Assembly: GCA_001778985.1 (NCBI GenBank)
Contig: MFIU01000002.1
Coordinates: 139,930 to 203,929 of the forward strand
Length of the DNA: 64,000 nucleotides
Direction of reading: 5' to 3'
Source of the DNA: Candidatus Giovannonibacteria bacterium RIFOXYD1_FULL_48_21
GTDB taxonomy: Bacteria > Patescibacteriota > Minisyncoccia > JACPKW01 > UBA11713
The notes below the pieces were generated by a model that worked only from the letters and a program-made list of their open reading frames with translations, was not told the DNA's origin and searched no databases. Numbering within the stretch: the first letter of the stretch is position 1; every line of letters begins with the position of its first letter. The translations under genes and the position numbers were made by a program. Below, in pieces: positions 1-64,000 of the stretch.

Positions 1-40
1 ATGACAATACTTAAACTAAGAAAGGATATTGCGAAAAGTC

Positions 41-69
41 TTGTATTTTTCATAGATACTTTATATAAT
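41..69 (+). promoter_or_regulatory. sigma70-like promoter candidate (TTGTAT-17 nt-TATAAT) upstream of first gene
   Basis: -35 TTGTAT at 41-46, 17-nt spacer, perfect -10 TATAAT at 64-69, about 25 nt before the ATG at 94. Confidence 0.35.
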
Positions 70-93
70 ATTGCATCCTAAAAAGATGTCAAG

Positions 94-807
94 ATGATAA
101 GTTTTAAAGGAAAAAAGATTTTAATCTTAGCCCCTCATCCCGATGATGAGATTTTAGGGTGCGGGGGCTTAATCTCGCGCGCCAAAAGAGAAGGCGCGAA
201 AATATATGTCCTCTATTTTACGGCCGGGACCACTAAAGATTTTTCAGAAAAGGGTTTTTCCACGAAAGAAGAAAGACTCGAAGAAATAAAAAAGGTGGCG
301 CGATTTCTGAAATTCGACGGCTGGAAGATAATTTTTCCCGGCGAAGATTATCATCTTTCTTTGGATAAACTGCCGCAAAAAACCATCATCAACGAAATCG
401 AACGCGGTTCCAAAATTTCTCTTGAAACGATAAAGCCTTCTCTCCTCTTAATCCCTCATCACCAAGACTATAACCAAGACCATCGGGCGGTCGGCCTGGC
501 CTCGGTAGCCGCCACCAGGCCGGCGCTTCGCACCCATAAAAGCCTGCAGCCGTTCGTCTTGAGCTACGAGTACTCTTCAAGCCATTGGAATGTTTCTCAA
601 AACGGTTCTGACAAAAACTTCTTCGTGGAATTGACCAAAAACGATATCGCCAAAAAGCTGCGAGCTCTTTCGCTGTACAAATCGCAAATGAAACCCCATC
701 CCCATCCGCACTCCCTAAAATCGGTAAAACTTTTTGCTGAGTTAAGGGGTACTCAAATCGGAACGAATCTGGCGGAAGCGTTTTTGGCCACCCGAGTTAC
801 GGTATGA
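94..807 (+). CDS. PIG-L/LmbE family N-acetylglucosaminyl deacetylase
   Basis: N-terminal ILILAPHPDDEILGCGG motif typical of LmbE/PIG-L zinc deacetylases; 4-bp overlap (ATGA) with next gene. Confidence 0.8.
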   Translation: MISFKGKKILILAPHPDDEILGCGGLISRAKREGAKIYVLYFTAGTTKDFSEKGFSTKEERLEEIKKVARFLKFDGWKIIFPGEDYHLSLDKLPQKTIINEIERGSKISLETIKPSLLLIPHHQDYNQDHRAVGLASVAATRPALRTHKSLQPFVLSYEYSSSHWNVSQNGSDKNFFVELTKNDIAKKLRALSLYKSQMKPHPHPHSLKSVKLFAELRGTQIGTNLAEAFLATRVTV

Positions 808-1460
808 TTATCGCCTCCCATCAGCCCAACCATCTCCCCAATCTCGGCTTTTTCTACAAGATGGCCAAGGCGGAACTTTTCGTCATAATTACCAATCTCC
901 AATTCGAAAAACAAGAGGGCTGGCAACAACGGCATAAAATCAAAGGGCCGAACGGGGATATCTGGCTGACCGTGCCCGTATTCGGTTCGCAGAATCAAAG
1001 AATAAAAGAGGTTAAAATAAACAATGAGCTTGGGTGGGCTAAAAAACATAAAAGAACAATGGAGCTGACGTATAAGAAAAGCGCGGAGAAAGAACTTATT
1101 TCTAAAATCTTGGAAGTTTATGACCAGAAATGGGAACGCCTCGCGGATTTAAACCTCGCCCTGATTAAAATTATGAAAGAGGAATTAAAGATTCCGACTC
1201 CGCTCGCGGTTGACGAGGAGGTGGAAGGAAATAAAGAAACGCTTCTCATAAACGTCTGCAAAAAATACGGCGGCGATGTTTACCTCTCGGGCCTGGGCGC
1301 CAAAGATTATCTGAATGAGGAACGCCTGGCGGAGCTTCGCAAAAATAATATCGCGCATCGCTTCGTGGAAAAAAACATCACTAGAGAATACCCTTATTCC
1401 ACATTGCATTATTTACTCACCGAAGGGCCGAAATGGACTTCAAATATAATCAGCAGCTAA
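804..1460 (+). CDS. WbqC-like family protein (polysaccharide biosynthesis associated)
   Basis: N-terminal HQPNHLPNLGFF resembles the WbqC-like family signature (Q-P-x-Y-L-P-W-L-G-Y-F); translationally coupled to the flanking genes. Confidence 0.65.
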   Translation: MIIASHQPNHLPNLGFFYKMAKAELFVIITNLQFEKQEGWQQRHKIKGPNGDIWLTVPVFGSQNQRIKEVKINNELGWAKKHKRTMELTYKKSAEKELISKILEVYDQKWERLADLNLALIKIMKEELKIPTPLAVDEEVEGNKETLLINVCKKYGGDVYLSGLGAKDYLNEERLAELRKNNIAHRFVEKNITREYPYSTLHYLLTEGPKWTSNIISS

Positions 1461-2569
1461 TCTGGGTTATCCGGGCGATTATTCTGGTGGCCGGAGGATA
1501 TTTCCTTTTAACCCGAGGTTGGTTTTTGCCGCCGGAGATTTATGTAAAAGAGGACGCTGAACCTCAAGAAATTCAACTGCTGGGATGGATTCCCTATTGG
1601 GACCAAAAAAATTCTTTCGAATCTTTTCAAAAAAACGTAGAACTTTTTGATTATGTCTCGCTTTTCTGGTATCGTCTCGATGCCGCGGGCGATATTAAAA
1701 CCTATGACGCGGCCTTCGAAGACGAAGAAATAATAAATTTTGCCCGCAAAAATAACGTAAAAGTACTCGCCGTAGTGGCCAATCTTCCGGATTATTTTGA
1801 GGGGGGCAATTGGGATTACAAACGGGTTGATAAAGTAATCTCCTCCACCGCCGCCAGAAAGGCCCATATCCAAGTTCTAATCGGACTTGCCGCCGAACAT
1901 AATTTTGATGGAATAAACATCGACTATGAGGCCTTGAAGAGAAACCAGCGGGAAAATTTCACGGCGTTTATCGAAGAGTTCGCCCAAGCTCTCCACAAAG
2001 AAGGAAAAATTCTCGGAGTCGCGATTCACCCGAAGACTTCTGAAAATAATCCCGCGGAAGATAATGGTTCGGCCGCACAAGATTGGAAAAGACTCGCCCA
2101 ATCCGCTGACCAGCTTTATCTTATGACTTACAGCGAACACTATCTTGGAAGTTTTCCAGGACCAAACGCTTCTCCGGCTTGGGTGGATAAAATTCTGGAT
2201 TACGCCGTAAACAAAGTAAAGGTGCCTCGTGAAAAAATTTTCATGGGTGTCCCCTTCTACGGCCACGATTGGGCCCAAAATAGATTCGGCCTTTATCACG
2301 GGATTGACGATGATTTGACGTTTGATAAAGCGATGTCCTTAAGCAGAAGATACGAGACCGAAATACTTTTTGATAAAACATCAGAGACTCCCTATTTAAC
2401 TTATGAGCGCGGCGGAGAGACGCATGTCGCCTGGTTTGAAAACGCAGACAGCCTAAAAGCTAAATTGGAACTTCGAGAAAAATATAACATTCCCAATCTC
2501 GCCTTCTGGCGCCTGGGAGGAGAAGACCCGACAACTTGGGAAATATTGAAAAACTTCAAGGACCGATAG
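1433..2569 (+). CDS. GH18 glycoside hydrolase (chitinase-like), membrane anchored
   Basis: N-terminal TM helix; catalytic GH18 motif FDGINIDYE (DxxDxDxE) present. Confidence 0.8.
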   Translation: MDFKYNQQLIWVIRAIILVAGGYFLLTRGWFLPPEIYVKEDAEPQEIQLLGWIPYWDQKNSFESFQKNVELFDYVSLFWYRLDAAGDIKTYDAAFEDEEIINFARKNNVKVLAVVANLPDYFEGGNWDYKRVDKVISSTAARKAHIQVLIGLAAEHNFDGINIDYEALKRNQRENFTAFIEEFAQALHKEGKILGVAIHPKTSENNPAEDNGSAAQDWKRLAQSADQLYLMTYSEHYLGSFPGPNASPAWVDKILDYAVNKVKVPREKIFMGVPFYGHDWAQNRFGLYHGIDDDLTFDKAMSLSRRYETEILFDKTSETPYLTYERGGETHVAWFENADSLKAKLELREKYNIPNLAFWRLGGEDPTTWEILKNFKDR

Positions 2570-4001
2570 TAACTTGAGTCGCTCTTCGCCGGGGACTCGT
2601 CCAAGCGCCAGTGGATTTCACCGCGAAAGCCAGCGGCAAAGTATACAGATACATAAAAGCGTCAATATAGCGTATTACAAAAAATCCCAGCCCATAGAAC
2701 AATAATTCCGGCCTTCTCTCCAGGACTGCGGCTATAGCCGTAAGAATATAATCCATAATAAAAACACCCACCAAGATATCCATAAAAGTTAAACTGTCCA
2801 CCCAAGTGATGATAAACCAACTGGGCAACGTGACGGGTTCGAAACCATCCATAAAGAACCACAAAATCAAAAGGGGCAAACATAAAATAAACGCGGAATA
2901 AAGAGCCATTTCTATTACGAAAGAGCCGGTGGCTAGCCAAAAGAAACTCGGCCAAAATCCATTTCGCCGCACGGTCTGCCAAAAACCAAGGTACCAGCGT
3001 CTAATCTGTTTTATATAATCGTTAAGGGTATAGGGGTCCTGATGAACGCCACTCACCCTGGTGTCATACGCAATTTTCCCCAGCCTCTTCTTGTGCAATT
3101 CAAAAGTCATATTAAAATCCTCAATCACGAGATTTGGGGCGTCAATTTCGAGTTTAGACAGAGCCGAGGCGCGATAAATACTCGGACTGCCAGGAACAAT
3201 ATAGGTAGTGTTGGAGTACTTCCAAGTTTGACCGTAGCGCATACCGTATTGAACCAAGCGCCAGAGCCTAACCCGATACGCCAGAAAGAATTTAGCCCAC
3301 GAAACGCCTCTTTCCTCTGGCCATTTAGTGGAGCCATGCCCGGCTACCGCCACCACTTTAGGGTCATCGAATAATGGAAGGGCGTATTGGAGATAAAAAG
3401 GAGAAACTTCCGCGTCGGCGTCCACTATCATTATGGCTCGATAACGCTCCGAGAGCTTAAAATTTCGCAGCAGAAAAACAAGCACCCCTGCCTTGCCGCG
3501 ATTAGGGTTGATGTCAGCGACATTCACTCCTAGTTCACGGGCGAGTTCGGCGGTGCGGTCCGTTGAAGCATCGGAGCCGACATAAATGTTTTGGGCGGGA
3601 ATAATTTTTTTTAAAGCCTTAAGGGTTGCCGCAATCGACAGCTCCTCGTTATGCGCGGGCACCATTGCGCAAGTTTCTTGGGGAGTGATTCTTTGGACGG
3701 CCAAATGGAGCTTGGTTCTAGCCTCGCGTTTTTTACGCACCCATTGGGCAGCCGGTCTCAAAACACCGCCCAGAATAACAACCATTAAAAGAAAAAACAT
3801 TAAAAGCGCCAGTTTTCCGAATAACGCGAAAACTCGGATTATTTTCCATGAAGCTCGGAGAGTTTTTTTCTGCCGAGAAGAATTAAATCTCTCCAAAGAA
3901 GCTCGGACCAACCCGATGAAGGCCCAAAAGGTAAAGTTGAAGCCGATAAGCGCGAAACTTCCTAAAACTATCCAGGTCATTTTAAAACCCAAGACTAGCA
4001 C
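2556..4001 (-). CDS. processive family-2 glycosyltransferase (cellulose/chitin/PNAG synthase-like) with multiple TM helices
   Basis: GT2 core (VPAHNEE, DADAEV) plus QIRRW = Q(Q/R)xRW motif and C-terminal TM bundle. Confidence 0.8.
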   Translation of the reverse strand: MLVLGFKMTWIVLGSFALIGFNFTFWAFIGLVRASLERFNSSRQKKTLRASWKIIRVFALFGKLALLMFFLLMVVILGGVLRPAAQWVRKKREARTKLHLAVQRITPQETCAMVPAHNEELSIAATLKALKKIIPAQNIYVGSDASTDRTAELARELGVNVADINPNRGKAGVLVFLLRNFKLSERYRAIMIVDADAEVSPFYLQYALPLFDDPKVVAVAGHGSTKWPEERGVSWAKFFLAYRVRLWRLVQYGMRYGQTWKYSNTTYIVPGSPSIYRASALSKLEIDAPNLVIEDFNMTFELHKKRLGKIAYDTRVSGVHQDPYTLNDYIKQIRRWYLGFWQTVRRNGFWPSFFWLATGSFVIEMALYSAFILCLPLLILWFFMDGFEPVTLPSWFIITWVDSLTFMDILVGVFIMDYILTAIAAVLERRPELLFYGLGFFVIRYIDAFMYLYTLPLAFAVKSTGAWTSPRRRATQVTIGP

Positions 4002-4039
4002 CCAAAATCTATCTAATCAACATCACCTCATGACACTTT

Positions 4040-4225
4040 TTATATTTCTTCAACGCCTAGGTCACGACAAATTTTCTTCGCGAGGAATTTGCTAATTTCA
4101 TTATGGCGCGGGGTTGTAGATGATCTCCTCGTCAAAGGATTAAAAAAGACGCTATGCTTAGCGCCTTCTCGAACAAAGATGCAGCCCTCTTTCAAAAGAT
4201 GCTTAATGAGTTGCTGGCGCTTCAC
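4040..4225 (-). CDS. hicA: type II toxin HicA (YcfA-like mRNA interferase)
   Basis: 61 aa; MKRQQLIKHLLKEGC...REGAKHSVFFNP...TTPRH pattern matches the HicA family; 1-nt overlap with the upstream small ORF. Confidence 0.65.
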   Translation of the reverse strand: MKRQQLIKHLLKEGCIFVREGAKHSVFFNPLTRRSSTTPRHNEISKFLAKKICRDLGVEEI

Positions 4226-4440
4226 TAACCAGGAAGGGTAATTAATTCACGAACGGCCCCTCGCCCCGCTGATTTATTAAGGGCGCGGTTGGTTTCTAAA
4301 ATAAGAGTCAGAGCTTCTTGAAGATTTTCTTTTGTTTCTTTGAGGGTTTTTCCTTGAGTATTCACGCCCGGAATTTCTTCAACCCAGCCCAAATACCATT
4401 TACCTTGTTTTTTATATACAGCAGTGAAACATTGCTTCAT
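4225..4440 (-). CDS. hicB: HicB-like antitoxin (UPF0150 fold)
   Basis: 71 aa; F.AVY...YLGWVEEIPGVNTQGKTLKETKENLQEAL pattern typical of short HicB; co-oriented and overlapping hicA. Confidence 0.55.
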   Translation of the reverse strand: MKQCFTAVYKKQGKWYLGWVEEIPGVNTQGKTLKETKENLQEALTLILETNRALNKSAGRGAVRELITLPG

Positions 4441-4477
4441 ATAAATTTAGGATACCACACCAAACTATTAAATCAAG

Positions 4478-6904
4478 TTACTTCCCGTGGCATTTTTTAT
4501 ATTTCTTGCCCGAGCCGCAGAAACAGGGGTCGTTGCGGCCAGGCTCTTTCTTGCCTTGAGCCGCTACTTTCGACACAACCACTTTCTTCTCTTCCGGATG
4601 CTGATGCGCTCCCAAATGCTTTATCAAATGCGAAAATTGGGTCGCGAAGGAATCTTCCAGAGCGCGAAAAAGGCGAATCGCTTCGTTTTTATACTCTATC
4701 AAAGGGTCTCTCTGGCCGTAAGCGCGAAGACGCACACTGGAGCGCATATGCTCCATCATCTCCAAATGTTCCATCCAAAGAATGTCAATCGTACGCAGGA
4801 GCAGGCTTCTTAGAGCCGGAAGGAAAGCCGCGCCCAGCTCCTCTTCTTTTTTCTTCAAAACTTCATCGGTAATTTCCTCCGTCAAATATTGCTTCGAAAT
4901 CACGCGAAACTCCTCGTCCGAGCTGAAGAGAATTTTTTTTCGCTCGGAATAAACGGCGCGGCGCTGTTTATTCATCACGTCGTCGTATTCCAGAAGATGT
5001 TTTCTCGCGTCAAAGTTAAAGCCTTCGATCTTGGCCTGGGCGGATTCAAGCGCCGAGGAAATGAGTTTGGCCTCAATCGGCTCGTCCTCGGCGAGTCCAA
5101 AAGTTCCCATCATTCCCTTTATTCTTTCCGAGCCGAAAATGCGCAGGAGGTCGTCTTCCAAGGAAACAAAAAATTGGCTCGCGCCCGGGTCGCCCTGGCG
5201 GCCGGAGCGTCCCCGGAGCTGGTTGTCGATTCGGCGCGCCTCATGGCGCTCGGTGCCGAGAATAAATAAACCTCCGGCGCCTCGAACTTTCTCGGCGCTT
5301 TTGGGATCGGGTGGATTACCTCCAAGTATTATGTCTACACCTCTACCAGCTATATTAGTGGCAAGGGTAACTTTGCCGATCCCTCCAGCCTGCGCGATAA
5401 TCTGGGCTTCTTGTTCGTGGTTTTTGGCGTTCAAAACTTCGTGCGCCACACCTTCCCTTTTCAAAACCGCCGACAGCCGCTCGTTTTTTTCAATCGAAAC
5501 CGTGCCAATCAAAACCGGCTGTCCTTTTTGGTGCAGCGCCCGCACTTCATTGGCCACAGCTTTCCACTTTCCGGATTCGGTCTGGTAAACTCGGTCCGGA
5601 TAATCTTGGCGAATCATAGGCTGATTGGTAGGAATCTCCGCCACTTCCAGATTATAAACTTTGTGAAATTCCTCGGCGGAAGTGGCCGCGGTTCCGGTCA
5701 TGCCCGAAAGTTTTTTGTAGAGCCGAAAGTAATTTTGAAAAGTAATCGTGGCCAAAGTGCGCGACTCCTGCCGCACTGCCACTCCTTCTTTCGCCTCCAC
5801 GGCCTGGTGCAGTCCCTCGGACCATCTGCGTCCCGGCATCAAGCGTCCGGTAAACTCATCCACGATAATAACTTCGCCGTTCTTAACCACGTAGTCGCGC
5901 TCGCGCTTGAAAATGGCCTGAGCCCGCAAGGCCTGCTCCAGATGATGGACGTATTTGATTCCTTTCTCGGTATAAATATCTTTCAGGCCTAAAAGTCGCT
6001 CCGCCTTCTCAATGCCCTCTTCGGTAAGGGTGGCGGCCCGATGCTTTTCGTCCACTTTATAATCCTCCTCTTTCTTCAAATTCGGAACGACTTTGGCGAA
6101 AACCCGATAAAGCTCCCCGGATTCGGTGTCAGGGGCGGAAATAATCAGCGGAGTCCTGGCTTCGTCAATCAAAATTGAATCCACTTCGTCCACGATGGCG
6201 AAATTATGCTCGGCTTGAACCATCGCCTCCGGGGAATAGGCCATATTGTCCCGCAGATAATCAAAACCAAATTCGTGGTTGGTCCCGTAAGTGATGTCGG
6301 CTTGATAAGCCTCGCGCCTGGAACAAGGCCGTAAAAACTCGTGGACGACTTGAAAAGCGCCAAGCGTATCCCGCGCGGCGTCTTTTTCATTGTGAGCCGC
6401 GTCATACAGATAACTCGCTTCGTGATTCAGCACCCCCACCGTCAGCCCCAGCGCGTTGTAAATCTGTCCCATCCAGACGGCATCGCGCCTGGAAAGGTAA
6501 TCGTTCACGGTTACAATATGGACCCCCTTGTCCGAAAGCGCATTTAAATATGCCGGAAGGGTAGCAACGAGAGTTTTCCCCTCGCCGGTTTTCATCTCCG
6601 CGATTTTTCCCTGATGCAAAACTATGCCGCCCAAAAGCTGGACGTCATAATGGCGTTGACCCAGGGTGCGCTTCGCAGCCTCACGGACGAGCGCGAAAGC
6701 TTCCGGCAGAATCTCATCTAATCCGCCAGCTGGCGGATTGCCTTCCTCCAAGCGCTCTTTAAATTCTTGAGTTTTGTTTTTTAAATCTTCGTTCGAAAGC
6801 TTTTCAAATTCCGGCTCCAAAACATTGATTTCCTGAACCGTCGGTTCAAGTTTTTTAATCAGACGTTCGGCCGAACTTCCAAAAATCTTCGCGAGGACGT
6901 TCAT
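4478..6904 (-). CDS. secA: preprotein translocase ATPase SecA
   Basis: Full-length SecA with DEAD motor motifs and C-terminal zinc motif [14 protein letters not shown]. The ORF extends to 6928, but the conserved N-terminus [18 protein letters not shown] starts at M9 (6904). Confidence 0.93.
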
Positions 6905-6934
6905 AAAAACCCATAATAACTCAAACACCGCGCA

Positions 6935-6965
6935 CTTTTCAAGCGCGCGGCGCGAGTTGGTTCAT
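6935..6965 (-). terminator. GC-rich hairpin between pdaD stop and secA start (weak terminator/attenuator candidate)
   Basis: CCGCGC...GCGCGG inverted repeat followed on the minus strand by a GTTTGAGTT T-rich run. Confidence 0.25.
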
Positions 6966-6972
6966 ATTTTCC

Positions 6973-7521
6973 TCATTCAGCGTTCAGGAAGACGGCGGCG
7001 GCAAAGACTGTGGTCCAGAGCCCTTCCTTGTTGCCTATGGCAGACTGGGTGATGTTGGTGGTACGGATAATCTGCCCTGAAGCTTTGAAAAGCTGTTCCT
7101 TTTCGTCCCAAGCCGAGTCGAAATTGAATTCTATGCCAAGCGTGGTCGCAAGCATGGAGGCCGCCAAATCCTCGGCGTAGTCCCCCGCTTTCTCGTCGGT
7201 TTCCCCGAAGGCGTGGTGCTCGGAAAGATACCCGTGCATCGCGGAATCGGCGGGGACAGCCAAACCGACAGAGGCGGCAATCAGGCGGTTCGGCTCGTTG
7301 GTTGATTCGCGGTCGTACACCGCGAACACAACTTCGCCCGGCGCGAGAAACTTTAAACCTTCATCCCGCGGAAGAATTTTACAGCCGGGTGGATAAATGC
7401 TGGAAACTAAAACTAAGTTGCAGGGGGCAAGCCCTGCCGTTCGAAGTGCCAGCTCGAACGAAGCAAGCCTTTCTTTATGCACCCCAACTCCCTTGGTAAA
7501 GAAAACTGCCTTAGGAACCAT
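6973..7521 (-). CDS. pdaD: pyruvoyl-dependent arginine decarboxylase
   Basis: [21 protein letters not shown]...[11 protein letters not shown] matches the PdaD family N-terminus, including the serine self-cleavage region. Confidence 0.8.
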
Positions 7522-7576
7522 TTTCCCATACTAACAACGGCGGTTCAAAAAATACAGATGTGGAAAACCAAAAAAA

Positions 7577-7996
7577 TTATTTTCTGCGAATCCAACGGTA
7601 AAAACTGCCGGCTCGCTGGGCAAGCCGCGTGAAATGCAGGCGTTCTTTTAATTTTCGGGCGGAGCGCAAAAATTTTGAGGCACGCTTTCCCTTATACTCC
7701 CTGATTTCCCTCTCAAGCTCATCCTTGGCCTCGTCAATAGCCCCCTCCAGACTCTCGCTCAAAGCCTGGGCGTAAAGAGTTTCACTTTCGCGCGGCAGGG
7801 CTAAATTAACCTCGCATTTCCAGATTCTGCCCTCTTCATGGTGTCTGGTGGTCTTGGCCAGTTCCACGTCTAAAATATGCTCGGGTGGAAATTCCCGGCC
7901 CATTCTTTTTTCCAATGGAGCCAGAAGCTTTTCTTCGGCGATGATTTTCAGGCCGACGGTAAGTTTAAAACCAGTGGCTTTGATGCGAAGCTGCAT
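7577..7996 (-). CDS. hpf: ribosome hibernation promoting factor (HPF/RaiA family)
   Basis: MQLRIKATGFKLTVGLKIIAEEKL... sigma54-modulation / S30EA fold pattern with a basic C-terminal tail. Confidence 0.8.
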   Translation of the reverse strand: MQLRIKATGFKLTVGLKIIAEEKLLAPLEKRMGREFPPEHILDVELAKTTRHHEEGRIWKCEVNLALPRESETLYAQALSESLEGAIDEAKDELEREIREYKGKRASKFLRSARKLKERLHFTRLAQRAGSFYRWIRRK

Positions 7997-8195
7997 AATT
8001 CTTTTAAGGCCCGGGAGAGGTTGACTCCAAACTACGTCGTTGTGTGAGTACCAGTCTCCCGGGCCTTATTCATTATAACCCAAATACAAAATCCCGGTTT
8101 TACCGGGATTTTGTAAGACGTAGTTAGATTCTCCAACCGAAGCCGGAGAAACTCACTTTCGCATTATAGCAAAACTCTATTCCAAAAGTCAAGTT
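7997..8195 (-). promoter_or_regulatory. hpf promoter plus structured 5' leader (three hairpins)
   Basis: Minus-strand TTGACT (8192-8187), 17 nt, TATAAT (8169-8164). The leader holds a CUCCGGC-UUCG-GUUGGAG tetraloop hairpin (8137-8154) and a terminator-like hairpin AAAAUCCCGG-UAAAA-CCGGGAUUUU followed by GUAUUU (8087-8111). A 13-bp palindromic hairpin AAGGCCCGGGAGA...UCUCCCGGGCCUU (8005-8066) ends 8 nt before the AUG. Confidence 0.45.
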
Positions 8196-8227
8196 TTAAT
8201 CTATAATAGCGTGAATAGGTTTGAAAT

Positions 8228-8824
8228 ATGCGAGATAGAAAGATTTACGAGGTTTCCAAGCGTCTTTTAGACATAATCCTGACAATTTTAGCCATAATCC
8301 CCGCTGCTTTGCTTTTTCCGCTCATCGCGCTCGCCATAAAGCTCGATTCCGAGGGCCCGGTCTTCTATAAGCAAAAACGGGTAGGGAGATACGGACAGGA
8401 GTTCTGGCTTTTAAAATACCGCTCCATGGTTAAAAATGCCCACGAGCTCGGTGGCTGGAAGGGAAACGGTCCGGATTTGCGGCATACCCGCGTGGGGATG
8501 ATTTTGCGAAAAAGTTACCTGGACGAACTACCACAAATCATAAACATTTTGAAGGGCGAAATGTCTTTTGTCGGACCCAGGCCGGAGCGGCCGGAATATG
8601 TCGGCGAGCTGAAACAAAAAGTTCCCTCGTACGAAAAAAGGCTGGCGGTCCCGCCTGGAATTACGGGCTGGGCGCAGGTAAACATGGAAAACGACGCTTC
8701 GGTGGAAGACGCCCCAGAAAAGATAAAATACGACCTCTACTACATTGAAAACCGCTCGCTCTGGTTCGACCTCTTAATTATTTTCAAGACGATTTTTATA
8801 GTTCTGCGCCGCGAAGGACGTTAG
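8228..8824 (+). CDS. small monotopic phosphoglycosyl transferase (PglC/WbaP C-terminal-like bacterial sugar transferase)
   Basis: 198 aa with one N-terminal TM helix and conserved bacterial sugar transferase motifs (KFRSM-like LKYRSM, PRPE, GITGWAQV). Confidence 0.85.
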   Translation: MRDRKIYEVSKRLLDIILTILAIIPAALLFPLIALAIKLDSEGPVFYKQKRVGRYGQEFWLLKYRSMVKNAHELGGWKGNGPDLRHTRVGMILRKSYLDELPQIINILKGEMSFVGPRPERPEYVGELKQKVPSYEKRLAVPPGITGWAQVNMENDASVEDAPEKIKYDLYYIENRSLWFDLLIIFKTIFIVLRREGR

Positions 8825-9873
8825 CGCCCAACGGCCATCAGCTCGTTTAACTTTTGCAAAGTCAGCGGGCCGACCCTGCCGACTTGCGAAATGCCATATT
8901 GGGCCTGAATGCGTTTAACCGCGCTGGTAGTGAGCGAGCCGTAATAACCAGTAACCAGCCCTTCCGGATAGATAGCGTTATCTTTGGCAAGGAATTCCTG
9001 AAGAGTTCGAACATCGTCGCCGGTCATGCCGCGTTCAAGTTCGCGCGTAAGTCCGGCGGCCACGGGCGCGGCTGGCGTGGGCACGGCGCTCGGAGTCTGG
9101 CCAGCCCCAAAAATCTCGGCGAGCTTCGCTCTGGTTAAGGGACCTACGCGTCCAACTTGCGAAATGCCGTATTTGGCCTGGAAACGCCGGACAGCCTCAC
9201 GAGTCAAATTTCCAAAATATCCGGTGATTAATCCTTCGGGGTAAACAGATTTATCGCTTGCCAGTAAAGTCTGAAGCTTTGTGACTTCTTCACTGCTCAT
9301 GCCAAGAGAAAGGTCTTGAGTAAAAATCGGGGCGGCTCCGACGCTTACGGTCGGAATCACAACTCCGGAGGGCGTCTGAGGCACAAGGGCCGTGGTCGTG
9401 GCAACTGAAGGAGTCGTGGTTGTGCTAGTCGGGACAATGGTAATGCCACCACCACCTCCTCCGCCGCCACCTCCGCCGCCGCCTCCTCCTCCTCCGCCTG
9501 TTCCAGAATCACAAGTAGTGGAGTCAGGAGTAACGGTGAAGGTGGTTTGAGAAGCGCCAGCGCCGTTTTTAAGGATTAAGGTACTTTCAGAAGTAGAGCA
9601 TAATGAAGTAACCTGGCCAGAGCCGGTTTGAGATGTCGTATAGGTGCGCCGGGAAGGAGAAGATACGGTAATTATGTCGCCGGCATCAAGAATGACGTCG
9701 AAGTTGTTGGCGCGAACCGTAAGAGTATTGATGGCCGCGTCAGAACCAGAAACATTAAGCTCGATCCCCGCCACGCTGATGGTGGCTCCGGACTGCAAAG
9801 TGACCAGACCCGCCAAAGCGAAGAAAGGAAAGAAGAGGGCTAGGAAAATTTTCAGAAAAATTTTCATTTTCAC
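8821..9873 (-). CDS. secreted protein with Thr/Ser-rich region, 20-residue poly-Gly linker and two peptidoglycan-binding (PG_binding_1-like) repeats
   Basis: Signal peptide; G20 tract; two copies of a ...YPEGL(I/V)TGY(F/Y)G.LT..AV.R.QA.YGISQVGRVGPLT... domain. Confidence 0.7.
   Translation of the reverse strand: MKMKIFLKIFLALFFPFFALAGLVTLQSGATISVAGIELNVSGSDAAINTLTVRANNFDVILDAGDIITVSSPSRRTYTTSQTGSGQVTSLCSTSESTLILKNGAGASQTTFTVTPDSTTCDSGTGGGGGGGGGGGGGGGGGGITIVPTSTTTTPSVATTTALVPQTPSGVVIPTVSVGAAPIFTQDLSLGMSSEEVTKLQTLLASDKSVYPEGLITGYFGNLTREAVRRFQAKYGISQVGRVGPLTRAKLAEIFGAGQTPSAVPTPAAPVAAGLTRELERGMTGDDVRTLQEFLAKDNAIYPEGLVTGYYGSLTTSAVKRIQAQYGISQVGRVGPLTLQKLNELMAVGR
9437..9497 (-). repeat. low-complexity GGN codon run encoding poly-glycine
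   Basis: ccaccacctcctccgccgcc... tract inside the 8821..9873 CDS. Confidence 0.8.
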
Positions 9874-9874
9874 T

Positions 9875-10501
9875 CTACCAGCAGGGACCGGATTCCACTA
9901 TTAGGACGCCGTCAGAGGTGTCGGTCCAAAGAAGAGTAGTTGTCGCGTTCGCATAAATCCGGTAGGAAACCCCGTCCGCCCCCTGGAGTTGAATGCATCC
10001 GCCGCGATTAGCCGCGGTCGAGCCGATTCCAATGGTGGTGGTACCGGCTGAATCTATTCCCAACTGATGAAAAGGGCTAGTGGTTCCAATGCCCACGTTT
10101 CCGCCGCCTGTGGCAAGAGTAAGACCACCCTGAATGGTAGAAGTTCCCGCGGTGGTGCTGGTCGCGTTAAATCGCTGCATAGTTAGGAGCCCGGCGATAA
10201 CAGCGTCTCCGTTTACTCCGAGAACCGTCCCTGGAGTCGAGGTTCCGATTCCCACTCGGTTCGTAGAATAGTCAGCCACTAAAGTGGAGGTGTCTACAAT
10301 TAAACCGCCGGAAAGAGTGGTGTTGACCGCGGTTCCGGTAAAGCTTACTGTCCCCGCGACCGTGAGGTTGTCGTCAGTAGTAATGCTGGTCGAGATGGTG
10401 CTCGCCGCGTACACCGCGCCCGCCACTACCAAAATCGAGGCGAGGCTCGCCAGAACAATGTTTATCTCATCACGAAATTTTCTCATGTAAAATACAAACA
10501 A
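9875..10501 (-). CDS. secreted Thr/Gly-rich repeat protein (fibre-like, hypothetical)
   Basis: N-terminal signal anchor; repeated (V/I)GIGT(S/T)(S/T)P and GGL(T/I) motifs; C-terminal Cys pair. Confidence 0.5.
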   Translation of the reverse strand: MFVFYMRKFRDEINIVLASLASILVVAGAVYAASTISTSITTDDNLTVAGTVSFTGTAVNTTLSGGLIVDTSTLVADYSTNRVGIGTSTPGTVLGVNGDAVIAGLLTMQRFNATSTTAGTSTIQGGLTLATGGGNVGIGTTSPFHQLGIDSAGTTTIGIGSTAANRGGCIQLQGADGVSYRIYANATTTLLWTDTSDGVLIVESGPCW

Positions 10502-10572
10502 ATTAAATAAAAGCGACCCAAGCTTATATACTTTATAATAGCCGTAAAAAAATTATGCGGAAGTGGATAAGT

Positions 10573-12792
10573 TTAAGGATTGCGGCCGGCTTGGATTTCG
10601 GAGATAAGGCGTTCCCCTTCCGGCTTAAACCTAGCGTCGAGTTCCATGGCCTTTCTTATCTCTAAAATCGCGTTTTGCCTCTGGCCGAGCTTCAGATAGC
10701 TTGCCGCTAAACTCACGCGATACTGGGGATTAGAGGGCTCTTCCTCCAATAATTTAAGCCAGATGTCCCGAACCCGGTCATATCTCGAGACGGCGGCGTA
10801 AGCATTCAAAAGACGCTTTTCGGGAAAAATCTTCGCGCCGAAATGCTTTTGAGAAAGTTCCTCGGCAAATTCCACTTGGCCGTTAATCACGGAGACGATA
10901 ATAAAATTTTTAATCGCCTCACTGTAACTGGGGTCTGATTCGTAAGCTTGGCGCACAAGCTCGAGCGCTTTTTCTTTTTGATTCAAGGAAATATAGACGT
11001 CGGCCAGGAGAAATATTATCTGCTGTTTTTTAGGCGAGAGGGCCAGAGCTTTTTCCAAACTATTTCTGGATTCGTCCAAGCGGCCTTGGCGGCTTTGCAG
11101 GATGGCCAGAAAAAGCCAGCCGCGGGCGTCATCCGGAGATTCATGAACTTGTTTTTCCATTTCGGAAACGGCCTTGGTTATGACTTTTTGTTTTTCTTCA
11201 AGAGGCAAATTGGAAGCAATAACTTGGTTAGTGTATCCAGCCAGCTGTTCCCGAACCTCTTGTCCTCCAAAAGTTTCGAGTTTTAAAGCTTTTTCAAAAT
11301 CTCCCAAAATCAAATCAGTATCCTGGCCGCGCGCGGCCATGTCCTGGAGAGCGTTTAAAAGAAATTTTGAGGCCAAGAGCGGTTTTAAATTCGCCCAATA
11401 GAGCGAGGTTAAAACTCCCAAAAAAACAAAAACCGCCAGCGCCAGCTTGCGCGGGTCTAACTGAGGCCCGACCTCGGCGTAGTGAGGTCGGATCTCGGAA
11501 TTGGAACGGGCCCGAAAATTTATAAAGCCGAGCACGGAAAAAAACAAAAAATAAGAAGTGAGATTGTCGAAAACGAAAAGATTATGGAAAAAATAAGCCG
11601 CGAACAGAGAAGTTAGAGTAATGGGCAGGAGGATATCGGAAGAATTTCTCCACAAGAGGTATAGGGAGACGACAAAAATAGAAAGATAAGCCAGGAGCCC
11701 TAAAATTCCGGAGGAAATCAGCCAATCAAAGAAAACATTGTGCGCCCGGTCAAACCACGGCTCTTGCGACCAGAGCTCGGGCCGGAAATATTTATTGAAA
11801 ACCAGATTAAAATTCTCAAGCCCCCAGCCTAAAATCGGATTTTCTTTTGAGCCTTCCAGCGCCATGGACCAGATGGTAAGACGAGAGGTTACGGTCTGCT
11901 CTTGAAAGGAAAGGTTACGAAAACGAGACAAGATGTATTGTTCTTTGGCGAAATCAGTATCTTTAATCATCCAAAAAACAGCGAGGAGAATCAGGATGAC
12001 TCCCAGCGAACTGAAAGCGATGACGCGAAAACGTTTGGATTTCCCGAAAATTGCCAATAAAAGGGAAAAGAGAAAAAGGCCGCCGACCAGCCCCAAAATA
12101 GCGCCGCGGGTAGCGGTGAAAAACACTATGGGAAGCTCAAATAAAAAAACAACGCCGGAGAGAAGCTTGGCCCAAAGTTTCGAAGAAGAGAGGAAAACGT
12201 AGATTAAGAAAAAAAGGTGGAAAATTATGAAAATAGCGAGGTAGGTGGAATTTCCCAGGGTGGCGTCAACCCTGGTGCCGGATTGATAGATTCTGATTTT
12301 ACCCAAAAGCTGAAGGTAGCCGTAAAAAGAAATGATGACGCTTACTCCCGCCAAAACCGCGAAAAAGCGCTTCCAGTCTTTCTCTTCCCTGAAAACGCTC
12401 GTCAGCACCAGAAAATACGCGAAAAGATGCAGATGAGAAATCAAACCCTCCATCCGCTCGTAATTGGACCAGAAGCTGCGGTAAGGATTCGCTCCCAGAA
12501 AAGTGGAAAGAATTAAAATTCCAAGCGTGGCCGAAACCGCCCAGAAAAGCAAAGTCGGCCGCGGAGCGTATTTTTTGTCGAAAGCCCAGAGAAAGACCCA
12601 GAGCGCCAAGAGAATTTCGACGATTATTCTAAAAAAGAAGTTTTTGCCGGTGATGAAAGGGAAAAACAAATCCCCAGCCCCTGGAAGAAAAAGTTTTCCA
12701 AAAAATCCTCCGGCGATTATCAGCGATAAAACCGGAAGAAGATATAAAAAAAATTTCGCGGCCTTCTCGAGGTAAGAAGTAAAATTTCGCAT
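10573..12792 (-). CDS. O-antigen ligase/polymerase-like (Wzy_C) membrane protein fused to C-terminal TPR repeats
   Basis: More than 10 TM helices with a FFTATRGAILG loop motif typical of the Wzy_C/O-antigen ligase domain; the last ~250 aa are TPR-like helical repeats. Confidence 0.75.
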   Translation of the reverse strand: MRNFTSYLEKAAKFFLYLLPVLSLIIAGGFFGKLFLPGAGDLFFPFITGKNFFFRIIVEILLALWVFLWAFDKKYAPRPTLLFWAVSATLGILILSTFLGANPYRSFWSNYERMEGLISHLHLFAYFLVLTSVFREEKDWKRFFAVLAGVSVIISFYGYLQLLGKIRIYQSGTRVDATLGNSTYLAIFIIFHLFFLIYVFLSSSKLWAKLLSGVVFLFELPIVFFTATRGAILGLVGGLFLFSLLLAIFGKSKRFRVIAFSSLGVILILLAVFWMIKDTDFAKEQYILSRFRNLSFQEQTVTSRLTIWSMALEGSKENPILGWGLENFNLVFNKYFRPELWSQEPWFDRAHNVFFDWLISSGILGLLAYLSIFVVSLYLLWRNSSDILLPITLTSLFAAYFFHNLFVFDNLTSYFLFFSVLGFINFRARSNSEIRPHYAEVGPQLDPRKLALAVFVFLGVLTSLYWANLKPLLASKFLLNALQDMAARGQDTDLILGDFEKALKLETFGGQEVREQLAGYTNQVIASNLPLEEKQKVITKAVSEMEKQVHESPDDARGWLFLAILQSRQGRLDESRNSLEKALALSPKKQQIIFLLADVYISLNQKEKALELVRQAYESDPSYSEAIKNFIIVSVINGQVEFAEELSQKHFGAKIFPEKRLLNAYAAVSRYDRVRDIWLKLLEEEPSNPQYRVSLAASYLKLGQRQNAILEIRKAMELDARFKPEGERLISEIQAGRNP

Positions 12793-12813
12793 AATGTTTC
12801 AATGATAATATAG

Positions 12814-12848
12814 AAGGCCCGATCCCGCAAAACGCAGGACCGGGCCTT
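12814..12848 (-). terminator. palindromic hairpin AAGGCCCGAUCC...GGACCGGGCCUU downstream of 12869..13981 and 21 nt upstream of the ligase start
   Basis: 12-bp inverted repeat (one mismatch) followed on the minus strand by a CUAUAUUAUCAUU run; same AAGGCCCGG/CCGGGCCTT arms as the hairpin at 8005-8066. Confidence 0.35.
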
Positions 12849-12868
12849 ACTTCGACTATGCCTACGAA

Positions 12869-13981
12869 CTACAGGAACTTCATGACCGCATCAGCGATTC
12901 TGACAGCGGCGCCTGGCTTCTCGAGGTCTTTGAAAGGCAAAGAGCGGTGTTCCAGCGTGTAGTGTCGGAGGGCAATCTCGTCGTTTCTGATTTTGCTAAG
13001 GAGCCTCCCGACTCTACTGGGATTTTCCGCTCCCCAATTTGGATCCTCTATTAAAAGCGGGGGGACGCCGTTGATAAAACCGGAGGCAATTCTTGCTTCT
13101 TCATCATCATAGTCGTACATCCTTTTTGCAAATTCTCCGCTTGGAAAAAGAGGTGTTATGGTTGGAATGCCCCGCAGCACCGCTTTGTACCCATCCGTGC
13201 CTCCAAAAGGTACAACCACCGCATTCGAAGAGAGATAGAGCTCTATCAAGTCAACCTCACGGGCATTGGGCACAAATTTAATTGGGCAAGAGACAAGTTT
13301 TTCCCAAAGCTCCTCTTTCTTGAGATGCTTAGGGTGTGGCCTCCATGCCACAATCGTGTCTTTGTCGATTGGAATGGTTCTCGCGATTTCCCCAACATGC
13401 GCGACTGCCATTTTATTCGGCTCTCCTTGAAATCCCCAACTCACCAAGAAGTCAGATTGAGAAACTCCAAGCCTTTCCCGAATCCTCGATCGGATCAAAG
13501 GAATTTCTTCGATTGGCGGAATCGCGCCGAAACTTGGCTTGCCGACTTCGATTGTACCAATATGCGGCCGGACATTTGAGACAATTTGGGAGGCAAGCTC
13601 ATCAACTGTGAGCATTACATTAGGATCAGCGCCTCTTTCGTTTGCCTGCTCGCCGGTTCCCCAAAGATCCTCATACCATAAGACGGGGACTTCATTTGCC
13701 TTTCCAAAATTTGTCCAGGCAACCTGCGATTCGGCGTAGCCTGAACTTGTTCCGCACAGAATGACCGAAGGTTTGGGCCCCTTGTACTCCCCTGGTGAGA
13801 GAGTCGCATACGAGATTCCTTTTTTCTCGAGAACATCAGTTCGAGCTTTTCCTTTAGGGTCGGCAAACCAGTTCACGGGTATGTGCCTATCCTCCAGTTC
13901 TTTCGCGGCCAGCGCAAGATCTAACGCGCTTCCGTTGTCTCCAACAATAACAAAAACCTCTCCACTGCCTTTTTGTGCCAT
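12869..13981 (-). CDS. hypothetical GT-B-fold (MurG/PseG-like) glycosyltransferase-like protein, compositionally distinct
   Basis: 370 aa; C-terminal VVPFGGTDGYKAVLRGIPTI resembles a GT-B nucleotide-sugar binding loop; noticeably higher GC than neighbours. Confidence 0.4.
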   Translation of the reverse strand: MAQKGSGEVFVIVGDNGSALDLALAAKELEDRHIPVNWFADPKGKARTDVLEKKGISYATLSPGEYKGPKPSVILCGTSSGYAESQVAWTNFGKANEVPVLWYEDLWGTGEQANERGADPNVMLTVDELASQIVSNVRPHIGTIEVGKPSFGAIPPIEEIPLIRSRIRERLGVSQSDFLVSWGFQGEPNKMAVAHVGEIARTIPIDKDTIVAWRPHPKHLKKEELWEKLVSCPIKFVPNAREVDLIELYLSSNAVVVPFGGTDGYKAVLRGIPTITPLFPSGEFAKRMYDYDDEEARIASGFINGVPPLLIEDPNWGAENPSRVGRLLSKIRNDEIALRHYTLEHRSLPFKDLEKPGAAVRIADAVMKFL

Positions 13982-14059
13982 CGCGCACCTCCTTAAAGAA
14001 TTTTCTACATTCTAAAAAACTTCTGCCAAGAAGTCAAGACCGCCTTAAATTGATATTTC

Positions 14060-14800
14060 TGTGCCACTTGGACATACGATTTCCAAGTTTCAAGTTCTAC
14101 TCTAAAAGCAGCAACTCTAGTTCTTTAGCTAATTTCTTCCGCTCTATGATGTCAGGTAAAGAATCCTCGGCAAAAGTTTTATATTCGCCTCTATTCCGGA
14201 ACTGTTTTAAGATGACGCCATTTTCACAAAATTTCTTTGGAGAGCTGCTAATATATTCAGACCAACTTGACCTAAATGTTTCACCCCTAAGTCGGTGGGC
14301 GAGATTATTTAAATTCACGTAGGCACTAGTGTATAAAAGGTACTCGTTAGAATTTATGTGTGAGGATTTGAATCTTCCTTGAAAAAGAACTCCGTTTCTT
14401 TTATACCTGATATTAAAATATTTAGTGTAGCCGATACTCAATCTCCTCATAAATTCACTTATGCCATCGTCAATCACCGGTTCAAGGATAAGATGGTAAT
14501 GATTAGGATTCAAACAGTAACATACGACATTAACCAATTTAGAAGTTTTGGACTTGCGATGTCCAAATTTCATTTTAAAAAAATTATTTTCATAAAGGCT
14601 TCCAATCGGCTCTATGGTATTAAACTCTTCCATACTTTGGAGAAAGCGATCAAAATCTTTCCGTTGAGTAAAAATCGTCCTCTTATCTACTCCACGATTA
14701 TAGACGTGAAAAAATTCGCCGGCCGCGAATGGTATTTTCCTCATGGTCTAATTTTAATACTTGGACATGCGATTTCCAAGTTTTCCGTTTCTACGAGAGA
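14060..14800 (-). mobile_element. IS200/IS605-like insertion (HuH Y1 transposase flanked by direct subterminal hairpin repeats)
   Basis: Near-identical about 35-bp segments ACTTGGACAT(A/G)CGATTTCCAAGTTT...GTTTCTAC at 14066-14100 and 14759-14794, each containing the CTTGGA-N9-TCCAAG hairpin, bracket the transposase gene. Confidence 0.6.
14097..14744 (-). CDS. IS200-like / REP-associated tyrosine (HuH, Y1) transposase
   Basis: HuH motif NHYHLILEP and downstream catalytic Tyr region YTSAYVNLN; AT-rich. Confidence 0.8.
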   Translation of the reverse strand: MRKIPFAAGEFFHVYNRGVDKRTIFTQRKDFDRFLQSMEEFNTIEPIGSLYENNFFKMKFGHRKSKTSKLVNVVCYCLNPNHYHLILEPVIDDGISEFMRRLSIGYTKYFNIRYKRNGVLFQGRFKSSHINSNEYLLYTSAYVNLNNLAHRLRGETFRSSWSEYISSSPKKFCENGVILKQFRNRGEYKTFAEDSLPDIIERKKLAKELELLLLE

Positions 14801-15440
14801 AGAATAAGCAAGACTCCGGCGAGAGCGAGGCCGGCGCCCAAAAGTTTTCTGGAAATATTTTTTTCACGGAAGAAGAGCCAGCCCCGTAAGCAAAAATTCG
14901 ATTCGAATAGAGCACGGTCAGCTTGTCGAAGTTAACTGAAACCGAAGCCAAAAGCGCCACGAGCAAGCCCAAAAGATTTCCTTTTCTGAAATCTGGAACA
15001 TTATTCCGAGCCGGCACAACTTGACCAAGAGTCCATAACCCCAAAACCGACAAGACCACCCCCGCCATGCCGTAGACCGGAGGAAGTTCTCCCAAAAAAA
15101 TCCAGCCCGTAAAAAGCAAAAACACCGGCGCGGCAAGACTCATTGAATACACTGAGGAAAATTCTCCCAACTCGTAAGCCCGAAGTCCCAGAGGAAGCAT
15201 TATGATATTTAGGGTACTGGTTATCAAAACTGCCGGCCAAAAACCAGGTTTTAAATCAGGGAATCCTAAAAATAAAAAAGAAGCGGCGAGGAGAATCAGC
15301 GAAGCCGTGGCCGTCACCACCAGACCGATTCCAATCTTTGAAAACCGGGCCACTCTCACCGCCTCATTGGACAAGGCGTTAAGAACTGACTGCGCCAAGG
15401 CAGACCCTAACGCGAAAAAAAACCACAGAAACATACTCAA
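14754..15440 (-). CDS. EamA/DMT-family transporter whose 3' end has been replaced by an IS insertion (likely truncated)
   Basis: Multi-TM EamA-like repeat; the last ~15 codons (RRNGKLGNRMSKY) are read from the IS right-end hairpin sequence. Confidence 0.6.
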   Translation of the reverse strand: MSMFLWFFFALGSALAQSVLNALSNEAVRVARFSKIGIGLVVTATASLILLAASFLFLGFPDLKPGFWPAVLITSTLNIIMLPLGLRAYELGEFSSVYSMSLAAPVFLLFTGWIFLGELPPVYGMAGVVLSVLGLWTLGQVVPARNNVPDFRKGNLLGLLVALLASVSVNFDKLTVLYSNRIFAYGAGSSSVKKIFPENFWAPASLSPESCLFFSRRNGKLGNRMSKY

Positions 15441-16159
15441 GCGAGGCCGAGTTCTTGTATATTTTTCTCGGCCTCGGCCCAGTCTTTCAAATTGTCGATG
15501 TTGGCGCTGTATTTTTCTTCCATGACGTAGCCCACGACTTTATCGCCGTAAAAATTCGGTTCGTTTTCGTCAAACAAAAGTTCGCGCTTGAAAATATAGA
15601 CAGCACTGTTGTGAATATAGACTTTCGGCAAAAGCTGGCGCTGATAAACGCGCTTTCGCATCGGCTCCCCGCTCACAAAAAGTTTGACCAAACCTTTCTC
15701 GTCCATTTTAAGCGCCCACATCGGATTGAAGTGAGTCGGAATTTCAATCACGCTCACCACCGAGTCCGTTTTGGTTTTTTTGATAAGTTCGGCAGCTTCT
15801 TTGATATGCCAGGACTGGCGCAGGGGCGAGGTCGGTTGGAGAATTACGACGTAATTCGGAAAATAATTTTGATTGTCCCCGAGCCACTTGACCGCGTGCT
15901 GCATCACCGGCAGATGCGGGGTTTTGTCTTGGGCGAGTTCGGCCGGCCGCAGAAACGGAACTTCCACTCCCCACTTCTCGCCGACCGCCGCGATTTCTTT
16001 GTCGTCCGTGGACAAAATTATCCGGTCAAAAACACCGGAATTTTTCGCGGCCTCGATAGTCCAGGCGAGCAAGGGTTTCCCGCCAAGCTCTTTGATATTT
16101 TTTTTCGGGATGGATTTTGACCCTCCCCGCGCCGTGATAACTCCAAGAATCTTCGGCAT
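15437..16159 (-). CDS. acylneuraminate (nonulosonate) cytidylyltransferase, NeuA/LegF/PseF-like
   Basis: ITARGGSKSIPKKN P-loop-like CTP-transferase motif of the CMP-NulO synthetase family. Confidence 0.85.
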   Translation of the reverse strand: MPKILGVITARGGSKSIPKKNIKELGGKPLLAWTIEAAKNSGVFDRIILSTDDKEIAAVGEKWGVEVPFLRPAELAQDKTPHLPVMQHAVKWLGDNQNYFPNYVVILQPTSPLRQSWHIKEAAELIKKTKTDSVVSVIEIPTHFNPMWALKMDEKGLVKLFVSGEPMRKRVYQRQLLPKVYIHNSAVYIFKRELLFDENEPNFYGDKVVGYVMEEKYSANIDNLKDWAEAEKNIQELGLA

Positions 16160-16190
16160 AATAACTATAACTATAGTAAAAATTTGCGGT

Positions 16191-16233
16191 TTTACAACAA
16201 AAAAGAGGCGGTCTCTATGAGAGACTGCCTCTT
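16191..16233 (-). terminator. rho-independent terminator after the 16247..16732 gene
   Basis: Minus-strand AAGAGGCAGUCUC-UCAUA-GAGACCGCCUCUU stem-loop followed by UUUUUUGUUGUAAA. Confidence 0.6.
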
Positions 16234-16246
16234 TCCCTCGGTGGAA

Positions 16247-16732
16247 CTAACGTCTACTCACTATTACTGCAACGCCGAGAATAATGAGCAGGATGCCCAG
16301 AAAATGATAGAAATCCATCCTTACCGTATCAAAAAATCTGGGCATCAATGAACTGAAAAGAGCGGAGAGAAGGAATACGAACACAATCGCACTACTCTGA
16401 ATCGCAATCGGCAATCCGGGGTTTGGCGCTGCTGGAATAGCGCTGAACAGAAACAGATTTGTTAATGCGCCAAGTAAGATGCCAACCATAAACGGCGGCA
16501 AGAATTTTGACACCGAGAAGAAGGCTATGTCCCTTGCTGCGGTCGGTATCACTCCAGAAAGCATAAGGATGCTTGCGGCTCCGACTGACGTGCCGGCAAA
16601 ATACCCAACCATCGTTATCTCCGCGCTAATAGCGAAATTCTTCTTTAAGAAATCTATAGATAGCCAGGCGGGGATAACAAAAATAAGAGAAATTATGGAC
16701 TTCGCAACCCATCCAAGCTCTAAAAACTTCAT
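16247..16732 (-). CDS. small 4-TM DMT-superfamily (single EamA repeat, SMR/ArnE-like) membrane protein
   Basis: 161 aa, four hydrophobic helices, C-terminal GILLIILGVAVIV motif. Confidence 0.45.
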   Translation of the reverse strand: MKFLELGWVAKSIISLIFVIPAWLSIDFLKKNFAISAEITMVGYFAGTSVGAASILMLSGVIPTAARDIAFFSVSKFLPPFMVGILLGALTNLFLFSAIPAAPNPGLPIAIQSSAIVFVFLLSALFSSLMPRFFDTVRMDFYHFLGILLIILGVAVIVSRR

Positions 16733-16810
16733 ACAGCACCTCCATATATTAAGGATTTTAAAAAATTATACTATTTTATTTTAAATAACACAAGGGTCGG
16801 CAAATTTACT

Positions 16811-17833
16811 CTATTTAATGTTTAAATCCTCCCATTTAATAAGCTCGTCCTTTTTAATATCACGGGCGGCTTTGCTCCCAACGACCTTAGGCAATTCTTT
16901 CGCCGGAATGCCGTCTGCAAGGGGGCGCTTGGCGCCGACGCTCGAAGCCAAGATGGTTTCGCCAGCCGAAATATCCTCCAAGGCCACGACGCCGTGCCGC
17001 GCCCAACTTATCACCTCTTTCTCTTCATCTAAAATTCTTTTTTCGCTTCCGCAGGCTTTTTCTATTTTTCTGATACCGTCAACTAAAATTTTCCATTCCT
17101 GCGGCTCAAGAGATATTTTGTGATCTCCGGTGCCGCTCTGGTTCCGATCAAGCGTGTAATGCTTCTCAATCAGATTTACGCCGTAAGGAACCGAGGCAAT
17201 CGCGGAAAAGATCTCCGGCGTATGGTCAGATAAGCCTATGGGCACCTTAAAGCGCTCGCGCAAAACTTTAATCATGGCGAGATTCAGCGCTTCATAACGA
17301 GGCGGATATAAAGAAACCGTATGCAACACGATATAAGGCGCGCTGAACTTTTTCATGGCCTGGACGGCTTCTTCAATTTCATCGAAATTACTCATTCCGG
17401 TTGAAATGATTACGGGCTTTCCTTTTTTAGCGATATGTTCAAGCAAGGGAAGATTGGTCATTTCCCCGGAGCCGACTTTAAACGCGACGACCCCCATCGC
17501 TTCGAGTTCGTCCGCGGCGCGCGGAGAGAAAGGAGTGCAAAGAAAACATAAACCAAATCCTTCGGCAATTTTTTTCAGTTCAGAAATCTCTCCGGCGGAC
17601 AAAGAGCGCTTTTGCATTGATTCGAACTTGGGATGGCGGCGAATCATTTCTTCCTCCGGAATATGCAATTGGAATTTTACCGCATCAACTCCGGTGTCTT
17701 TTATTATTTCAATCATTCTCTTGGCCGTTTCAAAATCTCCATTATGAGCGTTGGCCACCTCGGCGACAATAAAAACCGGAAAACCCTCGCCTATATCCTT
17801 ATTGCAAATTTTTATGCTAGCCGCGGCTTCCAT
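16811..17833 (-). CDS. nonulosonic acid synthase (NeuB/LegI/PseI family) with C-terminal SAF domain
   Basis: FIVAEVANAHNGD...KFQ TIM-barrel signature plus SAF (antifreeze-like) C-terminal domain. Confidence 0.88.
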   Translation of the reverse strand: MEAAASIKICNKDIGEGFPVFIVAEVANAHNGDFETAKRMIEIIKDTGVDAVKFQLHIPEEEMIRRHPKFESMQKRSLSAGEISELKKIAEGFGLCFLCTPFSPRAADELEAMGVVAFKVGSGEMTNLPLLEHIAKKGKPVIISTGMSNFDEIEEAVQAMKKFSAPYIVLHTVSLYPPRYEALNLAMIKVLRERFKVPIGLSDHTPEIFSAIASVPYGVNLIEKHYTLDRNQSGTGDHKISLEPQEWKILVDGIRKIEKACGSEKRILDEEKEVISWARHGVVALEDISAGETILASSVGAKRPLADGIPAKELPKVVGSKAARDIKKDELIKWEDLNIK

Positions 17834-18722
17834 AATATGAGGTTGGCATTAAAAGAGTTTCGCGTCCGATTTTCATCGCAAAGCGCAAAGAGGCGTCGGG
17901 CGGCTCTTTCTTATAAAAAAACTTAAAAATTAAAGCCGCCGCGGCCGCGTCCCCGGCTCCGCCTATGAATGGCGGATTTTTCACTTTTCGCGGAAAAACT
18001 CTAAGCACACTATGCTTGGCTTTGAACCAGGCTTCTCTTGGCCCCCTAGTTATAAAAATATACGGAATTGGAAATTTTAAAAGGTCGCCTACCTGCGGTT
18101 TTCTATTAAAAAATAATTTTGCTTCTGTTTCGTTTAACGCCAAAAAATCCAATTGGGGAATAATATTTTTCCCCTTTCTGGAACGCAAAAAATCAACCGA
18201 AGCGACTAGCCCGGAAATTTGACCGGGATGGTATTTCTTCAAAAAAAGCGCGGCTAAATCTCCTTCGGCCGCCTCCCCGGAAATCTCGGCTAAAATCTTT
18301 AGGCGGGCTTTTTCGGCGTGGTGCTTCAACGCTTTGTGAACCGAACGATTTAGGACGACTTTTCCTCCGCGATATCCGAAGGCCCATGTTTTGCCCCGAG
18401 AAGGGATAAGATAATATGAACTGGGGGTTTTCTCCCGCAGAAAAAAAGTTTTATAAAAAAACTTTTCCTGTTTTAGCAGATATTCAACTGCCCTCGTATC
18501 CGGGTCATTGGCCTTTCCCAGAAAACTTACGAGAGAAATTTTTTTAGAGGGAACTCCTAAAGTCTGAAACGATTTCGCGATATTAAAAGCCCCTCCGCCA
18601 AGCTGCACCAAGGGAGAAATCTTCATAATGCCCTTTTCCTCTTTCCGGTCATAATGCAAGATGTGTTCCAGAAAAACGCTGAAGCCGAGCGCGATAAATT
18701 GTCTTCCCAAAATCTTCGGCAT
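17817..18722 (-). CDS. PfkB-family carbohydrate kinase (ribokinase-like)
   Basis: GGGAFNIAKSFQTLGV and C-terminal GAGDAAAAA motifs. Start moved from the ORF-track 18833 to the ATG at 18722 (MPKILGRQ) to avoid a 100-nt overlap with the neuC-like stop. Confidence 0.7.
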   Translation of the reverse strand: MPKILGRQFIALGFSVFLEHILHYDRKEEKGIMKISPLVQLGGGAFNIAKSFQTLGVPSKKISLVSFLGKANDPDTRAVEYLLKQEKFFYKTFFLREKTPSSYYLIPSRGKTWAFGYRGGKVVLNRSVHKALKHHAEKARLKILAEISGEAAEGDLAALFLKKYHPGQISGLVASVDFLRSRKGKNIIPQLDFLALNETEAKLFFNRKPQVGDLLKFPIPYIFITRGPREAWFKAKHSVLRVFPRKVKNPPFIGGAGDAAAAALIFKFFYKKEPPDASLRFAMKIGRETLLMPTSYYGSRG

Positions 18723-18727
18723 AATTT

Positions 18728-19897
18728 TTAATAGGTTATCTTTTTCTGGATGTCTGGCAATTTGATGGTGGCGAGAATTTCGGCGATTTGCTTGCCGGCC
18801 GTGCCGTTGCCGTATATGTATTCCGCCGGCCACCTGCCTTTCGAAAGCTGCCGCCGGATGGCATTTTCAATATCATTACGCTCGCAGGAAGCGTCTAAAA
18901 CATTCGACCCGCGCTCGCGGCTCTGCTGTCTGGAGCCAATGTTGACCACCGGCAGACCGAAATAACAAGCTTCCCGGATACCGCTTGAAGAATTCCCGAT
19001 AAGGCCTGACGCGTTTCGAAGCAAGTTAACGAACAACTCGTGAGGAATATGCTTCAGGACCAAGACGTTTGATTTCGCGCCGTCAAAATGGGTGGCAAGA
19101 TACTTTCGAATTATTTTGGAGATGGCGTCAGAGCCGGCATCAATGTTCGGCCAAAGCATCAAAACCTGCTCGTCGAATTTTTTAAGGGCTTCAAGCGTTT
19201 CTATAATCTGTTTCTCTTCGGAACCGAATTCCGTGGTAACCGGGTGCTGAACAACCAAGAGGTAAGGTTTCTCGGGATCGAACTTTTCGGGTCCTTTTAT
19301 TACTTCTTTGTTCAGATGCGTCAAAACCTCCTCCCGATTCAGAGGAGGAACTCTCAAAATTAAATCCGTCCCTGGACAGCCCACGTTGAAAACATTTTCC
19401 TCCGGCTCACCCATTTTTATCACCCGTTCCCGGCTTTTCTCGGTGGCGACAAGATGAAGATGAGAGAGTTTGGAAAGGGCGTGCCGGATAGATTCGTCGA
19501 TAGTGCCGGTAACTTCACCGCCCTGAATGTGAGCCACATGGATATTCAAAAGCGCCGCCGCGACGCCCATGGCCAGGGATTCAAAACGATCCACCGGCAC
19601 CAGCACAACATCCGGACGAAGATGTTCCAAGGCCGTGGTTAGTTCAATGATGGCGAGCCCCACCGACTTCGTCATGGAGACAGGATTTCCGCCCTCCAAT
19701 TCCATCTGAACATTCCAATCGGCGTCAAAGCCTTTTCTTTTTATTTCTTCCGCGGTCCGTCCGGTTTTCTCCAAAAGATGCGAACCCATCACCACCAGCT
19801 GAAGCTCCAAATCAGGATGATTTTTAATCTCAATCAAGGCGCTTTCCATTCGCGAAAAGTCAGCCCGATTGGCGGTTATGGCGCAAATTTTTCTCAT
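18728..19897 (-). CDS. UDP-N-acetylglucosamine 2-epimerase (hydrolysing), NeuC/LegG-like
   Basis: Epimerase_2 family motifs (HIQGGEVTGTIDESIRHA, GNSSSGIREA). Confidence 0.85.
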   Translation of the reverse strand: MRKICAITANRADFSRMESALIEIKNHPDLELQLVVMGSHLLEKTGRTAEEIKRKGFDADWNVQMELEGGNPVSMTKSVGLAIIELTTALEHLRPDVVLVPVDRFESLAMGVAAALLNIHVAHIQGGEVTGTIDESIRHALSKLSHLHLVATEKSRERVIKMGEPEENVFNVGCPGTDLILRVPPLNREEVLTHLNKEVIKGPEKFDPEKPYLLVVQHPVTTEFGSEEKQIIETLEALKKFDEQVLMLWPNIDAGSDAISKIIRKYLATHFDGAKSNVLVLKHIPHELFVNLLRNASGLIGNSSSGIREACYFGLPVVNIGSRQQSRERGSNVLDASCERNDIENAIRRQLSKGRWPAEYIYGNGTAGKQIAEILATIKLPDIQKKITY

Positions 19898-20985
19898 AGG
19901 GCGAGGTCGGAGCGCTGAATCAAGCTGCCTTTCGAAATCATTCTAGCGGCTTTCGCGCCTAGAAATTTCCGGTATTCCTTGGAGCGAATTCCGGTTCCGG
20001 GACGTTTGGAGGTCAACATTTCCCGCGTAATTGGCGTCCCTTCCTGAATATCCACCGCCGCCACCAAACTTCTTTTGGCCCAAATCCAGACTGGTTTTTC
20101 ATCTTCAAAAATATCTTTTCTCGGCGCCAGAGCTTTTTCCCATTGCCGCACATTCTCCACAAGGTGCTTTAAGGTAATTGGGTCATGAGAGAAGAAACTG
20201 TCAGCGTCGTCCGCCTTGCGATCCAAGGTGAAATGCTTCTCGATAAACCTGGCGCCCGCTCCAAGTGCTACCGCCAGAATTTCGTCTTCGCTTATTTTTC
20301 TTCCCGAAGCTTCATCCGTTACTCCTTCGGGCGGGCTGTGGTCTGACCAGCCCACTAGAACTTCGTAGCGTTCCCGCAAAAAAGGAATGGTGCCGAAACG
20401 AAACTGATTAAGACTCTTTATCGGATAGACCGAGATGCAGTGTGCAAGGCAAAAAGGAGTGTTGTGGGATTTCAAAGTGTTTGCCGTCAGGTCAAGTTCA
20501 TCCAGACTTGTCATGCCGGTTGAAACCATCATGGGTTTGCCGAACTTCGCGACCTCTTCAATCATCGGCAGATCTTCGGTTTCGCCCGAGCCGATTTTAA
20601 AAGCCTCTGCCCCCATCTCATTCAGCAGTTGAGCGGCTTTGAGAGAGAAGGGGGTACAAAAATATTGGATGCCGATTTTATCGCAATAGTCCTTAAGCTG
20701 GGCGTGCTCTTCCGGTTTTAAAAGAAATTTCTCCACGAAGCCGTAGAGCGAACCCCACTTCGAGAAAAAAGGAGTGCTGGTTAGTTTTTCTATCTCCGGT
20801 TTCACCATTTCCTCTTCCGGCAGGTGCAGCTGGAATTTTATGATATCCGCGCCGGATTCTTTGGCCGCCTGGGCCATCTCCTTCGCGCGCGACAAACTGC
20901 CCATGTGGTTGTCGCACCCCTCGGCGATGATTGCCGCTGGCCTGCCTTCTCCTATTTCCACTTTGCCGATTTGAATCGTGTTCAT
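19894..20985 (-). CDS. second nonulosonic acid synthase paralog (NeuB family) with SAF domain
   Basis: AAIIAEGCDNHMGS...KFQLH signature; C-terminal SAF domain. Confidence 0.88.
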   Translation of the reverse strand: MNTIQIGKVEIGEGRPAAIIAEGCDNHMGSLSRAKEMAQAAKESGADIIKFQLHLPEEEMVKPEIEKLTSTPFFSKWGSLYGFVEKFLLKPEEHAQLKDYCDKIGIQYFCTPFSLKAAQLLNEMGAEAFKIGSGETEDLPMIEEVAKFGKPMMVSTGMTSLDELDLTANTLKSHNTPFCLAHCISVYPIKSLNQFRFGTIPFLRERYEVLVGWSDHSPPEGVTDEASGRKISEDEILAVALGAGARFIEKHFTLDRKADDADSFFSHDPITLKHLVENVRQWEKALAPRKDIFEDEKPVWIWAKRSLVAAVDIQEGTPITREMLTSKRPGTGIRSKEYRKFLGAKAARMISKGSLIQRSDLAL

Positions 20986-21944
20986 AAATTAGATTTATAC
21001 CATAAAAATGTTTTCTTCAATCCCTCCTCGAGCGAATGCTCGGGCCGAAAGCCTATCAATTTCTTCATCTTGGTCATGTCCGGGAAACGATGCCTGATTT
21101 CTCCTCCTTTCCGAAGCGGCACGAATTTTATTTTAGATTTCTTGCTCCCGGAAATCCTGATAATTTTTTGCGCCAGCTCCTTGATGGTCACGGGGCGGTC
21201 CGCTCCAATATTAACGCTCTCGCCGTTAGTTCGGTCACTCAAGAGGGCGCGGATAACGGCATTAATGTTGTCTTCGACGTACACAAAATCCCTGGTCTGT
21301 TTTCCATCGCCGAAAACGCTAAGCGGCTTCCCTCCCAAGGCTTGCCGAATAAAAATTCCAACCACGAAGCCGTAGCTGGAAGATTCCTGCTTGGGGCCGT
21401 AGACGTTGAAAATCCTAACCGCAGAAGTCGGCATTCCAAAAGTTTTCCAGTAAGCCTGAAAATAATGCTCACCTAAAAGTTTTACCGTGGCGTAAGGAAA
21501 TTTGGCGCCTAGATGCCCGTCTTCCCGCTCCGGAAGATTTAGCGGCTCGCCGTAAACTTCTGACGAAGACGAAAAAAGCGCCTTCTTAATCTTGTTCTTT
21601 AACGCTAAATCCAAAATGTTTCTTATACCTAAAATGTCCTCCAAAACTTCAAGCGGCCGCTCCACCGTGCGCAACACGCCGACCCGGGCCGCGTAATGAA
21701 AAACATAGTCAATTTTATTTTTCAAAAAAGCTTTCTGAAGTTCTCGATAATTATTGGCATTGCCTTTTATGAATTTGAAATTCCCCTGCCCTAAAAATTC
21801 TTTGATGTTTTTTATCTTGCCCGTGCTTAAATCATCGAAACAAATCACTTTCGCACCTTTTCCCAGAAGAGAATGAGTCAGATTAGAGCCTAAAAATCCG
21901 GCGCCTCCGGTTACGAGGATATTTCTTCCTTTCAGCTGTTTCAT
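20982..21944 (-). CDS. NAD-dependent nucleotide-sugar epimerase/dehydratase (extended SDR)
   Basis: VTGGAGFLGSNL Rossmann motif, YxxxK catalytic pair. Confidence 0.85.
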   Translation of the reverse strand: MKQLKGRNILVTGGAGFLGSNLTHSLLGKGAKVICFDDLSTGKIKNIKEFLGQGNFKFIKGNANNYRELQKAFLKNKIDYVFHYAARVGVLRTVERPLEVLEDILGIRNILDLALKNKIKKALFSSSSEVYGEPLNLPEREDGHLGAKFPYATVKLLGEHYFQAYWKTFGMPTSAVRIFNVYGPKQESSSYGFVVGIFIRQALGGKPLSVFGDGKQTRDFVYVEDNINAVIRALLSDRTNGESVNIGADRPVTIKELAQKIIRISGSKKSKIKFVPLRKGGEIRHRFPDMTKMKKLIGFRPEHSLEEGLKKTFLWYKSNL

Positions 21945-23893
21945 AAATTCTCCGAAATACGCCGCACCAAAGATTCGGCATCAAGGCCGTGATATTTCAG
22001 AACTTCGTCATTCCAGCCGCAAGCCGGAATTTCTTCCAATCCCAGAAAAACGACCCGGGGCAAATCCCCACCCTTCTTTGCCAAAGCCCGCGCCATATGC
22101 CCTCCAAGTCCGGAATTTGAATAATGGTCGTCCAGAACAAAAATAGTTTTAAATTTGCCGAGTTCTTTTTGAGCCCATTCGGAATCAACCGCGTTCAGCC
22201 ACGGAAAATTCATCACCGCGAGTCCGAACTTTTTTTCTTTCAAAAGTCCCGACGCCAAAAAAGCTTCTCTCAGCATAACCGGCCCATATGAAACTAGGGC
22301 GGCCTCTTTCCCATTCGCCAAAAATACGCCTCGCCCTTTTTCCAACTTATAGTCCGGAGACAAAGAATAAGGCAAGTCCAGCGGAACATTGGAAAAACGA
22401 AGATAGGTCTGCCCGGGATTCTCGTCCACCGCCCAGCGGATGGCGAGTTTTGCCTCGTTTTCGTTCGCGGGCTCAATCATGACAAGTCCGGGAACGCCGC
22501 CGAGGGCGGAAATATCGCGGACAGATTGATGAGAATGCCCAGGCCCCCCAGGCAAAAGTCCGGCCAAGGTTCCGACATAGATAATTTTTTTCTTTTCGGT
22601 GGCATTATTGTAAATCTGCTCGTTCGGCCGCGTGGAAAGAAAACAAGCGAAGGAGTGAACGACGGGAATTTTTCCGAAAAGCGCGAGTCCTCCTGCCAAA
22701 GAAACCATATCTTGCTCCGCGATGCCGCATTCGAAAAAGCGCTCGGGGAATTTGCGGCTGAAATTGGTAATGCCGCAATCCGGCATCAAATCCGCGTCCA
22801 AAACCACAATCTCTTTATTCTCGTGTCCAATTTTAACCAATTCCTCGCCGTAAGCCTCGACCAGATTCTCGGGTTTTTTCGGCAAGACCCGCTCCGGCGC
22901 GGGAAAAGATTCAAGTTTAAGCGGCCCAAGCCCAAGCTTGGAAAATTTTTCATTAAGCCGGCCTGAAATTTCTTCGAGAGCGGCGCGATAATCGTCGTAT
23001 CTAGGAGCGCCGCTGTGAAATTTGTAAAGTCCGTCCGGCGCCACTTTCTCCATAAAAGAAACGCCCCGGCCCTTTGAAGTGTCCGCTATCAAAATTTGCG
23101 GCCGATCCTTAATTTTTTCGAAACGCTCGAGAATTTCGTGAACTTTTCTGACGTCGTGACCGTCCGTCCGCGCCACTTCCCATCCAAAAGAACGAAACTT
23201 ATTTTCAATCTCGCCCAAATGACTCACTTCCTCGACTTTTTTGTCAGACTGGAATTTATTGTGGTCCACAATCACGGTGATTTCGGAAAATTTTCCGTTG
23301 ACGGTCGGCTGTAAAGATTCCCAAATCTGCCCTTCCTGAAGCTCGCCGTCGCCGGTTAAAACATAAAAGCGGCCTTGAGTTTTGTTAAGGCGCCTCGCCA
23401 AGGCCATGCCGCGCGCTTTGGATATTCCCATTCCCAAAGAACCGGTGTTGGCCGCGATATGCGGCGTCACGATGTCCGGATGTCCGGGCAAACCATCCAA
23501 GCGCCGCAGTTTATGAACCAAATCAAACGGAAGTTTTTCCAAGCCGATAAGAAGGGAGTAAAGTCCGGGCGCGTCGTGACCCTTGGAAGAAAAATAAGTG
23601 TCGCCGTTTTTTGAGCCGGGCTCGTTCGGGGATTTCATTACTTTAGTCCACAAAAGTGTCACGATATCCATGGCGGAAAAGCTCGTTCCAAGGTGGCCGG
23701 AGCCCGCGCGCTCGACCATATAAAGGGTATTTATTCTGAAAATATCCGCCAAAATCTCGCTCAATAAAAACGGGTCGGAAATATTTTCTTTAATCCGCCG
23801 GATTTCCCCGAGCGGCACCAGATAAAGCTCGCCGGTATTCGAAGATAAAGTTTCTCGTTCCGCCATGGCCTTATCTCGCGGTCCAGCCGCCAT
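21941..23893 (-). CDS. transketolase (fused N- and C-terminal halves)
   Basis: TPP-binding GSGHLG and GDGE motifs, pyrimidine-binding and C-terminal domains. The start may be the internal M (MAERETL) at about 23866. Confidence 0.85.
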   Translation of the reverse strand: MAAGPRDKAMAERETLSSNTGELYLVPLGEIRRIKENISDPFLLSEILADIFRINTLYMVERAGSGHLGTSFSAMDIVTLLWTKVMKSPNEPGSKNGDTYFSSKGHDAPGLYSLLIGLEKLPFDLVHKLRRLDGLPGHPDIVTPHIAANTGSLGMGISKARGMALARRLNKTQGRFYVLTGDGELQEGQIWESLQPTVNGKFSEITVIVDHNKFQSDKKVEEVSHLGEIENKFRSFGWEVARTDGHDVRKVHEILERFEKIKDRPQILIADTSKGRGVSFMEKVAPDGLYKFHSGAPRYDDYRAALEEISGRLNEKFSKLGLGPLKLESFPAPERVLPKKPENLVEAYGEELVKIGHENKEIVVLDADLMPDCGITNFSRKFPERFFECGIAEQDMVSLAGGLALFGKIPVVHSFACFLSTRPNEQIYNNATEKKKIIYVGTLAGLLPGGPGHSHQSVRDISALGGVPGLVMIEPANENEAKLAIRWAVDENPGQTYLRFSNVPLDLPYSLSPDYKLEKGRGVFLANGKEAALVSYGPVMLREAFLASGLLKEKKFGLAVMNFPWLNAVDSEWAQKELGKFKTIFVLDDHYSNSGLGGHMARALAKKGGDLPRVVFLGLEEIPACGWNDEVLKYHGLDAESLVRRISENL

Positions 23894-24698
23894 CCACCAC
23901 TAAAGTCGAGCCGGTCATATATGAAGAGGCGTCCGAAGCCAGAAATAAAACCGCGCCGTTGTAATCGTGCGCTTCGGCCATCCGGCCAAGCATGGTCCGG
24001 CTTTCATATTCTCTGACGAACTCGGGGTCTTGACCCGCGTAAACTCCGCCAGGCACTAAAGTGTTAACCCTGATTCCGAAAGGCGCGGCGTATTCCGCAA
24101 GCCAGCGCGTGAAATTCAAAACTCCGGATTTGGCCACGCTGTATCCGACGGGTTTATAATATGTTTCGCCTTTTCTGCGCCGAAATTCATACATGGCTTG
24201 CGGCGGCGTGACCAAGCCGTAAGTCGAAGAAACATTGATAATGCTTCCGGAAGTTTTTTTCGCGGAACGAAAATTTCTAATAAAGGCTTGGGACATAAAA
24301 AACATCCCCTTAAGATGCGAATCCAGCATGGCATCCCAGACTTCCTCGGGATAATCTTCAAAGGGTCCGTTTTGCGCGGCAGGCGCCGACGGGTGAGAAT
24401 CAAGGCCAGCGTTATTTATAAGGATGGTGGGGACTCCGAGCTCGCCCGAAGCTTCGGCGAGCGCCTTTTCGACTTCGTTCTTCTTCGTCAAATCAATTTT
24501 ATAAATTTTCACCGGATGGCCGGATTTCAAAAGTTCTTCGAGTTTTGGATTTTTTTTGTCGGCAATATCAAAAACCGCCACGCTGGCTCCGGCCTGGGCC
24601 AACGTTTTTACGTATTCGCTTCCCAAATTCCCCGCGCCGCCGGTGACCACGGCCGTTCGGCCCGCAAGGTTGAACATTTCACCAACCTTAGAATCCAT
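23871..24698 (-). CDS. short-chain dehydrogenase/reductase (classical SDR)
   Basis: TGGAGNLG cofactor motif, NNAG, YSVAK catalytic motif. Confidence 0.85.
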   Translation of the reverse strand: MDSKVGEMFNLAGRTAVVTGGAGNLGSEYVKTLAQAGASVAVFDIADKKNPKLEELLKSGHPVKIYKIDLTKKNEVEKALAEASGELGVPTILINNAGLDSHPSAPAAQNGPFEDYPEEVWDAMLDSHLKGMFFMSQAFIRNFRSAKKTSGSIINVSSTYGLVTPPQAMYEFRRRKGETYYKPVGYSVAKSGVLNFTRWLAEYAAPFGIRVNTLVPGGVYAGQDPEFVREYESRTMLGRMAEAHDYNGAVLFLASDASSYMTGSTLVVDGGWTAR

Positions 24699-25728
24699 AC
24701 GCTTTATTGAGAATTTTCATGATTTCCAATCCTCTTTCAAATGAAAGCGGAGAATCTTTAAGTTTAATCTCGCCTGAAAGAAGTTTTTGGTAATGCAGGG
24801 TTTCGCAGTAAAAATCATCAGGACGCTTTTTGGAAACGATTTTTTCGATAAGCTCGCCTCCTTCAACTTGATAGCGAAGAAGGTCGCCTTCGGGGCTCGC
24901 GTTTCCGACCCACTCTATAAATCCTTTCTCGCCCTGGGCCCTGGCCCATTTTTTGACCGGAAAAGTTATCACATCTTGAACCACGCGCCCTACTTTTCCG
25001 GATTCAGTCTTCAAGAGAAAAGTCGTCAAGTAATCATATTCAGCCTCGCGTTCTTTTTTAAAGGCAAGACTGCTTTTCACGTCTGAAATTTTATCCCAGC
25101 CGGCGGCTTCGGCCAGATGACGCCAAAGATGCAAAGCATGAGAATGTTCTCCACCCGCGCCGCCTCCCCTTTTCCAATAACCAAGGTATGTTTCCCAAGG
25201 ACCGGCTAACCACGGATGCGCTCCGAAAATTCCGCGCCAGTGTTCCCGAAACTCCACGTCCAAGGTCAAAATATTTCCGACAACTTTATCGCGAAGCATT
25301 TTCGCGAATTCTTCCAAGGCCTGACCCACGGCATTGTCGTAACCAACCACCACGATGGTTTCGGGATGTTTTCGAAGTTCGGCCCTAAATTCGTCAACTC
25401 CCTTTAAATCCGGCGCGCACAAAGGCTTTTCCAGATGCAAAAGTTTTGGATTTTCTTTGAGCGCCTCCAAAGCAAGTTTCATCCTCACATCCGGAGGAGT
25501 GCCGAGCATGATAATGTCAAATCCCCCTTTCGGCTCTTTGTCCGGGGTAAAAAGTTTGATGGAATCGTCCCAAGCGCCGTAGCGTTTGGGATAAATGTCG
25601 TTTTTCATCCGCTCGAGCGCCTTGGGGTCGGCGTCCACCACGCTGACCTCCCAGCCCATCCGACGCGAAGCTTGGGCTAAATGATTCCCGATTGAACCCG
25701 CTCCGATGATTTTTACTTTCATATTCAT
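24688..25728 (-). CDS. Gfo/Idh/MocA-family NAD(P)-dependent oxidoreductase (PtmF-like), copy 1
   Basis: N-terminal GAGSIGNHLA Rossmann fold and the hallmark EKP motif (LLHLEKPL). Confidence 0.7.
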   Translation of the reverse strand: MNMKVKIIGAGSIGNHLAQASRRMGWEVSVVDADPKALERMKNDIYPKRYGAWDDSIKLFTPDKEPKGGFDIIMLGTPPDVRMKLALEALKENPKLLHLEKPLCAPDLKGVDEFRAELRKHPETIVVVGYDNAVGQALEEFAKMLRDKVVGNILTLDVEFREHWRGIFGAHPWLAGPWETYLGYWKRGGGAGGEHSHALHLWRHLAEAAGWDKISDVKSSLAFKKEREAEYDYLTTFLLKTESGKVGRVVQDVITFPVKKWARAQGEKGFIEWVGNASPEGDLLRYQVEGGELIEKIVSKKRPDDFYCETLHYQKLLSGEIKLKDSPLSFERGLEIMKILNKAYGF

Positions 25729-25750
25729 ATGTCTGTTATTCTATAGAACT

Positions 25751-25778
25751 TTACAAATCTCCTCAAGGTTGCTAAAAT
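25751..25778 (+). promoter_or_regulatory. promoter candidate TTACAA-16 nt-TAAAAT for the plus-strand transporter gene
   Basis: Positioned about 50 nt upstream of the ATG at 25828, which is preceded by AAAGGAG. Confidence 0.3.
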
Positions 25779-25827
25779 ACCCCTCGAAAAGAATCCTTAA
25801 AAATCTACCGAAAAAGGAGAAAAATAG

Positions 25828-26904
25828 ATGCAGGAATTACATTATTGGTCGGTGGTGATACTGCCGGTATTTATCGGCTCATGCAGTATTGCGTTCATTA
25901 ACGTAATTAAGCGCCGCGTAATGAAGGGAAACGAGGCTTCAAGCCTCCAATTCCTGATATGCTACTTTTACGCGGCAACGGCCATTTTCGGCTTGGTGTA
26001 TCTTACGGTTTGGGGACCGACGATGCCGCCAAAACTGCTCGATGGATTCTGGCGCGCGGTCATACTGGGATCAGCTTTCAATGTTCTGATACAGTGGTGC
26101 AACGTCAAAGCCGCGTCGTTGGATAAAGGCGAAGTGTCGCTGACAGCGCCTCTCCAGGCAATGACGCCGGGGTTGATTACAATTCTAGCGGTAACCCTAG
26201 GCGAATTTCCGAGCGCAATCGGGATATTAGGAATATTTCTGATGGCTTCGGGGTCATATGTTCTCCTGTTTGAGAAAACGCCCTCGGGAGTATATGAACT
26301 AATCGGGCCAATCAGCAGACTCAAGCTTTTATTTTCTGCAACCTCTACAGTCGCCGAAAAATGTAAAGCTTTGGTTGTCCTTATCGCGCTTTCGTCGGCA
26401 TTCTTGGGAACGTTTGGCCTATTATTCGACGGCCTTTACACCAGGAGAGGGGTCAACATGCAGGGCCTAATTCTGGCATCAGTGTCGCTGACGGCAATTC
26501 TCGCATCAAGCTATTTGGCTTGGTACAAAATCGCGCCAGATACGTTGCCGCACCAAAACCCCAGGGGGTTTAAGGTTCTCTGGGGCAAATCCCGATGGTG
26601 GCTGGCCGCAATGGGAACGCTCTGGGTCATAACAATCTTCTTTGTTCAACCAACGTTCAACACGGCCATGGTTGCGCACGTCGGCACCCTGAAGCGATTC
26701 CAAATCGCGATTACTTTTTTCTTGGGGATTTATATCTTCAAAGAGGCCGGATTTAAAGGAGGTTTCTGGCATTCGATCAGATATAATCGCGAGGTGCGGA
26801 ACCGGGCAATTGCTTGCGTCCTGATCTTGATCGGAGCGTTTTTCTTATCAATAGACGGTCTTCCGTCGAGAATCGAAACAAGAATCACGAGGTGGGGGCT
26901 GTGA
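25828..26904 (+). CDS. 10-TM DMT/EamA-like membrane transporter
   Basis: 358 aa, two 5-helix repeats; plus strand, opposite to the flanking cluster genes. Confidence 0.55.
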   Translation: MQELHYWSVVILPVFIGSCSIAFINVIKRRVMKGNEASSLQFLICYFYAATAIFGLVYLTVWGPTMPPKLLDGFWRAVILGSAFNVLIQWCNVKAASLDKGEVSLTAPLQAMTPGLITILAVTLGEFPSAIGILGIFLMASGSYVLLFEKTPSGVYELIGPISRLKLLFSATSTVAEKCKALVVLIALSSAFLGTFGLLFDGLYTRRGVNMQGLILASVSLTAILASSYLAWYKIAPDTLPHQNPRGFKVLWGKSRWWLAAMGTLWVITIFFVQPTFNTAMVAHVGTLKRFQIAITFFLGIYIFKEAGFKGGFWHSIRYNREVRNRAIACVLILIGAFFLSIDGLPSRIETRITRWGL

Positions 26905-26912
26905 CTTAGAAT

Positions 26913-26950
26913 AAAGAGGAATGTCGCTCGACATTCCTCTTTATATTTTC
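26913..26950. terminator. bidirectional stem-loop terminator between convergent genes
   Basis: Perfect inverted repeat AAAGAGGAATGTCG-CT-CGACATTCCTCTTT followed by ATATTTT. Confidence 0.6.
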
Positions 26951-27582
26951 AGAATCAAATTTTTAATTTCCGATAAATTCGATACCAGCGGAAATTCTTT
27001 ATCTTTCCAGCCGTTCCAGTCGTTGGCCAGGCCGATGAAACGGCAGCCAACGGTCTTCGCTGCGGCGAGGTCATCCTCGCCGTCGCCCACCGCCAAAACT
27101 TCTTGAAGCAGAAAATTTTCTTTCTCTATTATTTTTTTAAGATTTTTAACCTTGCTTTCCGGCTCGCTCTGGCCGTAAATCTCTTCAAAAAAATCTCCAA
27201 TGCTGAGTCTTCCCGCAGTCTCCAAAAGAGCTTTCTCGGGTGTGGCAGAATTTAAATAGAGCCTAAAGCGCTGCTTCAGCTCTGAAAGAACCTCTTTGAC
27301 TCCGAGATTAAGCCCTAACGAAGAAATGCCACTTTGTACAAGCTCATTATATTTTTGGGCATGACTTAAAACAAGCGGCTCTATTTCCTCGGCAGATGTT
27401 CCGAGCCGTCTGAAAATTTCTCGAAGGATATCGTAACGGGTTTCCTTAATCTCTGTGAGAACATTTCTTATAAGCTCGCGCGAAGCTTCCTCCGGCTTAA
27501 AAACTTTAAACCAGGCCTCTTGCTTCAGGCGGTTCGAATCCACTAATACTCCATCAAAATCGAAAACAATAATTTTAATCAT
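26941..27582 (-). CDS. HAD-superfamily hydrolase/phosphatase
   Basis: IVFDFDGVLVDS motif I and C-terminal GDGEDD motif IV. Confidence 0.8.
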   Translation of the reverse strand: MIKIIVFDFDGVLVDSNRLKQEAWFKVFKPEEASRELIRNVLTEIKETRYDILREIFRRLGTSAEEIEPLVLSHAQKYNELVQSGISSLGLNLGVKEVLSELKQRFRLYLNSATPEKALLETAGRLSIGDFFEEIYGQSEPESKVKNLKKIIEKENFLLQEVLAVGDGEDDLAAAKTVGCRFIGLANDWNGWKDKEFPLVSNLSEIKNLILKI

Positions 27583-28289
27583 ATATGTCTTTTCATTAAA
27601 TTCTCCGCCAGAAGAAAATCAAATTCATTATCGATATTGATTGACTCCCAGTCCTCCATTAGGTATCCCAATATTTTCTCTCCGCTCATGGAGTGCTTCT
27701 CCAGAATTATCGAAGACCAAAAGGCGTTCATTGAGCCGTTATTCTGATAAACCGGAGGCAAAACCTGCCGCGGCGCGTCATGAGGGTCTTTATAAGAAAT
27801 GGGATTTTCCGAAAGCAGGGGTTTTAAAAATTCTCCTTCAAGCTTCCACATTTTGTAAGGAGTCTTGCAGGCTTTCGAAACGGCCCGCACTGAATCGGCT
27901 TTTGCCCTTCCGGCTGCCGTCAAAAGTTCGATACCCTCGTCAATGCGATTGACTCGGCGCAGAGGCGCGGTGGCCCTCAAATCCACCACCATTTCCGGAA
28001 GCTCTCCCCGCTCTTGAAGAAAGGCGAGATGATGCTCGAAAACCGGCAGATCCAGGGTGGAATCTTCGGCCAGCTCCTTGGGCCGCCGGAAAATTTCCGC
28101 CCCAGAGCTTTTTGCCGCCTCAGCTATTTTCTCGTCATCCGTGTTAACTATCACCCGCGAAATATATTTTGACTTTTTGGCCTCTTCAATCGTCCAGGCG
28201 ATGAGAGGCTTTCCGCAAAGCGGTCTTATATTTTTCCCGGGAAGACCTTTGGAGCCGCCGCGGGCCGGAATAATCGCGATAACTTTCAT
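27579..28289 (-). CDS. second nonulosonate cytidylyltransferase paralog (NeuA-like)
   Basis: IIPARGGSKGLPGKN motif. Confidence 0.85.
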   Translation of the reverse strand: MKVIAIIPARGGSKGLPGKNIRPLCGKPLIAWTIEEAKKSKYISRVIVNTDDEKIAEAAKSSGAEIFRRPKELAEDSTLDLPVFEHHLAFLQERGELPEMVVDLRATAPLRRVNRIDEGIELLTAAGRAKADSVRAVSKACKTPYKMWKLEGEFLKPLLSENPISYKDPHDAPRQVLPPVYQNNGSMNAFWSSIILEKHSMSGEKILGYLMEDWESINIDNEFDFLLAENLMKRHI

Positions 28290-29350
28290 TATAGAGAGGA
28301 TGGATAATAGGCGCGGTTCAGCACGCGCATGACCTCGAGACCGCGTTCAAATGAAAGCGGAGAATCTTTAAGCTTGATTTCGCCTGAAAGAAGTTTTTGA
28401 TAATGCAGGGCCTGCCGCCAGAAATCATCCGGCCGTTTTTTGGCAAAAACCTTTTCTACCAAATCTTCACCCTCGACCTGATAACGGACTAAGTCTCCTT
28501 CTGGAACGCCACGCAGATGCCATTCGACAAATCCTTTCTCACCCTGCAACCGCGCCCAGGTTTTGAAAGGATGGGTGAATAAATCCTGAATCACTCGACC
28601 CACTTTCCCTTCCTCGGTCTTAAACAAAAAGGCGATAAGCTCGTCGTATTCAGTTTCCTTCTCCTTTTTCATAGAGAAATCAGTCTTAACTTCTTTGAGC
28701 GCTCCCCAGCCAGCGACTTCGGCCAAGTACTGCCAAAGATGCAAGCCGTGAGAGTTTTCTCCTCCGGCCCCTCCCCCGCGGCGCCAGTAACCGAGGTAGG
28801 TTTCCGCTGGGCCGGAAAGCCAAGGGTGAGCCGCGAAAATAGACCGCCAATCTTCCCTGATTTCAACGTCCAGAGTCAGGATTTCTCCAAAAATTTTCTT
28901 TTTAAGGAGTTCGACTGCGGCTTCAACGCTTTCTGAAACCGCATAAATATATCCGACCGTCACCAAAATTTCCGGATATTTAGCCAAAGATTTTTCGAAT
29001 TCTTTCACTTCGCCGAGGTCAGGAGTCGAAAGAGGTTTTTCCAGATGAAGCAGTTTCGGTTTTTCTTCCAGTGCTTCCAAAGCGAGTTTCATCCTCACAT
29101 CCGGAGGAGTGCCTATCATGATAATGTCAAATCCCCCTTTCGGCTCTTTGCCAGGGGTAAAAAGTTTTATGGAATCGTCCCAAGCGCCATAGCGCTTGGG
29201 ATAGATGTCGTTTTTCATCCGCTCGAGCGCTTTGGGGTCGTTGTCAACCACACTGACTTCCCAGCCAACTCTCCGGCAAGATTGCGCCAGATGATTTCCA
29301 ACTGAACCTGCTCCAAGAATTTTAACTTTCACCCCGTTAGAAGTTTTCAT
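28289..29350 (-). CDS. Gfo/Idh/MocA-family oxidoreductase, copy 2 (near-identical paralog of 24688..25728)
   Basis: About 90% nt identity to copy 1 over several hundred bp at both ends. Start moved from the ORF-track 29488 to the ATG at 29350 (MKTSNGVKVKILGAGS), which aligns with the copy-1 start. Confidence 0.7.
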   Translation of the reverse strand: MKTSNGVKVKILGAGSVGNHLAQSCRRVGWEVSVVDNDPKALERMKNDIYPKRYGAWDDSIKLFTPGKEPKGGFDIIMIGTPPDVRMKLALEALEEKPKLLHLEKPLSTPDLGEVKEFEKSLAKYPEILVTVGYIYAVSESVEAAVELLKKKIFGEILTLDVEIREDWRSIFAAHPWLSGPAETYLGYWRRGGGAGGENSHGLHLWQYLAEVAGWGALKEVKTDFSMKKEKETEYDELIAFLFKTEEGKVGRVIQDLFTHPFKTWARLQGEKGFVEWHLRGVPEGDLVRYQVEGEDLVEKVFAKKRPDDFWRQALHYQKLLSGEIKLKDSPLSFERGLEVMRVLNRAYYPSSL

Positions 29351-30722
29351 AAAGTATTCTCTTAATATAATCCGCGGTTCTTCGGCCGGAAAGGCCGTCG
29401 GTAAATTCGACCTGCTCCTCGACCATCCTTTTTCTCCCCTCCCGATCCAAACTCGGGTCTTCCAAATATCTCCGGACGGCTTCGACAAGTTCTCCCATAT
29501 TCCAAACTCGCTTCACGCCGCCGGAAGCCTCGATGGATTTGTAATGGTCATGCTTCAAAAGCACGGAAACGCTGTGTTTGGGAGGCGTTTGGGGGTCGGC
29601 ATCAAACCTGACGTTGATTACGGGCTTGTCAAAAACCGCGGCATCAATGGAAAGCGTGGACATAGTGTTGATGGTAACATCGCTCCAGTAAAGAGAGTTC
29701 ATCAAGAGCTCAAAATCCTCCGGCGAGAATTCCCAGTCCTTGGTAGACATCTGAATATTTCTCACTGGAAAATATTGGGAGCAGGGCTTGGTGATGGTGA
29801 GATTTTGCGAGGGCCGAAATAATTTTTCATCAATCGGCGGGGTTCCGGGACGATATCTAACTAAAATTTGAGTGTCTTTGGGAAGGCGTCCGTCGTCTAT
29901 GGCGCTCGTAAGCTCATTTATGATTTTAAGGGAAGAAGAAGTATGAGAGTATAGAAACGGGGCGGCTAGAACGATTTTCCGTTCCGGGGGAATGCCCAGC
30001 ATCTTCAAAAATTTCTCCCGAGACTTCAGGGGCGGCTTGAAAAAAATGTCATAGTGCGGAATTCCTGAAACATAGATGTCCTCTTCGGGCATGCCAGCCA
30101 ATCTGACGGCAAGCTCCTTCATGATATGGGTGTGGACAATAAGTTTATCCGGCAAAAGCTGGATTACTCCTTTGGAGGTCAGGTTGTCCCAGGCTCGAAT
30201 CGTCCCCAGGACAAAAAATTTCTTTCTTTTGGCGGCGCGGAGAAAAATCCGGTCCGGAGGAAAAACAATGTCCGGGACAATGACCAAATCCGGCCGATAT
30301 CTCTCCAGAATCTTAACCACCCCGGGATCCAAGGCCACGAATCCGTCCAGAAAGCGGATTATGCTCCGGGGAAATTTAAAACCGGAAAACGCCAGATTGG
30401 CCGCGCGCTTGAGCAGAAATTTTCCGTAGTGCCCGTATTTCAAATAAGTCCACCATTGCTTGAGCCGGACCGAATCGGTATCCAAAAAATTAAAGGCGAT
30501 TGCGCACAAAATTCTTCCGAAGCGGGATTCGGAAACTATCTCCAGGGGCTCGAAAACGACGTTCGGCCTGCCAAACTCTTTTTGGTAGAAAGCGAGCTTG
30601 GAAGGAGGAATCACAATCACGAGCCGCAGGTTTGGCTCGCCGGTCAGCCCGGTATAGATGTAGGTATAAAAAAAATTCTTGGCCCGAATGCCGTTATAGA
30701 TTGGAAGCAGAATTGTTTTCAT
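29337..30722 (-). CDS. TagB/TagF-like (CDP-glycerol glycerophosphotransferase superfamily) GT-B protein, paralog 1 of 5
   Basis: Shares with four other ORFs the C-terminal motifs S..DAA.FDKPVI and DP.LD.EGR......EQ..F.DG.SG.R. Confidence 0.55.
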   Translation of the reverse strand: MKTILLPIYNGIRAKNFFYTYIYTGLTGEPNLRLVIVIPPSKLAFYQKEFGRPNVVFEPLEIVSESRFGRILCAIAFNFLDTDSVRLKQWWTYLKYGHYGKFLLKRAANLAFSGFKFPRSIIRFLDGFVALDPGVVKILERYRPDLVIVPDIVFPPDRIFLRAAKRKKFFVLGTIRAWDNLTSKGVIQLLPDKLIVHTHIMKELAVRLAGMPEEDIYVSGIPHYDIFFKPPLKSREKFLKMLGIPPERKIVLAAPFLYSHTSSSLKIINELTSAIDDGRLPKDTQILVRYRPGTPPIDEKLFRPSQNLTITKPCSQYFPVRNIQMSTKDWEFSPEDFELLMNSLYWSDVTINTMSTLSIDAAVFDKPVINVRFDADPQTPPKHSVSVLLKHDHYKSIEASGGVKRVWNMGELVEAVRRYLEDPSLDREGRKRMVEEQVEFTDGLSGRRTADYIKRILYENF

Positions 30723-30778
30723 ACGGGTCTAAGTTATAAAATTAAAACCTCCGGAAAACAAGTTTCGTTTCTGGGATT

Positions 30779-31705
30779 TTAGAAGGCCCCGCCCCAAAGA
30801 ATGACGATTATCATTCCCGAAACCACAAGCGCCGTGCCCGGCAAGCGATACCTTAAATCTTCTTTTTCGCGGCTATACTGTCCTCGAAATGCCCTGAAAC
30901 TTCCCAAGAGGAGGCCGGAACCCACGGTTGCTAAAATCATACCAGCTCTTTTCCCGGCGACAGCATACGGAACATTCTCAATAAATTTTAAAGCCAGTAT
31001 AAACGCGGCAGACGCTCCCGCGATAGAAATTCCGAAAAGCACAAACGGCCAAGGCGAGTTTGACTGGAGTTCCTCGCGATTTATTCGGTCCAGACCAAAA
31101 TAGATTCCTGCCAGCGCAATCGTAACAAGAGCGATTAACCCATGATCAATCAGCAAATAGAACGGGGCGTTGGCGTTTACCAGCGCAGTGTAGTCCAGAT
31201 TCGAAGTTACGGCGGCAATAATGGCAACTAAAAGCATCAGGCGCGAGCCCCTTTCTCGATACAATCGGGCGAAAGGTTCAAAAATTTCAACTTTCCCTTC
31301 TTTGGTATTCAGCAGGTAGACTCCGGCGGTTATCAAGAGAACTCCCCCAACGCCCAAAGGAGTGGGGGTGCCTCCCCCCATCCACGGCGAAATAATCAAA
31401 AGAAATGCGGGCGTTAAAGCTAGGTAGGGAGCGGTAAGTATAAGTGGGGAACTGCGATGCGCCTCTACCGTCAGAATCATCGCGAGTGTCCAAAGTGGAA
31501 CGTGCCAGGAAACTGCCCACCAAAAATCTGGATGTACTTCCGGAAACCCTTCCAGATACAACCAAACTAGATAAAACGGAAGCGCTGTTAAGTATCCTCC
31601 AGACAAAAGAAGAAAATTATGAATTTTGGTAATCTTAATAACGTTCCGGTTAAAAGCCTCAAAAAGCCCGGAAATAATCGGAAAAATCCACATAAGCAGA
31701 TTCAT
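30779..31705 (-). CDS. EamA/DMT-family 10-TM transporter
   Basis: 308 aa, two EamA-like repeats. Confidence 0.6.
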   Translation of the reverse strand: MNLLMWIFPIISGLFEAFNRNVIKITKIHNFLLLSGGYLTALPFYLVWLYLEGFPEVHPDFWWAVSWHVPLWTLAMILTVEAHRSSPLILTAPYLALTPAFLLIISPWMGGGTPTPLGVGGVLLITAGVYLLNTKEGKVEIFEPFARLYRERGSRLMLLVAIIAAVTSNLDYTALVNANAPFYLLIDHGLIALVTIALAGIYFGLDRINREELQSNSPWPFVLFGISIAGASAAFILALKFIENVPYAVAGKRAGMILATVGSGLLLGSFRAFRGQYSREKEDLRYRLPGTALVVSGMIIVILWGGAF

Positions 31706-31832
31706 GATTTTCTCCTTCGGATTTTTAGAGTGCGAGATTTCATAAAGGGTGTGTAGCTGAATGATATCAAAGTCAAGAATTTATAAAAACCTCAATAAAA
31801 ATAGACCATCTTTTTACGATCGGAGGGAGTTG

Positions 31833-32387
31833 TTACGGATTAAAATAAAGACGCAAATCCGCATCATAGGTCATCTCAGAAACCACCAGATATCTCACGT
31901 GATTTCTTATTTCAAAAAGTTCGACTAGAAAATCAATCGCATTACGGCATTCGTACGGAAAAACCCAGACGCTTTTCTGGAGTTCAAGAAATCCCAATTT
32001 CTTCATTTCCTGCCTAAGCGCATCACGGGCTGGTCTTTTTTTCTCGGGGATGTCAAAAATCACGATTCGCCATTTTCTATCCCAGCGGCTGGGCTTTGGA
32101 ATGGAAATATTATCGGGGTCATAACGAAACGCGTGCTTCTCGCCCAGTTTCGTCAGCACTACCGTAATCGACCCATCTTTTTCTTCTTTGAAATCCACCA
32201 AACGTTTATGCTTAAATTCGCGGACGATCCGACGGAGCGTAGTGCGCTCGATTTCACTCCAAGCTTTGGGAATGGATTTAATTATCCGAAAGTGGGTCCG
32301 GGGCGAGCGCGAAAGTCCGAGAGCAAGTCCAGAAGCGAGCAGTAGTAAAATCTTCTGCTTAACAGGGCTATAGAGAAATTTAGCCAT
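31833..32387 (-). CDS. small PaaX-family regulator-like protein (winged helix plus Cas2-like PaaX_C domain)
   Basis: WDRKWRIVIFDIPEKKRPARDALRQEMKKLGFLELQKSVWVFP closely matches the PaaX C-terminal domain pattern. Confidence 0.5.
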   Translation of the reverse strand: MAKFLYSPVKQKILLLLASGLALGLSRSPRTHFRIIKSIPKAWSEIERTTLRRIVREFKHKRLVDFKEEKDGSITVVLTKLGEKHAFRYDPDNISIPKPSRWDRKWRIVIFDIPEKKRPARDALRQEMKKLGFLELQKSVWVFPYECRNAIDFLVELFEIRNHVRYLVVSEMTYDADLRLYFNP

Positions 32388-32425
32388 ATAGACTAACTTT
32401 ATACGATCGGGAGAAGTTAGTCTAT
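32388..32425 (-). promoter_or_regulatory. hairpin ATAGACTAACTT...AAGTTAGTCTAT containing the TACGATCGGGAG motif, abutting the regulator start codon
   Basis: 12-bp perfect inverted repeat. The loop carries a motif repeated at 31809-31830 (CTTTTTACGATCGGAGGGAGTT vs CTTTATACGATCGGGAGAAGTT). Confidence 0.4.
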
Positions 32426-32448
32426 TGATAGAATTATTGAGAGAGTTA

Positions 32449-33678
32449 TTATTTTATATCATGGAAACTTTTTTGCAAAGGAGGATTAACTTCAGCCAAA
32501 ATCTCGGTAATCTTTCGGCCGGCGTCTCCTTGGCCGAATCTCGAATTTGAAGGATAGCGGCCGTGAGCGAGCTGGGACAAGACGCTTTTTTTAATTGCTT
32601 CGAAATCCGCCGGCGCTTCCGTCACGTTTTCTCCCCGCTCCCGATTTTGCTGACGGGAGCCGACCAGCACCGCCGGCGTTCCCAGATACGCCCCCTCGCG
32701 GATGAAACTCGAAGAATTGCCCAGGGCGCAAGCGGCATTGGCCAAGGCCCGATAAAACCTGTCCGGATGAAGCTGCTTGGAGAAATAGACCTCGGCCGGC
32801 TTCGCGTTTTCATACCATTCGGCCAGTGTCCTCCCTACTCCCCTGGAACGCGCGTCAGGATTAGAGCCTATAACCAGAGCCGGCATTTTTAAATCCTCAA
32901 TCACTTTGAGGATTGTTTCGACCAGATTAAGATTTTCTTCCCTGGACTCGGTCGTAACCGGATGGGTAGTCACAAGTAGATAGGGCTTTTTAAGATTAAT
33001 GTATTCCGGAGAGCCGTCTTCAATTTCAGGAGAAAGGTCAATCTCTTTCAGGACATCGATGGATGGAGAACCGACCTTGAAGACAAAACGCGGGTCTTCG
33101 CCGAGCTGTAAAACCCGGCGCCGAGACTCGTCCGTGTTAGTAAAATGAATCTGGGCGAATTTCGTGATGGCGTGCCGAATGGATTCATCAATCGTCCCGG
33201 AAACGTCGCCGGCCTCGTTATGGGCGATGGGAATATTTAGAAAACTGGCGGCAATCGTGATGGCCATCATTTCGAATCGGTCGCCGTCCACAAACACCAG
33301 GTCGGGTTTAAGTTTACGCAAAGTATCCGTTAGGCTTATAATTCCCAATCCCACGGACTTGGCCATGGTAGCCGGAAGGCCGCCGTCCAGAAAGAAAGGA
33401 ACGTTCGCTCCGACCGAAAAACCGTCCGCCTTCATCTTGCGAATCACAAAATCGCCATCAAGCGCCCTTGATACCCGGGCTTTCAGATACCACGGAATAG
33501 CTTTAAGCCAATCTCTGGGCTCGGAGTGCTGCAGATTGGCGAAGAAGTAGCCGCGTGCGGCCTGAACGCCGGTGATGGTCTGGAGTTCGAGCTCGGGGTG
33601 ATTTGTAATCGCTTTCAGCACCGGTCGCAATCTCCCATAATTCGCGCGGTAGAAAATTGGCACTAATATTTTTTTCAT
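32449..33678 (-). CDS. second hydrolysing UDP-sugar 2-epimerase paralog (NeuC/LegG-like) with a ~40-aa insertion
   Basis: Epimerase_2 motifs (HNEAGDVSGTIDESIRHA, GNSSSFIREG). Confidence 0.85.
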   Translation of the reverse strand: MKKILVPIFYRANYGRLRPVLKAITNHPELELQTITGVQAARGYFFANLQHSEPRDWLKAIPWYLKARVSRALDGDFVIRKMKADGFSVGANVPFFLDGGLPATMAKSVGLGIISLTDTLRKLKPDLVFVDGDRFEMMAITIAASFLNIPIAHNEAGDVSGTIDESIRHAITKFAQIHFTNTDESRRRVLQLGEDPRFVFKVGSPSIDVLKEIDLSPEIEDGSPEYINLKKPYLLVTTHPVTTESREENLNLVETILKVIEDLKMPALVIGSNPDARSRGVGRTLAEWYENAKPAEVYFSKQLHPDRFYRALANAACALGNSSSFIREGAYLGTPAVLVGSRQQNRERGENVTEAPADFEAIKKSVLSQLAHGRYPSNSRFGQGDAGRKITEILAEVNPPLQKSFHDIK

Positions 33679-34700
33679 ATTTCTTGAAAATATGCTTCCC
33701 GCCCTCGTCGCAAGCGCGGACTTAGAATCTGAAGCGAGCCGTCCTTGATTTCGAAAAGAGGCTGTTTCCCTCCGGAAATATCGTTGGCATCAAGCCTCGC
33801 AAAAAGAACGGGTTCTTTCAGGGTGCGGTTAAAAGCCTTCTCCATAGTAAACCCGAATTTCATGCCCGCGGTTTTAGCCTTCTGGGCAGCTTCAGATGAA
33901 ACCGTAAAAGTGTGCGGAAAGGAAACCGCGCTAAATTTAGCCCGCGAGTCGCCTGTGACCTGCAACAAGACTCGTTTGGCATTTTTAAACTCGCTTTCCA
34001 TGGCTCTACTATCCAAAAGCGCGATAGGTTTATGCGTGTAGCCGTGCCATCCGAGATAAAAACGTTCGTGCAAACTTGCTGCCTGCTGCTTGGATACGTA
34101 AAAATTCTCACAGAATTTCTCCTCGCTGGCAACCAAAGATTGAAAAATGGAATCTATAATCTTTTCCCGAAGCTCCAAATCCAAAGAGCTCTTGTTGAGT
34201 AAAAACTTAAGGTGCGCCTCCTCCGGGTCGTCATAAGGATAGAGTTTCTCAATCTCGGCCGCGGATACCGGCGCGAAAGAATCAAAATTGAACGGCTTTC
34301 CGGAAAGCAGGGCGTAGTGGCGCCGAACCTCGCTAAAAAACTCGTCTGCCGACAGATGTGCTCGGCACCAATGAACTTTGTGCACGAATAACACCCGCCT
34401 TTCCAGATAAGGAAGGCCGTTAATAAAAAAAATCGCCGGTATCCCCATCTCATCCAAAATAGGCAGGGCCCGCTCATACTGGGACTTGAGCCCGTCGTCA
34501 AAAGTTATGGCGCAGCAATTTTCAGGAAGGGGCCTCTTTTTTTCCAGCGCCTCCAGAATTTCCCGCTGGCCGACGAATTTAAAAAATTTTCCGAGCTCCC
34601 TCAATTGCAGGCGAAACCTAGCGGGCGAAACCGGATAGATTCCTCTGGGGTACCTGTCTTCCTCGTCTATATAATGATAGTTAACTGCCAGAAAGTTCAT
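33675..34700 (-). CDS. polysaccharide deacetylase (CE4/NodB-like)
   Basis: ITFDDGLKSQYE...GIPAIFF NodB motifs 1-2. Confidence 0.7.
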   Translation of the reverse strand: MNFLAVNYHYIDEEDRYPRGIYPVSPARFRLQLRELGKFFKFVGQREILEALEKKRPLPENCCAITFDDGLKSQYERALPILDEMGIPAIFFINGLPYLERRVLFVHKVHWCRAHLSADEFFSEVRRHYALLSGKPFNFDSFAPVSAAEIEKLYPYDDPEEAHLKFLLNKSSLDLELREKIIDSIFQSLVASEEKFCENFYVSKQQAASLHERFYLGWHGYTHKPIALLDSRAMESEFKNAKRVLLQVTGDSRAKFSAVSFPHTFTVSSEAAQKAKTAGMKFGFTMEKAFNRTLKEPVLFARLDANDISGGKQPLFEIKDGSLQILSPRLRRGREAYFQEI

Positions 34701-35373
34701 TGGAAAGAAAAGATAATACCTCTTCGGCGACTTCTTCCGGCTCTCGAGCCATCGTCTTATAAATGGACGGCAAGTTTTTAATCAGGTCGGTATTCACCGA
34801 GCCCGGAGAAACTATATTCACTCTGATTCCTTTTCCGCTTAATTCTGACGCGAGCGCCCGGCTTAAACCCACCAGACCATATTTTGCAGAAATATAACCG
34901 CTCAGGCCGGACGGCGGGGCGCCAACGGTAACGTCGCTCGCGATATTAATAATGTCCCCGGAGCGTTTTTCAAGCATAAAAGGCAGAACCGCTTTGATGG
35001 CGTTGTAAGCGCCGTGAATCTGAACTTCCAGATGCCGCTCAAAATCATCCCACCCCAAATCAGCAAAACGTTTGTAATCAATAGACACTCCGGCGTTGTT
35101 AATGAGGGCGTCAATCCTGCCGAATTTGTTCAAAACAGCTTCGACCATTTCCCGAACCTCTTCGGCTTTGGTTACGTCGGCTTTGAAAGTCAGGGCTTCT
35201 CCTCCGAATTTCTGTATTTCTTTTTCAACCTTTTCCGCCTCTATGCCGTTTTTAAGATAATTTATCGCCACCCGAGCGCCGTGTCGGGCCGAAGCCAGCG
35301 CGATGGCCTTGCCGAGGCCGCGGCTCGCGCCAGTAATCAAAACAACTTTTCCGTCCAAGTTTTTCATATCCAT
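34681..35373 (-). CDS. 3-oxoacyl-ACP reductase-like SDR (FabG-like)
   Basis: ITGASRGLG, NNAG, YISAKYG motifs. Confidence 0.85.
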   Translation of the reverse strand: MDMKNLDGKVVLITGASRGLGKAIALASARHGARVAINYLKNGIEAEKVEKEIQKFGGEALTFKADVTKAEEVREMVEAVLNKFGRIDALINNAGVSIDYKRFADLGWDDFERHLEVQIHGAYNAIKAVLPFMLEKRSGDIINIASDVTVGAPPSGLSGYISAKYGLVGLSRALASELSGKGIRVNIVSPGSVNTDLIKNLPSIYKTMAREPEEVAEEVLSFLSNELSGS

Positions 35374-35374
35374 C

Positions 35375-35782
35375 TTATATAATTTTTACCAAAGCCCTGC
35401 CCTCTACCGCCACTCGGCCTTCGGAATCAAAAATCTCCATCTTGATTTCCACAATCTTTGTTGATTCAGATTTGCTGACCACGGTTCCTTTTACCTTAAA
35501 CTTTTCCCCCGCCAAAATCGGCCGATGAAAATTCAAGTTTTGAGAAAGATACAAGGAATCTTTTCCGGGAATAACCATCCCGACTAAATAAGAAAATTTA
35601 GAAGCGACGAGAAGGCCGTGCGCCAGGCGTCCCTTATAGCCCTTGGTTCGGGCAAATCCATCGTCCAGGTGCAGGGGACTCTGGTCTCCGGAGAGTTTCG
35701 CGAAAGCCTTAATATCTTCTTCGGAAAAACTGCACAAAACCGGCTCGGTTTCATATCCTACGTTAATGTCTTCAAATTTCAT
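35375..35782 (-). CDS. MaoC-like hot-dog fold dehydratase/enoyl hydratase
   Basis: 135-aa hot-dog domain with the conserved SGDQSPLHLD motif. Confidence 0.8.
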   Translation of the reverse strand: MKFEDINVGYETEPVLCSFSEEDIKAFAKLSGDQSPLHLDDGFARTKGYKGRLAHGLLVASKFSYLVGMVIPGKDSLYLSQNLNFHRPILAGEKFKVKGTVVSKSESTKIVEIKMEIFDSEGRVAVEGRALVKII

Positions 35783-35791
35783 AAATAAAAT

Positions 35792-36754
35792 TTAATAGGC
35801 GCGGTCGCGATCTCCGTCGGCCTTAACCACGAACCAATCCATGGGCGGCTCTTGGTCTGGGCGGTCAACGTGTTTATACGTGAAGTTGAGGGTCAGCCTT
35901 TTTCTATCAACCGGCAAAATAAAAATCGGCGGGTCCGTACTGACTTTACGATTCGCCGCGTGAAAACCGGCTTCCTGAAAGGCTTCACCATACCTTGATG
36001 GAAAAGAAAAAAAATCAATAAAATCCGCTTTAGCGTCTTTGGCAAAGTTAACTGCCTTTTTTACGAGCCTTGCCGCGGCTTCCGGGCCGCCGATAAGGTC
36101 GACAATGCGGCAAGCCGTAAGCTCCTCCCCTTTCTCGATTCTTAAAATGATATAACCCTCTAACCCGCCAAAAATCTGATATTTAATTTTTGGATTATCA
36201 ATAAAACGCCAATTCAGATAAGCCGCCGAACGGTCAACCGTCGCGGCATAATCATGGCTCAACGTCTCCCAAGCCTTGTCCCACTCCGGGCCAAACTTAT
36301 CTATGGCGGCAATATCCGAGTCCTCGGCAAATCCGCGGTTTTCCTTTAAGTCCCTCACCCAGCGCGTCATCAGAGCTTCCTCGCTCCAGCCGCAAAATTT
36401 AAAGACGGGCGCGGAGGGAGGACTGAAACCCGTGGTATAGAGAATATCAAAATATTTCTCGGCTTCGCGAACCAAGAGCACTCCGGCTCCGCGCGAACGT
36501 AAATCTTCGAACACAATCAGACAGCCCAGAAACGCCGCGTTGAACAGTCTTCCGCGGACTCGAAATTTATACCCAATCAGCCCCAAGTGCCCGACGATCT
36601 CGCTATTTTTTTCGAGCAGTAAATTGGAATAACCAGGAAATTGCCATTTCAAATATTCTTTCTCGCTCATGATGTGGCCGGGTTTATAAACTTTCTTAAA
36701 AAAATCTATCAAGGCCGGAATGTCATTTTCCTTAGCTAGTCTTACGCTGTACAT
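35792..36754 (-). CDS. GNAT-family acyltransferase with C-terminal extension
   Basis: N-terminal GNAT pattern (LIVFEDLRSRGAGVLLV, acyl-CoA/ACP binding loop). Confidence 0.5.
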   Translation of the reverse strand: MYSVRLAKENDIPALIDFFKKVYKPGHIMSEKEYLKWQFPGYSNLLLEKNSEIVGHLGLIGYKFRVRGRLFNAAFLGCLIVFEDLRSRGAGVLLVREAEKYFDILYTTGFSPPSAPVFKFCGWSEEALMTRWVRDLKENRGFAEDSDIAAIDKFGPEWDKAWETLSHDYAATVDRSAAYLNWRFIDNPKIKYQIFGGLEGYIILRIEKGEELTACRIVDLIGGPEAAARLVKKAVNFAKDAKADFIDFFSFPSRYGEAFQEAGFHAANRKVSTDPPIFILPVDRKRLTLNFTYKHVDRPDQEPPMDWFVVKADGDRDRAY

Positions 36755-36758
36755 AGCT

Positions 36759-37004
36759 CTAAAGTTTTATCCCCTTATTGACGAGGTAGCGTTTAATATC
36801 CCCGAGATTTTTTGCTTCCATGGTCTCGTCGACTGTGAACTGAACTTTAAATTCTTTCTCCAGTTCGGAGATAAAAATAAGGTAATTCATGGAGTCCCAG
36901 TCCGGAATCGTGCTTGGCGACATTTCATCATTAATTTCCTGGGCGGAAACTTTGAAAATTTTTTGGATGATGGGTATCAGCTTATCCATATCGTTTTTAT
37001 CCAA
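36759..37004 (-). CDS. acyl carrier protein
   Basis: 81 aa with phosphopantetheine attachment motif DWDSMNYLIFISELEKEF (DSx core). Confidence 0.8.
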   Translation of the reverse strand: MDKNDMDKLIPIIQKIFKVSAQEINDEMSPSTIPDWDSMNYLIFISELEKEFKVQFTVDETMEAKNLGDIKRYLVNKGIKL

Positions 37005-38023
37005 TCCGGCTTCAGGTTCGCGTTTTTCAAATCAAAACGGCCGCCTTCGAAATACTTTTCCAAAAACTCTTTGGCCGGCTGGTTCTTTTCCGTCTCTTTG
37101 AATAAAATTCTTAGCTCTTTGGCATTATTCTCTCTGGCTCTTTGGGCCATAAAATGTAAAAATGCTTCCTCGATTCCCCGCCCCAAGGCTCGGCAACTCG
37201 CGAGCAAGGACTCTATCAGCCATTCTTCCGAATCCTTATTAATCGAGGCAAAAGCTATCACGCCGTAATCTCCGAATTTATCGCGCGCGGCCGCGTGAAA
37301 TATGGAATGGGACGGTTCAGCGATCCGCCGCGAAATTTCATTCTCTGACATGGGTTTTTTATTCGTGTTAAATTGATTGGTTTTCTCGGTAAGTTGCGCC
37401 AACCTCGAGAGGCAGGAGGAATCGTCTTGGTAGCAATGGACTTCTATCTCCAAGCTTTTCAGGAAATCTTCTTTAGCCCCGTAATTATTTTCCGCGGCCT
37501 TGCGCAGACGTTCCGTAACGTATAAATTGCCGCGCATTTTGTCTTCATCAGTAGTGACCCCGCCCTTGAAATACGGCAAAGTCAATAAAAATTTTGCGTA
37601 TTTTTCGGGGTCCTGGGGCAAATCGGGGGTTTCTACTTCCGGCAAGGCATTTCGCATAACGGCGCGGTTTACCGGGTCATCGTCCAAAAACACCAGAGAG
37701 TCCAAACCGATATTCAGCTCCTTCGCGATTTCGCGCATGTTGTCCGGTTTCTCATTCCAATTAATGCGGAGGGACGCGAAATTATTTTCCTTCAAAACCA
37801 TATTCGGGTGGCGGCGAATCACCGCCATGGCGTCTTCATAATTATTCCGGCTGTTGAGCGCTAAAATAATTCCGCGATTATGCAAATCCAGAATGGCCTG
37901 CTGAAAAGCGACAAAGCCGCGGCCGGATGCATCCCAGCCCAGCTTGATGCCGTCTAATCCCTCCTCGCCCACCACCCCTCCCCACAGGGTGTTATCTAAA
38001 TCAAGAACTAAACATTTTTTCAT
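36977..38023 (-). CDS. FkbH-like HAD-IIIC domain protein (ACP-loading phosphatase/acyltransferase type)
   Basis: LVLDLDNTLWGG HAD motif I, LALNSRNN, LFLDD motifs, plus a C-terminal acyltransferase-like half typical of FkbH. Confidence 0.65.
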   Translation of the reverse strand: MKKCLVLDLDNTLWGGVVGEEGLDGIKLGWDASGRGFVAFQQAILDLHNRGIILALNSRNNYEDAMAVIRRHPNMVLKENNFASLRINWNEKPDNMREIAKELNIGLDSLVFLDDDPVNRAVMRNALPEVETPDLPQDPEKYAKFLLTLPYFKGGVTTDEDKMRGNLYVTERLRKAAENNYGAKEDFLKSLEIEVHCYQDDSSCLSRLAQLTEKTNQFNTNKKPMSENEISRRIAEPSHSIFHAAARDKFGDYGVIAFASINKDSEEWLIESLLASCRALGRGIEEAFLHFMAQRARENNAKELRILFKETEKNQPAKEFLEKYFEGGRFDLKNANLKPDWIKTIWIS

Positions 38024-38027
38024 ATTA

Positions 38028-38378
38028 TCATATAGTTAAAATTACAAACGCCAGCGCCCAATCTTTCGCGTGCGATAAGGACGCAAAAATTTTCAAATCC
38101 TGACATCCATTAATCCGCAGGCGCGGCGTGCCGGATTTATAAATAATTTCAATGTTTTTTAAATCTGTGGCGCGGCCCAGCGCTTTAAGGCCGGCTTCTT
38201 TGGCGCAAAATCTGGCGGCAAAATGCGGATAGGGGTCGGCTTTCGCCGTGCAGTACTCCAACTCCTTTTTTGTAAATATCTTCCGGTAGAAAGGCTTATT
38301 TTCTTTATACGGCAGGTTCCTGAAACGAGCAATGCTTTCGATATCGGCGCCAATCCCAACAATAACCATATTAAACAA
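38028..38378 (-). CDS. acpS: holo-ACP synthase (4'-phosphopantetheinyl transferase)
   Basis: IVGIGADIESIARF and FAAKEAGLKALG signatures. Confidence 0.8.
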   Translation of the reverse strand: MFNMVIVGIGADIESIARFRNLPYKENKPFYRKIFTKKELEYCTAKADPYPHFAARFCAKEAGLKALGRATDLKNIEIIYKSGTPRLRINGCQDLKIFASLSHAKDWALAFVILTI

Positions 38379-39750
38379 ATTGCAAGATATACTTCCCTAT
38401 GCGCTCGCCGGATTTTCCGTCCGTAAATTTGCACTGCTCTTGGACCAGACGCGCTCTCCCCTCCTTATCCAAGGAAGGATTTTCCAAGTAGCGCCTGACC
38501 GCGCTTACTAATTCCTCGGGGCTCGCCACCAATCTTACGCCGTCGGTATCTAAAACTTTTTTATAATGCGCTATCTCTGAATACTGCCTGAAATAGCTGA
38601 ATAAAGATTCTGGCTTTAATTCAAAATTTATATTTATCACCGGGCGGCCGAATATGGCCGCGTCTATACTCAGGCTGGAAGCGTAACAAATCAAAAGCGA
38701 CATATGATAAAGAATGTCGCGCAGGTGGGCCAGCTCGGAAGTATCCATATCCCAATCGTCTCCCCTTTGGTAGTACGCTATCTTGGAAGAAAAACGCACT
38801 CCAGAGTAATCATATTTCAAATGCGGCCTCTTTTTGAGCTCGGCTTCGTCTATCACGTCATAAGGATGGAAACGCACTAAAATCTCGACATCTTCGCCAA
38901 AACTTCCTTCTTTATTCAATGAATACAGCAGGTCAATCATGTCCCAGTCGGAATCGCTATACGAACTGCCGTGCGGAGCATATACGATAATTTTCTTTCG
39001 CGGGTCCAGGCCGAAGCGCTGGCAAAACGTCTCGCGCGCCAAAACCTCCGGACGAAAATAAATATCGTACTGCGGTATTCCGCCCACAAAAATGTCTTCC
39101 TCTTTGACGCCGTTATAATGAATAACTTCGCCCTTGACTATGTCATTAAATACAACTAATTTGTCGGGCAAAAGTCTCAAAACGCACCGGGCCGTAACTT
39201 TGTCCCAAGAATTGATAAAACCGATAACTTTCACGTCGTGATGCTTGGCCGCTCGCAAAAAGTGCACCTCGGGTTCGAAAAAGATATTGGCCAAGAAAAC
39301 CAAATCGGGTTTATATCTTTCAAAAAAACTATCATAGGCGTGATTCGTTACCAAATAGTAATCCAGCCGGCGCGCCAAGAGCAGAAAATATTTGCGGGCA
39401 ATCAAGCGATTTACCAAAAGTCCAAACCAATATCTGAAATGTCTCCAGACTCCCTTTCGGGACTTAAAGCGGACTAGGCGTCTTAAGTCAGTGGTTTTGG
39501 TGCGCAAAAGCGCGAATTTCAGCCACTGAAAGAATCGGTCTAAACCTAGAATTGGGATAGGCGGAGCGACCTCATATAAAATTCTTTCGCTTTCTCCAAA
39601 TTCTTTTTTATGGTATGCCGCCCGCTCCGGGTCTTTGGTAAAAATAACGACGCGCGTGTCCGGCTCTTTCAAGATGGTTTCAAAGATTGACGAACGCAGG
39701 ACATTTTTCGTTTCAACTCCCTCAAAACTGGTGACAAAAATCGTCTTCAT
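38371..39750 (-). CDS. TagB/TagF-like GT-B protein, paralog 2 of 5
   Basis: Same N-terminal MKTIFVTSF...RN and C-terminal SIDAAIFGRPVI / NPSLDKEGRARLVQEQCKFTDGKSGERIGKYI motifs. Confidence 0.55.
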   Translation of the reverse strand: MKTIFVTSFEGVETKNVLRSSIFETILKEPDTRVVIFTKDPERAAYHKKEFGESERILYEVAPPIPILGLDRFFQWLKFALLRTKTTDLRRLVRFKSRKGVWRHFRYWFGLLVNRLIARKYFLLLARRLDYYLVTNHAYDSFFERYKPDLVFLANIFFEPEVHFLRAAKHHDVKVIGFINSWDKVTARCVLRLLPDKLVVFNDIVKGEVIHYNGVKEEDIFVGGIPQYDIYFRPEVLARETFCQRFGLDPRKKIIVYAPHGSSYSDSDWDMIDLLYSLNKEGSFGEDVEILVRFHPYDVIDEAELKKRPHLKYDYSGVRFSSKIAYYQRGDDWDMDTSELAHLRDILYHMSLLICYASSLSIDAAIFGRPVININFELKPESLFSYFRQYSEIAHYKKVLDTDGVRLVASPEELVSAVRRYLENPSLDKEGRARLVQEQCKFTDGKSGERIGKYILQFV

Positions 39751-39857
39751 CCCGTTAGAAATTTTACTAATAAACTTTTGCCATGATTATAAAAGCCGAA
39801 GGCGAATTCGCTCCCTCCAAAATATCTTATGATAATCTTGGTTGAATTTCTAACGGG
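39751..39857 (-). promoter_or_regulatory. 13-bp inverted repeat (CCCGTTAGAAATT / AATTTCTAACGGG) spanning the whole NeuB-cupin / TagF-like intergenic region
   Basis: Arms at 39751-39763 and 39845-39857; the left arm abuts the downstream start codon. Confidence 0.3.
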
Positions 39858-39870
39858 ATTCATGAGTCAC

Positions 39871-41442
39871 TCACACTCCGCCGGTCAAGTCCTGCTCCTC
39901 AATGTCCTCCAGCTGGTGCTGGCCCCAGTTTAAAAGATAGGTTTTTCGCTCATCTCTCGGCAACTTGGCGATGGAAGGGTCAAGATAAAAAGAGTCTTCT
40001 TTATGGTTGGCAGTGGAAATTTCCTCAAAGACCGCGCCAGCGTCGGTTCCGAAGCTATGCACCACTCCTCTTGGAATCCAGAGCATGTCTCCGGGATATA
40101 AAATTTTTTTCCGTCCCTGAACTTCCACTTCCAAAACTCCGGAAAGAACCTGAAAAGTTTCATCTTTAAGTTTATGGTAATGCTCGGGATTGAATTGACC
40201 CGAAAGTTGAACCAAAATTTTCTTCGCATACTCCCGGTTAAAGCATTCTATGATAGCCGCGCCCACCTCTTGAAACCGCTCGATGCCGTAATGGTGCGAA
40301 AGCTCCACGGAAAAATCATGGCCGACCGGAACTTTCGCCTCGTTCAGCATCCCTTTGATGGCGTGGATGGAATGATAGACAATTTCTTTTTTAGATTTCG
40401 TGTCGGGCCGGAGCGAGGCCGAAAGAGCTTCGTTGGGATGGTAATCCCGGTCGGCCGCGAGTCCGGCCAGAAAGCGTCCCGAAACAAGCTGCCCTTCCTG
40501 CAAAGGCATGGCGAAAAATACGTCTTCATAATTCAGGGTTTCTCCGGCTTTTATCTCCCGCTTGGTCCAGACTCCTCTCACAAAAGTTCTTAAATCCTCG
40601 GCCTCTTTTTCTGGAATTTCCCGCTCGCCCCTTTCCCCGCAGGCCTCGACGGCTTCCCTCCAAGCTCCGAGCCAGGCGCGCACTTGACCGGGATTGGCGG
40701 AATAAGCGTTCAATTTTATCTGGTCAGTTTCAAGGCCCACGTGTTTTTCAAAAATCCTGGCGCCTTTGGCGTAAGCCAGGCGAATGGCATTCAGATTTGA
40801 AGGTTCCTCGTGAGTGGAAAACCCGATGACGATTCCGGGGTAGCGATTTTTCAAAATTTCAATCTGGTTTAGAGAAAACTTGTCGTTCGGGGTGGGATAG
40901 ATGGAAACGCAGTGCAAAAGCGCGAAATGAACGCCCCGCTTCTGGAAGAAGCTCACGATTTTATCGATGTCGCGGATGACGAGTCCGCCGACGGAAACGA
41001 TAACCGGTTTTCCGGTCTGACTCGCCCGCTCCAGCAACGGCCAATCTTGATTGGAAGGAGAACCGATTTTAATCACTCCAACCCCCAATCTTTCAATCTT
41101 ATCCACCGAGGGTTCGTCAAACGGGGTCGCGACGGTCAAAAGCCCCTCGTTCTTAATCTCGCTCGTCAACCGAGAAAATTCTTCTTCAGAAAGGCGGGTT
41201 TCCAAAAACCGCTTCATATAGTGGCTGTTGGAAAATTTTTCATGTTCGGGGTGAATGATGGCGTCCAAATCGCGAAATTGAAGCTTGGCGGCCGCTCGGA
41301 TTTTAAATTCCCGGGCGATCTCCCCCATTTCGCGAATTATCCGGAGTCCATGCTCTAAAGAGCCCTGATGGTTGTTGGCGAGCTCAAAAATGAATAAATT
41401 TTCGAAATCGAATTTTCGCTCGTTTCTCATTGTGGTCCGCAT
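39871..41442 (-). CDS. NeuB-family nonulosonic acid synthase fused to a C-terminal cupin (PMI/sugar-isomerase-like) domain
   Basis: N-terminal NeuB TIM barrel (FIFELANNHQGS...KLQ) and SAF region; last ~120 aa carry a cupin_2 motif HYHKLKDETFQVLSGVLEVEVQG...PGDMLWIPRGVVHSF. Confidence 0.75.
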   Translation of the reverse strand: MRTTMRNERKFDFENLFIFELANNHQGSLEHGLRIIREMGEIAREFKIRAAAKLQFRDLDAIIHPEHEKFSNSHYMKRFLETRLSEEEFSRLTSEIKNEGLLTVATPFDEPSVDKIERLGVGVIKIGSPSNQDWPLLERASQTGKPVIVSVGGLVIRDIDKIVSFFQKRGVHFALLHCVSIYPTPNDKFSLNQIEILKNRYPGIVIGFSTHEEPSNLNAIRLAYAKGARIFEKHVGLETDQIKLNAYSANPGQVRAWLGAWREAVEACGERGEREIPEKEAEDLRTFVRGVWTKREIKAGETLNYEDVFFAMPLQEGQLVSGRFLAGLAADRDYHPNEALSASLRPDTKSKKEIVYHSIHAIKGMLNEAKVPVGHDFSVELSHHYGIERFQEVGAAIIECFNREYAKKILVQLSGQFNPEHYHKLKDETFQVLSGVLEVEVQGRKKILYPGDMLWIPRGVVHSFGTDAGAVFEEISTANHKEDSFYLDPSIAKLPRDERKTYLLNWGQHQLEDIEEQDLTGGV

Positions 41443-41443
41443 C

Positions 41444-42325
41444 TTATTTTAACATCTTCATAATCTGATAGGTCTCTTTGAGTCCCCCCTCCAAAGAATA
41501 TTTGGGTTTCCAGCCAGTCAGTTTTGTGATTAACGAGATATCGGTGACGAATTTCATCGGGCCGGTGACGGGGACGTCCAAAACCTTAATTTTTTTTCCG
41601 GAAAGCTTCTCGATAATCTCGACAACCTCGCCGATGGAACGCGACTCCCCGGCGCCTAAATTAACATGTCCCGTGTAATCCGTCTCCAGAAGGACGGCCA
41701 CCGCGTCTGCCGCGTCTTTGGCGTAAATCAAATCGCGCTCCGGCTTAATCGACCAGACTTCTGTTTCCCTCGAAGAAAGAACGCCCTGCATTAGAGTCGG
41801 CACTAAATCAGGACGAACCAATCTGGTCGGGCCGTAGATGTTTGAAAGGCGAACCGCTATCGAGGGCACCTCTTTATAAAATTTCATGACTTCCTCCTGT
41901 AAATATTTACTGAAGACATAATCGTTGAGGTAGGGATTGATGGGCTGTGATTCATCCGCGGGCAATTTCAGTTTATCAACGTCGTACAGAAGGATGGTCG
42001 TGAAAGCTATAAACTTTTTGAGTTTTCTTCTCTTCAGATAGTGCAAGGCTTTTTTAATGGGAATCACGTTATAATCTAAACCCATCATGCCGGATTGGTT
42101 TATCTGATGATGGTTGGAGTTGCCTATCAGAAAAATAACTTTATCGAAATCCAGCTCGTCCAAAACGCTTAAATCATCCAGGCTCTCAAAATGAATATGC
42201 TTATTTTTGACCTCAGGCGGAGGCTGGGTTCGGCCCACGGAAACAATCTCCGGATAGCGCTCCAGAATAATTGGGCCCAGAAAACCAGAGCCGCCGAAAA
42301 GTATGGTTTTAGATAAAGAGTTCAT
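41444..42325 (-). CDS. NAD-dependent epimerase/dehydratase family protein
   Basis: GGSGFLG Rossmann motif, YxxxK. Confidence 0.75.
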   Translation of the reverse strand: MNSLSKTILFGGSGFLGPIILERYPEIVSVGRTQPPPEVKNKHIHFESLDDLSVLDELDFDKVIFLIGNSNHHQINQSGMMGLDYNVIPIKKALHYLKRRKLKKFIAFTTILLYDVDKLKLPADESQPINPYLNDYVFSKYLQEEVMKFYKEVPSIAVRLSNIYGPTRLVRPDLVPTLMQGVLSSRETEVWSIKPERDLIYAKDAADAVAVLLETDYTGHVNLGAGESRSIGEVVEIIEKLSGKKIKVLDVPVTGPMKFVTDISLITKLTGWKPKYSLEGGLKETYQIMKMLK

Positions 42326-43169
42326 TAAGTATTTTCCTTTTATGATGCCAAAGTTGTCTCACCCAAGGAATAAAGATAAGATGTTTTCTTGCGAGTGGAA
42401 TATTTGGAGACGACAACAGCCAAGCGAGCATGATAAAGATATAATTCGTGTAGGCCAAGGGGCGGGCGTGCAGTTTGCCGATGAAAGCATGGCGCAGCGT
42501 AATCGGAACTGGATTTTTATATTTCGAATAAAGCACCTCCTTTACGGAATAAAAATTAGTGGCCAAGGCGGCTTCGCAGGTAAAAATTGTAAAACCATCG
42601 ATGCAGTCGGGCATTAATCTTTGGTAAAGCCTGGAAAGAAATTCTCTTCGATAAAGCCCGTGAAAGAAAACCGGATTCATTTTGGCTTTAATCATCTTAC
42701 TATAAACCTGATAATGGCTTTTGTTTGTGAAGTCGTGCTCGAAAATTCCGCTTATCTTCGCGGGGCTGTACTCGAGCGTGCCGCGCTCGCTGAAATGACT
42801 CATGGCCACGTCGTGGTTGGGACTGGATTCCAAAGATTCCAGCGTTTTTTCTATAAATCTTTTATCCCACCAGTCGTCATCTGCCGCCCACATAAAATAT
42901 TCGCCCCGAGCTTCACTTAAAGTCGCGGCGAGATCTTTGACCATTCCGCCATTTTCCTCTTTTCTGATGTATCTTATTCTGGAGTCCTGTTTCTGATATT
43001 TTTCGCAGATTTTTTGAGTTTCATCGGTGGAAGCGCCGTCCACTATAATCAATTCTAAATTTTTATAAGTCTGCGCCAAGAGAGAGTCAAGGGCGTGGCG
43101 AATTGAATTCGCGTGATTGCGGGTCGGCATGCCGATTGAAACCAATTTTTCAGCTTCATTCATGTTCAA
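42309..43169 (-). CDS. family-2 glycosyltransferase (GT-A)
   Basis: SIGMPTRNHA...LELIIVDGASTD...DDD motifs. Confidence 0.8.
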   Translation of the reverse strand: MNMNEAEKLVSIGMPTRNHANSIRHALDSLLAQTYKNLELIIVDGASTDETQKICEKYQKQDSRIRYIRKEENGGMVKDLAATLSEARGEYFMWAADDDWWDKRFIEKTLESLESSPNHDVAMSHFSERGTLEYSPAKISGIFEHDFTNKSHYQVYSKMIKAKMNPVFFHGLYRREFLSRLYQRLMPDCIDGFTIFTCEAALATNFYSVKEVLYSKYKNPVPITLRHAFIGKLHARPLAYTNYIFIMLAWLLSSPNIPLARKHLIFIPWVRQLWHHKRKILNELFI

Positions 43170-44103
43170 GATACCATTCTATTGTTTTTTTAAGACCGGA
43201 CTCAAGATTCGTCGCGGCCTTGAAACCGAATTCCTGTTGGGCTTTGGAAACGTCAAATTTGCGCCTGGGTTGGCCTTCGGGATAGTTAGCGCCCCAGCGC
43301 GCTTCGCCTTTAAAATCCATCAAACGGCAAAGCGTCGCCACTAAATCTCTTATGGAAATCTCCTCGCCGGAACCGAGGTTCACGGGCTCCGGCTTGTCAT
43401 ACCGCATCGCGGCGAGCGCGATTCCTTCGGCCGCGTCTTCGGCATATAAAAATTCTCGGCTGGCGTTCCCCGAACCGCCGACTTCAATATAATCTCGGCT
43501 CGCTTTCTTGGCCTCGGCGATTTTCCGAATCAAAGCCGGAATCACGTGCGAGCGCTCGGGATTAAAATTATCTCCCGGGCCGTAAAGATTCACCATCAAC
43601 AGGTGTATGCCGTTAAATCCGTATTGCCGGCGATAAGCTTGGGTCTGAACCAGCATAAATTTTTTGGCCAAGCCGTAAAAGGCGTTGTCCGGCTCTGGAT
43701 AGCCGTCCCAAAGGTTTTCTTCTTTGAAGGGCAGAGGCGCGAATTTGGGGTAAGAACAGACACTGCCCACGCCCACGAATTTTTTAACTCCGGCGCGATA
43801 CGCGGCGTCTATGAGATTCAGGGACATGGCGGCGGAATCATAAAAAGCCTCGCCTGGAAAATCCCGCACGAATTTAAGCCCGCCCACCGAAGCCGCGAGA
43901 TGCAAAATCAAATCCCGGCCCTCGACCGCCTTCTTGCAAATTTCTTTTTCGCGCAAATCATGCTCGCGGCTTCCGGGCGCGAAAATATTCTTTTCTTCGG
44001 CTCCGTGCTCGAGCAATTTTTTGAAAACAAACTTGCCCAAAAATCCCCCTCCTCCGGTCAGCAAAATTTTTTTATCCTTCAAATCCATAGTTATATATAG
44101 CAT
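43156..44103 (-). CDS. fcl: GDP-L-fucose synthase-like 3,5-epimerase/4-reductase (Fcl/ColC-like)
   Basis: ILLTGGGGFLG, YGLAKK catalytic motif, overall GDP-fucose synthase architecture. Confidence 0.8.
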   Translation of the reverse strand: MLYITMDLKDKKILLTGGGGFLGKFVFKKLLEHGAEEKNIFAPGSREHDLREKEICKKAVEGRDLILHLAASVGGLKFVRDFPGEAFYDSAAMSLNLIDAAYRAGVKKFVGVGSVCSYPKFAPLPFKEENLWDGYPEPDNAFYGLAKKFMLVQTQAYRRQYGFNGIHLLMVNLYGPGDNFNPERSHVIPALIRKIAEAKKASRDYIEVGGSGNASREFLYAEDAAEGIALAAMRYDKPEPVNLGSGEEISIRDLVATLCRLMDFKGEARWGANYPEGQPRRKFDVSKAQQEFGFKAATNLESGLKKTIEWYLEHE

Positions 44104-44116
44104 CTTTTAAAATGGC

Positions 44117-44169
44117 TTGACAAGAAAGAAAGTTTCCGCTACGCTATGGTAAATCTTCTAAAGGAGGTG
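44117..44169 (+). promoter_or_regulatory. promoter (TTGACA-17 nt-TACGCT) and strong SD (AAGGAGGTG) for the plus-strand gene starting with GTG at 44174
   Basis: Consensus -35 at 44117-44122; SD 44161-44169, 4 nt before the GTG. Confidence 0.4.
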
Positions 44170-44173
44170 CGAA

Positions 44174-44935
44174 GTGAATACAGTAGTAATCGCAACGACG
44201 ACCTTTTACAAGTCAAGAAAGGATTATCGGTTCCCTTGTGCGGATCGCATGGTTAAAAAAGCGATCGCGGACGGACATATCGTAATCATCGTTGATGGCT
44301 CGCCAAACCCGGAGATCAAAGAATATTTCCTCTCGCTCGGCGCCATGGTATACGACGAGACCATGAAAGGCATCGGCCCATCGCGGCGCGAACTGTACAA
44401 TCACATTCGGCTATTCAGAGTCCGGCACACAGCCGCTCCGGAGATAATCCAATGGCTCGAGCCAGAGAAAGACGACCTGATACCGTTCGTTCCGCAAATC
44501 ATCGAACCGATTAAACAAGGGAAGGCAAAAATCGTTGTCCCGCGCCGGACACCCGCAGCTTGGGAATCTTACCCCAAATTCCAGCGGGCATCTGAACGGA
44601 CAGCTAACATGGCCTACAAGTTCGCTACAGGGCTCGACGTAGACATTTTCTTCGGGCCGGTCGCATTTCGCTGCGACATGCTTCCTTATTTTCTTAACTG
44701 CAACCCGACAGAATTCGGCGCGGCGGACAACTATATTCAGCACTATGCACCGGTCTTTGCCAATCGGGACTTCCACAGAGTTGCTTCGGTCGAAATTGAT
44801 TTCCGCTACCCTCCGGGACAGCGGGAAGCGGAGGAAGGTATCGATCTCCGAGCTATGGTCGAGCGGCGTAACGAGCAGCTTGAAACGCTCGTTGACGGCT
44901 ATTTCAAATTCAGCCGCCATCTCGGCCTCCGCTAA
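44174..44935 (+). CDS. hypothetical GT-A-like (nucleotide-diphospho-sugar transferase fold) protein, GC-rich, own promoter and terminator
   Basis: VVIATTTFYKS...IVIIVDGSPNPE resembles GT-A beta-strand/DxD-like segments; composition differs from neighbours. Confidence 0.4.
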   Translation: MNTVVIATTTFYKSRKDYRFPCADRMVKKAIADGHIVIIVDGSPNPEIKEYFLSLGAMVYDETMKGIGPSRRELYNHIRLFRVRHTAAPEIIQWLEPEKDDLIPFVPQIIEPIKQGKAKIVVPRRTPAAWESYPKFQRASERTANMAYKFATGLDVDIFFGPVAFRCDMLPYFLNCNPTEFGAADNYIQHYAPVFANRDFHRVASVEIDFRYPPGQREAEEGIDLRAMVERRNEQLETLVDGYFKFSRHLGLR

Positions 44936-44954
44936 TCGCTCTTTATCCATCCGA

Positions 44955-45002
44955 AGAGGCGCGCGGGCGTACCCAAAACACCCGTCGCCTCTTTTTTATT
45001 TC
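44955..45002 (+). terminator. rho-independent terminator
   Basis: AAGAGGCG...CGCCTCTT stem followed by TTTTTATTT directly after the 44174..44935 stop. Confidence 0.7.
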
Positions 45003-46159
45003 TCCAAAAGATTTAAGAGGTATTCTATCTCTTCTTCGGTAAGCTCGGCGTTATTGGGGAAGTAAAAAGCGTTCTCATGGATAAAATCTGCATTGGGGAG
45101 AGTTTCGGTTTTTGTTTCAGATTTCCAGAAAGGGTGGCGCACTATATTGCCGGCAATGACCGGACGAATCTCTACGTCGTTTTCCTCAAAAATTTTACGA
45201 TAGCGCTCAAAAGTTTTTTTGTCTTTGGCGATCAGCGGCACCGCGAAATTGGAGATTAGCTCCATATGCCCGAGCTCCAAAGAAATTAAATCCGGATTGG
45301 CCGCAATAACTTTCGCAAAAGCCGTAAAATTAGAAGCTCGCCTGGAAACAATCTCATCCCAATAGCCCAGCTGGTCGCGGCCCAAAAAACCCTGAATTTC
45401 GGTCGGCCGCAGGTTATACGCCAAACCATAAAAAGCGTACTTCGCGAAAAAATCATCAATTCTGTGCGCGAGCCTGATTTCCTTCTGCCGCTTTTCCGGC
45501 AGATTTCTGTCCCAACCATGAGCCCTGGCCATTAGAAGTTCTTGATAGAGCTCTTCATCATCCGTGGCCACCATCCCGCCCTCTACCGTCGAGAAATGAT
45601 GCCCGACAAAAAAAGAAAAAGTAGCGGCGAGACCGAAATTTCCCAAAAGCCTCCCGCTCACTTTTGAACCCAAAGATTCGCAGTTATCCTCTATAAAAAT
45701 AATCCCGCTCTCCAGACAAAGTTTTCGAATTCCTTCAATATCATCCGCAAACCCCAAGACATTCGTCAAAAATAAGGCCTCAAGGCCTTTGATTTTAGAG
45801 GTAAGAATCCGGGGAGAAACATTCAAAGTTTCAAGCTCCGAATCCAAAGGCACTGGCTTCATCCCCAGCTGGATTATCGGCATCACGTTGGTTGACCAGG
45901 TAAGGGCGGAGAAGCCCACTCGGGAGCCGTCGTTTAATCTTCCGAGATTTTTTAGAGCCTGCAGCAAAAGAAGATTGGCCGCACTGCCGCTCGTGGTCAT
46001 GACCGCGAATCTTCGCCCCTGCTTTTTCGCGAAATCTTCTTCGAATTTCCGCGTTTCGGCTCCCATGCTCAAAAATTGGGCGCCCAAGATAAAATCGGCC
46101 AGTTTTTTCTTGGTCTCGCCTTCCTTATAGAAAGTCGATTTAACCAGTTTGATTTTCAT
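44996..46159 (-). CDS. DegT/DnrJ/EryC1-family PLP enzyme with His replacing the catalytic Lys: GDP-4-keto-6-deoxy-D-mannose 3-dehydratase (ColD)-like
   Basis: Aminotransferase fold, but the PLP-Lys position reads [17 protein letters not shown] (HH, no Lys), the signature of ColD/E1-type 3-dehydratases. Confidence 0.7.
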
Positions 46160-47159
46160 ACGGCAGTTTTACGCCGAGCCGCTCGCAATCCGCCTTCAGG
46201 ATAATTCTAACCAATTCCTTGAATTTCACTTTCGGCTCCCATCCTAATTTCGTCCTCGCTTTCGAAGCGTCTCCAACCAGCGTGTCTATTTCCACCGGCC
46301 GATAATAGATAGGGTCAATCCCGATATATTTTTCCCAATCGCCTATCCCGGCGGTTCGAAACGCCTCTTCGACAAATTCTTTTACGCTGTGATTCTCGCC
46401 GGTGGCAATCACGTAATCATCCGGTTCGTCCCGCTGGAGCATCCGCCACATGGCCTCGACGTATTCCGGCGCGTATCCCCAGTCCCTTTTCGCTTCCAGA
46501 TTGCCCAGATATATTTTTTTGCGCTGGCCGGCTAAAATTTCCGCGATACCCGTGGTGATTTTTCTGGTGACAAAATTCTCTCCCCGGCGCGGCGATTCAT
46601 GATTAAACAGGATGCCGCTTGAAACATGAAGTCCGTAGCCCTCGCGGTAGTTAAGGGCGGTTTGGTGCGCCAAAACTTTCGCGACGCCGTAGGGGCTCAC
46701 GGGGTTAAAGGGCGTTTGTTCATTTTGCGGGTTTTCTTTCGCGCGTCCGAACATTTCGGAAGAAGAAGCCTGGTAAAAGCGACTTTTAAATCCGTTTTCG
46801 CGCAAGGCCTCCAAAAGCCTAAGCGTGCCGAGGGCCACCGTATTGGTCGTGTATTCGGGAATCTCAAAGCTGATGCGCACATGGCTCTGCGCTCCCAAGT
46901 TGTAAATCTCGTCCGGCTTTATGGCGGCGAGCAGATGAATCAGACTGCCCGCGTCAGTCAAATCGCCGTGGTGCAGAATCAGCTGATTCAAGTGCCGCTG
47001 GGCATCCTTGTAAAGATGTTCGATTCGAGCGCGGTTATAAATGCTGGTGCGCCTGACCAACCCGTGCACTTCGTATCCTTTCTCCAGCAAAAGTTCGGCA
47101 AGGTATGAACCATCCTGGCCGGTGATGCCGGTGATTAGGGCTTTTTTAGCTTTATTCAT
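46140..47159 (-). CDS. gmd: GDP-mannose 4,6-dehydratase
   Basis: [30 protein letters not shown] motifs; full-length Gmd. Confidence 0.9.
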
Positions 47160-47163
47160 CGTT

Positions 47164-48882
47164 CTAATCTTTAACTAAAGTAATAATAGTCCAGTCTCGG
47201 CCTCTGACGCTAATCTTATTTTTTGCGGCGCTAACCTTAAATCGCTTCTCAATTAAACGCAGAAGTTCGGGGTCGCGTTCTTCAGGTATCTCGCGTTCTG
47301 ATTCCGGAAACATTATCACCGCGGGCGGCTCATTCCTGCTTTCTCCGGTAACGATGTCGCGGGTGGGTTCATAGATGGGCGGAAAAGTTTTTCGCCACCA
47401 AAGGTATAAATTCGAAAGCCGCTGATGCTTTTGAAGAAATTCCGGCAAGGGATAATCAGCCGCGTCCAGAAGCGCTCCGGCGGTTCGAAAATGAAAGAAT
47501 CCGGCCTCGCCGAAATATTGAGTCAACTCCTCGTCAAAGGCGTTAAGAGCATGGCGATGGTTTCCCCAATAGTGGAAAGACGCCTCGCCGTAGGCGTATT
47601 TTGAATCAGTGGTCCAAATGGCATACTTGCCATCCGGTATCAAAGCGTTCAGTTCTTTTTCGGTTTCTTCCATGGCGGCCAGACTGGTTTGAATCAGTCG
47701 GTTTCGATATAAAACATGTCCGCTTATTGATTCAATTAAGAGCAAAACTCCTAATGCCGCGAGAAAAAAACGCCATTTTGTCGAACCAAGGTTCGGCAGG
47801 TTCGACAAAGTTATCTGGGCAAGAAACGGCAGGATAACGAGCGCGGGCGCCGTGTTTCTGACGATAACCCCGAGCTCTTCTCCCGCCGCCAGATTAGAAG
47901 AAATATCGCCGAGAGAAACCAATGAATAAGCCAGGGCGCAGATTCCCAAGAAGGAAAAAGAGGAACGAGCTAAGACCGCGCTCTCGTTTCGGCGCCGCAT
48001 TATAAAATCGACAAGAGTTATTAGAAAAATAAAGATAAGAGCGAGAATAGTGAAAACAAAAATTGGCCTTACGGTCAAAAACGTGTAAATATTAGAGCCG
48101 AGGGTGACGAGGAAATACCGAAGACCGGAGGAGGCGATGTTATCGCGCAAAAGCGAAGAGTTGATGATGGCCGGCAGACGATACAGCACCGGGGATACAA
48201 AGACAAGAAAAGCGCCGAGCGCCAAAAACGGCAGAGAAAAAATAACTCGAAGTTCCGCTCGATTCTTGTTGAGAAAAGCGGAGAAAAGAAGCGAAAACCA
48301 GAGTGGTATTATCAAAAGTAAAAATGAATATTTGATCGCGATGACAAATCCAAATAAAATTCCGCCCAGGACAAGAAACCAGACCGGCTTTTTTTCTTTC
48401 GAGAGCAAAATCCAGATGAGGCTTGCGAGCGGCAGACCCAAAGCCACAATCACTGCGTCAGACCCGAGATAGTTTTGATAAGTAAGAAAAGACGGAAAAG
48501 ACATAACCAAAGCCAAGAGGAAAAATGAAACGCCGAAATCAAGATGTTTCAGAATAAACCAGATAAAAATTAGAAGGGCGGAAAAATTAAAAAGCATGAG
48601 GAAAAGATAACCCAAATCCAGAAAGCGCTGGGTGTCGGCCAGATCGTCGCCCGCCAGAAGCATCAATTTGCTCAAGAAATAATAAAGCGGCGTGCCCGGA
48701 TGCTGAACAAAATAAGACGGGAGGTCGCGGTACATGAGGCGGGCATTATAGTAATAATCATTTTCGAGGTCGGTGGTTTGAATATAGTAAGGCCGCGGCA
48801 CTAAAACCGCCGCATAAAGAAAAAGGGCGGCAAGATACAAAGCCGCCAGAAAAATAAGCGCCGGGACTTTCAATTTCTCCAT
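47164..48882 (-). CDS. GT-C-fold-like polytopic membrane protein (ArnT/PMT-like putative glycosyltransferase)
   Basis: About 12 TM helices followed by a ~190-aa soluble C-terminal domain; no WWDYG motif, so not a PglB/STT3 oligosaccharyltransferase. Confidence 0.45.
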
Positions 48883-48893
48883 CTCTCTAAAAT

Positions 48894-50723
48894 TTACACT
48901 ATTTTATTTATCTTGTAAAAATAAGAGTCTTTGGCTTTCAGAAGTTCTTGGGGCGGGCCTTCTTCCTGAACCCGTCCTTCTTGAAGCACTAAAAGTCTGT
49001 CCGCTTTCAGGATGGTGGAAACGCGATGGGCTATTGCCATAATAGTAACATCTCCTTTTAAACGCTCCAGAGCTTTCTGAATCAGGGCTTCAGATTCGGC
49101 ATCCAGAGCGCTCGTGGCTTCGTCTAAAATTAAAATGGCCGGTTTTCGCGCCAAGGCCCGCGCCAAAGCAATTCTCTGTTTTTCGCCCCCGGAAAGCCTG
49201 ACGCCCCGCTCGCCCAAAACGGTGTTAAAACCATTTTCCAACTTCCCAATAAATTCATAAATATTCGCCAGTTTGGCCGCGCGCTCTGTATCAGCTTGGG
49301 TTATGCTTTCGTCATAAAACTTTATATTTTGGGCCACCGTGTCATTCAGCAAAAAAATATCCTGCGAAACGTATCCGATATTCCGGCGCCATTCGCTTAA
49401 TTTAATTTCTCTTAGGTCAACTCCGTCCAAGAGAATCTCTCCGGATTGCGGCTGGAAAAGCCGAAGCAGTAAATCAACCACCGTGGTTTTTCCGGCGCCG
49501 GAAGGGCCGATGATCCCGATGAATTCTCCTCTTTTTATCTCAAAGCTTACCTCTTTCAAAACAGGCGTCCTCGCATCGTAAGAGAATCTGACGTCTTTAA
49601 ATTCCAATTTACTTTCAAGAGAGAAATCTCGCACGCCCGCATCTTGCTCCTGATTCTTCTCAATCTTATTCTCTAGAGAAACCACGTTAACTAAATATGG
49701 AATGAAATCGTTGACGGTGTGAATGGATTTTTGGGCGGTGTTTACGTGAATAAATATGCGCTGAATTAGATAAACCGTGGCAGCGAAAATAGCCAAATTA
49801 AAGCCGGGTTGAGCGTAGGAAATAGCAAATACAATAATAATAAATAAAATGCTCAGGGGCGACACAAGCGACCCGAAAATATTCTTCACGACAGCTTGAC
49901 GCAAGGTAATTTCCCGAACCTTTCTAAAAAATTCCCTCCCTCTATCGGCCACGCTTCTTTCCGCGCCGGCGACCTTAATGGTTTTTATTCCCGAAACATG
50001 CTCGTTGATGTGGTGCGCAATGTCTTTGTTAAACACCGTCTGCCATTTGGTATAAAGCCTGGTTCTTTGCATAAAAAACTGCGCAATCACAAAAATGGCC
50101 AAACCAACAGACAGGGTGATAAGCGCGATGCGATAAGAAATACTGATTGCCACCACGGCATAGACCGCCAGCATGCTTAGATCCAAAATAAGAGAGATTA
50201 ACTCCCCCATTAATTTGGCGGACATCCGGATATCCAGCATCAAAGTATTTTCCAGATGCCCAATTTTTTGTTTTAAAAGGTAGGGCCAATCGGCAGCGAG
50301 CGCCTTCTGGTAAAGCCGATTCCTAGTTTCAAATTCGAAAGAGGTGCCGACACTGGTGCCAATATAAGCAAATAAAACAGACAAACCAGCTTTGGCGGCA
50401 AAGAAAATCGGTACCAGGGTCAAAAGCCAAACCATGTCATAATTAACTTCCCCCAGCCAGTTTTTTAAAAAAACAACAAAAAACTCCGGCCGCAAATTAA
50501 CCAAATAGGCAAAAAATGATTTTATAATCCCGGAGAGAGTATCCGTCTCCAGCACGCTTTCTCCCACCACAATGGAAAAAATAGGAATCAGCATGCTGAT
50601 GCCGATTGATTCCAAAAAACCGCTCAAGAGCCCGAGCGCGGCCAAAAGCAGAATATAAAATTTATAGCCGCCGAAAAGGCGGCCAAAAAGATTTAGGGCA
50701 AACTTAACCCGTCTGCGAAGCAT
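48894..50723 (-). CDS. ABC exporter, fused permease-ATPase (MsbA/PglK-like)
   Basis: 6-TM domain followed by Walker A GPSGAGKTT, signature LSGGEKQRIALARAL, Walker B ILILDEATSALD. Confidence 0.9.
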   Translation of the reverse strand: MLRRRVKFALNLFGRLFGGYKFYILLLAALGLLSGFLESIGISMLIPIFSIVVGESVLETDTLSGIIKSFFAYLVNLRPEFFVVFLKNWLGEVNYDMVWLLTLVPIFFAAKAGLSVLFAYIGTSVGTSFEFETRNRLYQKALAADWPYLLKQKIGHLENTLMLDIRMSAKLMGELISLILDLSMLAVYAVVAISISYRIALITLSVGLAIFVIAQFFMQRTRLYTKWQTVFNKDIAHHINEHVSGIKTIKVAGAERSVADRGREFFRKVREITLRQAVVKNIFGSLVSPLSILFIIIVFAISYAQPGFNLAIFAATVYLIQRIFIHVNTAQKSIHTVNDFIPYLVNVVSLENKIEKNQEQDAGVRDFSLESKLEFKDVRFSYDARTPVLKEVSFEIKRGEFIGIIGPSGAGKTTVVDLLLRLFQPQSGEILLDGVDLREIKLSEWRRNIGYVSQDIFLLNDTVAQNIKFYDESITQADTERAAKLANIYEFIGKLENGFNTVLGERGVRLSGGEKQRIALARALARKPAILILDEATSALDAESEALIQKALERLKGDVTIMAIAHRVSTILKADRLLVLQEGRVQEEGPPQELLKAKDSYFYKINKIV

Positions 50724-50748
50724 ACTTTATATAACTCCGGGGTGAAGG

Positions 50749-51885
50749 TCAAGTTCTCAAAGTCGCCTCGCGAACCGCGGCTTTAACGCCAGCAACGATA
50801 TAATCCAGGTCTTTTCGCGTGAGCCACCAGCCGCACGGAATATTGAGCATTCTTGAGCAAAAATCGTCCACGCCCAGGAGATCATCTCGCCTCCACGTTT
50901 TAAAAAGCGAGTAATTGTCATTGCGAGTATGCACTATTCCGTTTCCAATGCCTCTTTCGCGAAGAGCTTTGGAAAATTCGGCTCGATAATTCTCGTCAGG
51001 AAGCTTAATGGTGAAAAGCCAAAAACTGGATTTTCCGCCCGGCGTGGTTTTGGGCAGTGCTATTTCCTTAATCCCGCGAAGATGCTCTAAAAGATAACTC
51101 GCGTTTTTTTGATATTTAGCGACGATTTTTGGCATATATTTTAATTGCTCTATGCCAATCGTCCCGTTAACGTCGTTCATGTGCATTTTATAGCCGGGTT
51201 CCATAACATCGCCCGACCATTTTATCGGGTCGCTGGTGCTGCTTCTGGCGTTGCCATACCAGCGAAGCAAAATCGCGCGCCGATATTCTTCCGGGGTCTT
51301 AACCGCAACCGCTCCGCCATCTACCGTGGTGAGATGTTTTATGGCCTGAAAAGAAAAACAAACGTAATCAGAGTGATTGCCAATATATTTCCCGTCATAT
51401 TTTGTTCCAAAAGCATGAGCGGCATCTTCTATCACTTTAAGATTGTGCTTTTTGGCGATTTTAGAAATTGATTTCAAATCAACCGGATTGCCAGCCCAAT
51501 GAACCACCACAATGGCCTTAGTCCTGGGAGTGATTCGCTTTTCTACAGAGGGCGGATCGATATTGCCGGTTGTTTTATCTATATCCGCCCAAATAATCTT
51601 TGCCCCGGTCAGCATTATCGGCTCATTAGTGGCAAGGCAAGTCATTGGCGTGGATATAACTTCGTCGCCGGGTCCGAAACCGGCCAGCCGGTAGGCCAAA
51701 GACAAGGCGCTCGTGCCGCTGTTTACCAACGCCACATTAGGATTCCCTATATATTCTTGGAACTTTTTTTCGAATTCATGAGATTTTTCGCCCTCGCTTA
51801 TATATCCGGACAATAAAATTTTGCCGAGCGGCTTTAGAACCGACTTCGGCATATGCACTTTAAACAAAGGAATTTGACGCTTCAT
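50749..51885 (-). CDS. DegT/DnrJ/EryC1-family sugar aminotransferase (PLP-Lys present)
   Basis: SFQAIKHLTTVDGG with the conserved Lys. Confidence 0.85.
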   Translation of the reverse strand: MKRQIPLFKVHMPKSVLKPLGKILLSGYISEGEKSHEFEKKFQEYIGNPNVALVNSGTSALSLAYRLAGFGPGDEVISTPMTCLATNEPIMLTGAKIIWADIDKTTGNIDPPSVEKRITPRTKAIVVVHWAGNPVDLKSISKIAKKHNLKVIEDAAHAFGTKYDGKYIGNHSDYVCFSFQAIKHLTTVDGGAVAVKTPEEYRRAILLRWYGNARSSTSDPIKWSGDVMEPGYKMHMNDVNGTIGIEQLKYMPKIVAKYQKNASYLLEHLRGIKEIALPKTTPGGKSSFWLFTIKLPDENYRAEFSKALRERGIGNGIVHTRNDNYSLFKTWRRDDLLGVDDFCSRMLNIPCGWWLTRKDLDYIVAGVKAAVREATLRT

Positions 51886-51929
51886 GTTTTAAACAATAAT
51901 CCTTTTTGCTATAATAATCAACGCATCTT

Positions 51930-53411
51930 ATGGCAAATCGCACCGTAATCTATACGGCAATATTCGGCAGCTACGATGAGTTACAAGAACCTGCGGCATT
52001 GCCGCCGGATTGCGATTTTATATGTTTTACCGATAAGCCCCAAAAATCAAAACACTGGCAAATTCGAATCATGGGAATGCCCGTGCCGGGCGACTTAACC
52101 CGCTCCAACCGCCGCATTAAGATGTTAGCGCACGAATATTTTCCGGAATACAAATACAGCGTGTATGTTGACGGCAATGTGCTCGTGCGCGGAGACGTAA
52201 ACGACCTCATTCGCGATTATCTCGCGAAGACAAACATGGCGCTGTATCGCCATGACAGCCGAGATTGCATCTATGACGAGGCGGAAGCCATTATTAAACT
52301 AGGTAAAGAGAAGGGGCGTTGGCAAGACGACCCTTTGGTCATCGAACGGCAGATGGCGCGCTACCGCGCCGAAAGATACCCCCCGCATAACGGGCTCGGT
52401 ACCACTTTGATACTGCTTAGGCGTCACAACGAACCGGACGTGCGGCAAGTTATGGAGGCATGGTGGAACATAGAGAGAGGCGAAAGCAAGCGCGACCAGC
52501 TTTCTTTTAACTACGCGGCCTGGAAACACAATTTTGCTTTTTCGTATATTTCAGGATACTCGCGCGACAACCCTTACTTTCTTCGCCATAGAGGCCATCA
52601 CAAGCCGCCCCAAAAAGGAATCAAGTCGTATTTAAAACGCGTCATCAGCGCCATCCGTCAGCGGGTGCGCTTTTGGAGCACGTACGGATTCCGGTTTTCC
52701 TGTCCATTCTGCGGATGGCGGGCGCAAAAGTTCTACACGCTTGGCCTCACTCACGCGGTGCTTGCGGAAAAGCAAGTGATTGGCGCCGGCAAACGCCAAA
52801 ACGCCAAATGTCCGAAATGCGGCTCCAAAGAACGAGAACGGCTCATATATCTTTATCTCAAACAATATGGTTGGTTCAATGTTGAAAAGCGCCGCGTGCT
52901 CCATGTGGCGCCTGAACGAAACCTTAGCCAGGCGCTTCAAGCAAAATACGGAGAATCGTACGTAAACACCAACTATAATCCGAAAAAAAATACATCAATT
53001 CACGCCGATATTCAGGCACTCCCCTTTCCAGATCAGTCATTTGATCTCATTATCTGCAGCCACGTGCTTGAGCATGTGGAAGACGACGCTCTAGCTATGC
53101 GAGAATTTTATCGCGTTTTAAAGACGCGTGGCCTCGCAATACTTCCAGTTCCATTTTCTCCCATGTTTAAAGAAACGCTTGAGGACGGTTCCGTTACCTC
53201 GCCGGAGGAGCGCGCACGAATTTTCGGACAAGAAGACCATGTTCGGCTCTATGGTACCGACTACCTGGGGCGGCTTCAAAACGCCGGCTTTAAAGCCTGC
53301 GCGCTTTTGCCGGAGCAATTTCTGACTTCAGGAGAAATCAAAAAAGCCGCGCTTAATCCGCGAGAGCCGCTCTTCCTTGCCGCTCGCGAAAAAAATCCAT
53401 GTCAGAGATGA
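51930..53411 (+). CDS. fusion of a DUF616 (TOD1/MUCI70-like putative glycosyltransferase) domain with a zinc-ribbon class-I SAM methyltransferase
   Basis: N-terminal VIYTAIFGSYDEL...DFICFTD DUF616 motifs; CPFCG...CPKCG zinc ribbon; C-terminal DLIICSHVLEHVEDD Methyltransf_11 motif; GC-rich. Confidence 0.65.
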   Translation: MANRTVIYTAIFGSYDELQEPAALPPDCDFICFTDKPQKSKHWQIRIMGMPVPGDLTRSNRRIKMLAHEYFPEYKYSVYVDGNVLVRGDVNDLIRDYLAKTNMALYRHDSRDCIYDEAEAIIKLGKEKGRWQDDPLVIERQMARYRAERYPPHNGLGTTLILLRRHNEPDVRQVMEAWWNIERGESKRDQLSFNYAAWKHNFAFSYISGYSRDNPYFLRHRGHHKPPQKGIKSYLKRVISAIRQRVRFWSTYGFRFSCPFCGWRAQKFYTLGLTHAVLAEKQVIGAGKRQNAKCPKCGSKERERLIYLYLKQYGWFNVEKRRVLHVAPERNLSQALQAKYGESYVNTNYNPKKNTSIHADIQALPFPDQSFDLIICSHVLEHVEDDALAMREFYRVLKTRGLAILPVPFSPMFKETLEDGSVTSPEERARIFGQEDHVRLYGTDYLGRLQNAGFKACALLPEQFLTSGEIKKAALNPREPLFLAAREKNPCQR

Positions 53412-54298
53412 AGCACATCGGAATTATTGGTATCGGATACCAAGGTAGAAAACTCGCCGATATTTTTTCTTCGCAAGCAGAAATTGTTATGTGCGCTTCG
53501 CGCGGTAATGCCGAACGCATTGCCGCATTGAAAAAACGCCATCCGTCAATTGCTGTAACGAATGATTATCGTGACCTACTTTCCGACAGCAAAATTGAGG
53601 GCGTTGTAATCGCCACACCGATTGATACCCATGCCGCGATGGCAAGCGAAGCGCTTAAGGCCGGCAAACACGTTTTTGTGGAAAAGCCGCTGGCGACTGA
53701 CAAAAAAACCGCCCGCGCCCTCGTCGAGGAAGCAGGCGCTCATAACCTAAGTATATTCACTGGGTACACATTTCTCTATCATCCCTGCTTTTTTGAGCTC
53801 CAGCGCATTCTTCGTGACCGCCCCATCGAGTCCTTATACGCCTCGTGGTACAAATGCGGCAGTTTTAATGAAGATATTTTATGGAATCTCCTCGTCCATG
53901 ATATCGCCATTGTGATAGCGCTTTGCGGCGAGCCGCGGAAACTTACGCTTGAAGGAACATACCGGGCTATAACAGACGCCGATGTCGCATACGTCCACGG
54001 CGTCTTCGGGAATAATACGCCAGCCACGTTCACAGTTGACCGCATTGCGCCGGTACGCTCAAAACTCATAGAGTTTGTTCTCGCTGACCGCATTGTAGCC
54101 TGGCACGGAGATACGCTCTCTATTTATGACAATGAAAGTAAAGAATACCGGGAACATTTTACATCTCCATCATCCGATGCGGCGTTAGAAAACGAAATCC
54201 AAATATTCCTTAAAAGCATGGGCAATCCCGCAATAGCGGCCGAAAACGCAAACATCAGCCTTTCCACCACCAGGGCGGTGGAACGCCTCAAGTCTTAA
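53399..54298 (+). CDS. Gfo/Idh/MocA-family oxidoreductase
   Basis: IGIIGIGYQG Rossmann motif and HVFVEKPLA EKP motif. Confidence 0.8.
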   Translation: MSEMKHIGIIGIGYQGRKLADIFSSQAEIVMCASRGNAERIAALKKRHPSIAVTNDYRDLLSDSKIEGVVIATPIDTHAAMASEALKAGKHVFVEKPLATDKKTARALVEEAGAHNLSIFTGYTFLYHPCFFELQRILRDRPIESLYASWYKCGSFNEDILWNLLVHDIAIVIALCGEPRKLTLEGTYRAITDADVAYVHGVFGNNTPATFTVDRIAPVRSKLIEFVLADRIVAWHGDTLSIYDNESKEYREHFTSPSSDAALENEIQIFLKSMGNPAIAAENANISLSTTRAVERLKS

Positions 54299-55340
54299 TG
54301 AGCTCGAGAATCTTATCAGCCGCCTCGACGCAGTTCCCTATCTTGCCGGAGAAAACCGTTATAATTTTATCGTTAATTTTTTCCACAATCGTGGGGCGGG
54401 CATCGGTATCTTCACGGCCGGGCAATACGGTTCGAAACGTATACATCGAGCCGATGTGTTCAGCCTTGCGGATATCCGGAAAAAATACTGCCGCCGATTC
54501 GATTATTTTTGAAAAAATTGTTAATGGGGGATCTTTTATAACCCCACGATTAAGAAGCGACCTAAATTCATCCGGAATAACCGGGTGTGTCCCGATATTC
54601 TGGGCGTGAATGGCGTGCACAACGTGCCCCATCACGAAGTAGCCGCTTCGCCCGAACGGGTCAAAACACGTAAACGGTCCGTCGAGCACAACCACGCTCT
54701 TGCGTGAAAAATTTTGCGGCAATTTTACGACAATTTTCTCGCACAATTCGTATTGATATGAGCGCAATTTGGAAACGTCAAACGCTTCTAAGACCGAGTT
54801 TATTCCCGCGTACGCCGCGACGACCACGAAATCGTAGTGTGATAACATCGAGCGCTCGGCGGGAGTATTGAGAACCAATCTGACCCCCTCTTTTTGAAGG
54901 CGATTTTTGATGCAGGAATAAAGAACTTTGGGGTCGATGGCGTTTTCATTCACTTCAACGCATAAAGCAACTTTCTCCGGCGCGATAACATCAAGACGCA
55001 CCTTGCGATATGGTAATTCAAACGCATCGCACATTTGTAAAAATTGTTCGGCGCTCGTCAAAGAATTCTCTGCGGCAATGCAGTGATAGTGCGTGTTGCC
55101 AGTAATGACCGCCTCCGGATATTCACGCGTAAACGCTTCGGCGCTTGCCTTACACGACTGGATTGTCTCTCGGCTCCTCGGATAGTGATATCCTTGATGG
55201 AGTCGATACTGATTAATTTGCGACGCAGCGTTCAAAATATCCCCACTTTTATCAATCAGGTCCACATCATAGCCCGCTTTTGCAAGCCGGATGGCGGCCG
55301 TAGCTCCAAAAACGCCAGCACCAATTACGCCGATACGCAT
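54288..55340 (-). CDS. FAD-dependent oxidoreductase
   Basis: MRIGVIGAGVFG dinucleotide-binding motif at the likely true start (the ORF track extends 15 codons upstream). Confidence 0.65.
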   Translation of the reverse strand: MRIGVIGAGVFGATAAIRLAKAGYDVDLIDKSGDILNAASQINQYRLHQGYHYPRSRETIQSCKASAEAFTREYPEAVITGNTHYHCIAAENSLTSAEQFLQMCDAFELPYRKVRLDVIAPEKVALCVEVNENAIDPKVLYSCIKNRLQKEGVRLVLNTPAERSMLSHYDFVVVAAYAGINSVLEAFDVSKLRSYQYELCEKIVVKLPQNFSRKSVVVLDGPFTCFDPFGRSGYFVMGHVVHAIHAQNIGTHPVIPDEFRSLLNRGVIKDPPLTIFSKIIESAAVFFPDIRKAEHIGSMYTFRTVLPGREDTDARPTIVEKINDKIITVFSGKIGNCVEAADKILELIKT

Positions 55341-55344
55341 ATTT

Positions 55345-55899
55345 TTAAAAATAATCTGACTCCGGACGTTTAAGCCATTCGCCAAATGTCCCGGCGGTTT
55401 TATCTTTCTCCGACAAAATCGGATTTTTTACGGGCCACTCTATCCCAATATCCGGGTCGTTCCATAAAATCCCGGACTCCGCCTGGCTGTTGTATAAACC
55501 TGTGCACCTATATTGTATTTCGGCGGTATCGGATAAAACAAAAAAACCTCGGGCAAAACCAGCGGGAGCATACACTTGTTTTCTGTTCTCCGCGCTCGCC
55601 TCCACGCCGAACCACCTGCCAAGAGTTTTTGATTTTTTACGTATGTCGACCGCGACCAAAAAAGCCTTTCCTTGCGTTACTCGCATCAATTTACCCATAG
55701 GCGGACTCCACTGAAAGTGCAAACCCCTTAAAACATTTTTCACGGAGCGCGAATGATTGTCTTGCACAAACTCCGAATCTATTCCAAACTCTTTAAACTT
55801 ATCTTTTCGGTATACTTCCATAAAAAAACCTCTCTCATCCTCGAAAACAGACGGAACGACAACATATAAATCTTCAATTGGCGTCTTTTCTACTTTCAT
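55345..55899 (-). CDS. dTDP/NDP-4-keto-6-deoxy-sugar 3,5-epimerase (RmlC-like cupin)
   Basis: FEDERGFFME...RGLHFQ...GKLMRV and YAPAGFARGF motifs of the RmlC family. Confidence 0.85.
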   Translation of the reverse strand: MKVEKTPIEDLYVVVPSVFEDERGFFMEVYRKDKFKEFGIDSEFVQDNHSRSVKNVLRGLHFQWSPPMGKLMRVTQGKAFLVAVDIRKKSKTLGRWFGVEASAENRKQVYAPAGFARGFFVLSDTAEIQYRCTGLYNSQAESGILWNDPDIGIEWPVKNPILSEKDKTAGTFGEWLKRPESDYF

Positions 55900-56855
55900 T
55901 CTTTAAACAATTTCTTAAAAATTTTAATGTTGTAGAAACGATCCTGGTCAAAATTGAAATTTTTTCCGAGGCACTTATCCAATTCTTCGAGAACGTTTTC
56001 AACTGAACCTTGAAAATTGATTCCCAGCACTTCTTTGGCTTTTTTATTCGAGACTCGGTAATTCCTTATGTCCGGAGTATTATTTATTTCCAACTTCACC
56101 TCGGCTCCGTGCTTTCGTCCAAAATAATCTTTGACTTTATCTGCGGCTTCTCCAACCTGAAAATTCGCGGAAGCCACGTTGAATACTCCGTTAATCCCTA
56201 AAGGTGCCTCCAGGGCTTTGAGGTAAGCTTCAACGGCATCAGAGATAGCTAAGAGCGGCCGCCAGATCGCGGGGTTGTTTACTGTAATCTTATTTTCCGT
56301 TACTGCTTTCATGTACATCGTATTGATAAATAAATCAAAGCGCATGCGGGGGCTGAAGCCGGAGAGAGTCCCTTGCCGCAGACAGATTACAGAGAAATTG
56401 CGGTCAATCAGTTGTAAGGCTCCCAAACCTCCCTGCAATTTGGATATGCTGTAAGGATAAACGCCTCTGGGCGCGTAGTTTTCATCTATCTCCTCTCCGT
56501 CAGTAAAACCGTAAACTGAGCAGGAATCAGCGTAAATGAATCTTTTTACTCCGGCGTGCTTAGCTAGGTAAGCCGCGTGCGCGGGAGCGGAGGCGTTAGC
56601 GATAAAATTTAAATGCGGAGAATACTCCGCCATTGGATCATTGGAAAGGCCGGCTAGAAATATAACGGCGTCAAATCCGCGCATAAAATCAGCCCGCAAA
56701 GAAAGGGAATCTTGTTGAACCACCCTTACGGCCGCGGGCAGGTAATTTCCAAACCAAAGCTGGTCCACCACCACTATCTCGTGGCCGGCTCTGACAAGCT
56801 CTGGTATTAGCCGAGAACCAATATATCCTGCTCCGCCTACAACTAAAATTTTCAT
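55896..56855 (-). CDS. NAD-dependent epimerase/dehydratase (extended SDR)
   Basis: ILVVGGAGYIGS, YSISK motifs. Confidence 0.8.
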   Translation of the reverse strand: MKILVVGGAGYIGSRLIPELVRAGHEIVVVDQLWFGNYLPAAVRVVQQDSLSLRADFMRGFDAVIFLAGLSNDPMAEYSPHLNFIANASAPAHAAYLAKHAGVKRFIYADSCSVYGFTDGEEIDENYAPRGVYPYSISKLQGGLGALQLIDRNFSVICLRQGTLSGFSPRMRFDLFINTMYMKAVTENKITVNNPAIWRPLLAISDAVEAYLKALEAPLGINGVFNVASANFQVGEAADKVKDYFGRKHGAEVKLEINNTPDIRNYRVSNKKAKEVLGINFQGSVENVLEELDKCLGKNFNFDQDRFYNIKIFKKLFKE

Positions 56856-57808
56856 AACACGTCCCGTATTGATGTTATTAACTCTTCTTCATTACTGCCG
56901 CGTTTCTGATTCCTCCCGCTTCTAACATGGAAAGCGAATGGTTTCCCCTTCCACATATGCTCTTCCCAGCCCGCTCTTCTGGCGTCAAAATGTCCAAAAC
57001 TGCTAAAACCCGATGCAACATAATAATCGCGCTTTTTAGGAATGTAGCACAATCTATCCGGAAGAAAAAACTCAAACAATGCGTTGGCTAGCAAACCGAG
57101 TTTGCCGGCAAGACGCAGGTCAGTCCATGGATTGTACACCGGCTTTATGCATTCGCAGGGGGTGAGGCTGTTTTGGTAGTAGCGCTTGTATATAAAATAA
57201 CCTGTATCATGAGAGGTTCCTATATTTCTTTTTCTGATGCCGAGATTAAATAAATTGGTCTTTCTTTTCTTGGTTTTTCTGTTGTCCCCAGTCCTTCCAA
57301 AGTCAGGAGTAAAATCCAAAGTGTCGAGCGGAACTTTTTCAAGGTCAACAAACATGCAAAAATCCGTAGCCGGAAAATAACGGATTTTTCTGTAATCCTT
57401 TGGATAGTACGGGGCGCCCAAAAAAGCAAGATTATTCTTTATCATATGATTTAACGCCTCGCGAAGCCATTCCGGATAAATGACATAAAAATCATTGTCT
57501 AAAATAAGCACGAAGCGGGTCTTAACTTCTTTCAAGCAAAGATTGAGGGCAGAAGCATGTTGATAACTGGTCCAATATTTGCCGCACGAATCTCTGTTAA
57601 TGAGCGGCGCGTCTTGATTCGTTATAATCTTAAATTTTTTAGAATCTATCTTGTCAATAAGACTGGGCGGCGAATTATCGCCGACGAGCCAAATCCAGTT
57701 TTTAAATGAATTAAATTTCACCATAAAATCATAATTCAGCTCAACAAACCTTTTGGTCATCTCATTATGATAAACAGAAATTATAGTTAGTTCCGGAGCT
57801 TTATCCAT
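56852..57808 (-). CDS. putative GT-A glycosyltransferase (GT2-like), AT-rich
   Basis: LTIISVYHNE and LILDNDFYV (DxD-like) segments. Confidence 0.4.
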   Translation of the reverse strand: MDKAPELTIISVYHNEMTKRFVELNYDFMVKFNSFKNWIWLVGDNSPPSLIDKIDSKKFKIITNQDAPLINRDSCGKYWTSYQHASALNLCLKEVKTRFVLILDNDFYVIYPEWLREALNHMIKNNLAFLGAPYYPKDYRKIRYFPATDFCMFVDLEKVPLDTLDFTPDFGRTGDNRKTKKRKTNLFNLGIRKRNIGTSHDTGYFIYKRYYQNSLTPCECIKPVYNPWTDLRLAGKLGLLANALFEFFLPDRLCYIPKKRDYYVASGFSSFGHFDARRAGWEEHMWKGKPFAFHVRSGRNQKRGSNEEELITSIRDVL

Positions 57809-59222
57809 ACAATGCTTTTTTTATGTGTTCGATAACGCGCTGGGAAGAAAGGCCGTCTGACTTATAAAGAACTTTATCGCGAAATCTTTCCCTTTTTTCG
57901 CTGTCCAATTTGGGATTTTTTAAAAACGCGTCCAAAGCCGAAAACAATTCTTCAAAACTTCCGATAACTTTGGGAGCTCCAGTGGCGAACACCTCTTCAA
58001 ACCGTTCGTTAAACGCGTAGCGGCGGATGGATTGCCTCAAGGGGCGCTTATGATACCCGTCAAAAATATTAATAAGCATGGGAACGTCAAAAACCATGGC
58101 CTCCAGCATGGCGGTGGTAAACATAGTCATGGTAACGCTGGAGTGGCGCAAGATGTTCACGAAATATATGCTCTTCTCCAAATCGCCCCAAAATTCCCTT
58201 TTATAAAACCTCACCCGCGGATGTTCTTCAAATCTTTCAAACTTTTTTTTGTCAAAATTTCTGTCCGCGCCCCGTCCTCCCAGATAAGGGCGAATCACGA
58301 AAAACAAATTTGGGCCCAGTCGTCCTTCGTCTATCCATCTAAGCATGGTTTCAATCACATCCGGCTCGTCCGGGGAATACACGCTCCCGGAGATATACAA
58401 AAGATATCTGGCATTTTCCGGAAAATCAAGACTTTTGAGAAGTTCACCCCTCGACATTTTATATCTTTCATCCGAAATAAAATCATGGTGGGGGTATCCC
58501 ACAATCTTAACCCCGTCATCCTCGTAGCACTGAAGATTAACGGCCATCTTTTTTATGTGGGCGCTTTGAGCCAAGAGGACGTCCGGGCGAAACGGCAGAA
58601 AATACTTGTCAAAATGATCCCAGCCCGAAATCATTCCCAGGGTTTTGACTCCACTCCTCTTCGCCTCTGCCAAAAGCCGCATATCGTACCTGCCGTAAAT
58701 ATGAGGGGTAAAAACTAAATCCGGCTTATATTTTTCGAAGAGATTCGAAAACGGCCTTTGGCGGGATACTCGATAAAATAAAAACGGAATCAGACTTACT
58801 TTAATAATGCGGAATCTCCCGAAAGTGTTCGCGATAAACCATTTCACCGGAGCCAAATACCGCTTTCCTCCGGCGGGCGGCTCATCCGGACGGAATCCCA
58901 GAGTGGCGAAGACCCGGGTGGCGTCCGTGTAGATAAGATAAGAAAAGAAAAAATAAAACACTTTCTGAAAAAAGTTTTCGAACGCGGCAGGCGCTGGCGC
59001 GACTTCAATCGCAAATTGCTCACCGGCGACGGAAGAAAAAAACGGCGAATATTTTCCATAATAAACTTTATCAGGCAAAAGGAGAACGATTTTAAGATTC
59101 TTCCTTTCCTCCAGCATTTTTTTAAGCTGGTCAAAAACGCTCCCAGGAAAGAAGAAGAGGTTTTTAAAAACCGCCATCGAAGATAAACTGATAAAAATGG
59201 TTTCAGAGTTTTTTGAAGACAT
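57801..59222 (-). CDS. TagB/TagF-like GT-B protein, paralog 3 of 5
   Basis: C-terminal MLEAMVFDVPMLI and NPKLDSEKRERFRDKVLYKSDGLSSQRVIEHI motifs shared with the paralogs. Confidence 0.55.
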   Translation of the reverse strand: MSSKNSETIFISLSSMAVFKNLFFFPGSVFDQLKKMLEERKNLKIVLLLPDKVYYGKYSPFFSSVAGEQFAIEVAPAPAAFENFFQKVFYFFFSYLIYTDATRVFATLGFRPDEPPAGGKRYLAPVKWFIANTFGRFRIIKVSLIPFLFYRVSRQRPFSNLFEKYKPDLVFTPHIYGRYDMRLLAEAKRSGVKTLGMISGWDHFDKYFLPFRPDVLLAQSAHIKKMAVNLQCYEDDGVKIVGYPHHDFISDERYKMSRGELLKSLDFPENARYLLYISGSVYSPDEPDVIETMLRWIDEGRLGPNLFFVIRPYLGGRGADRNFDKKKFERFEEHPRVRFYKREFWGDLEKSIYFVNILRHSSVTMTMFTTAMLEAMVFDVPMLINIFDGYHKRPLRQSIRRYAFNERFEEVFATGAPKVIGSFEELFSALDAFLKNPKLDSEKRERFRDKVLYKSDGLSSQRVIEHIKKALYG

Positions 59223-59820
59223 AGTAAATAGTTTTACCGTTCCATTCCCTGGGAGCCAGGCGAAATTTATCCAAAAACCAAATCCAATAAGGGTATTCCG
59301 CCCGGTGGAAGCCGACTTCCAAAACAGAAAACTTGTCGAAAATATTTTTAACCAAAGATTTGGTCATGATAAATTTATGCCTGCTGTTTTTCGTAAAGCG
59401 GCGCATTTCTCCATTTCTTAAGAAAAAATATTTGTTGGCCAGATTAAAAATGTTCGGCGTGGCGACAAAAAGGAGGCCCGCGGATTTAAGCACCCGCTGG
59501 GCTTCGCGCGCGAAATGATGCGGATTTTCCAAATGTTCAATCACATTCCAGGCCGCAACAATATCAAAAGAAGAATCCGGGTGGGGAATTTTATCTTTAT
59601 TCAAATCAAGTTCCGGCAAATCGTATCCGACGCAATTTTCAAGGCCGCCACAAAACTTCCCGCTCCCACATCCCAAATCCAAAACCAGCTCTCCTCCGCC
59701 CAGATACTTTGAAACTATTTTTTGCGCCGCGCCACTATCAATTATACTCGACGTCTCCATACTAATTTTCGCATAATAAATTTGCCCAGCCTTTACCGCC
59801 CTCCCTATTTTCTGAAACAC
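59203..59820 (-). CDS. class I SAM-dependent methyltransferase
   Basis: VLDLGCGSGKF motif I and DIVAAWNVIEHLENP motif. Confidence 0.8.
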   Translation of the reverse strand: MFQKIGRAVKAGQIYYAKISMETSSIIDSGAAQKIVSKYLGGGELVLDLGCGSGKFCGGLENCVGYDLPELDLNKDKIPHPDSSFDIVAAWNVIEHLENPHHFAREAQRVLKSAGLLFVATPNIFNLANKYFFLRNGEMRRFTKNSRHKFIMTKSLVKNIFDKFSVLEVGFHRAEYPYWIWFLDKFRLAPREWNGKTIYYVFKKL

Positions 59821-60634
59821 TCAAAAGCGAGGCCGGGTCTTTAGGCTTTAAAATCTTCTGCCGGGCATCCAGCAGGCTGAAGCGAAAACCCAGCCCTTGA
59901 AGCCAAATCAGGAACTCCAGAGGGTCGGACCCCAGATTTTTAAGGCCCCAAGGCCAAAATTCCATAATCATTTTAAGTTTATTGTTTTTTAAGGTTTTTT
60001 CTCCCCCTTTAAGCACGAGTCCTTCCGCACCCTGCACGTCTATTTTAATGAAATCAATTTTTTCTTTTTCAAAATGTTCGTCCAGGGTATGAGCCTCGAC
60101 CTCGAACGAACCTCCCAAATCCTGGGCAGAAATATTTCCAGCCTGAAGTGAAACATTGCCTAGATTTTTTTTATCCAAAAATAATTTAACCTTCCCCTTT
60201 TTATTCGAAAGGGCATACGGGTAAGCCGTCACATTATCTAGATTATTAATTTTAATATTTGTTTTCAGGAGTTTGAAATTTTCCGGCTCGGGCTCAAAAG
60301 CCCAAACTTTTCCTTCCGGGCCGGCGGCCCGGGCCATGATTAACGTGAAATAACCGATATGGGCTCCGATATCAACGGCCCTCATGCCCGGCTTTATTAA
60401 ATTTTTCACGAGTTCGGTTTCATATTCATCATAAACCCCGCGCAAAAGCAGATCCGGGGCTTCGCCAGTGTCTTCGGGATTTATGAACATTTTGCTTCCC
60501 TGAATTTCAAGCAAGGCGGCTCCTTTAGGTTTCAGCTTCTCGAATAAAAAGCGATGCAGGGGGCGAACTCCGGGGATTTTCCCTAAATTTTTTCCCCGAA
60601 GGCTTTTGGTAATCTTTTTAAAAACTTGAAACAT
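59762..60634 (-). CDS. FkbM-family methyltransferase
   Basis: AVDIGAHIGYFTL...VWAFEPEPENF FkbM/Methyltransf_21 pattern. Start set to the internal M (MFQVFKK) at 60634 to abut the upstream stop. Confidence 0.7.
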   Translation of the reverse strand: MFQVFKKITKSLRGKNLGKIPGVRPLHRFLFEKLKPKGAALLEIQGSKMFINPEDTGEAPDLLLRGVYDEYETELVKNLIKPGMRAVDIGAHIGYFTLIMARAAGPEGKVWAFEPEPENFKLLKTNIKINNLDNVTAYPYALSNKKGKVKLFLDKKNLGNVSLQAGNISAQDLGGSFEVEAHTLDEHFEKEKIDFIKIDVQGAEGLVLKGGEKTLKNNKLKMIMEFWPWGLKNLGSDPLEFLIWLQGLGFRFSLLDARQKILKPKDPASLLSVSENREGGKGWANLLCEN

Positions 60635-60635
60635 T

Positions 60636-62015
60636 TTAGATAAAATCCAGCAAGGCTTTCCCCAGCCTCTCCCCGGAAAAGCCGTCCTGAAATTGGCATT
60701 CCTTTTCAACAATCTTTCTTCTGCCCTCGAGAAGATAGCCCGGCTCGGAAAGATATTTGTTGAGCGCCCTGATAAATTCTTCCTTATCCCTGACCAGCCA
60801 AACTCCGTCTAAAGGTTTTATATCCGACAAATATTCCCAGTCAAAAAAGCGCCGGGCCGAATTCCAATAGTTTCGCTTCTGATAGCCGTCAAAAGCGACG
60901 GCGACGAGCGGTTTGTCGAAAATCGCCGCTTCAATGAAAAACGTGGAGTACATACTGATAACGAGGTCGGCGTGCGCCAAGCTGTTCAGAAGGAAATTAA
61001 TAGATTTTTCGTCAAATTCCCAATCCCCCTTTCCGCTGCCGACGTGAAAAACAGCCGGAGTGGCTAAAAAGCCGTATCGAGTTTTCATTGCTGAAATTTT
61101 CTCTTGGGGAAAATCATAGCGGGGATAAGGACGGATTAAAACATTCACTTCTTCGCTAAGTTCTTTTTTCTTTACGGCCTCGGCCAGAATGTCAACGATA
61201 TCGAATTCGATATCCAGGCCGGCCTTTCCGGAAAACCCGTATAAAATCAGTTTCCTTGAGGGGTCAGCCCCGATTTCTTTAAAAAATTCCTCGCGGGTTT
61301 TTAAGCCGGTCTTTCTAAAGTAGCGGTCATATTGAGGAATTCCGACCACCGTCGTGCGCTCTCGAGAAAAATCTCCAAACTTCTCCGCCTGCTCTTTAAT
61401 AAAATCTGTATGCAAAAAAAGCCAGTCGGGTTTTACCAATAAAAAAGTTTTGCCGTAGAAATTGTCCCAGGAAAGAGTCATACCTAAAACTTTAATTCCC
61501 CGCTTCTTGGCCGCCTTGGCCAAAACATAGTCTTCCATGTAAACCATGGTGGAGCAAAAAATCAAATCCGGCCTGTATTTTTCTAAAATTCCGTCAAAAG
61601 CAGAGTTGGGCAGAACAAAATAGATTTTCCTTAATAAATTCCGCCACCAGCGAAACCGGCCCAAGTGCCAAAAGATTCTCTGAAAAACAAAGATAAGATA
61701 GCGCTGGACAAGACGGACTTTAGAACCGACTCTGTAAAGCGCGGTCCGGCTAGAGATAAAAGTAGTACGGGCGTGGATGCTCGAAGTTTCCAGAAACTTG
61801 AAAAATCTCTCAACTTTCCGAAGCCTTACTTCCGGCAGAGGCTCAAAAACAAGAAAATTTTGGGGAAATTCACGCCGATAATAAGCAAGTTTTTCCCAGG
61901 GGGCAAGTAAAACCAGCCGGATGCTTCCTTTTTCGTTCAAAATCTGCAGAACGTCGGTTCGGAGAAAATTTCGCACAAAAAAACTAGTAGAAACATTCGC
62001 TAAAATTGTTTTCAT
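60636..62015 (-). CDS. TagB/TagF-like GT-B protein, paralog 4 of 5
   Basis: FIEAAIFDKPLV and EPGYLLEGRRKIVEKECQFQDGFSGERLGKAL motifs. Confidence 0.55.
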   Translation of the reverse strand: MKTILANVSTSFFVRNFLRTDVLQILNEKGSIRLVLLAPWEKLAYYRREFPQNFLVFEPLPEVRLRKVERFFKFLETSSIHARTTFISSRTALYRVGSKVRLVQRYLIFVFQRIFWHLGRFRWWRNLLRKIYFVLPNSAFDGILEKYRPDLIFCSTMVYMEDYVLAKAAKKRGIKVLGMTLSWDNFYGKTFLLVKPDWLFLHTDFIKEQAEKFGDFSRERTTVVGIPQYDRYFRKTGLKTREEFFKEIGADPSRKLILYGFSGKAGLDIEFDIVDILAEAVKKKELSEEVNVLIRPYPRYDFPQEKISAMKTRYGFLATPAVFHVGSGKGDWEFDEKSINFLLNSLAHADLVISMYSTFFIEAAIFDKPLVAVAFDGYQKRNYWNSARRFFDWEYLSDIKPLDGVWLVRDKEEFIRALNKYLSEPGYLLEGRRKIVEKECQFQDGFSGERLGKALLDFI

Positions 62016-63364
62016 ATTTTAAGAAAATCGATGAGCTCCCGTGCTACTCTTTCGCTCGCCCGGCCGTCCGAGAGCGAAAACCATTTTTTGCGGATTTCAG
62101 CTCTCCCCTCTTTATGAAGCGCGGGGTTTTGAAAATAACTTTCGACCGCTTTTAAAAATTCTTCCCTGGTGTCCGCGTACCACACCCCTTTTGTTTCCAA
62201 AAGTTTATGGATGTGTTCCAGCAAAAAACCCCAGCCTTTCTGATAGATATTCCTGGGAGTGGGATAAACATCGGCCACGATTACCGGTTTATCCAGGAGC
62301 GCGGCATCCAGACAAACCGAGGTTGGTCCGGTTACCACCACGTTCGAATAATACAGCTCATCAATAAAATTATCGTCATCTTCTTTTCTAATCACAAACT
62401 CTCCCGGCCTTGAACCGAAGCGAAAGCCGGGCTTATCGAATGAAATTTTGCTCGGCCATTTTTCTCCCTCGAGCAGTTTCACGTCTTCGCCTGGAGGATA
62501 TCGAACCAGAATATTGGCATCCGCCTCGCTTAATATTTTTAAAACATTCAAATCAAGGTCGTTGTGTTTAATAATTTTGTCTCCGCCCGGCGCGAAGAGA
62601 ATCAGTTTCTTTCGAGGGTCAAGCTTAAAATGAGAAAAAAATTCCGCCCGGCTTCGAATGGGGCCCTTGAGATATCTATCGTAATGGGGGTGCCCGGTCA
62701 GGACGATTTTTTCTTCCGGATAATAGTGGAGTTTTAGAGTTTCTTTTTTAAGCTCGGGTGAGCCGCAAAGAAGTTTATCCGGGAAAACCCGCAGCATCTG
62801 TTGAGTGGGATTATCCCAAGAACGCCACATTCCCAAGATGGGAATACCCAGACGGCGAGCATCCTGCATCAAAGCCACGTCGTTTTCATTATGGATGTCG
62901 GTGGAGAAAACAGCCGCGGGCTTATATTTCTCAAAAAGAGGATAGAAAAGGCCTTTCGGAGAAAATTTAAGGTCTAAGGAGCGAACGAGTTTCTGGACTG
63001 AAAAAGAGCGGCCGAAAAAACCCGCCGAGCCCGAGAGTAAAAAATACCAAAGTTTTCGGTCCCAATAATATTTCCACCGGCGCTTAGCTCGGGTGGTGCC
63101 GGTATTAAAGAAGGTTCGCGAAAAACGTTTGAAAAAAAGTCCGGTCCAGGTTTTGGAAGGCTGATAGGTTTTAAAACCCTCAATAAGCACGTTGCCTCCG
63201 CTAGCTGGCGGACCAAAATTTTCTTCAAAATAAGAAACTTTGTAATCCGGGACAAGAATAACCAGTCTTAAATCCTGCCGGGACTTAAGGATTGAAAGAA
63301 CGGGAGTGGCCAAAATATTTCTAGAAATATGGGCATGAAAGCTGGTAATGAAAAGGGTGCGCAT
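62012..63364 (-). CDS. TagB/TagF-like GT-B protein, paralog 5 of 5
   Basis: CLDAALLDKPVIV and NPALHKEGRAEIRKKWFSLSDGRASERVAREL motifs. Confidence 0.55.
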   Translation of the reverse strand: MRTLFITSFHAHISRNILATPVLSILKSRQDLRLVILVPDYKVSYFEENFGPPASGGNVLIEGFKTYQPSKTWTGLFFKRFSRTFFNTGTTRAKRRWKYYWDRKLWYFLLSGSAGFFGRSFSVQKLVRSLDLKFSPKGLFYPLFEKYKPAAVFSTDIHNENDVALMQDARRLGIPILGMWRSWDNPTQQMLRVFPDKLLCGSPELKKETLKLHYYPEEKIVLTGHPHYDRYLKGPIRSRAEFFSHFKLDPRKKLILFAPGGDKIIKHNDLDLNVLKILSEADANILVRYPPGEDVKLLEGEKWPSKISFDKPGFRFGSRPGEFVIRKEDDDNFIDELYYSNVVVTGPTSVCLDAALLDKPVIVADVYPTPRNIYQKGWGFLLEHIHKLLETKGVWYADTREEFLKAVESYFQNPALHKEGRAEIRKKWFSLSDGRASERVARELIDFLKI

Positions 63365-63378
63365 TGTATAAATATAGT

Positions 63379-64000
63379 ATGTTTCGATGGTTAAGAAAAC
63401 CTCAAATAAAAGCCATTCTTCCTAAAATTGAACTTGGCGCTCTTTGGCCTGATGAGATTTCAGTAAAAATTCTCGAGCCGGATGCCAAAGACGGCAATGT
63501 CTCCTTGGGAGAGCTGGTAATAATCTCCCAGTTAGTAAAACTCCGAAATCCCTTAAAAATTTTCGAAATCGGCACTTTTGACGGACGGACGACTCTGAAT
63601 ATGGCTTTGAATTCAAGTCCAAATACAGAAATATTCACTTTGGATCTTCCTCCTAGGAAGTCCGACTTCCAATTGGAAGTCGGACTTCCTCTTGCCGGAG
63701 GAGATAAAAAATTCATCGGCAAAGTTGAAACCGGCTTTCGCTTCAAGGGAAAAGAGGCCTCAAAAAAAATAAAACAGCTTCTCGGCGACTCCGCAAAATT
63801 TGATTTCTCGCCTTTCTATAATTCAATGGACTTTGTCTTTGTGGACGGCTCGCACGCTTACGAATACGTCTTAAAAGATTCCGAAAGCGCTTTGAAGATG
63901 ATAAAACCCGGGGGCGTAATTTTATTTCACGACTATAATACCTCCTGGCCCGGCGTGACCAAGGCCTTGAATGAACTTTTCACCTCCAACCCCCGCTTCA
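63379..64000 (+). CDS. class I SAM-dependent O-methyltransferase (Methyltransf_24/TylF-like), 3' end cut by window edge
   Basis: Hand translation of the plus-strand frame gives IFEIGTFDGRTTL and DFVFVDGSHAYEYV motifs. Not in the ORF track because no stop occurs before the window end. Confidence 0.55.
   Translation, partial: MFRWLRKPQIKAILPKIELGALWPDEISVKILEPDAKDGNVSLGELVIISQLVKLRNPLKIFEIGTFDGRTTLNMALNSSPNTEIFTLDLPPRKSDFQLEVGLPLAGGDKKFIGKVETGFRFKGKEASKKIKQLLGDSAKFDFSPFYNSMDFVFVDGSHAYEYVLKDSESALKMIKPGGVILFHDYNTSWPGVTKALNELFTSNPRF

Follow-up and report, generated by a model that had tools for sequence, protein, structure and literature searches.

A predicted small RNA encoded in tandem with the hpf operon leader, with which it probably pairs, in Candidatus Giovannonibacteria

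The 64-kb stretch of DNA analyzed in this work, referred to below as the window, contains at positions 7577-7996 of its minus strand the gene hpf, which codes for an S30AE/HPF protein (Pfam PF02482, E = 2e-10). Homologues of this protein place the window DNA in Candidatus Giovannonibacteria, a lineage of the CPR, and the hpf-secA gene order is retained among the relatives. The gene on the other side, coding for a sugar transferase (Bac_transf, positions 8228-8824 of the plus strand), is transcribed divergently from hpf. The gap between the two genes measures 231 nt, and all the elements found in it, listed here by their positions in the window, belong to the minus strand.

7577..7996, minus strand: hpf, encoding a short HPF/RaiA protein (139 aa, PF02482), first gene of an hpf-PvlArgDC-secA unit
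8006..8067, minus strand: hpf leader hairpin with a 13-bp stem and a 36-nt loop (-37.6 kcal/mol, z = -6.5)
8024..8028, minus strand: GGAGU in the leader loop, invariant in 13 sequences
8030..8038, minus strand: box b2, GACGUAGU-U, in the leader loop, partner of a2 as judged from compensatory changes in both
8044..8049, minus strand: leader-loop box b1, ACUCAC, complementary to a1 or, alternatively, to the GGAGU of the same loop, invariant in 13 sequences
8072..8077, minus strand: TATAAT, the likely -10 box of P2, a promoter of the hpf leader's own, invariant in relatives
8081..8158, minus strand: predicted small RNA of ~75-78 nt, its ends placed according to the -10 box (5') and the U tract (3')
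8082..8115, minus strand: intrinsic terminator with an extended stem, UACAAAAUCCCGG/CCGGGAUUUUGUA, and a U tract, found by a terminator scan
8117..8125, minus strand: box a2, A-ACUACGUC, partner of b2 as judged from compensatory changes
8129..8150, minus strand: hairpin hp1 with a UUCG tetraloop, which folds in every relative
8151..8156, minus strand: box a1 of the small RNA, GUGAGU, 5'-terminal and complementary to b1, with a GUGRG core present in 12 of the 12 small RNAs seen
8163..8192, minus strand: promoter P1, composed of TTGACT, an 18-nt spacer, and the extended -10 box TGcTATAAT, with 11 of the 12 consensus positions matched

Much of this anatomy was already part of the original prediction, which described a highly structured region. 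The predicted fold of the whole region has an energy of -76.5 kcal/mol, compared with -43.8 ± 4.0 kcal/mol for shuffled sequences (z = -8.2), and none of the 200 shuffles folded as stably; each large hairpin is also significant by itself (z = -6.8 for the terminator and z = -6.5 for the leader hairpin). The near-consensus promoter proposed there is present, with a spacer of 18 nt instead of 17. The UUCG hairpin and the terminator-like stem with its U tract both exist, with coordinates amended to 8150-8129 for the former and to 8115-8085, with the U tract running to 8082, for the latter. The 13-bp hairpin preceding hpf is found at 8067-8006 and ends 9 nt, not 8, from the ATG. The remark that no flanking gene needs a terminator here holds as well, given the divergent orientation of the sugar-transferase gene. 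The G.U pairs seen in all stems (terminator, hp1, and leader) show that it is the RNA of the hpf-sense strand, and not palindromes in the DNA, that is under selection.

Searches for tRNA and tmRNA in this DNA returned none. At the gathering threshold, no Rfam family matches the whole window or eight related loci, in agreement with the original prediction, which recognized no described leader RNA of such architecture. At E ≤ 10, positions 7900-8300 of the window and 1560-1990 of locus L031 produce only sub-threshold matches to generic hairpin-plus-terminator shapes, and PsrR1, the rnk leader, and DUF3800-I were accordingly rejected as family assignments. The 220-aa protein P0004, which reads through the RNA region, is an artefact of ORF calling.

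A comparative set of hpf loci was gathered from genome, metagenome, and assembly collections; L001-L003, L013, and L029 derive from groundwater samples of Rifle or Hainich. The architecture upstream of hpf is kept in 13 distinct Giovannonibacteria loci, that is, in the window and 12 others, with covarying stems, so the hairpins are conserved at homologous loci, as the original prediction required, and the recurrence of the arrangement shows that it is not a product of chance. Where the HPF proteins are at least 66% identical, the layout lies upstream of hpf in 10 distinct loci (the window and nine relatives), always in the order promoter, GUGRGU(G), variable hairpin, ACUACGUC, terminator, TATAAT spacer, and leader hairpin. 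In L004, L008, and L010, with HPF identity of 60% or less, the element is found not directly upstream of hpf but before murB. In L008/L009, L031-L033, and L010/L011, the small unit and the loop motif precede murB, about 1 kb farther upstream, and in the L008, L010, and L031 types hpf immediately follows murB. L004 has the loop motif before murB, in a stretch that ends short of the expected position of the small RNA, and the short stretches examined of L024 and L020 contain no copy. The stem of the murB-type leader has a wholly different sequence (GGGCUACAGAG/CUCUGUAGCCC), and two nested copies of the loop motif occur in L031 and L010.

Promoter P1, with the boxes TTGACT at 8192-8187 and TGcTATAAT at 8171-8163, ranks first among the promoter matches of the 64-kb window, being one of the two 11/12 matches found there and the only one that is TG-extended. 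Its -35 box and the TTGCTATAMT motif are invariant in the 10 aligned relatives and are present in L008 and L031 too. The transcript ends that the consensus motifs of promoter and terminator suggest would delimit a small RNA with the layout 5'-GUGAGU (a1), variable hairpin, ACUACGUC (a2), and intrinsic terminator. The stems of hp1 fall into at least four unrelated sequences across the relatives and are closed by UUCG, GAAA, GCAA, and other loops. The terminator is GC-rich and variable in sequence between species; its hairpin has a predicted energy of -20.7 kcal/mol in the window and -19 to -24 kcal/mol in all relatives, each of which has a U tract. Compensatory changes affect 9 of the 21 pairs of the small RNA's consensus structure, and these pairs all belong to hp1 or the terminator stem; among them is the Y-R pair that closes the extended stem at its base, U-A in the window and L022 and C-G elsewhere. 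Outside the promoter and the terminator, the conserved nucleotides of the small RNA number ~14. No reading frame is conserved in the upstream unit, where the length of the hairpin varies by non-multiples of 3, and a coding role for the GTG-started 10-codon frame seen in the window was rejected, as this frame is not conserved. By sequence analysis, then, the upstream unit has the makings of a short non-coding transcript bounded by its own promoter and intrinsic terminator.

The downstream unit starts with the TATAAT of P2, which is invariant in 10 of the 10 aligned sequences and is also found in the murB-type loci. It lies 5-7 nt before the leader stem, in an otherwise unconserved spacer of 0 to about 50 nt, and most relatives have a GTAACA box 18 nt upstream of it. 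Being invariant and at a fixed distance from the stem within a variable spacer, this TATAAT points to a separate start of hpf transcription at the foot of the hairpin, and the two units would accordingly give rise to separate transcripts. The single leader of ~190 nt envisaged in the original prediction thus gives way to two units, with the invariant TATAAT of the relatives standing between the terminator and the leader hairpin. The window is peculiar in that its P2 spacer is deleted together with the -35-like box present in relatives, and because of this deletion read-through from P1 could matter more in the window than in the relatives.

The same deletion lends some weight to a different reading, in which P1 read-through into hpf yields a single cis-acting leader, an intramolecular H-type pseudoknot in this leader sets the stability or translation of the mRNA, and the short RNAs are by-products. 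In every locus the units are neighbors with the same orientation, and they have moved together between the murB and hpf contexts; such strict tandem adjacency is not required of a trans-acting RNA and would suit pairing inside one read-through transcript equally well. The window, moreover, is devoid of the P2 -35 box and spacer region. However, a leader of this kind sits poorly with a canonical terminator whose energy (-19 to -24 kcal/mol) and U tract have been kept through compensatory changes, and an invariant TATAAT amid a spacer that varies from 0 to about 50 nt fits a promoter and not a folded RNA. We regard the cis-acting leader as unlikely, while still giving it some credence; the pairing data discussed below bear on it as well.

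The stem of the leader hairpin is formed by positions 8067-8055 paired with 8018-8006 and ends 9 nt before the hpf ATG at 7996. The 11 pairs that were counted are paired in 100% of the 13 sequences, with compensatory changes in 8 of them. The 36-nt loop is nearly invariant, CUGGYACUCAC-N5-GACGUAGU-N2-4-GGAGUYRRCC, and presents, in this order, ACUCAC (b1), an A-rich 5-nt linker, GACGUAGU (b2), and GGAGU. The linker between b1 and b2 always contains AA and in this respect resembles loop 3 of H-type pseudoknots, where AA is common. In predicted folds, b2 occupies the apical part of the loop, and all of them contain an ACUC:GAGU pairing between two segments of the loop; this pairing never varies, so covariation is uninformative about it. 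GGAGU is separated from the AUG by 28 nt, including the 3' arm of the stem. It was rejected as the Shine-Dalgarno sequence of hpf because of this distance and the intervening arm (the distance is about 75 nt in L008), and because it has no start codon after it and belongs to a genome that rarely uses such sequences (they precede only 8 of the 57 long ORFs in the window).

What the original prediction overlooked is the main feature of the locus, namely, that boxes in the upstream unit are complementary to, and covary with, the loop of the downstream one. Box a1, GUGAGU (8156-8151), is complementary to b1, ACUCAC (8049-8044), and box a2, A-ACUACGUC (8125-8117), is complementary to b2, GACGUAGU-U (8038-8030). 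The 8-bp core of a2:b2 is paired in 13 of the 13 sequences. In L028, the core of a2 is changed to ACUAUGUC and that of b2 to GACAUAGU, and in L029 the respective sequences are ACUACGUU and AACGUAGU; both combinations are exactly complementary and represent two independent C:G-to-U:A exchanges at different positions. No other core substitutions occur in any genome with both a2 and b2 visible, and in L027 a flanking A:U pair is replaced by G:C. Altogether, 95.5% of the cells are paired; shifting the partners against each other by 1-3 columns lowers this figure to 29-38%, and the observed covariation score was reached in none of 500 shuffles. These two or three compensatory events, two of which come from low-coverage metagenome contigs, demonstrate base pairing of a2 with b2 at the level of comparative sequence analysis.

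For a1 and b1, the 5-6-bp core is invariant except for an A-to-G change in L027 and L028, each of which keeps a G.U pair. This core is free of compensatory changes, and mismatches occur at the end pairs of the helix in the window, L013, and L008; the data are compatible with pairing, and the a1:b1 helix would form next to a2:b2. Within the small RNA itself, the CUCAC at the terminator base was considered as a different partner for a1 and rejected, since this position covaries instead with the 3' arm of the terminator and CUCAC is absent in L008 and L031, while a1 and b1 remain. With both helices taken together, the predicted net hybridization energy after subtraction of the opening costs is -5 to -10 kcal/mol. 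The small RNA is encoded on the same strand as its putative target, 45-100 nt upstream of it, with complementarity of 6-8 bp in one box and 8-9 bp in the other.

Covariation is blind to whether such pairing joins two molecules or takes place within one, and the order of the boxes, a1, a2, b1, b2, is that of an H-type pseudoknot with an A-rich linker between b1 and b2; both points could be accommodated by the cis-acting leader considered above. The boxes also form an inverted repeat at the DNA level, and in a single sequence their complementarity alone is only moderately unlikely (among dinucleotide shuffles, 0.4-1.9% also contain 8-9 nt of uninterrupted complementarity). They could therefore be viewed as half-sites of a DNA operator, or as a chance resemblance between a terminator-plus-promoter cluster and a stabilizing 5' hairpin, with no RNA-RNA relation between them. 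Such an origin is very improbable. Two different complementary double substitutions are not expected of copies of a protein-binding site, the spacing of the boxes varies by about 50 nt among the loci, and the G.U pairs, which a1:b1 and all the stems tolerate, would be A.C mismatches on the other strand.

The original prediction offered a choice between an attenuator and a riboregulator, and it is the latter that stands, in the form of a small RNA/leader pair, whereas the attenuator lacks a conserved antiterminator. An attenuator or riboswitch-like leader, in which a signal toggles the terminator or the last hairpin masks the hpf start, would make sense of a terminator-like hairpin that sits in an apparent 5' region and is needed by no flanking gene; furthermore, hpf is stress-regulated in other bacteria. 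However, when nascent RNAs of the window, L013, and L027 were folded without the 3' arm of the terminator, none of the 14 nucleotides of its 5' arm was paired, there is no conserved structure that competes with the terminator, and the weak pairings seen in other species are idiosyncratic. The only candidate for an antiterminator, a1:CUCAC, touches just three A/U-rich base pairs and is missing from L008 and L031, and b2, which is transcribed after the terminator, cannot affect the termination decision. Upstream of the terminator, there is no aptamer-like or sensor domain, only a variable hairpin and the two conserved boxes, and no Rfam match. The masking of translation suggested earlier fares no better, as the AUG and the preceding 9 nt are outside the leader hairpin and Shine-Dalgarno sequences are rare in this genome. 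All in all, there is very little to be said for control of this type.

The most probable reading, and one that we favor with some confidence, is that a new small RNA, acting by base pairing, is encoded here in tandem with the hpf operon leader as its target, the two being separate units. In the first unit, the near-consensus P1 would drive transcription of a non-coding RNA of ~75 nt that ends at the intrinsic terminator; in the second, the hpf mRNA would be started by a -10 box of its own, right where the 13-bp hairpin begins. Two short helices, a2:b2 of 8-9 bp and a1:b1 of 6-8 bp, would hold the small RNA to the leader loop, and, because of the order of the boxes along the RNAs (a1, a2, b1, b2), they would cross in the topology of an H-type pseudoknot; the complex would also resemble the two-helix kissing complexes of antisense RNAs. 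Acting after the start of transcription, the small RNA may control the hpf operon or, in distant relatives, murB-hpf.

Docking of the small RNA at the apical loop of a 5'-terminal hairpin would affect the fate of the transcript. Because the start codon is distant from this site, the anatomy offers no simple mechanism at the level of translation; predicted folds leave the start region open in either state. Our best guess is that binding changes the stability or processing of the mRNA, or its loading with ribosomes, and does not directly occlude the start codon; such effects are favored by the location of the site at the far end of a stable stem, nested still deeper in the murB-type leaders. Candidate routes include the formation of ~17 bp of stacked intermolecular helix and protection of the 5'-terminal stem-loop. 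Box a1 may also displace the ACUC:GAGU pairing of the loop and free the invariant GGAGU. As to the direction of regulation, we lean slightly toward repression, which is weakly suggested by the promoter of the small RNA being much stronger than that of the mRNA. A bolder version of the proposal, speculative and rather doubtful, is that the small RNA and the loop form a specific intermolecular pseudoknot, with its crossing helices, A-rich linker, and freed GGAGU, which is read by the translation machinery or by HPF itself and serves as an RNA feedback switch for ribosome hibernation.

The small RNA could also be a free-standing structured non-coding RNA whose main job is something other than hpf regulation: a smaller counterpart of the raiA motif RNA, or an RNA that acts on other targets or binds protein partners, with the leader loop as just one site or a sponge. 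Its strong housekeeping-type promoter and a genomic niche that is the same as that of the raiA motif RNA (PMC10861870) would suit such a role. However, the conserved nucleotides of the RNA are only the two boxes that match the adjacent leader, the 64-kb window contains no other b2-like site, and the raiA family of Rfam gives no match even at E ≤ 10, with two simple hairpins in about 75 nt here versus six stems and two pseudoknots there. An RNA of this kind seems quite improbable. There is a single a2 box in the window and in each locus, and a pattern search of the window and all the loci revealed no further copies of the small RNA and no further targets. A scan of viral contigs gave one chance match, in a GC-rich phage ORF.

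Returning to the small RNA as a regulator of the adjoining leader, CPR/Patescibacteria genomes are tiny and have few recognizable regulators, and here comparative sequence alone provides a putative regulator, its target, and the register of their pairing. The literature searched describes no small RNA that acts on an hpf mRNA, and no base-pairing small RNA with a defined target in CPR/Patescibacteria was found in literature or Rfam searches. The target operon encodes a ribosome-hibernation factor, plus, in some lineages, MurB and SecA, and is central to a slow-growth lifestyle. The two boxes with their natural compensatory variants make up a concrete model that can be mutated. The feedback switch, if true, would be the first regulatory small RNA of the CPR with a defined target and, in minimal form, a functional counterpart of the raiA motif RNA, itself still unexplained.

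Several known systems invite comparison. Attenuators and riboswitch platforms, like the locus described here, have a GC-rich hairpin and a U tract between the promoter and the coding sequence; they differ in that this locus has neither an antiterminator nor a ligand-, tRNA-, or protein-sensing domain and has a conserved -10 box past the terminator. In the type I toxin-antitoxin pairs IstR-1/tisB and OhsC/shoB, the small RNA is encoded beside its target. As in the arrangement proposed here, a strong, constitutively made small RNA pairs with the 5' UTR of its neighbor away from the ribosome-binding site, and the overmade product of the target, in this case a ribosome-shutdown factor, could be harmful. 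By contrast, the genes are in tandem here, the complementarity is much shorter and split in two boxes, and the downstream genes code for HPF (PF02482) or MurB and not for a small hydrophobic toxic peptide.

The raiA motif RNA, Rfam family RF03072, also known as ModT (PMC11706538), is found in Bacillota and Actinomycetota, has six stems (P1-P6), two pseudoknots, and about 51 conserved nucleotides, and in 66% of the cases lies upstream of raiA, with its own promoter and terminator (PMC10861870). The small RNA described here shares with it the status of a predicted non-coding RNA gene with its own promoter and terminator, the position upstream of raiA/hpf (before murB-hpf in L008, L010, and L031), and the hpf-secA neighborhood. 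It has, however, two hairpins in about 75 nt, and RF03072 matches neither the window nor eight related loci at the gathering threshold, nor positions 7900-8300 and L031 1560-1990 at E ≤ 10. The locus described here suggests, for the raiA motif RNA too, that RNAs located upstream of hpf may act on the hpf transcript; the conserved complementarity to the leader that is seen here has not been reported for the raiA RNAs.

The closest likeness is to antisense and small RNAs that form two-site kissing complexes with their targets, such as CopA-CopT of plasmid R1 and RNAIII-rot of S. aureus. OxyS-fhlA is another such complex (Argaman and Altuvia 2000, cited in PMC2946933). These systems and the one proposed here have in common a short stable RNA, a target leader, two helices of ~6-9 bp each, at least one contact in the loop of a target hairpin (b1 and b2 both lie in the 36-nt leader loop, much as the CopA target lies in a leader hairpin loop), and intermolecular helices that join the stems of the partners. 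CopA is an antisense RNA transcribed from the opposite strand with full complementarity to its target, whereas the small RNA here is encoded in tandem upstream, on the same strand; OxyS comes from a distant locus, whereas the small RNA here adjoins its target. In addition, the target loop contains neither a start codon nor a usable ribosome-binding site, the helices would cross in pseudoknot order, there is no homology to the known pairs, and the host belongs to the CPR. The property expected of trans-acting small RNAs, complementarity kept by compensatory substitutions, is seen in a2:b2. The predicted small RNA/leader pair is, on this comparison, new within the known class of base-pairing regulatory RNAs, and it is unusual for that class in its tandem layout, crossing two-box topology, and CPR host.

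The 25- to 50-nt spacer that separates the terminator of the small RNA from the TATAAT box of the hpf leader is found in all relatives but is missing from the window (positions 8078-8084; columns 116-150 of A1, the alignment of relatives). Ahead of the TATAAT box, the relatives' spacer carries a -35-like box, GTAACA. Even L013, the locus whose HPF is 90% identical to that of the window, retains the spacer. The public 220-aa protein P0004, annotated as 'HPF' and encoded in region 2760-3417 of the related locus L001, is not a genuine protein but an artefact of ORF calling: the 81 residues at its N terminus result from translating the small RNA together with the spacer and the leader hairpin.

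In the murB-type leaders, the loop motif is nested or duplicated (L031, positions 1750-1960; L010, positions 80-270), with two copies of GACGUAGUUUG...GGAGUCAACC lying within an outer stem that is homologous to the leader stem of the window. This arrangement suggests that the small RNA would bind such leaders at two sites. Where an hpf locus has no small RNA immediately in front of hpf, an extremely basic 18-aa mini-ORF, MAKKKAKKSKKAKKSRRR / MAKRKKAKKAAKKSRRR (L004, positions 1290-1480; L020, about 100-260), lies between murB and hpf, with its own promoter-like site and its own terminator. Its product could be a tiny ribosome-associated peptide.

The genome is poor in Shine-Dalgarno sequences: most translation starts in the window follow A/U-rich stretches. 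Across the whole window, GGAG, GAGG, or AGGA is found at -20 to -4 in only 8 of the 57 long ORFs; the few Shine-Dalgarno sequences that are present are canonical (AAGGAGGTG).

The gene order around hpf involves the following features of the window:
4478-7996 (-), hpf-(arginine decarboxylase)-secA
8228-8824 (+), Bac_transf gene
8821-9873 (-), ORF for a protein with a peptidoglycan-binding domain
9875-10501 (-), additional ORF

In L001, L022, L026, and L027, the Bac_transf gene is co-directional and stops just ahead of the small-RNA promoter; in the window, its orientation is inverted. The Wzy_C/TPR gene directly adjoins Bac_transf in L022 and L026, but in the window the two are set apart by the last two ORFs of the list, which are extra here. 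The first of them encodes approximately 19 consecutive glycines in a GGN repeat (positions 9357-9512), possibly a slippage-prone tract.

In Bacillota, the raiA motif RNA is found upstream of hpf (PMC10861870). The hpf-(arginine decarboxylase)-secA order is kept in CPR genomes, namely in the window, L008, L010, and L031. The adjacency of hpf and secA is known in Bacillota, and the order seen here in CPR genomes mirrors it.

Follow-up and report, generated by a model that had tools for sequence, protein, structure and literature searches.

A RAYT-like Y1 gene bounded by its own palindrome, probably a REPtron-like unit of a gene family in CPR bacteria

Here, we report that a locus in the window (the whole 64-kb stretch of DNA analyzed) is best read as a REPtron-like unit, i.e., a RAYT-like (class-2 TnpA_Y1) HUH nuclease/transposase gene flanked on both sides by its cognate 23-nt palindrome, a reading to which we give a probability of roughly two in three. 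We take it as a variant of the REPtron type which now and then moves in its entirety. The genomes of CPR/Patescibacteria are tiny and are mostly called poor in mobile DNA, and a family of thousands (3725 homologs of the Y1 protein) behaves in CPR bacteria like a RAYT/REP system. Literature searches for this Y1 family in CPR bacteria found nothing, and it is apparently a large family not described so far. The features of the locus are collected in Table 1.

Table 1. Positions of the Y1 unit, its palindromes and the neighboring features in the window
Feature	Position	Strand	Remarks
GT-B-fold gene, native, 370 aa	12869..13981	-	own promoter TTGACT-17-TAGAAT, 14037->14009; outside the element
Inserted unit	14059..14790	-	732 bp, boundaries ±3 nt; based on the empty site in L092
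Downstream (D) palindrome ACTTGGAAATCGTATGTCCAAGT (gene orientation)	14066..14088		8 nt past the stop codon
Y1 HUH gene, 215 aa	14097..14744	-	NHYH, SAYVNLN, long C-terminal helix
I2 relic ACTTAGGGGTGAAACATTTAGGT	14270..14292		aa 151-159, RLRGETFRS; loop after the catalytic-Tyr helix
Internal palindrome I1 TTTGGACATCGCAAGTCCAAA (gene orientation)	14547..14567		degenerate; encodes FGHRKSK, aa 60-66
-10 hexamer TAAAAT	14751..14756	-	6 nt ahead of the ATG; promoter scan
Upstream (U) palindrome ACTTGGAAATCGCATGTCCAAGT (gene orientation)	14759..14781		supplies the -35 and spacer of the Y1 promoter
EamA/DMT pseudogene	14791..15440	-	N-terminal 184 aa in one frame, last 30 codons in another
Solo inverted doublet GGAAGTCSGACTTCC, different centre	63655..63690		in frame in a Methyltransf_24 gene, encodes RKSDFQLEVGLP

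An earlier, sequence-only reading of this DNA had described near-identical hairpins on the same strand bracketing an HuH Y1 gene, and these are real. The 23-nt U and D hairpins are identical at 22/23 positions, and there are exactly two occurrences of the 24-nt pattern CTTGGACATRCGATTTCCAAGTTT in the 64 kb (14067-14090 and 14760-14783, same strand), compared with 0 occurrences in 100 shuffles; the likeness continues, with one indel, into ...GTT(T)CTAC. Both copies fold into a 7-bp stem, or into a 10-bp stem that has one mismatch and a loop of 3 nt (-4.7 to -7.1 kcal/mol as DNA, z -2.1 to -3.9), and the stem mismatch is the same in U and D. A third, degenerate hairpin copy within the Y1 ORF (14547-14567) had been overlooked. 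Its 19-nt core equals U at 16/19 positions, it sits in a low-confidence surface loop of the protein model, and its position is that of the I1 site of 41 family members (see below). The I2 relic fits the family I2 consensus CACCAACTTGG..CCAAGTTG in position and flanks, with stem complementarity lost. Judging from these features, i.e., the common U/D stem mismatch, the degenerate I1 and the I2 relic, the window copy reads as a slightly decayed family member.

The hairpins delimit a discrete unit carrying only the HUH/Y1 gene, as had been proposed, which is present in the window and absent from a relative (L092, reached via protein homologs and their contigs) that is colinear over NeuB, CTP_transf_3, EamA and the GT-B gene. 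The 732 bp comprise 9 nt followed by the upstream palindrome, the promoter and the Y1 ORF; 8 nt then separate the ORF from the downstream palindrome, and 7 nt complete the unit. Both hairpins are on the same strand, and their distances to the unit ends are 9 and 7 nt. In L092, the empty site reads ...CTCGTAA-A-AAATATTAATTTGAGGCGGTCTTGACTTC, and the window minus strand at the same junction reads ...CTCGTAG[insert]AAATATCAATTTAAGGCGGTCTTGACTTC; the empty site is clean, and a target duplication is not obvious from this single comparison. Please note that the MAFFT alignment put the L092 intergenic AAAATATTAATTTG at the left junction of the unit; we preferred the right junction (17/19 versus 8/15 matches), hence the uncertainty of ±3 nt on the unit ends. 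The unit is an indel relative to L092, either by insertion in the window or by loss in L092. A GTAGAA sequence is found 8-9 nt 5' of both window hairpins and was considered, with this one empty site, as a candidate RAYT-type guide or IS200-type target match; a conserved flank motif of this kind is absent from the family alignment, and GTAGAA as a RAYT-type guide was therefore dropped. Two other assemblies of this locus break off before they reach the Y1 gene, at 95 and 273 nt upstream.

The sequence-only reading had further taken the right end of the unit to give the adjacent EamA transporter its last ~15 codons and stop, i.e., to have truncated a DMT transporter by insertion, and neither claim survives. 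The conserved EamA C-terminal helix GWLFFREKNISRKLLGAGLALAGVLLILLS, read in a different frame, ends at TAG 14791-14793, which is the natural EamA stop and the outer edge of the insert; the long EamA ORF reaches into the repeat because a separate internal deletion of ~241 nt, near 14884-14890, shifts the frame. The same lesion is found in an independent assembly (L001). The unit sits just 3' of the natural stop, and EamA has been broken independently by the internal deletion. The EamA gene of L092 is a DMT homolog without the insertion, of the kind that had been suggested as a check, and the EamA C-terminus is native rather than supplied by the element. Frameshifted neighbor ORFs of this kind should not be taken as insertion-truncated genes.

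That the unit holds an HuH (HYH) Y1 gene is borne out by the 215-aa ORF, with the HuH motif NHYH at 14493-14501 (HYH being aa 82-84), the Tyr motif SAYVNLN at 14307-14327, and a Pfam Y1_Tnp match above the cutoff (only 27.8 bits, cutoff 23, over aa 66-144). H82, H84, and Y142 are conserved, and the protein also has FQ, YVNLN and an SSW tail. In the family, YVNLN is followed mostly by N, G or W, without the class-2 proline (YVNLNN in the window); a divergent paralog (L003:72-728) has YAHLNP. NCBIfam NF047646 (REP_Tyr_transpos) is matched at 27.4 bits, far under the equivalog cutoff of 80. A fold search was needed since the sequence-only PDB search matched just ISDra2 TnpA, in the region of the HuH motif and at E 0.24. 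In the AF2 model (pLDDT 84.8) the C-terminus is one long helix, and the best PDB fold match is E. coli TnpA_REP with REP (4ER8_A; E 6e-5, TM (target) 0.65, 178 columns), the sole match with E <= 1e-3, the IS608 and ISDra2 structures being at E >= 5e-3. TnpA_IS200-type Y1 proteins have about 150 aa, a DH[VI]H HuH motif and a Y[IV]ENQ Y motif (PMC6006769 Table 1), whereas the window protein has 215 aa, NHYH and YVNLNN. Going by these motifs and the best match of the predicted fold, the Y1 protein belongs with the class-2 RAYT-like (TnpA_REP-like) Y1 proteins and not with the IS200 type. Of the IS200/IS605-like insertion proposed earlier, the subterminal hairpins and the discrete unit hold, but the IS200/IS605-type transposase does not, and such genes should not be labeled "IS200 transposases". 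Compared with the strain variant L001, the ORF has nine synonymous differences and one non-synonymous difference, and it is intact and under purifying selection; the SNPs between the two strains are clustered.

The palindrome is a property of the family and not only of the window. In an architecture survey of 66 family genes from CPR bacteria, a palindrome of the type ACTTGG-N11-CCAAGT (ACTTGG-N4-loop3-N4-CCAAGT) is found at four fixed sites: inside the promoter (U), in frame before HuH (I1), in frame after the Tyr helix (I2), and just past the stop (D), with I1 and I2 both coding for loops. D carries a family-type hairpin in 55/66 genes, mostly 0-15 nt past the stop, while family-type palindromes occupy I1 in 41 genes and I2 in 37. 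Within a single gene, the copies have their variable centre (barcode) in common, and from gene to gene it differs: the U and D cores are at least 17/19 identical in 47/66 genes (71%) compared with 3.9% between genes, and the same threshold is reached by U and I1 in 31/59 genes (53%) and by U and I2 in 31/53 (58%), with 2-4% between different genes. A barcode can be exchanged as a whole, with the feet on either side and the remaining gene staying conserved. Chance or generic terminator hairpins, standing beside the gene and unrelated to the protein, would be in line with both window copies coming after a minus-strand stop codon, but we regard this as practically negligible, given that two matches were observed where shuffles predict none, that no T-run follows the stems, and that the four positions and the within-gene barcode identity hold across the 66 genes.

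The U palindrome is part of the predicted Y1 promoter (TTGGAA-17-TAAAAT, 14779->14751), and the mRNA is probably leaderless, given the short distance from the predicted -10 to the ATG. Across the family, a -10 follows the U hairpin in 45/59 genes, with a 17-nt spacer in 28 and 6 nt from -10 to ATG in 27.

Family-type palindromes are also scattered away from the gene, both between genes and, in frame, within unrelated ones. Among the 94 present in an unbiased metagenome sample, 64 are not beside a Y1 homolog, and 16/47 solo palindromes lie within long ORFs; the Y1-centred loci, 583 kb in all, contain 15 solo copies, of which some have the barcode of the neighbor. The solo doublet of the window folds at -22 kcal/mol (z -6.95), and the same codon position of an orthologous methyltransferase gene (L213) holds a solo ACTTGGACATACGATGTCCAAGT, 22/23 identical to the hairpin of the window element, while another ortholog (L214) has no hairpin there. 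Hairpins unlinked to transposases, named beforehand as the sign of a REP/RAYT-like rather than an IS nature, are thus largely found family-wide and in L213, but no solo copy of the window element's own barcode is found in the 64 kb.

The principal alternative is a classical IS200-group element, i.e., an autonomous ~0.7-kb ssDNA-circle element whose TnpA acts on left- and right-end hairpins, with the internal and solo hairpins being incidental. The likeness is considerable: 732 bp with a single Y1 gene matching Pfam Y1_Tnp, subterminal same-strand hairpins without classical inverted terminal repeats, an empty site that is clean and shows no obvious target duplication, and contigs of other assemblies that break beside the gene. 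Moreover, the homology of two 85%-identical genes (L022/L052) starts exactly at one hairpin and stops exactly at the other, in contexts that are unrelated. We nevertheless consider it unlikely. The element is of another Y1 class, RAYT-like in motifs and fold, and lacks near-identical copies; the gene is present once in the 64 kb, among 5.8 billion proteins, the closest homolog apart from the protein itself reaches 65% identity, and paralogs within an assembly are 34-70% identical (seven pairs) compared with ~99% for IS200 copies (PMC6006769 Table 1), with the caveat that identical repeats make metagenome assemblies collapse or break, so that a recent burst of copies may be under-seen. Orthologs are syntenic, 80-92% identical and at least as conserved as their neighbor genes. 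The hairpins are identical at both ends, occur internally as well, and are solo in two thirds of cases, and U and D are mutually inverted in 17 of 46 genes (direct in 29).

In another view, the Y1 gene is domesticated and immobile, the palindromes are double-stranded operators of a dimeric regulator (possibly the Y1 protein itself, via its C-terminal helix), the solo ones are its regulon, and the L092 indel is a gene loss. The U palindrome built into the promoter fits, as do purifying selection and vertical inheritance at conserved positions, the latter with one exception, L022/L052. The Y1 ORF (36.1% GC) is the lowest of 634 650-nt windows. Family genes lie ~10 points under their flanks in 63/63 loci and track host GC (r = 0.78), which suggests long residence. 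Recent foreign origin as the cause of the low GC was rejected, since all 63 genes are low, they track host GC, and several are syntenic orthologs. We find the domestication view quite unlikely, however: palindromes lie in frame midway in unrelated ORFs, orthologous methyltransferases have different hairpins or none at the same codon position, barcodes are swapped between otherwise 87%-identical genes (all four differ in L022/L052 despite ~87% nucleotide identity), and some related family genes have unrelated flanks. All of this is what marks mobile DNA rather than a regulon.

In the REPtron-like reading, the enzyme would bind these hairpins in single-stranded DNA, by analogy with E. coli TnpA_REP and IS608 TnpA, and would cut and rejoin at the hairpin feet. 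Such cutting and rejoining would move or overwrite hairpins in a REP-like way and, rarely, the whole hairpin-to-hairpin gene would move as IS200 does; binding or extrusion at the promoter hairpin would probably autoregulate the Y1 gene. A bolder version is site-specific hairpin-tip exchange, in which the enzyme would overwrite the centre of resident ACTTGG...CCAAGT sites, its own two internal sites included. We hold this to be rather improbable; if true, a change of DNA specificity would rewrite two enzyme surface loops (the LG-xxx-SK peptides) and the promoter together, giving self-encoded barcodes which, by co-varying in protein and DNA, would keep several paralogous systems orthogonal in one tiny genome.

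Compared with RAYT/TnpA_REP REPtrons, the CPR family shares the HUH/Y1 fold, a gene flanked by its own palindrome type with each paralog having its own variant, low copy number, divergent paralogs, syntenic orthologs and palindromes dispersed off the gene. It differs in that the palindromes are short, with perfect 10-bp stems and 3-nt loops, and lack the canonical REP 5' GT[AG]G at the hairpin foot (the family consensus, cCACTTGG...CCAAGTGg, has GTGG at the 3' end, paired with 5' CCAC). Dispersal is modest and falls short of hundreds of REPINs, the promoter is made from the upstream palindrome, the window protein scores 27 against the 80 bits of the NCBIfam RAYT cutoff, and the whole gene also acts as a hairpin-bounded indel. 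Rickettsia palindromic elements are short palindromic DNA in frame in protein-coding genes, tolerated in loops, and REP insertions in coding regions have been described as well (Di Nocera et al. 2013, as cited in PMC6006769). The CPR inserts are likewise in frame and tolerated in loops, but they are far shorter than the Rickettsia elements (23 nt, ~8 aa) and tied to an identifiable Y1 enzyme family.

Subclass 2.4 of TnpA_Y1, from Cyanobacteria/Bacteroidetes, has REPs in frame inside tnpA_REP (Quentin et al. 2018, PMC6006769). Both have cognate palindromes in the enzyme's own ORF, in surface loops and with the frame kept; the CPR family, however, has two fixed conserved sites that are not the ones described for subclass 2.4, a constant length of 23 nt, an internal barcode that is that of the flanking copies, and NHYH/FQ/YVNLN rather than NH[IFV]H/WQ/YIxNNP. 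In a motif-only comparison, the best agreement with the published table is with subclass 2.1/TIRYT (NH[YF]H, FQ, Y[IV]HLNP-like, SS tail), which also has a longer protein. For this subclass, an HTH-like C-terminus and a lack of REP-like hairpins are reported (PMC6006769), whereas the CPR family has hairpins as a rule and the modeled C-terminus is a single long helix. What is unusual in the CPR family is the palindrome-built promoter, the two fixed in-frame palindromes in its own ORF, and centres that are homogenized inside each gene and swapped from one gene to another; the family also inserts ~8-aa peptides into other proteins. The family offers a compact testable model for HUH enzyme/hairpin co-evolution, for the orthogonality of paralogous systems, and for palindromic DNA reshaping coding sequences.

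The gene next door was likewise revisited. Its GT-B-like fold, noticed earlier, is supported by the AF2 model (pLDDT 89.7) and by the top matches MurG, UDP-GlcNAc 2-epimerase, and MshA (E 1e-11 to 1e-9). It had also been called visibly GC-richer and a possible passenger of the element, but its GC is ordinary (49.9% compared with a window mean of 47.2%, sd 2.8% in 1.1-kb windows, 19% of which reach at least that value), the AT-rich outlier being the Y1 gene; the passenger idea was rejected on composition and conserved neighborhood. The 370-aa protein had no match when JGI metagenome contigs were scanned with it. The GT-B gene adjoins EamA in the empty-site relative L092 and a Wzy_C-TPR gene in a Giovannonibacteria genome, and it is native to the NeuB/Wzy glycan cluster.

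The hairpin-bounded Y1 unit is best described as a REPtron-like relative of the RAYTs, from a large CPR family. The repeat bracketing its HUH/Y1 gene is genuine: CTTGGACATRCGATTTCCAAGTTT lies on the same strand at 14067-14090 and 14760-14783, its sole occurrences in 64 kb even with three mismatches, and shuffled sequences are expected to hold none. Each copy sits in the family register (10-bp stem with one mismatch, 3-nt loop, ACTTGGAcAT-ACG-ATtTCCAAGT), and the DNA folding of both beats that of shuffled sequences. A third, degenerate copy lies within the ORF at 14547-14567. The ORF of this Y1 copy is intact; its first internal palindrome (I1) is degenerate and the second (I2) is decayed.

Features of the Y1 unit, its surroundings and the Y1 family
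Feature	Position	Strand	Details
Insert	14059..14790	minus	732 bp (±3 nt), from L092 versus window junctions
Y1 ORF	14097..14744	minus	215 aa
GT-B gene	12869..13981	minus	370 aa
GT-B gene promoter	14037->14009		TTGACT-17-TAGAAT, within DNA conserved with L092
Solo inverted doublet	63655-63690		36 nt, other barcode (GGAAGTCSGACTTCC), in frame in Methyltransf_24 gene
U palindrome (66-gene family set)	35-45 nt upstream of ATG
I1 palindrome (family)	ORF nt ~172-190		encodes x-L-G-x3-S-K-L
I2 palindrome (family)	ORF nt ~440-480		encodes H-x-L-G-x3-S-K
D palindrome (family)	0-15 nt past stop

The neighboring GT-B protein has only 14 homologs, one of which, 55% identical, lies on contig L092, a colinear relative with the order NeuB, Epimerase_2, CTP_transf_3, EamA (292 aa, intact), 80 nt, GT-B homolog and with no Y1 gene at this locus. 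The L092 junction reads ...GGAGTCTTGCTGATTCTTTTCTCGTAA-A-AAATATTAATTTGAGGCGGTCTTGACTTCTTGGCAGG, and that of the window, on the minus strand, ...GGAGTCTTGCTTATTCTTCTCTCGTAG-[AAACGGAAA-hairpin-ATTAAAATTAGACC-ATG...TAG-AACTTGAA-hairpin-GGCACAG]-AAATATCAATTTAAGGCGGTCTTGACTTCTTGGCAGA (outer square brackets, insert). A discrete unit, as proposed in the sequence-only reading, is thereby upheld, but the truncation of the EamA transporter gene by its insertion is not, as the conserved EamA C-terminus (GWLFFREKNISRKLLGAGLALAGVLLILLS*) reaches its stop codon directly before the insert starts. In the window, the EamA gene (14791-15440) has lost ~241 nt internally near 14884-14890 (L092 residues 181-262), ~100 nt from the insertion and not abutting it, so that its C-terminus and its N-terminal 184 residues are read in two different frames. 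This lesion is also present in L001, an independent assembly of the locus from the same strain group. EamA is thus a pseudogene due to its internal deletion, not to the insertion, and the ORF for which the repeat seemed to supply the last 15 codons and the stop is a frameshift artefact.

The GT-B-like label was correct, the AF2 model (pLDDT 89.7) matching MurG, UDP-GlcNAc 2-epimerases, and MshA (E 1e-11 to 1e-9). This gene had also been considered visibly GC-richer and a possible passenger of the element; its GC content, however, is 49.9% versus 47.2% for the window, less than one sd off, and 19% of 1.1-kb windows equal or exceed it. It has its own promoter, its homolog adjoins EamA in L092, and it is located in a NeuB/cytidylyltransferase/O-antigen-ligase cluster. 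In the window, a Wzy_C-TPR gene directly follows the GT-B gene; in a Giovannonibacteria genome, a similar one (741 aa) is found two genes downstream of a 66%-identical GT-B homolog. With ordinary GC, its own promoter, and conserved neighbors, the gene is native and was not carried in by the Y1 element. The GC contrast was seen because the Y1 gene is AT-rich, its ORF (36.1%) being the minimum among 634 same-size windows. Low GC of the Y1 ORF is a family trait: in 63/63 relatives (family loci L005-L084) it is ~10 points under the flanks (34.2% vs 44.4%), and it follows host GC (r = 0.78). Inheritance of these genes is partly vertical, and their compositional offset is constant. Between the cytidylyltransferase and NeuB genes there is a 161-aa multi-pass membrane ORF (16247-16732, minus strand) with no match in Pfam or NCBIfam; L092 has a UDP-GlcNAc 2-epimerase gene at this position.

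The Y1 protein carries NPNHYHLIL (HuH, aa 79-87) and SAYVNLN (Tyr motif, Y142). Its match to Pfam Y1_Tnp is weak (27.8 bits, cutoff 23, aa 66-144), and NCBIfam REP_Tyr_transpos gives 27 bits, far under the cutoff of 80. There are 3725 homologs; the best outside the same locus are 63-65% identical, ~212-215 aa long, and hosted by Giovannonibacteria and other Parcubacteria/CPR. NHYH, LFQG, YVNLN, and an SSW tail are conserved in the family. Set against the classification of Quentin, Siguier, Chandler and Fichant (PMC6006769), the motifs disagree with IS200 class 1.1 (DH[VI]H, Y[IV]ENQ, ~150 aa) and agree with class 2 (TnpA_REP-like), the nearest being the subclass 2.1 variant NH[YF]H / FQ / Y[IV]HLNP. 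The AF2 model (pLDDT 84.8) backs this placement, its closest structure being E. coli TnpA_REP with a REP hairpin (4ER8; E 6e-5, TM 0.65), with IS608 and ISDra2 TnpA ranked behind (E at least 5e-3).

Across 66 Y1 family genes from GTDB genomes, an ACTTGG-N4-loop3-N4-CCAAGT palindrome occurs at four fixed places, i.e., upstream (U), internally (I1, I2), and downstream (D). In the Y1 model, I1 falls in a surface loop (residues 61-70, the lowest pLDDT block) and I2 in another past the Tyr helix (residues 150-158). The variable palindrome center, or barcode, is common to the copies of one gene and different from gene to gene: 19-nt cores are at least 17/19 identical in 71% (U-D), 53% (U-I1), and 58% (U-I2) of comparisons within a gene and in 2-4% between genes. 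All four copies are 23/23 identical in some genes, e.g., L042, and others are mosaics of two or three barcodes (L019, L051, L052, L069, L078). Loops are frequently reverse-complemented between copies; D has the same orientation as U in 29 genes and the opposite one in 17. Palindromes within the enzyme's own gene have a partial precedent in subclass 2.4 (PMC6006769).

A -10-like hexamer lies downstream of U in 45/59 genes, compared with 11/55 for D, 10/41 for I1, and 3/37 for I2 as controls. Where it is U-linked, the spacing from the palindrome TTGGnn is 17 nt in 28 genes, and the -10 ends exactly 6 nt ahead of the ATG in 27; the window has TTGGAA-17-TAAAAT-TAGACC-ATG. These distances indicate that the palindrome is the -35 and spacer of the Y1 promoter. 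The Y1 mRNA is probably leaderless, and Y1 may regulate itself via the U site.

Paralogs inside one assembly are 34-70% identical (seven pairs), and Y1 genes 80-92% identical across species are syntenic and at least as conserved as their neighbors (L021/L029, L043/L081, L055/L063/L065). By contrast, L022 and L052 (~87% DNA identity) have unrelated flanks, the homology running exactly from U foot to D foot; the feet and remaining ORF align and the barcode differs at all four sites. In 583 kb of Y1-centred loci there are 15 solo hairpins, among them several with the neighbor's barcode. When metagenome contigs were scanned without bias for CACTTGG-N11-CCAAGTG, 94 matches were palindromic, only 30 of them in or beside a Y1 homolog; 37 of the 64 solo ones are >900 nt from any contig end, and 16/47 well-embedded solo palindromes are within long ORFs. 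Low paralog identity, synteny, and palindrome dispersal are shared with RAYT/REP systems, whereas the paralog divergence, synteny, and solo palindromes are unlike the properties of IS200 copies. Our literature search found no paper connecting RAYTs with CPR bacteria.

The doublet in the Methyltransf_24 ORF (starting at 63379 and continuing past the window end) folds at -22 kcal/mol (z -6.95). Of two orthologs, the one from the L092 organism (L214, 84% identical) lacks a hairpin at this codon position, where the other (L213, 82% identical) carries ACTTGGACATACGATGTCCAAGT, which matches the Y1 element's own hairpin at 22/23 and is free of its stem mismatch. In metagenome contig L109, a 1112-aa ORF has two different family-type palindromes adjacent and in frame near 7034 (...HLAAKPPSGLDIQCPSG...), so coding regions can collect several such insertions. 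The Y1 element can probably move or overwrite its own hairpins, and the unit probably moves whole only rarely. By which steps the enzyme acts, where it cleaves, and how barcodes are homogenised or swapped are all inferred.

The Y1 ORFs of the window and L001 differ by nine synonymous and one non-synonymous codons. All 18 differences over 4169 nt are in the Y1 gene and EamA remnant (14130-14900), with none across 3.2 kb of GT-B and Wzy genes; nine, all transitions, are within 14469-14622 around the I1 hairpin. A recombination tract or local hypermutation could explain this pattern. Both other assemblies of the locus break off on the EamA side, L001 at 273 nt and L002 at 95 nt upstream of the Y1 start; the cause may be heterogeneity among strains or a presence/absence polymorphism at the site.

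Two other pairs of similar hairpins occur in the window, 25568-25591/29178-29201 (TCCCAAGCGCC[G/A]TAGCG[T/C]TTGGGA) and 24730-24751/28341-28360 (...TTCAAATGAAAGCGG). Both are spaced 3.6 kb apart, which suggests tandem duplication of a ~3.6-kb segment, and their feet (CCAAG...CTTGG) are opposite to the Y1 family arrangement. Long perfect palindromes of other sequence types (15-16-bp stems) at 8085-8115, 16202-16234, and 26911-26944 are probably terminators; the second comes after the cytidylyltransferase operon end.

Follow-up and report, generated by a model that had tools for sequence, protein, structure and literature searches.

Three NeuB-family synthases with different conserved neighbours in a surface-sugar locus of Candidatus Giovannonibacteria

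Gene content and family assignment

The genome of Candidatus Giovannonibacteria, a tiny CPR bacterium from Rifle groundwater, harbors a surface-sugar locus of very large size, with several copies of the genes for nonulosonic acid (NulO) biosynthesis. The question raised by this locus is whether a single NeuA/NeuB/NeuC trio was duplicated, as first proposed, or whether the copies belong to different routes. In the window, the whole stretch of 64,000 nucleotides analysed, three NeuB-family synthases, two CTP_transf_3 transferases and two hydrolysing NeuC-type 2-epimerases are encoded, all by intact minus-strand ORFs at exactly the low-end coordinates of the original prediction. The assumed CPR-type genome was confirmed as well, the NeuB3 protein being recorded as Candidatus Giovannonibacteria bacterium RIFCSPHIGHO2_01_FULL. 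Chance family matches are ruled out, since the E-values of the seven NulO genes span 1e-23 to 1e-77 in Pfam searches. An assembly artefact is ruled out because the identical gene arrangement recurs on 24 contigs of independent samples (including contig MFHR01000012.1 of GCA_001778665.1). Loci with several NeuB genes are uncommon but not unique; among 80 related loci (L numbers below), two or more NeuB-family genes occur in 13 and three or more in two (L027, L036), and multi-set loci recur in other genomes. An IS200-like gene flanks the locus.

NeuA1 (15437..16159, minus strand; PF02348, 84 bits) is a CMP-nonulosonate synthetase-like cytidylyltransferase and the putative partner of the NeuB1 and NeuB2 routes. 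Its best PDB match is the CMP-NeuAc synthetase 6ifd (147.5 bits), and in NCBIfam it reached 172.6 bits with the PseF model (cutoff 205.7) and at most 55 bits with the KdsB models. NeuA1 shares 60.6% identity with the cytidylyltransferase encoded in the transketolase cluster of L008 and 55% with its L094 counterpart. NeuA2 (27579..28289, minus strand; PF02348, 98 bits), the cytidylyltransferase of the NeuB-isomerase operon, is 48–68% identical to its counterparts in this operon in L005–L007 and was matched by 6ifd with 115.5 bits versus ≤41 for KdsB. Thus, CMP-NeuAc synthetase structures give both proteins 115–147 bits and KdsB ≤41 bits, and with NCBIfam the corresponding values are 129–173 bits for PseF and 30–60 bits for the KdsB models. 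No clustering with Kdo enzymes was seen; judged by these scores, the genes of the locus are much closer to NulO than to Kdo enzymes.

Both hydrolysing UDP-GlcNAc 2-epimerases, NeuC1 (18728..19897, minus strand; Epimerase_2, PF02350, 258 bits) and NeuC2 (32449..33678, minus strand; PF02350, 214 bits), exceed the NeuC_NnaA cutoff of 235.9 in NCBIfam (408.6 and 309.5 bits, respectively), while the WecB model gives just about 75 bits each. NeuC2 has an N-terminal insertion and ends the N-acyl module described below. NeuC1 is 70% identical to its orthologue in L008, a locus that contains two NeuC genes too. None of the three NeuB and neither of the two NeuA proteins reached an NCBIfam equivalog cutoff.

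As proposed, the copies are diverged, with identities of 40% (NeuA1/NeuA2), 37% (NeuB1/NeuB2), 30% (NeuB1/NeuB3) and 38% (NeuC1/NeuC2) and an overall range of 27–40%. At these identities, the paralogues are old. Closer orthologues of each (57–73% identical) are found in other genomes, where their conserved neighbours differ. Because each NeuB has its own conserved neighbours in other genomes, the three are not considered redundant copies, and the proposal of a duplicated trio was abandoned, NeuB3 being a fusion from a NeuC-independent operon. With a probability of roughly 0.55, the locus combines three routes (A, B and C) that differ in mechanism and lead to CMP-activated ulosonic acids with enzymes for attachment to a surface polymer. 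The sugar identities we infer for all three routes.

NeuB1, NeuB2 and their neighbours

NeuB1 (16811..17833, minus strand) is a canonical-type NeuB+SAF synthase (PF03102, 229 bits). It was matched by NeuB_NnaB with 303.8 bits (below the cutoff of 399.65) and retains all mapped catalytic and ManNAc-contact residues of NmNeuB, including E134, D247 and R314. Between NeuC1 and NeuB1 lies the gene of a PfkB-family sugar kinase (17817..18722, minus strand; PF00294, 33.5 bits, C-terminal part matched) containing a GAGD motif. Orthologues of NeuB1 (61% identical) adjoin PfkB and HAD genes in L093, in the order PfkB-HAD(DFDNT)-NeuB, and a ROK kinase in L094. The PfkB gene of L093 is 38% identical to that of the window; in L094, the NeuB1 orthologue directly follows the ROK kinase and is accompanied by NeuC and NeuA. 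ROK instead of PfkB is a non-orthologous kinase replacement at one position. This neighbourhood suggests an animal-like phosphorylated route, and we propose that the kinase is a ManNAc-type 6-kinase and that NeuB1 uses phosphorylated N-acyl-mannosamine. In route A, N-acyl-mannosamine would be released from the UDP-sugar by NeuC, phosphorylated by the PfkB kinase and joined with PEP by NeuB1 to yield a nonulosonate-9-phosphate, which a HAD phosphatase and NeuA1 would convert in the final steps, in the same manner as in the GNE-kinase/NANS/NANP/CMAS pathway of animals. Since the window contains no phosphatase of its own for route A, the HAD protein encoded at 26941 would have to be shared. Gene content and conserved neighbours of this route are observed, its chemistry is deduced. 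A 161-aa multi-pass membrane protein, hydrophobic throughout, is encoded between NeuB1 and NeuA1 (16247..16732, minus strand) and gave no match in Pfam, NCBIfam or PDB.

NeuB2 (19894..20985, minus strand; PF03102, 210 bits, plus SAF), the second canonical-type synthase, contains two insertions, retains the catalytic and sugar-contact residues mapped to NmNeuB and is linked to a transketolase block. It is 72.6% identical to the sole NeuB of the L008 cluster, where it likewise follows SDR, transketolase and epimerase genes. The block comprises three minus-strand genes. The first encodes an extended SDR of the epimerase/decarboxylase/dehydratase type (20982..21944; PF01370, 192 bits) with SSEVYG and YxxxK motifs, which stays under all NCBIfam equivalog cutoffs; L008, L011 and L012 have similar genes close to their transketolase. 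The second encodes a transketolase-family ThDP enzyme (21941..23893) with transketolase N, pyrimidine-binding and C domains, the third a classical SDR (SDR275, 23871..24698; adh_short), a PtmA-like, conserved partner of the transketolase. Orthologues of this SDR (58–68% identical) adjoin the transketolase in L008 and L011, and its counterpart in L010 is fused to a CTP_transf_3 domain. The earlier impression of SDRs resembling ptm/leg genes goes back to this one protein, whose matches are below cutoff (PRK09186, 162 versus 255 bits; FlagModPtmA, 118 versus 350).

An N-acyl remodelling module (33675..38378, minus strand) encodes, according to Pfam, a CE4 deacetylase, a FabG-like SDR, a MaoC dehydratase, a GNAT-like 320-aa protein, an ACP (36759–37004, an ORF with DSM motif), FkbH (36977–38023; 311.9 bits, above the curated cutoff of 146.65) and an AcpS-type PPTase. 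L008 retains all genes of this module in the same order (51–75% identity), and there the FkbH/ACP module adjoins the transketolase block. The gene order of this Giovannonibacteria locus (Gly, AcpS, FkbH, ACP, GNAT, MaoC, SDR, deacetylase, SDR275, transketolase, epimerase, NeuB2-type, two NeuC, NeuA1-type) matches the route B genes of the window at 51–75% identity. In route B, NeuC1, NeuB2 and NeuA1 would act together with the PtmA-like SDR, the transketolase and the extended SDR, and would also draw on the acyl module (deacetylase, FkbH, ACP, AcpS, GNAT-like protein, MaoC and FabG-like SDR) and NeuC2. Most likely, the outcome would be a neuraminic-type acid that carries a glycerate-derived acyl group in place of N-acetyl and has additional modifications. 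NeuC1 and NeuA1 each fit route A or route B, and their assignment is not unique.

It is possible, if rather unlikely, that the transketolase, and perhaps the adjoining extended SDR, is a housekeeping pentose-phosphate enzyme that supplies fructose-6-phosphate and does not act on a nonulosonate. The enzyme has all three transketolase domains and a GDG ThDP motif, its identity across distant phyla is about 60%, and unrelated genes share operons in CPR genomes. However, it does not reach the NCBIfam transketolase equivalog cutoffs (385.6 versus 488), and its reading frame overlaps both adjoining ORFs. Moreover, homologues (58–65% identical) are located within NulO clusters of five further genomes (L008, L010, L011, L012 and L094), including a Sungiibacteriota genome, an Acidobacteria MAG and a Curtissbacteria genome (58–62% in these three and L094); an aldehyde dehydrogenase gene and that of the PtmA-like SDR usually adjoin them. 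The aldehyde dehydrogenase accompanies the transketolase in four other loci and is absent from the window.

The NeuB3 synthase-isomerase operon

NeuB3 (39871..41442, minus strand) consists of a NeuB-type synthase (residues ~15–325; PF03102, 142 bits) fused to a cupin resembling D-lyxose/mannose isomerases (~341–523; C-terminal Cupin_2). Unlike NeuB1 and NeuB2, it gave no SAF match in Pfam, and it is matched far better by PDB entry 3g8r (298.7 bits) than by NmNeuB (97 bits). Metal-side and PEP-side residues are retained, whereas E134, D247 and R314, on the ManNAc side in NmNeuB, are replaced by S, N and M. For the C-terminal domain, AF2 gave a model (pLDDT 86.9) whose top PDB matches over the full length (TM 0.65–0.70, E 2e-10) are D-lyxose isomerases, among them structures solved with fructose or mannose (7nzp, 7nzq, 3mpb); the metal motif of this domain (H421/H423/E428/H462) is invariant. 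Relatives of NeuB3 are encoded in at least 549 species genomes of CPR and many other phyla, some being additionally fused to CTP_transf_3; the fusion is a widespread, uncharacterised synthase.

The operon, comprising synthase-isomerase, HAD, CMP-transferase, Gfo-like oxidoreductase and often a TagB/F-like transferase, is conserved in CPR and many other phyla (47 of the 80 related loci are non-CPR). Of the 52 loci whose flanks are complete, 46 have a GFO gene within 3.5 kb; CTP_transf_3 is nearby in 46, HAD in 38 and all three in 32, NeuC in only four and DegT in one. The operon is NeuC-independent. The HAD-IA phosphatase (26941..27582, minus strand; HAD_2, 74 bits) has a DFDG motif and the sugar-phosphate phosphatase TM_1254 as best PDB match. 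Its orthologues (38–45% identical) immediately follow the NeuB-cupin gene in L006, L007 and L094, and it is proposed to be a ulosonate-phosphate phosphatase. The oxidoreductase is encoded twice, by GFO1 (24688..25728, minus strand), which is 54–61% identical to the gene adjoining NeuB-cupin in L005–L007, and GFO2 (28289..29350, minus strand), 72% identical to GFO1. Of the predicted interleaved Gfo/Idh/MocA genes, two are present, but both match the family weakly (N-terminal and C3 domains for GFO1); the structure prediction of the Gfo-like enzyme has a pLDDT of 47. The gene transcribed immediately before NeuB3 encodes an extended SDR of 293 aa (41444..42325, minus strand; PF01370, 62 bits; no NCBIfam equivalog match).

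The product of the operon is most likely a Kdn-type deaminated sugar. In route C, the isomerase domain would convert a central ketose, most likely fructose-6-phosphate, to mannose-6-phosphate, which the NeuB domain would condense with PEP to Kdn-9-phosphate; the HAD protein would remove the phosphate, NeuA2 would form the CMP-sugar, and the Gfo-like oxidoreductase would modify some intermediate. A precedent is given by the KL1/KL2 loci of Serratia marcescens, which contain only neuA and a neuB with an extra sugar-phosphate isomerase domain and produce Kdn over Neu5Ac at about 20:1 (PMC9000132).

Alternatively, the substrate might be a pentulose or pentose (xylulose/lyxose, phosphorylated or not) or some other ketose, and the fused domain might lead to an 8-carbon Kdo-like or novel ulosonic acid modified by the Gfo-like enzyme. 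To our knowledge, the known D-lyxose isomerases take unphosphorylated sugars, so the fused domain might use free fructose or xylulose; in that case the HAD protein would be left without explanation. The primary pair of these nearest structural relatives is lyxose/xylulose, the Gfo-like gene, which a plain Kdn pathway does not require, equals the cytidylyltransferase gene in conservation, and E134 and D247 are altered relative to known 9-carbon-acid synthases. Nevertheless, a product other than Kdn is considered unlikely: these isomerases also bind mannose and fructose, NeuA2 resembles CMP-NeuAc synthetases and not KdsB, and Kdn is the product of the sole NeuB+isomerase fusion with an experimental link (PMC9000132).

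Other readings of the locus and surface attachment

The original prediction of two or three classical CMP-nonulosonates, made by parallel Campylobacter-like Neu, Leg and Pse pathways with ptm-like tailoring, is very doubtful. It accounts for the number of NeuB, NeuA and NeuC genes, the models TIGR03569 and TIGR03568 span Neu- and Leg-type enzymes (both NeuC proteins pass the latter), one SDR has sub-threshold PtmA-like matches, and a PseC/LegC-like DegT is encoded at 50749. However, equivalents of PseB, PseC, PseH, PseG and PseI or a LegB/LegC/LegH set are lacking between 15 and 42 kb. No protein of this interval reached the NCBIfam equivalog scores of PseB, LegB, PseI or PseF (best scores versus cutoffs: 46.7/407.75 for PseB, 148/475 for LegB, ≤235/340 for PseI), and for all three NeuB proteins the PseI score was no better than the NeuB score. 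Pfam detected no DegT aminotransferase in the interval either; the DegT genes of the window all lie outside, and the one at 44996 makes up a colitose-type route together with Gmd and an Fcl-like gene. NeuB3, finally, has lost ManNAc-side residues, and its operon in other genomes mostly lacks NeuC and DegT. The general idea of more than one CMP-activated ulosonic acid is plausible; the Campylobacter-like Leg/Pse/Neu reading is not supported, given sub-cutoff scores and missing DegT.

Just as doubtful is true redundancy, i.e. isozymes feeding one nonulosonate (e.g. Neu5Ac) and kept after duplication or horizontal acquisition: NeuB1 and NeuB2 both have the full NmNeuB residue set, GFO1/GFO2 is a recent duplicate and the IS200-like gene adjoins the locus, but the paralogues are too diverged (27–40%) and have closer relatives among different conserved neighbours, NeuB3 departs in sugar-side residues and domain architecture, and three isozymes are improbable in a streamlined CPR genome.

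Under the preferred reading of three routes, the CMP-sugars would be transferred or polymerised by five TagB/TagF-like GT-B proteins. Gly1 (29337..30722, minus strand; weak Glyphos_transf match) and Gly2 (38371..39750, minus strand; Glyphos_transf, 54.6 bits) are candidate CMP-ulosonate transferases; a Gly1 homologue accompanies the NeuB-isomerase operon in 22 of the 52 loci, and Gly2 is 43% identical to an operon-linked gene in L007. In Tannerella forsythia, TagB-like proteins have been proven genetically to be the NulO transferases (PMC5420450); with the BFO_1060 family, Gly1 (43.5 bits) and Gly2 (55.2 bits) are both far below the cutoff of 200. Three more such genes with Glyphos_transf matches (57801–59222, 60636–62015 and 62012–63364, minus strand), with methyltransferases between them, lie outside the flagged interval and are 26–30% identical to Gly1/Gly2. 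EamA-type membrane proteins may flip or export intermediates, a candidate transporter or flippase being the EamA/DMT-type protein at 30779..31705 (minus strand; weak EamA match). A hydrophobic 358-aa multi-pass membrane protein (25828..26904, plus strand) has no family match. A protein with a PaaX middle domain (31833..32387, minus strand; PF20803, 84 bits) is a possible regulator.

Gene content of the nonulosonate interval

Between 15437 and 41442, minus-strand ORFs follow each other in the window without a break, apart from one gene on the plus strand (25828-26904). The three NeuB-like, two NeuA-like and two NeuC-like genes named in the original prediction were all found by Pfam where they had been placed. 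PF03102 (cutoff 22.1) scored 229 bits with NeuB1 (16811-17833), 210 bits with NeuB2 (19894-20985) and 142 bits with NeuB3 (39871-41442). CTP_transf_3 is present in two proteins, NeuA1 (15437-16159) and NeuA2 (27579-28289), and Epimerase_2 in two others, NeuC1 (18728-19897) and NeuC2 (32449-33678). Paralogues of NeuA, NeuB and NeuC are 27-40% identical. A SAF domain was detected in NeuB1 (44 bits) and NeuB2 (42 bits), with KRP retained in both; NeuB3 gave no SAF match in Pfam and carries a C-terminal Cupin_2 domain instead. The genome, suspected to be of the CPR type, does belong to the candidate phyla radiation (CPR), of which Candidatus Giovannonibacteria is a member.

Both NeuC proteins pass the hydrolysing NeuC model TIGR03568 (408.6 for NeuC1 and 309.5 for NeuC2, cutoff 235.9), and they score 77 and 72 bits, respectively, with the non-hydrolysing WecB model. 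None of the three NeuB or two NeuA proteins reached an equivalog cutoff in NCBIfam. With NeuB_NnaB (TIGR03569, cutoff 399.65), scores of 303.8, 254.9 and 130.7 were obtained for NeuB1, NeuB2 and NeuB3, and with PseI (TIGR03586, cutoff 340.25) 235.5, 223.1 and 132.4, the NCBIfam and PDB scores serving as a proxy for a reference tree in the class placement of NeuB. The PseF equivalog (cutoff 205.7) was missed by NeuA1 (172.6) and NeuA2 (128.7). Of the reference residues of N. meningitidis NeuB (NmNeuB; catalytic E25, E134 and E234, metal ligands H215 and H236; PMC8208679), NeuB1 and NeuB2 retain all, together with K129, S132, Y186, D247 and R314. The set thus resembles NeuC/NeuB/NeuA of Neisseria meningitidis and E. 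coli K1 in passing the NeuC equivalog, in the active-site residues and SAF domain of NeuB1 and NeuB2, and in cytidylyltransferases similar to CMP-NeuAc synthetase. Unlike those systems, its synthases and cytidylyltransferases stay below the equivalog cutoffs, and a kinase, a transketolase, SDRs and an acyl module are conserved as extras.

The locus had been likened to the legionaminic and pseudaminic acid (Leg/Pse) genes of Campylobacter. This reading is unsupported, since no DegT aminotransferase was found by Pfam between 15 and 42 kb and the scores with PseB, LegB, PseI and PseF lie far below their cutoffs. The extended SDR at 20982 scored 46.7 with PseB (cutoff 407.75) and 148.4 with LegB (cutoff 475), while the DegT protein at 50749, outside the interval, scored 240.5 with PseC (cutoff 423.5) and 196.6 with LegC (cutoff 420). 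A Pse pathway was rejected, as PseB/C/H/G-like genes are absent. A Kdo pathway, the alternative raised with the original prediction, was rejected as well because KdsB scores are far under those of the nonulosonic acid (NulO) type: NeuA1 and NeuA2 match the CMP-NeuAc synthetase structures 6ifd (147.5 and 115.5 bits) and 1eyr (100.7 and 80.9 bits), against 32 and 41 bits for the best KdsB structure. An assembly artefact was dismissed, as 24 contigs of independent samples, contig MFHR01000012.1 of GCA_001778665.1 among them, carry the same locus. The genes scanned included none of the NeuD type and none for a polysialyltransferase, and neither Rfam families nor tRNAs were found in the 64-kb window.

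The NeuB3 fusion protein and its operon

NeuB3 retains the metal and PEP-side residues E25, E234, H215 and H236, and E134, D247 and R314 are replaced by Ser, Asn and Met, respectively. In the NmNeuB structure, R314 is in contact with the N-acetyl moiety of ManNAc, and its replacement in NeuB3 would fit a substrate that lacks an N-acetyl group. The nearest solved relative of the synthase domain is PDB 3G8R (298.7 bits over residues 15-323), an 'SpsE-like' structural genomics protein of Chromobacterium violaceum with no assigned function. It shares the exchange of E134 for Ser and has no Arg at the R314 position (Phe in 3G8R, Met in NeuB3), but with 350 aa it is devoid of an isomerase domain.

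The AlphaFold model of NeuB3 residues 341-523 (pLDDT 86.9) displays a cupin fold with an extra N-terminal helix, which matches solved lyxose isomerases across the whole domain. Compared to 2y0o and 7nzp/7nzq, 167-183 of 183 columns were aligned (E 2.4e-10, TM 0.65-0.70, 23% identity). The best structural matches are B. subtilis YdaE (2y0o), a Thermofilum enzyme, for which structures with D-fructose and with D-mannose were solved, and E. coli Z5688, solved with fructose, followed by phosphomannose isomerases. A metal site of H421, H423, E428 and H462 is invariant in 26 family members. Lyx_isomer (PF07385) scored 24.2 bits (cutoff 20.8), over a stretch of 28 residues only. In a set of 1.84 billion representative proteins, the isomerase-like domain accounts for 319 clusters (50% identity) and, among the matches listed, is mostly C-terminal in proteins of about 500-520 aa. 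Members of the NeuB3 family are about 520 aa long with the same NeuB and cupin architecture, the best 120 matches listed being 56-72% identical. In some members of the NeuB-cupin family, a further domain is fused to the other two: CTP_transf_3 in P0061 (770 aa), which unites isomerase, synthase and CMP-activation in one polypeptide, and CTP_transf_like in P0007 (674 aa). A literature search for cupin with NeuB gave no relevant match, and a paper on the phylogeny of NulO synthases mentions neither cupin fusions nor CPR (PMC8208679).

A full-length relative of NeuB3 was found in at least 549 genomes in a scan with one genome per species. The best 80 loci (48-67% identity over the whole fusion) comprise 32 from CPR, 47 from other phyla and one unclassified. 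Those outside the CPR include Deltaproteobacteria, Verrucomicrobia, Acidobacteria, Gemmatimonadetes, Planctomycetes, Bacillota, Chloroflexi, Elusimicrobia, Nitrospirae, Alpha- and Gammaproteobacteria and Bacteroidetes. Neighbours on the same strand within 3.5 kb were counted in the 52 loci whose flanks extend 3.5 kb or more in either direction. A Gfo-like gene and a cytidylyltransferase gene were each present in 46 of them and a HAD gene in 38, all three together in 32. A TagB/F-like gene was counted in 22 of the 52 loci, NeuC in four and DegT in one. In three other CPR genomes, the NeuB3 homologue is accompanied by a HAD hydrolase, CTP_transf_3, a Gfo-like oxidoreductase of about 353 aa and a Glyphos_transf-like gene.

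The operon is split in the window. The TagB/TagF-like gene Gly2 (38371-39750) and NeuB3 lie at 38-41 kb, and the genes for HAD, NeuA2, the Gfo/Idh/MocA-like protein GFO2 (28289-29350) and the TagB/TagF-like Gly1 (29337-30722) at 27-31 kb. Judged by identity, NeuA2 (48-68%), HAD (38-45%) and GFO1/GFO2 (54-61%) of the window are orthologous to the operon genes of the other genomes, GFO1 (24688-25728) being an extra copy with 72% identity to GFO2. The HAD protein (26941) has a DxDG motif, and its nearest PDB relative is a sugar-phosphate phosphatase. For the Gfo-like protein, a PDB search gave insignificant matches only, and its AlphaFold model, built from a two-sequence alignment, has a pLDDT of 47 with the C-terminal domain unmodelled.

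Gene content and conserved neighbourhoods are the data from which we infer the most probable chemistry of three routes. For NeuB3, the isomerase domain would convert a central ketose to an aldose, most simply fructose-6-P to mannose-6-P, which the NeuB domain would condense with PEP to Kdn-9-P. The HAD enzyme would dephosphorylate this product and NeuA2 activate it to CMP-Kdn, and the Gfo-like enzyme would act at some step of the route. To our knowledge, the characterised lyxose isomerases act on unphosphorylated sugars, so that an octulosonate or another product is possible for this route. The Kdn reading has its best precedent in the Serratia marcescens KL1/KL2 capsule locus, where only neuA and a neuB with an extra sugar-phosphate isomerase domain are present and Kdn prevails over Neu5Ac by about 20:1 (PMC9000132). 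In both cases, a NeuB-isomerase fusion is combined with a CMP-transferase and no NeuC. By description, the Serratia fusion partner is COG1082, a xylose-isomerase-like TIM barrel in a protein of about 746 aa, whereas that of NeuB3 (523 aa) is a cupin of the D-lyxose isomerase type. Furthermore, the operon described here includes a HAD phosphatase and a Gfo-like oxidoreductase, unlike the Serratia locus. With its occurrence in many phyla, the synthase-isomerase fusion operon is a candidate for a new pathway.

Loci combining the NeuB-isomerase operon with classical NulO sets recur: at least two NeuB genes are present in 13 of the 80 loci, and at least three in two of them (L027 and L036). Loci with several NulO sets are known, e.g. 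from Campylobacter and Leptospira. Since multi-NeuB loci recur elsewhere, the redundancy highlighted in the original prediction is not unique in itself.

Kinase-associated and transketolase-linked gene sets

A PfkB-family kinase with an intact GAGD motif is encoded between NeuC1 and NeuB1; a PDB sequence search with it gave no match. Orthologues of NeuB1 in CPR are 58-68% identical. In one of their loci (L093), a PfkB kinase gene is followed by that of a 231-aa protein with the HAD motif DFDNT and by NeuB, with NeuC and NeuA alongside. In another (L094), a ROK-family kinase gene immediately precedes NeuB and follows NeuC and NeuA. The presence of two unrelated kinase families at one position argues that the kinase step belongs to this route. 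The product of NeuC would accordingly be phosphorylated by the PfkB kinase, NeuB1 would act as a 9-phosphate synthase, and a HAD phosphatase and NeuA1 would complete the sequence; in the window, the HAD enzyme would have to be borrowed from the NeuB-isomerase operon. NeuC1 and NeuA1 are each shared candidates for this route or that of NeuB2, without unique assignment.

The animal sialic acid pathway consists of GNE (epimerase and ROK kinase), NANS, NANP and CMAS, and Bacteroides thetaiotaomicron has a Kdn-9-P synthase/phosphatase route with a KdsC-like phosphatase of the C0 type. The putative kinase-dependent route (NeuC, PfkB/ROK kinase, NeuB1, HAD) and, with its HAD enzyme, that of NeuB3 appear to follow the same logic of a sugar phosphate, a NeuB-type synthase, a HAD phosphatase and a cytidylyltransferase. 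The window kinase is of the PfkB type, unlike the animal ROK kinase, which has its counterpart in L094, and the phosphatase is a HAD-IA enzyme with a cap, unlike the C0 type of Bacteroides. A bacterial neuraminic-type route apparently using a kinase and a phosphatase, as in animals, is a second lead, judged from sequence.

The surroundings of NeuB2 are best compared with another Giovannonibacteria locus (L008), which encodes orthologues of NeuB2 (73% identity), NeuC1 (70%) and NeuA1 (61%). Its gene order is Gly, AcpS, FkbH, ACP, GNAT-like, MaoC, SDR, deacetylase, PtmA-like SDR, transketolase, epimerase, NeuB, NeuC, NeuC, NeuA and aldehyde dehydrogenase, and the window looks like this arrangement with two inserted blocks. 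The transketolase (21941-23893, minus strand) has all three Pfam transketolase domains and, on inspection, the ThDP motif GDG, but missed the equivalogs NF004559 (385.6, cutoff 488) and TIGR00232 (157.8, cutoff 682). NulO clusters that encode homologues with 58-62% identity occur in a complete Sungiibacteriota genome, in one MAG each of Acidobacteria and Curtissbacteria, and in L094. Altogether, a transketolase-family gene lies within the NulO clusters of six genomes from CPR and Acidobacteria (that of the window, L008, L010, L011, L012 and L094). It is usually accompanied by genes for a PtmA-like SDR and for an aldehyde dehydrogenase (about 486 aa). Neither an aldehyde dehydrogenase nor a KdsC-type phosphatase, both partners of the transketolase elsewhere, was found in the window. 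The conserved order and the recurrence in other NulO clusters argue against a stray housekeeping gene, with sugar-phosphate supply still among the options for its role.

In the Sungiibacteriota locus (L010, CP066690.1), a 531-aa protein encoded at 1854-3449 fuses CTP_transf_3 to an orthologue (60% identity) of the PtmA-like SDR of the window (23871-24698), which suggests that this SDR acts on or with the CMP-sugar step. In the Curtissbacteria locus (L012, JANLHP010000022, 11689-15461), the transketolase and NulO genes are adjoined by genes for an acylating acetaldehyde dehydrogenase, a 4-hydroxy-2-oxovalerate aldolase-like protein and an acetolactate-synthase-like ThDP enzyme, a carbon-carbon chemistry set unusual for a glycan locus.

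FkbH of the acyl module scored 311.9 bits with TIGR01686 (cutoff 146.65) and is flanked by an ACP (81 aa, DSM motif, 36759-37004) and an AcpS-type PPTase (38028-38378), all on the minus strand. The deacetylase and the module of FkbH, ACP, GNAT-like protein, MaoC and SDR would replace the N-acetyl group by an acyl group derived from glycerate, and the altered sugar would be handled by NeuC2 and NeuB2. This sugar would be tailored by the SDR, the transketolase and the extended SDR, the options being sugar-phosphate supply, a two-carbon (glycolyl-type) unit or a chain modification. Nothing relevant linking transketolase with nonulosonic or legionaminic acid was found in the searchable literature. 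The recurrent link is a candidate for a tailoring system and, beside the FkbH/ACP module, may account for the installation of unusual N-acyl groups, e.g. glyceroyl. Such groups occur in the NulOs of Tannerella forsythia, Pse5Am7Gra and N-glycolyl-Leg (PMC5420450, PMC5378307). They could logically stem from an FkbH/ACP module, the likeness being at the level of the sugar; the sugars of T. forsythia derive from the Pse/Leg pathways, which are absent in the window.

Combined reading, candidate transferases and surroundings

We give a probability of roughly 0.3 to the joint reading that the NeuB-isomerase/HAD/cytidylyltransferase/Gfo-like operon of at least 549 species genomes, from CPR and many other phyla, is a previously uncharacterised pathway. 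It would lead straight from a central ketose phosphate, without a nucleotide-sugar precursor, to a deaminated ulosonic acid in CMP-activated form, either Kdn or a redox-modified derivative of it. In CPR, two other routes would be combined with it, one neuraminic, similar to that of animals and dependent on a kinase, the other N-acyl-remodelled and linked to a transketolase, and TagF-like enzymes would build a teichulosonic-acid-like anionic wall polymer. New is the composition, i.e. a cross-phylum synthase-isomerase operon, a bacterial kinase-coupled NeuB route and a transketolase-linked NulO cluster with an FkbH acyl module in one streamlined CPR genome. In the searchable literature, no paper was found that treats nonulosonic acids in connection with Patescibacteria or CPR. 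CPR bacteria are thought to live attached to hosts, and their surface chemistry is almost unknown. The glycan-filled 64-kb window and the three ulosonic acid routes suggest a central role of acidic nine-carbon sugars in the envelope and perhaps in host contact.

Five TagB/TagF-like (Glyphos_transf) GT-B genes, 26-36% identical among themselves, are found in the window. Besides Gly1 and Gly2, these are located at 57801-59222, 60636-62015 and 62012-63364 (all minus strand), the latter three interleaved with FkbM-type and other methyltransferase genes. TagB-like NulO transferases of T. forsythia (Tanf_01245 and BFO_1060) were proven genetically (PMC5420450). As in T. forsythia, TagB-like GT-B proteins adjoin the NulO genes here, and by analogy all five are candidate CMP-sugar transferases or polymerases. 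Gly1 (43.5 bits) and Gly2 (55.2 bits) missed the BFO_1060 family NF046086 (cutoff 200), and the similarity is a general Glyphos_transf one only. Together with the methyltransferases, the five genes hint at a polymer similar to teichoic or teichulosonic acids.

Glycan biosynthesis fills almost the whole window, interrupted only by SecA, an arginine decarboxylase and a ribosome hibernation factor. Its glycan genes include those of an initiating Bac_transf, a Wzy_C/TPR protein, GT2 enzymes, an ABC exporter, RmlC-like proteins and methyltransferases. Gmd (499.5 bits, above cutoff), an RfbH/ColD-like DegT protein and an Fcl-like reductase (43156-47159, minus strand) span about 4 kb, with a stretch of about 0.9 kb separating the Fcl-like and DegT genes. 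This set looks like a GDP-colitose-type route to a 3,6-dideoxyhexose, separate from the nonulosonate genes.

Four multi-pass membrane proteins, EamA/DMT-like or unclassified, are scattered among the NulO genes (14754-15440, 16247-16732, 25828-26904 and 30779-31705) and may be transporters or flippases; the third is the sole plus-strand gene of the interval. A PDB sequence search with a 161-aa membrane protein gave no match. An IS200-like Y1 transposase gene (14097-14744, minus strand) borders the locus, and the gene of a PaaX-middle-domain (Cas2-like) protein lies midway in it (31833-32387, minus strand). At the far end of the window, genes for a PIG-L deacetylase, a WbqC-like protein and a GH18 chitinase-like protein (94-2569, plus strand) adjoin the glycan genes.
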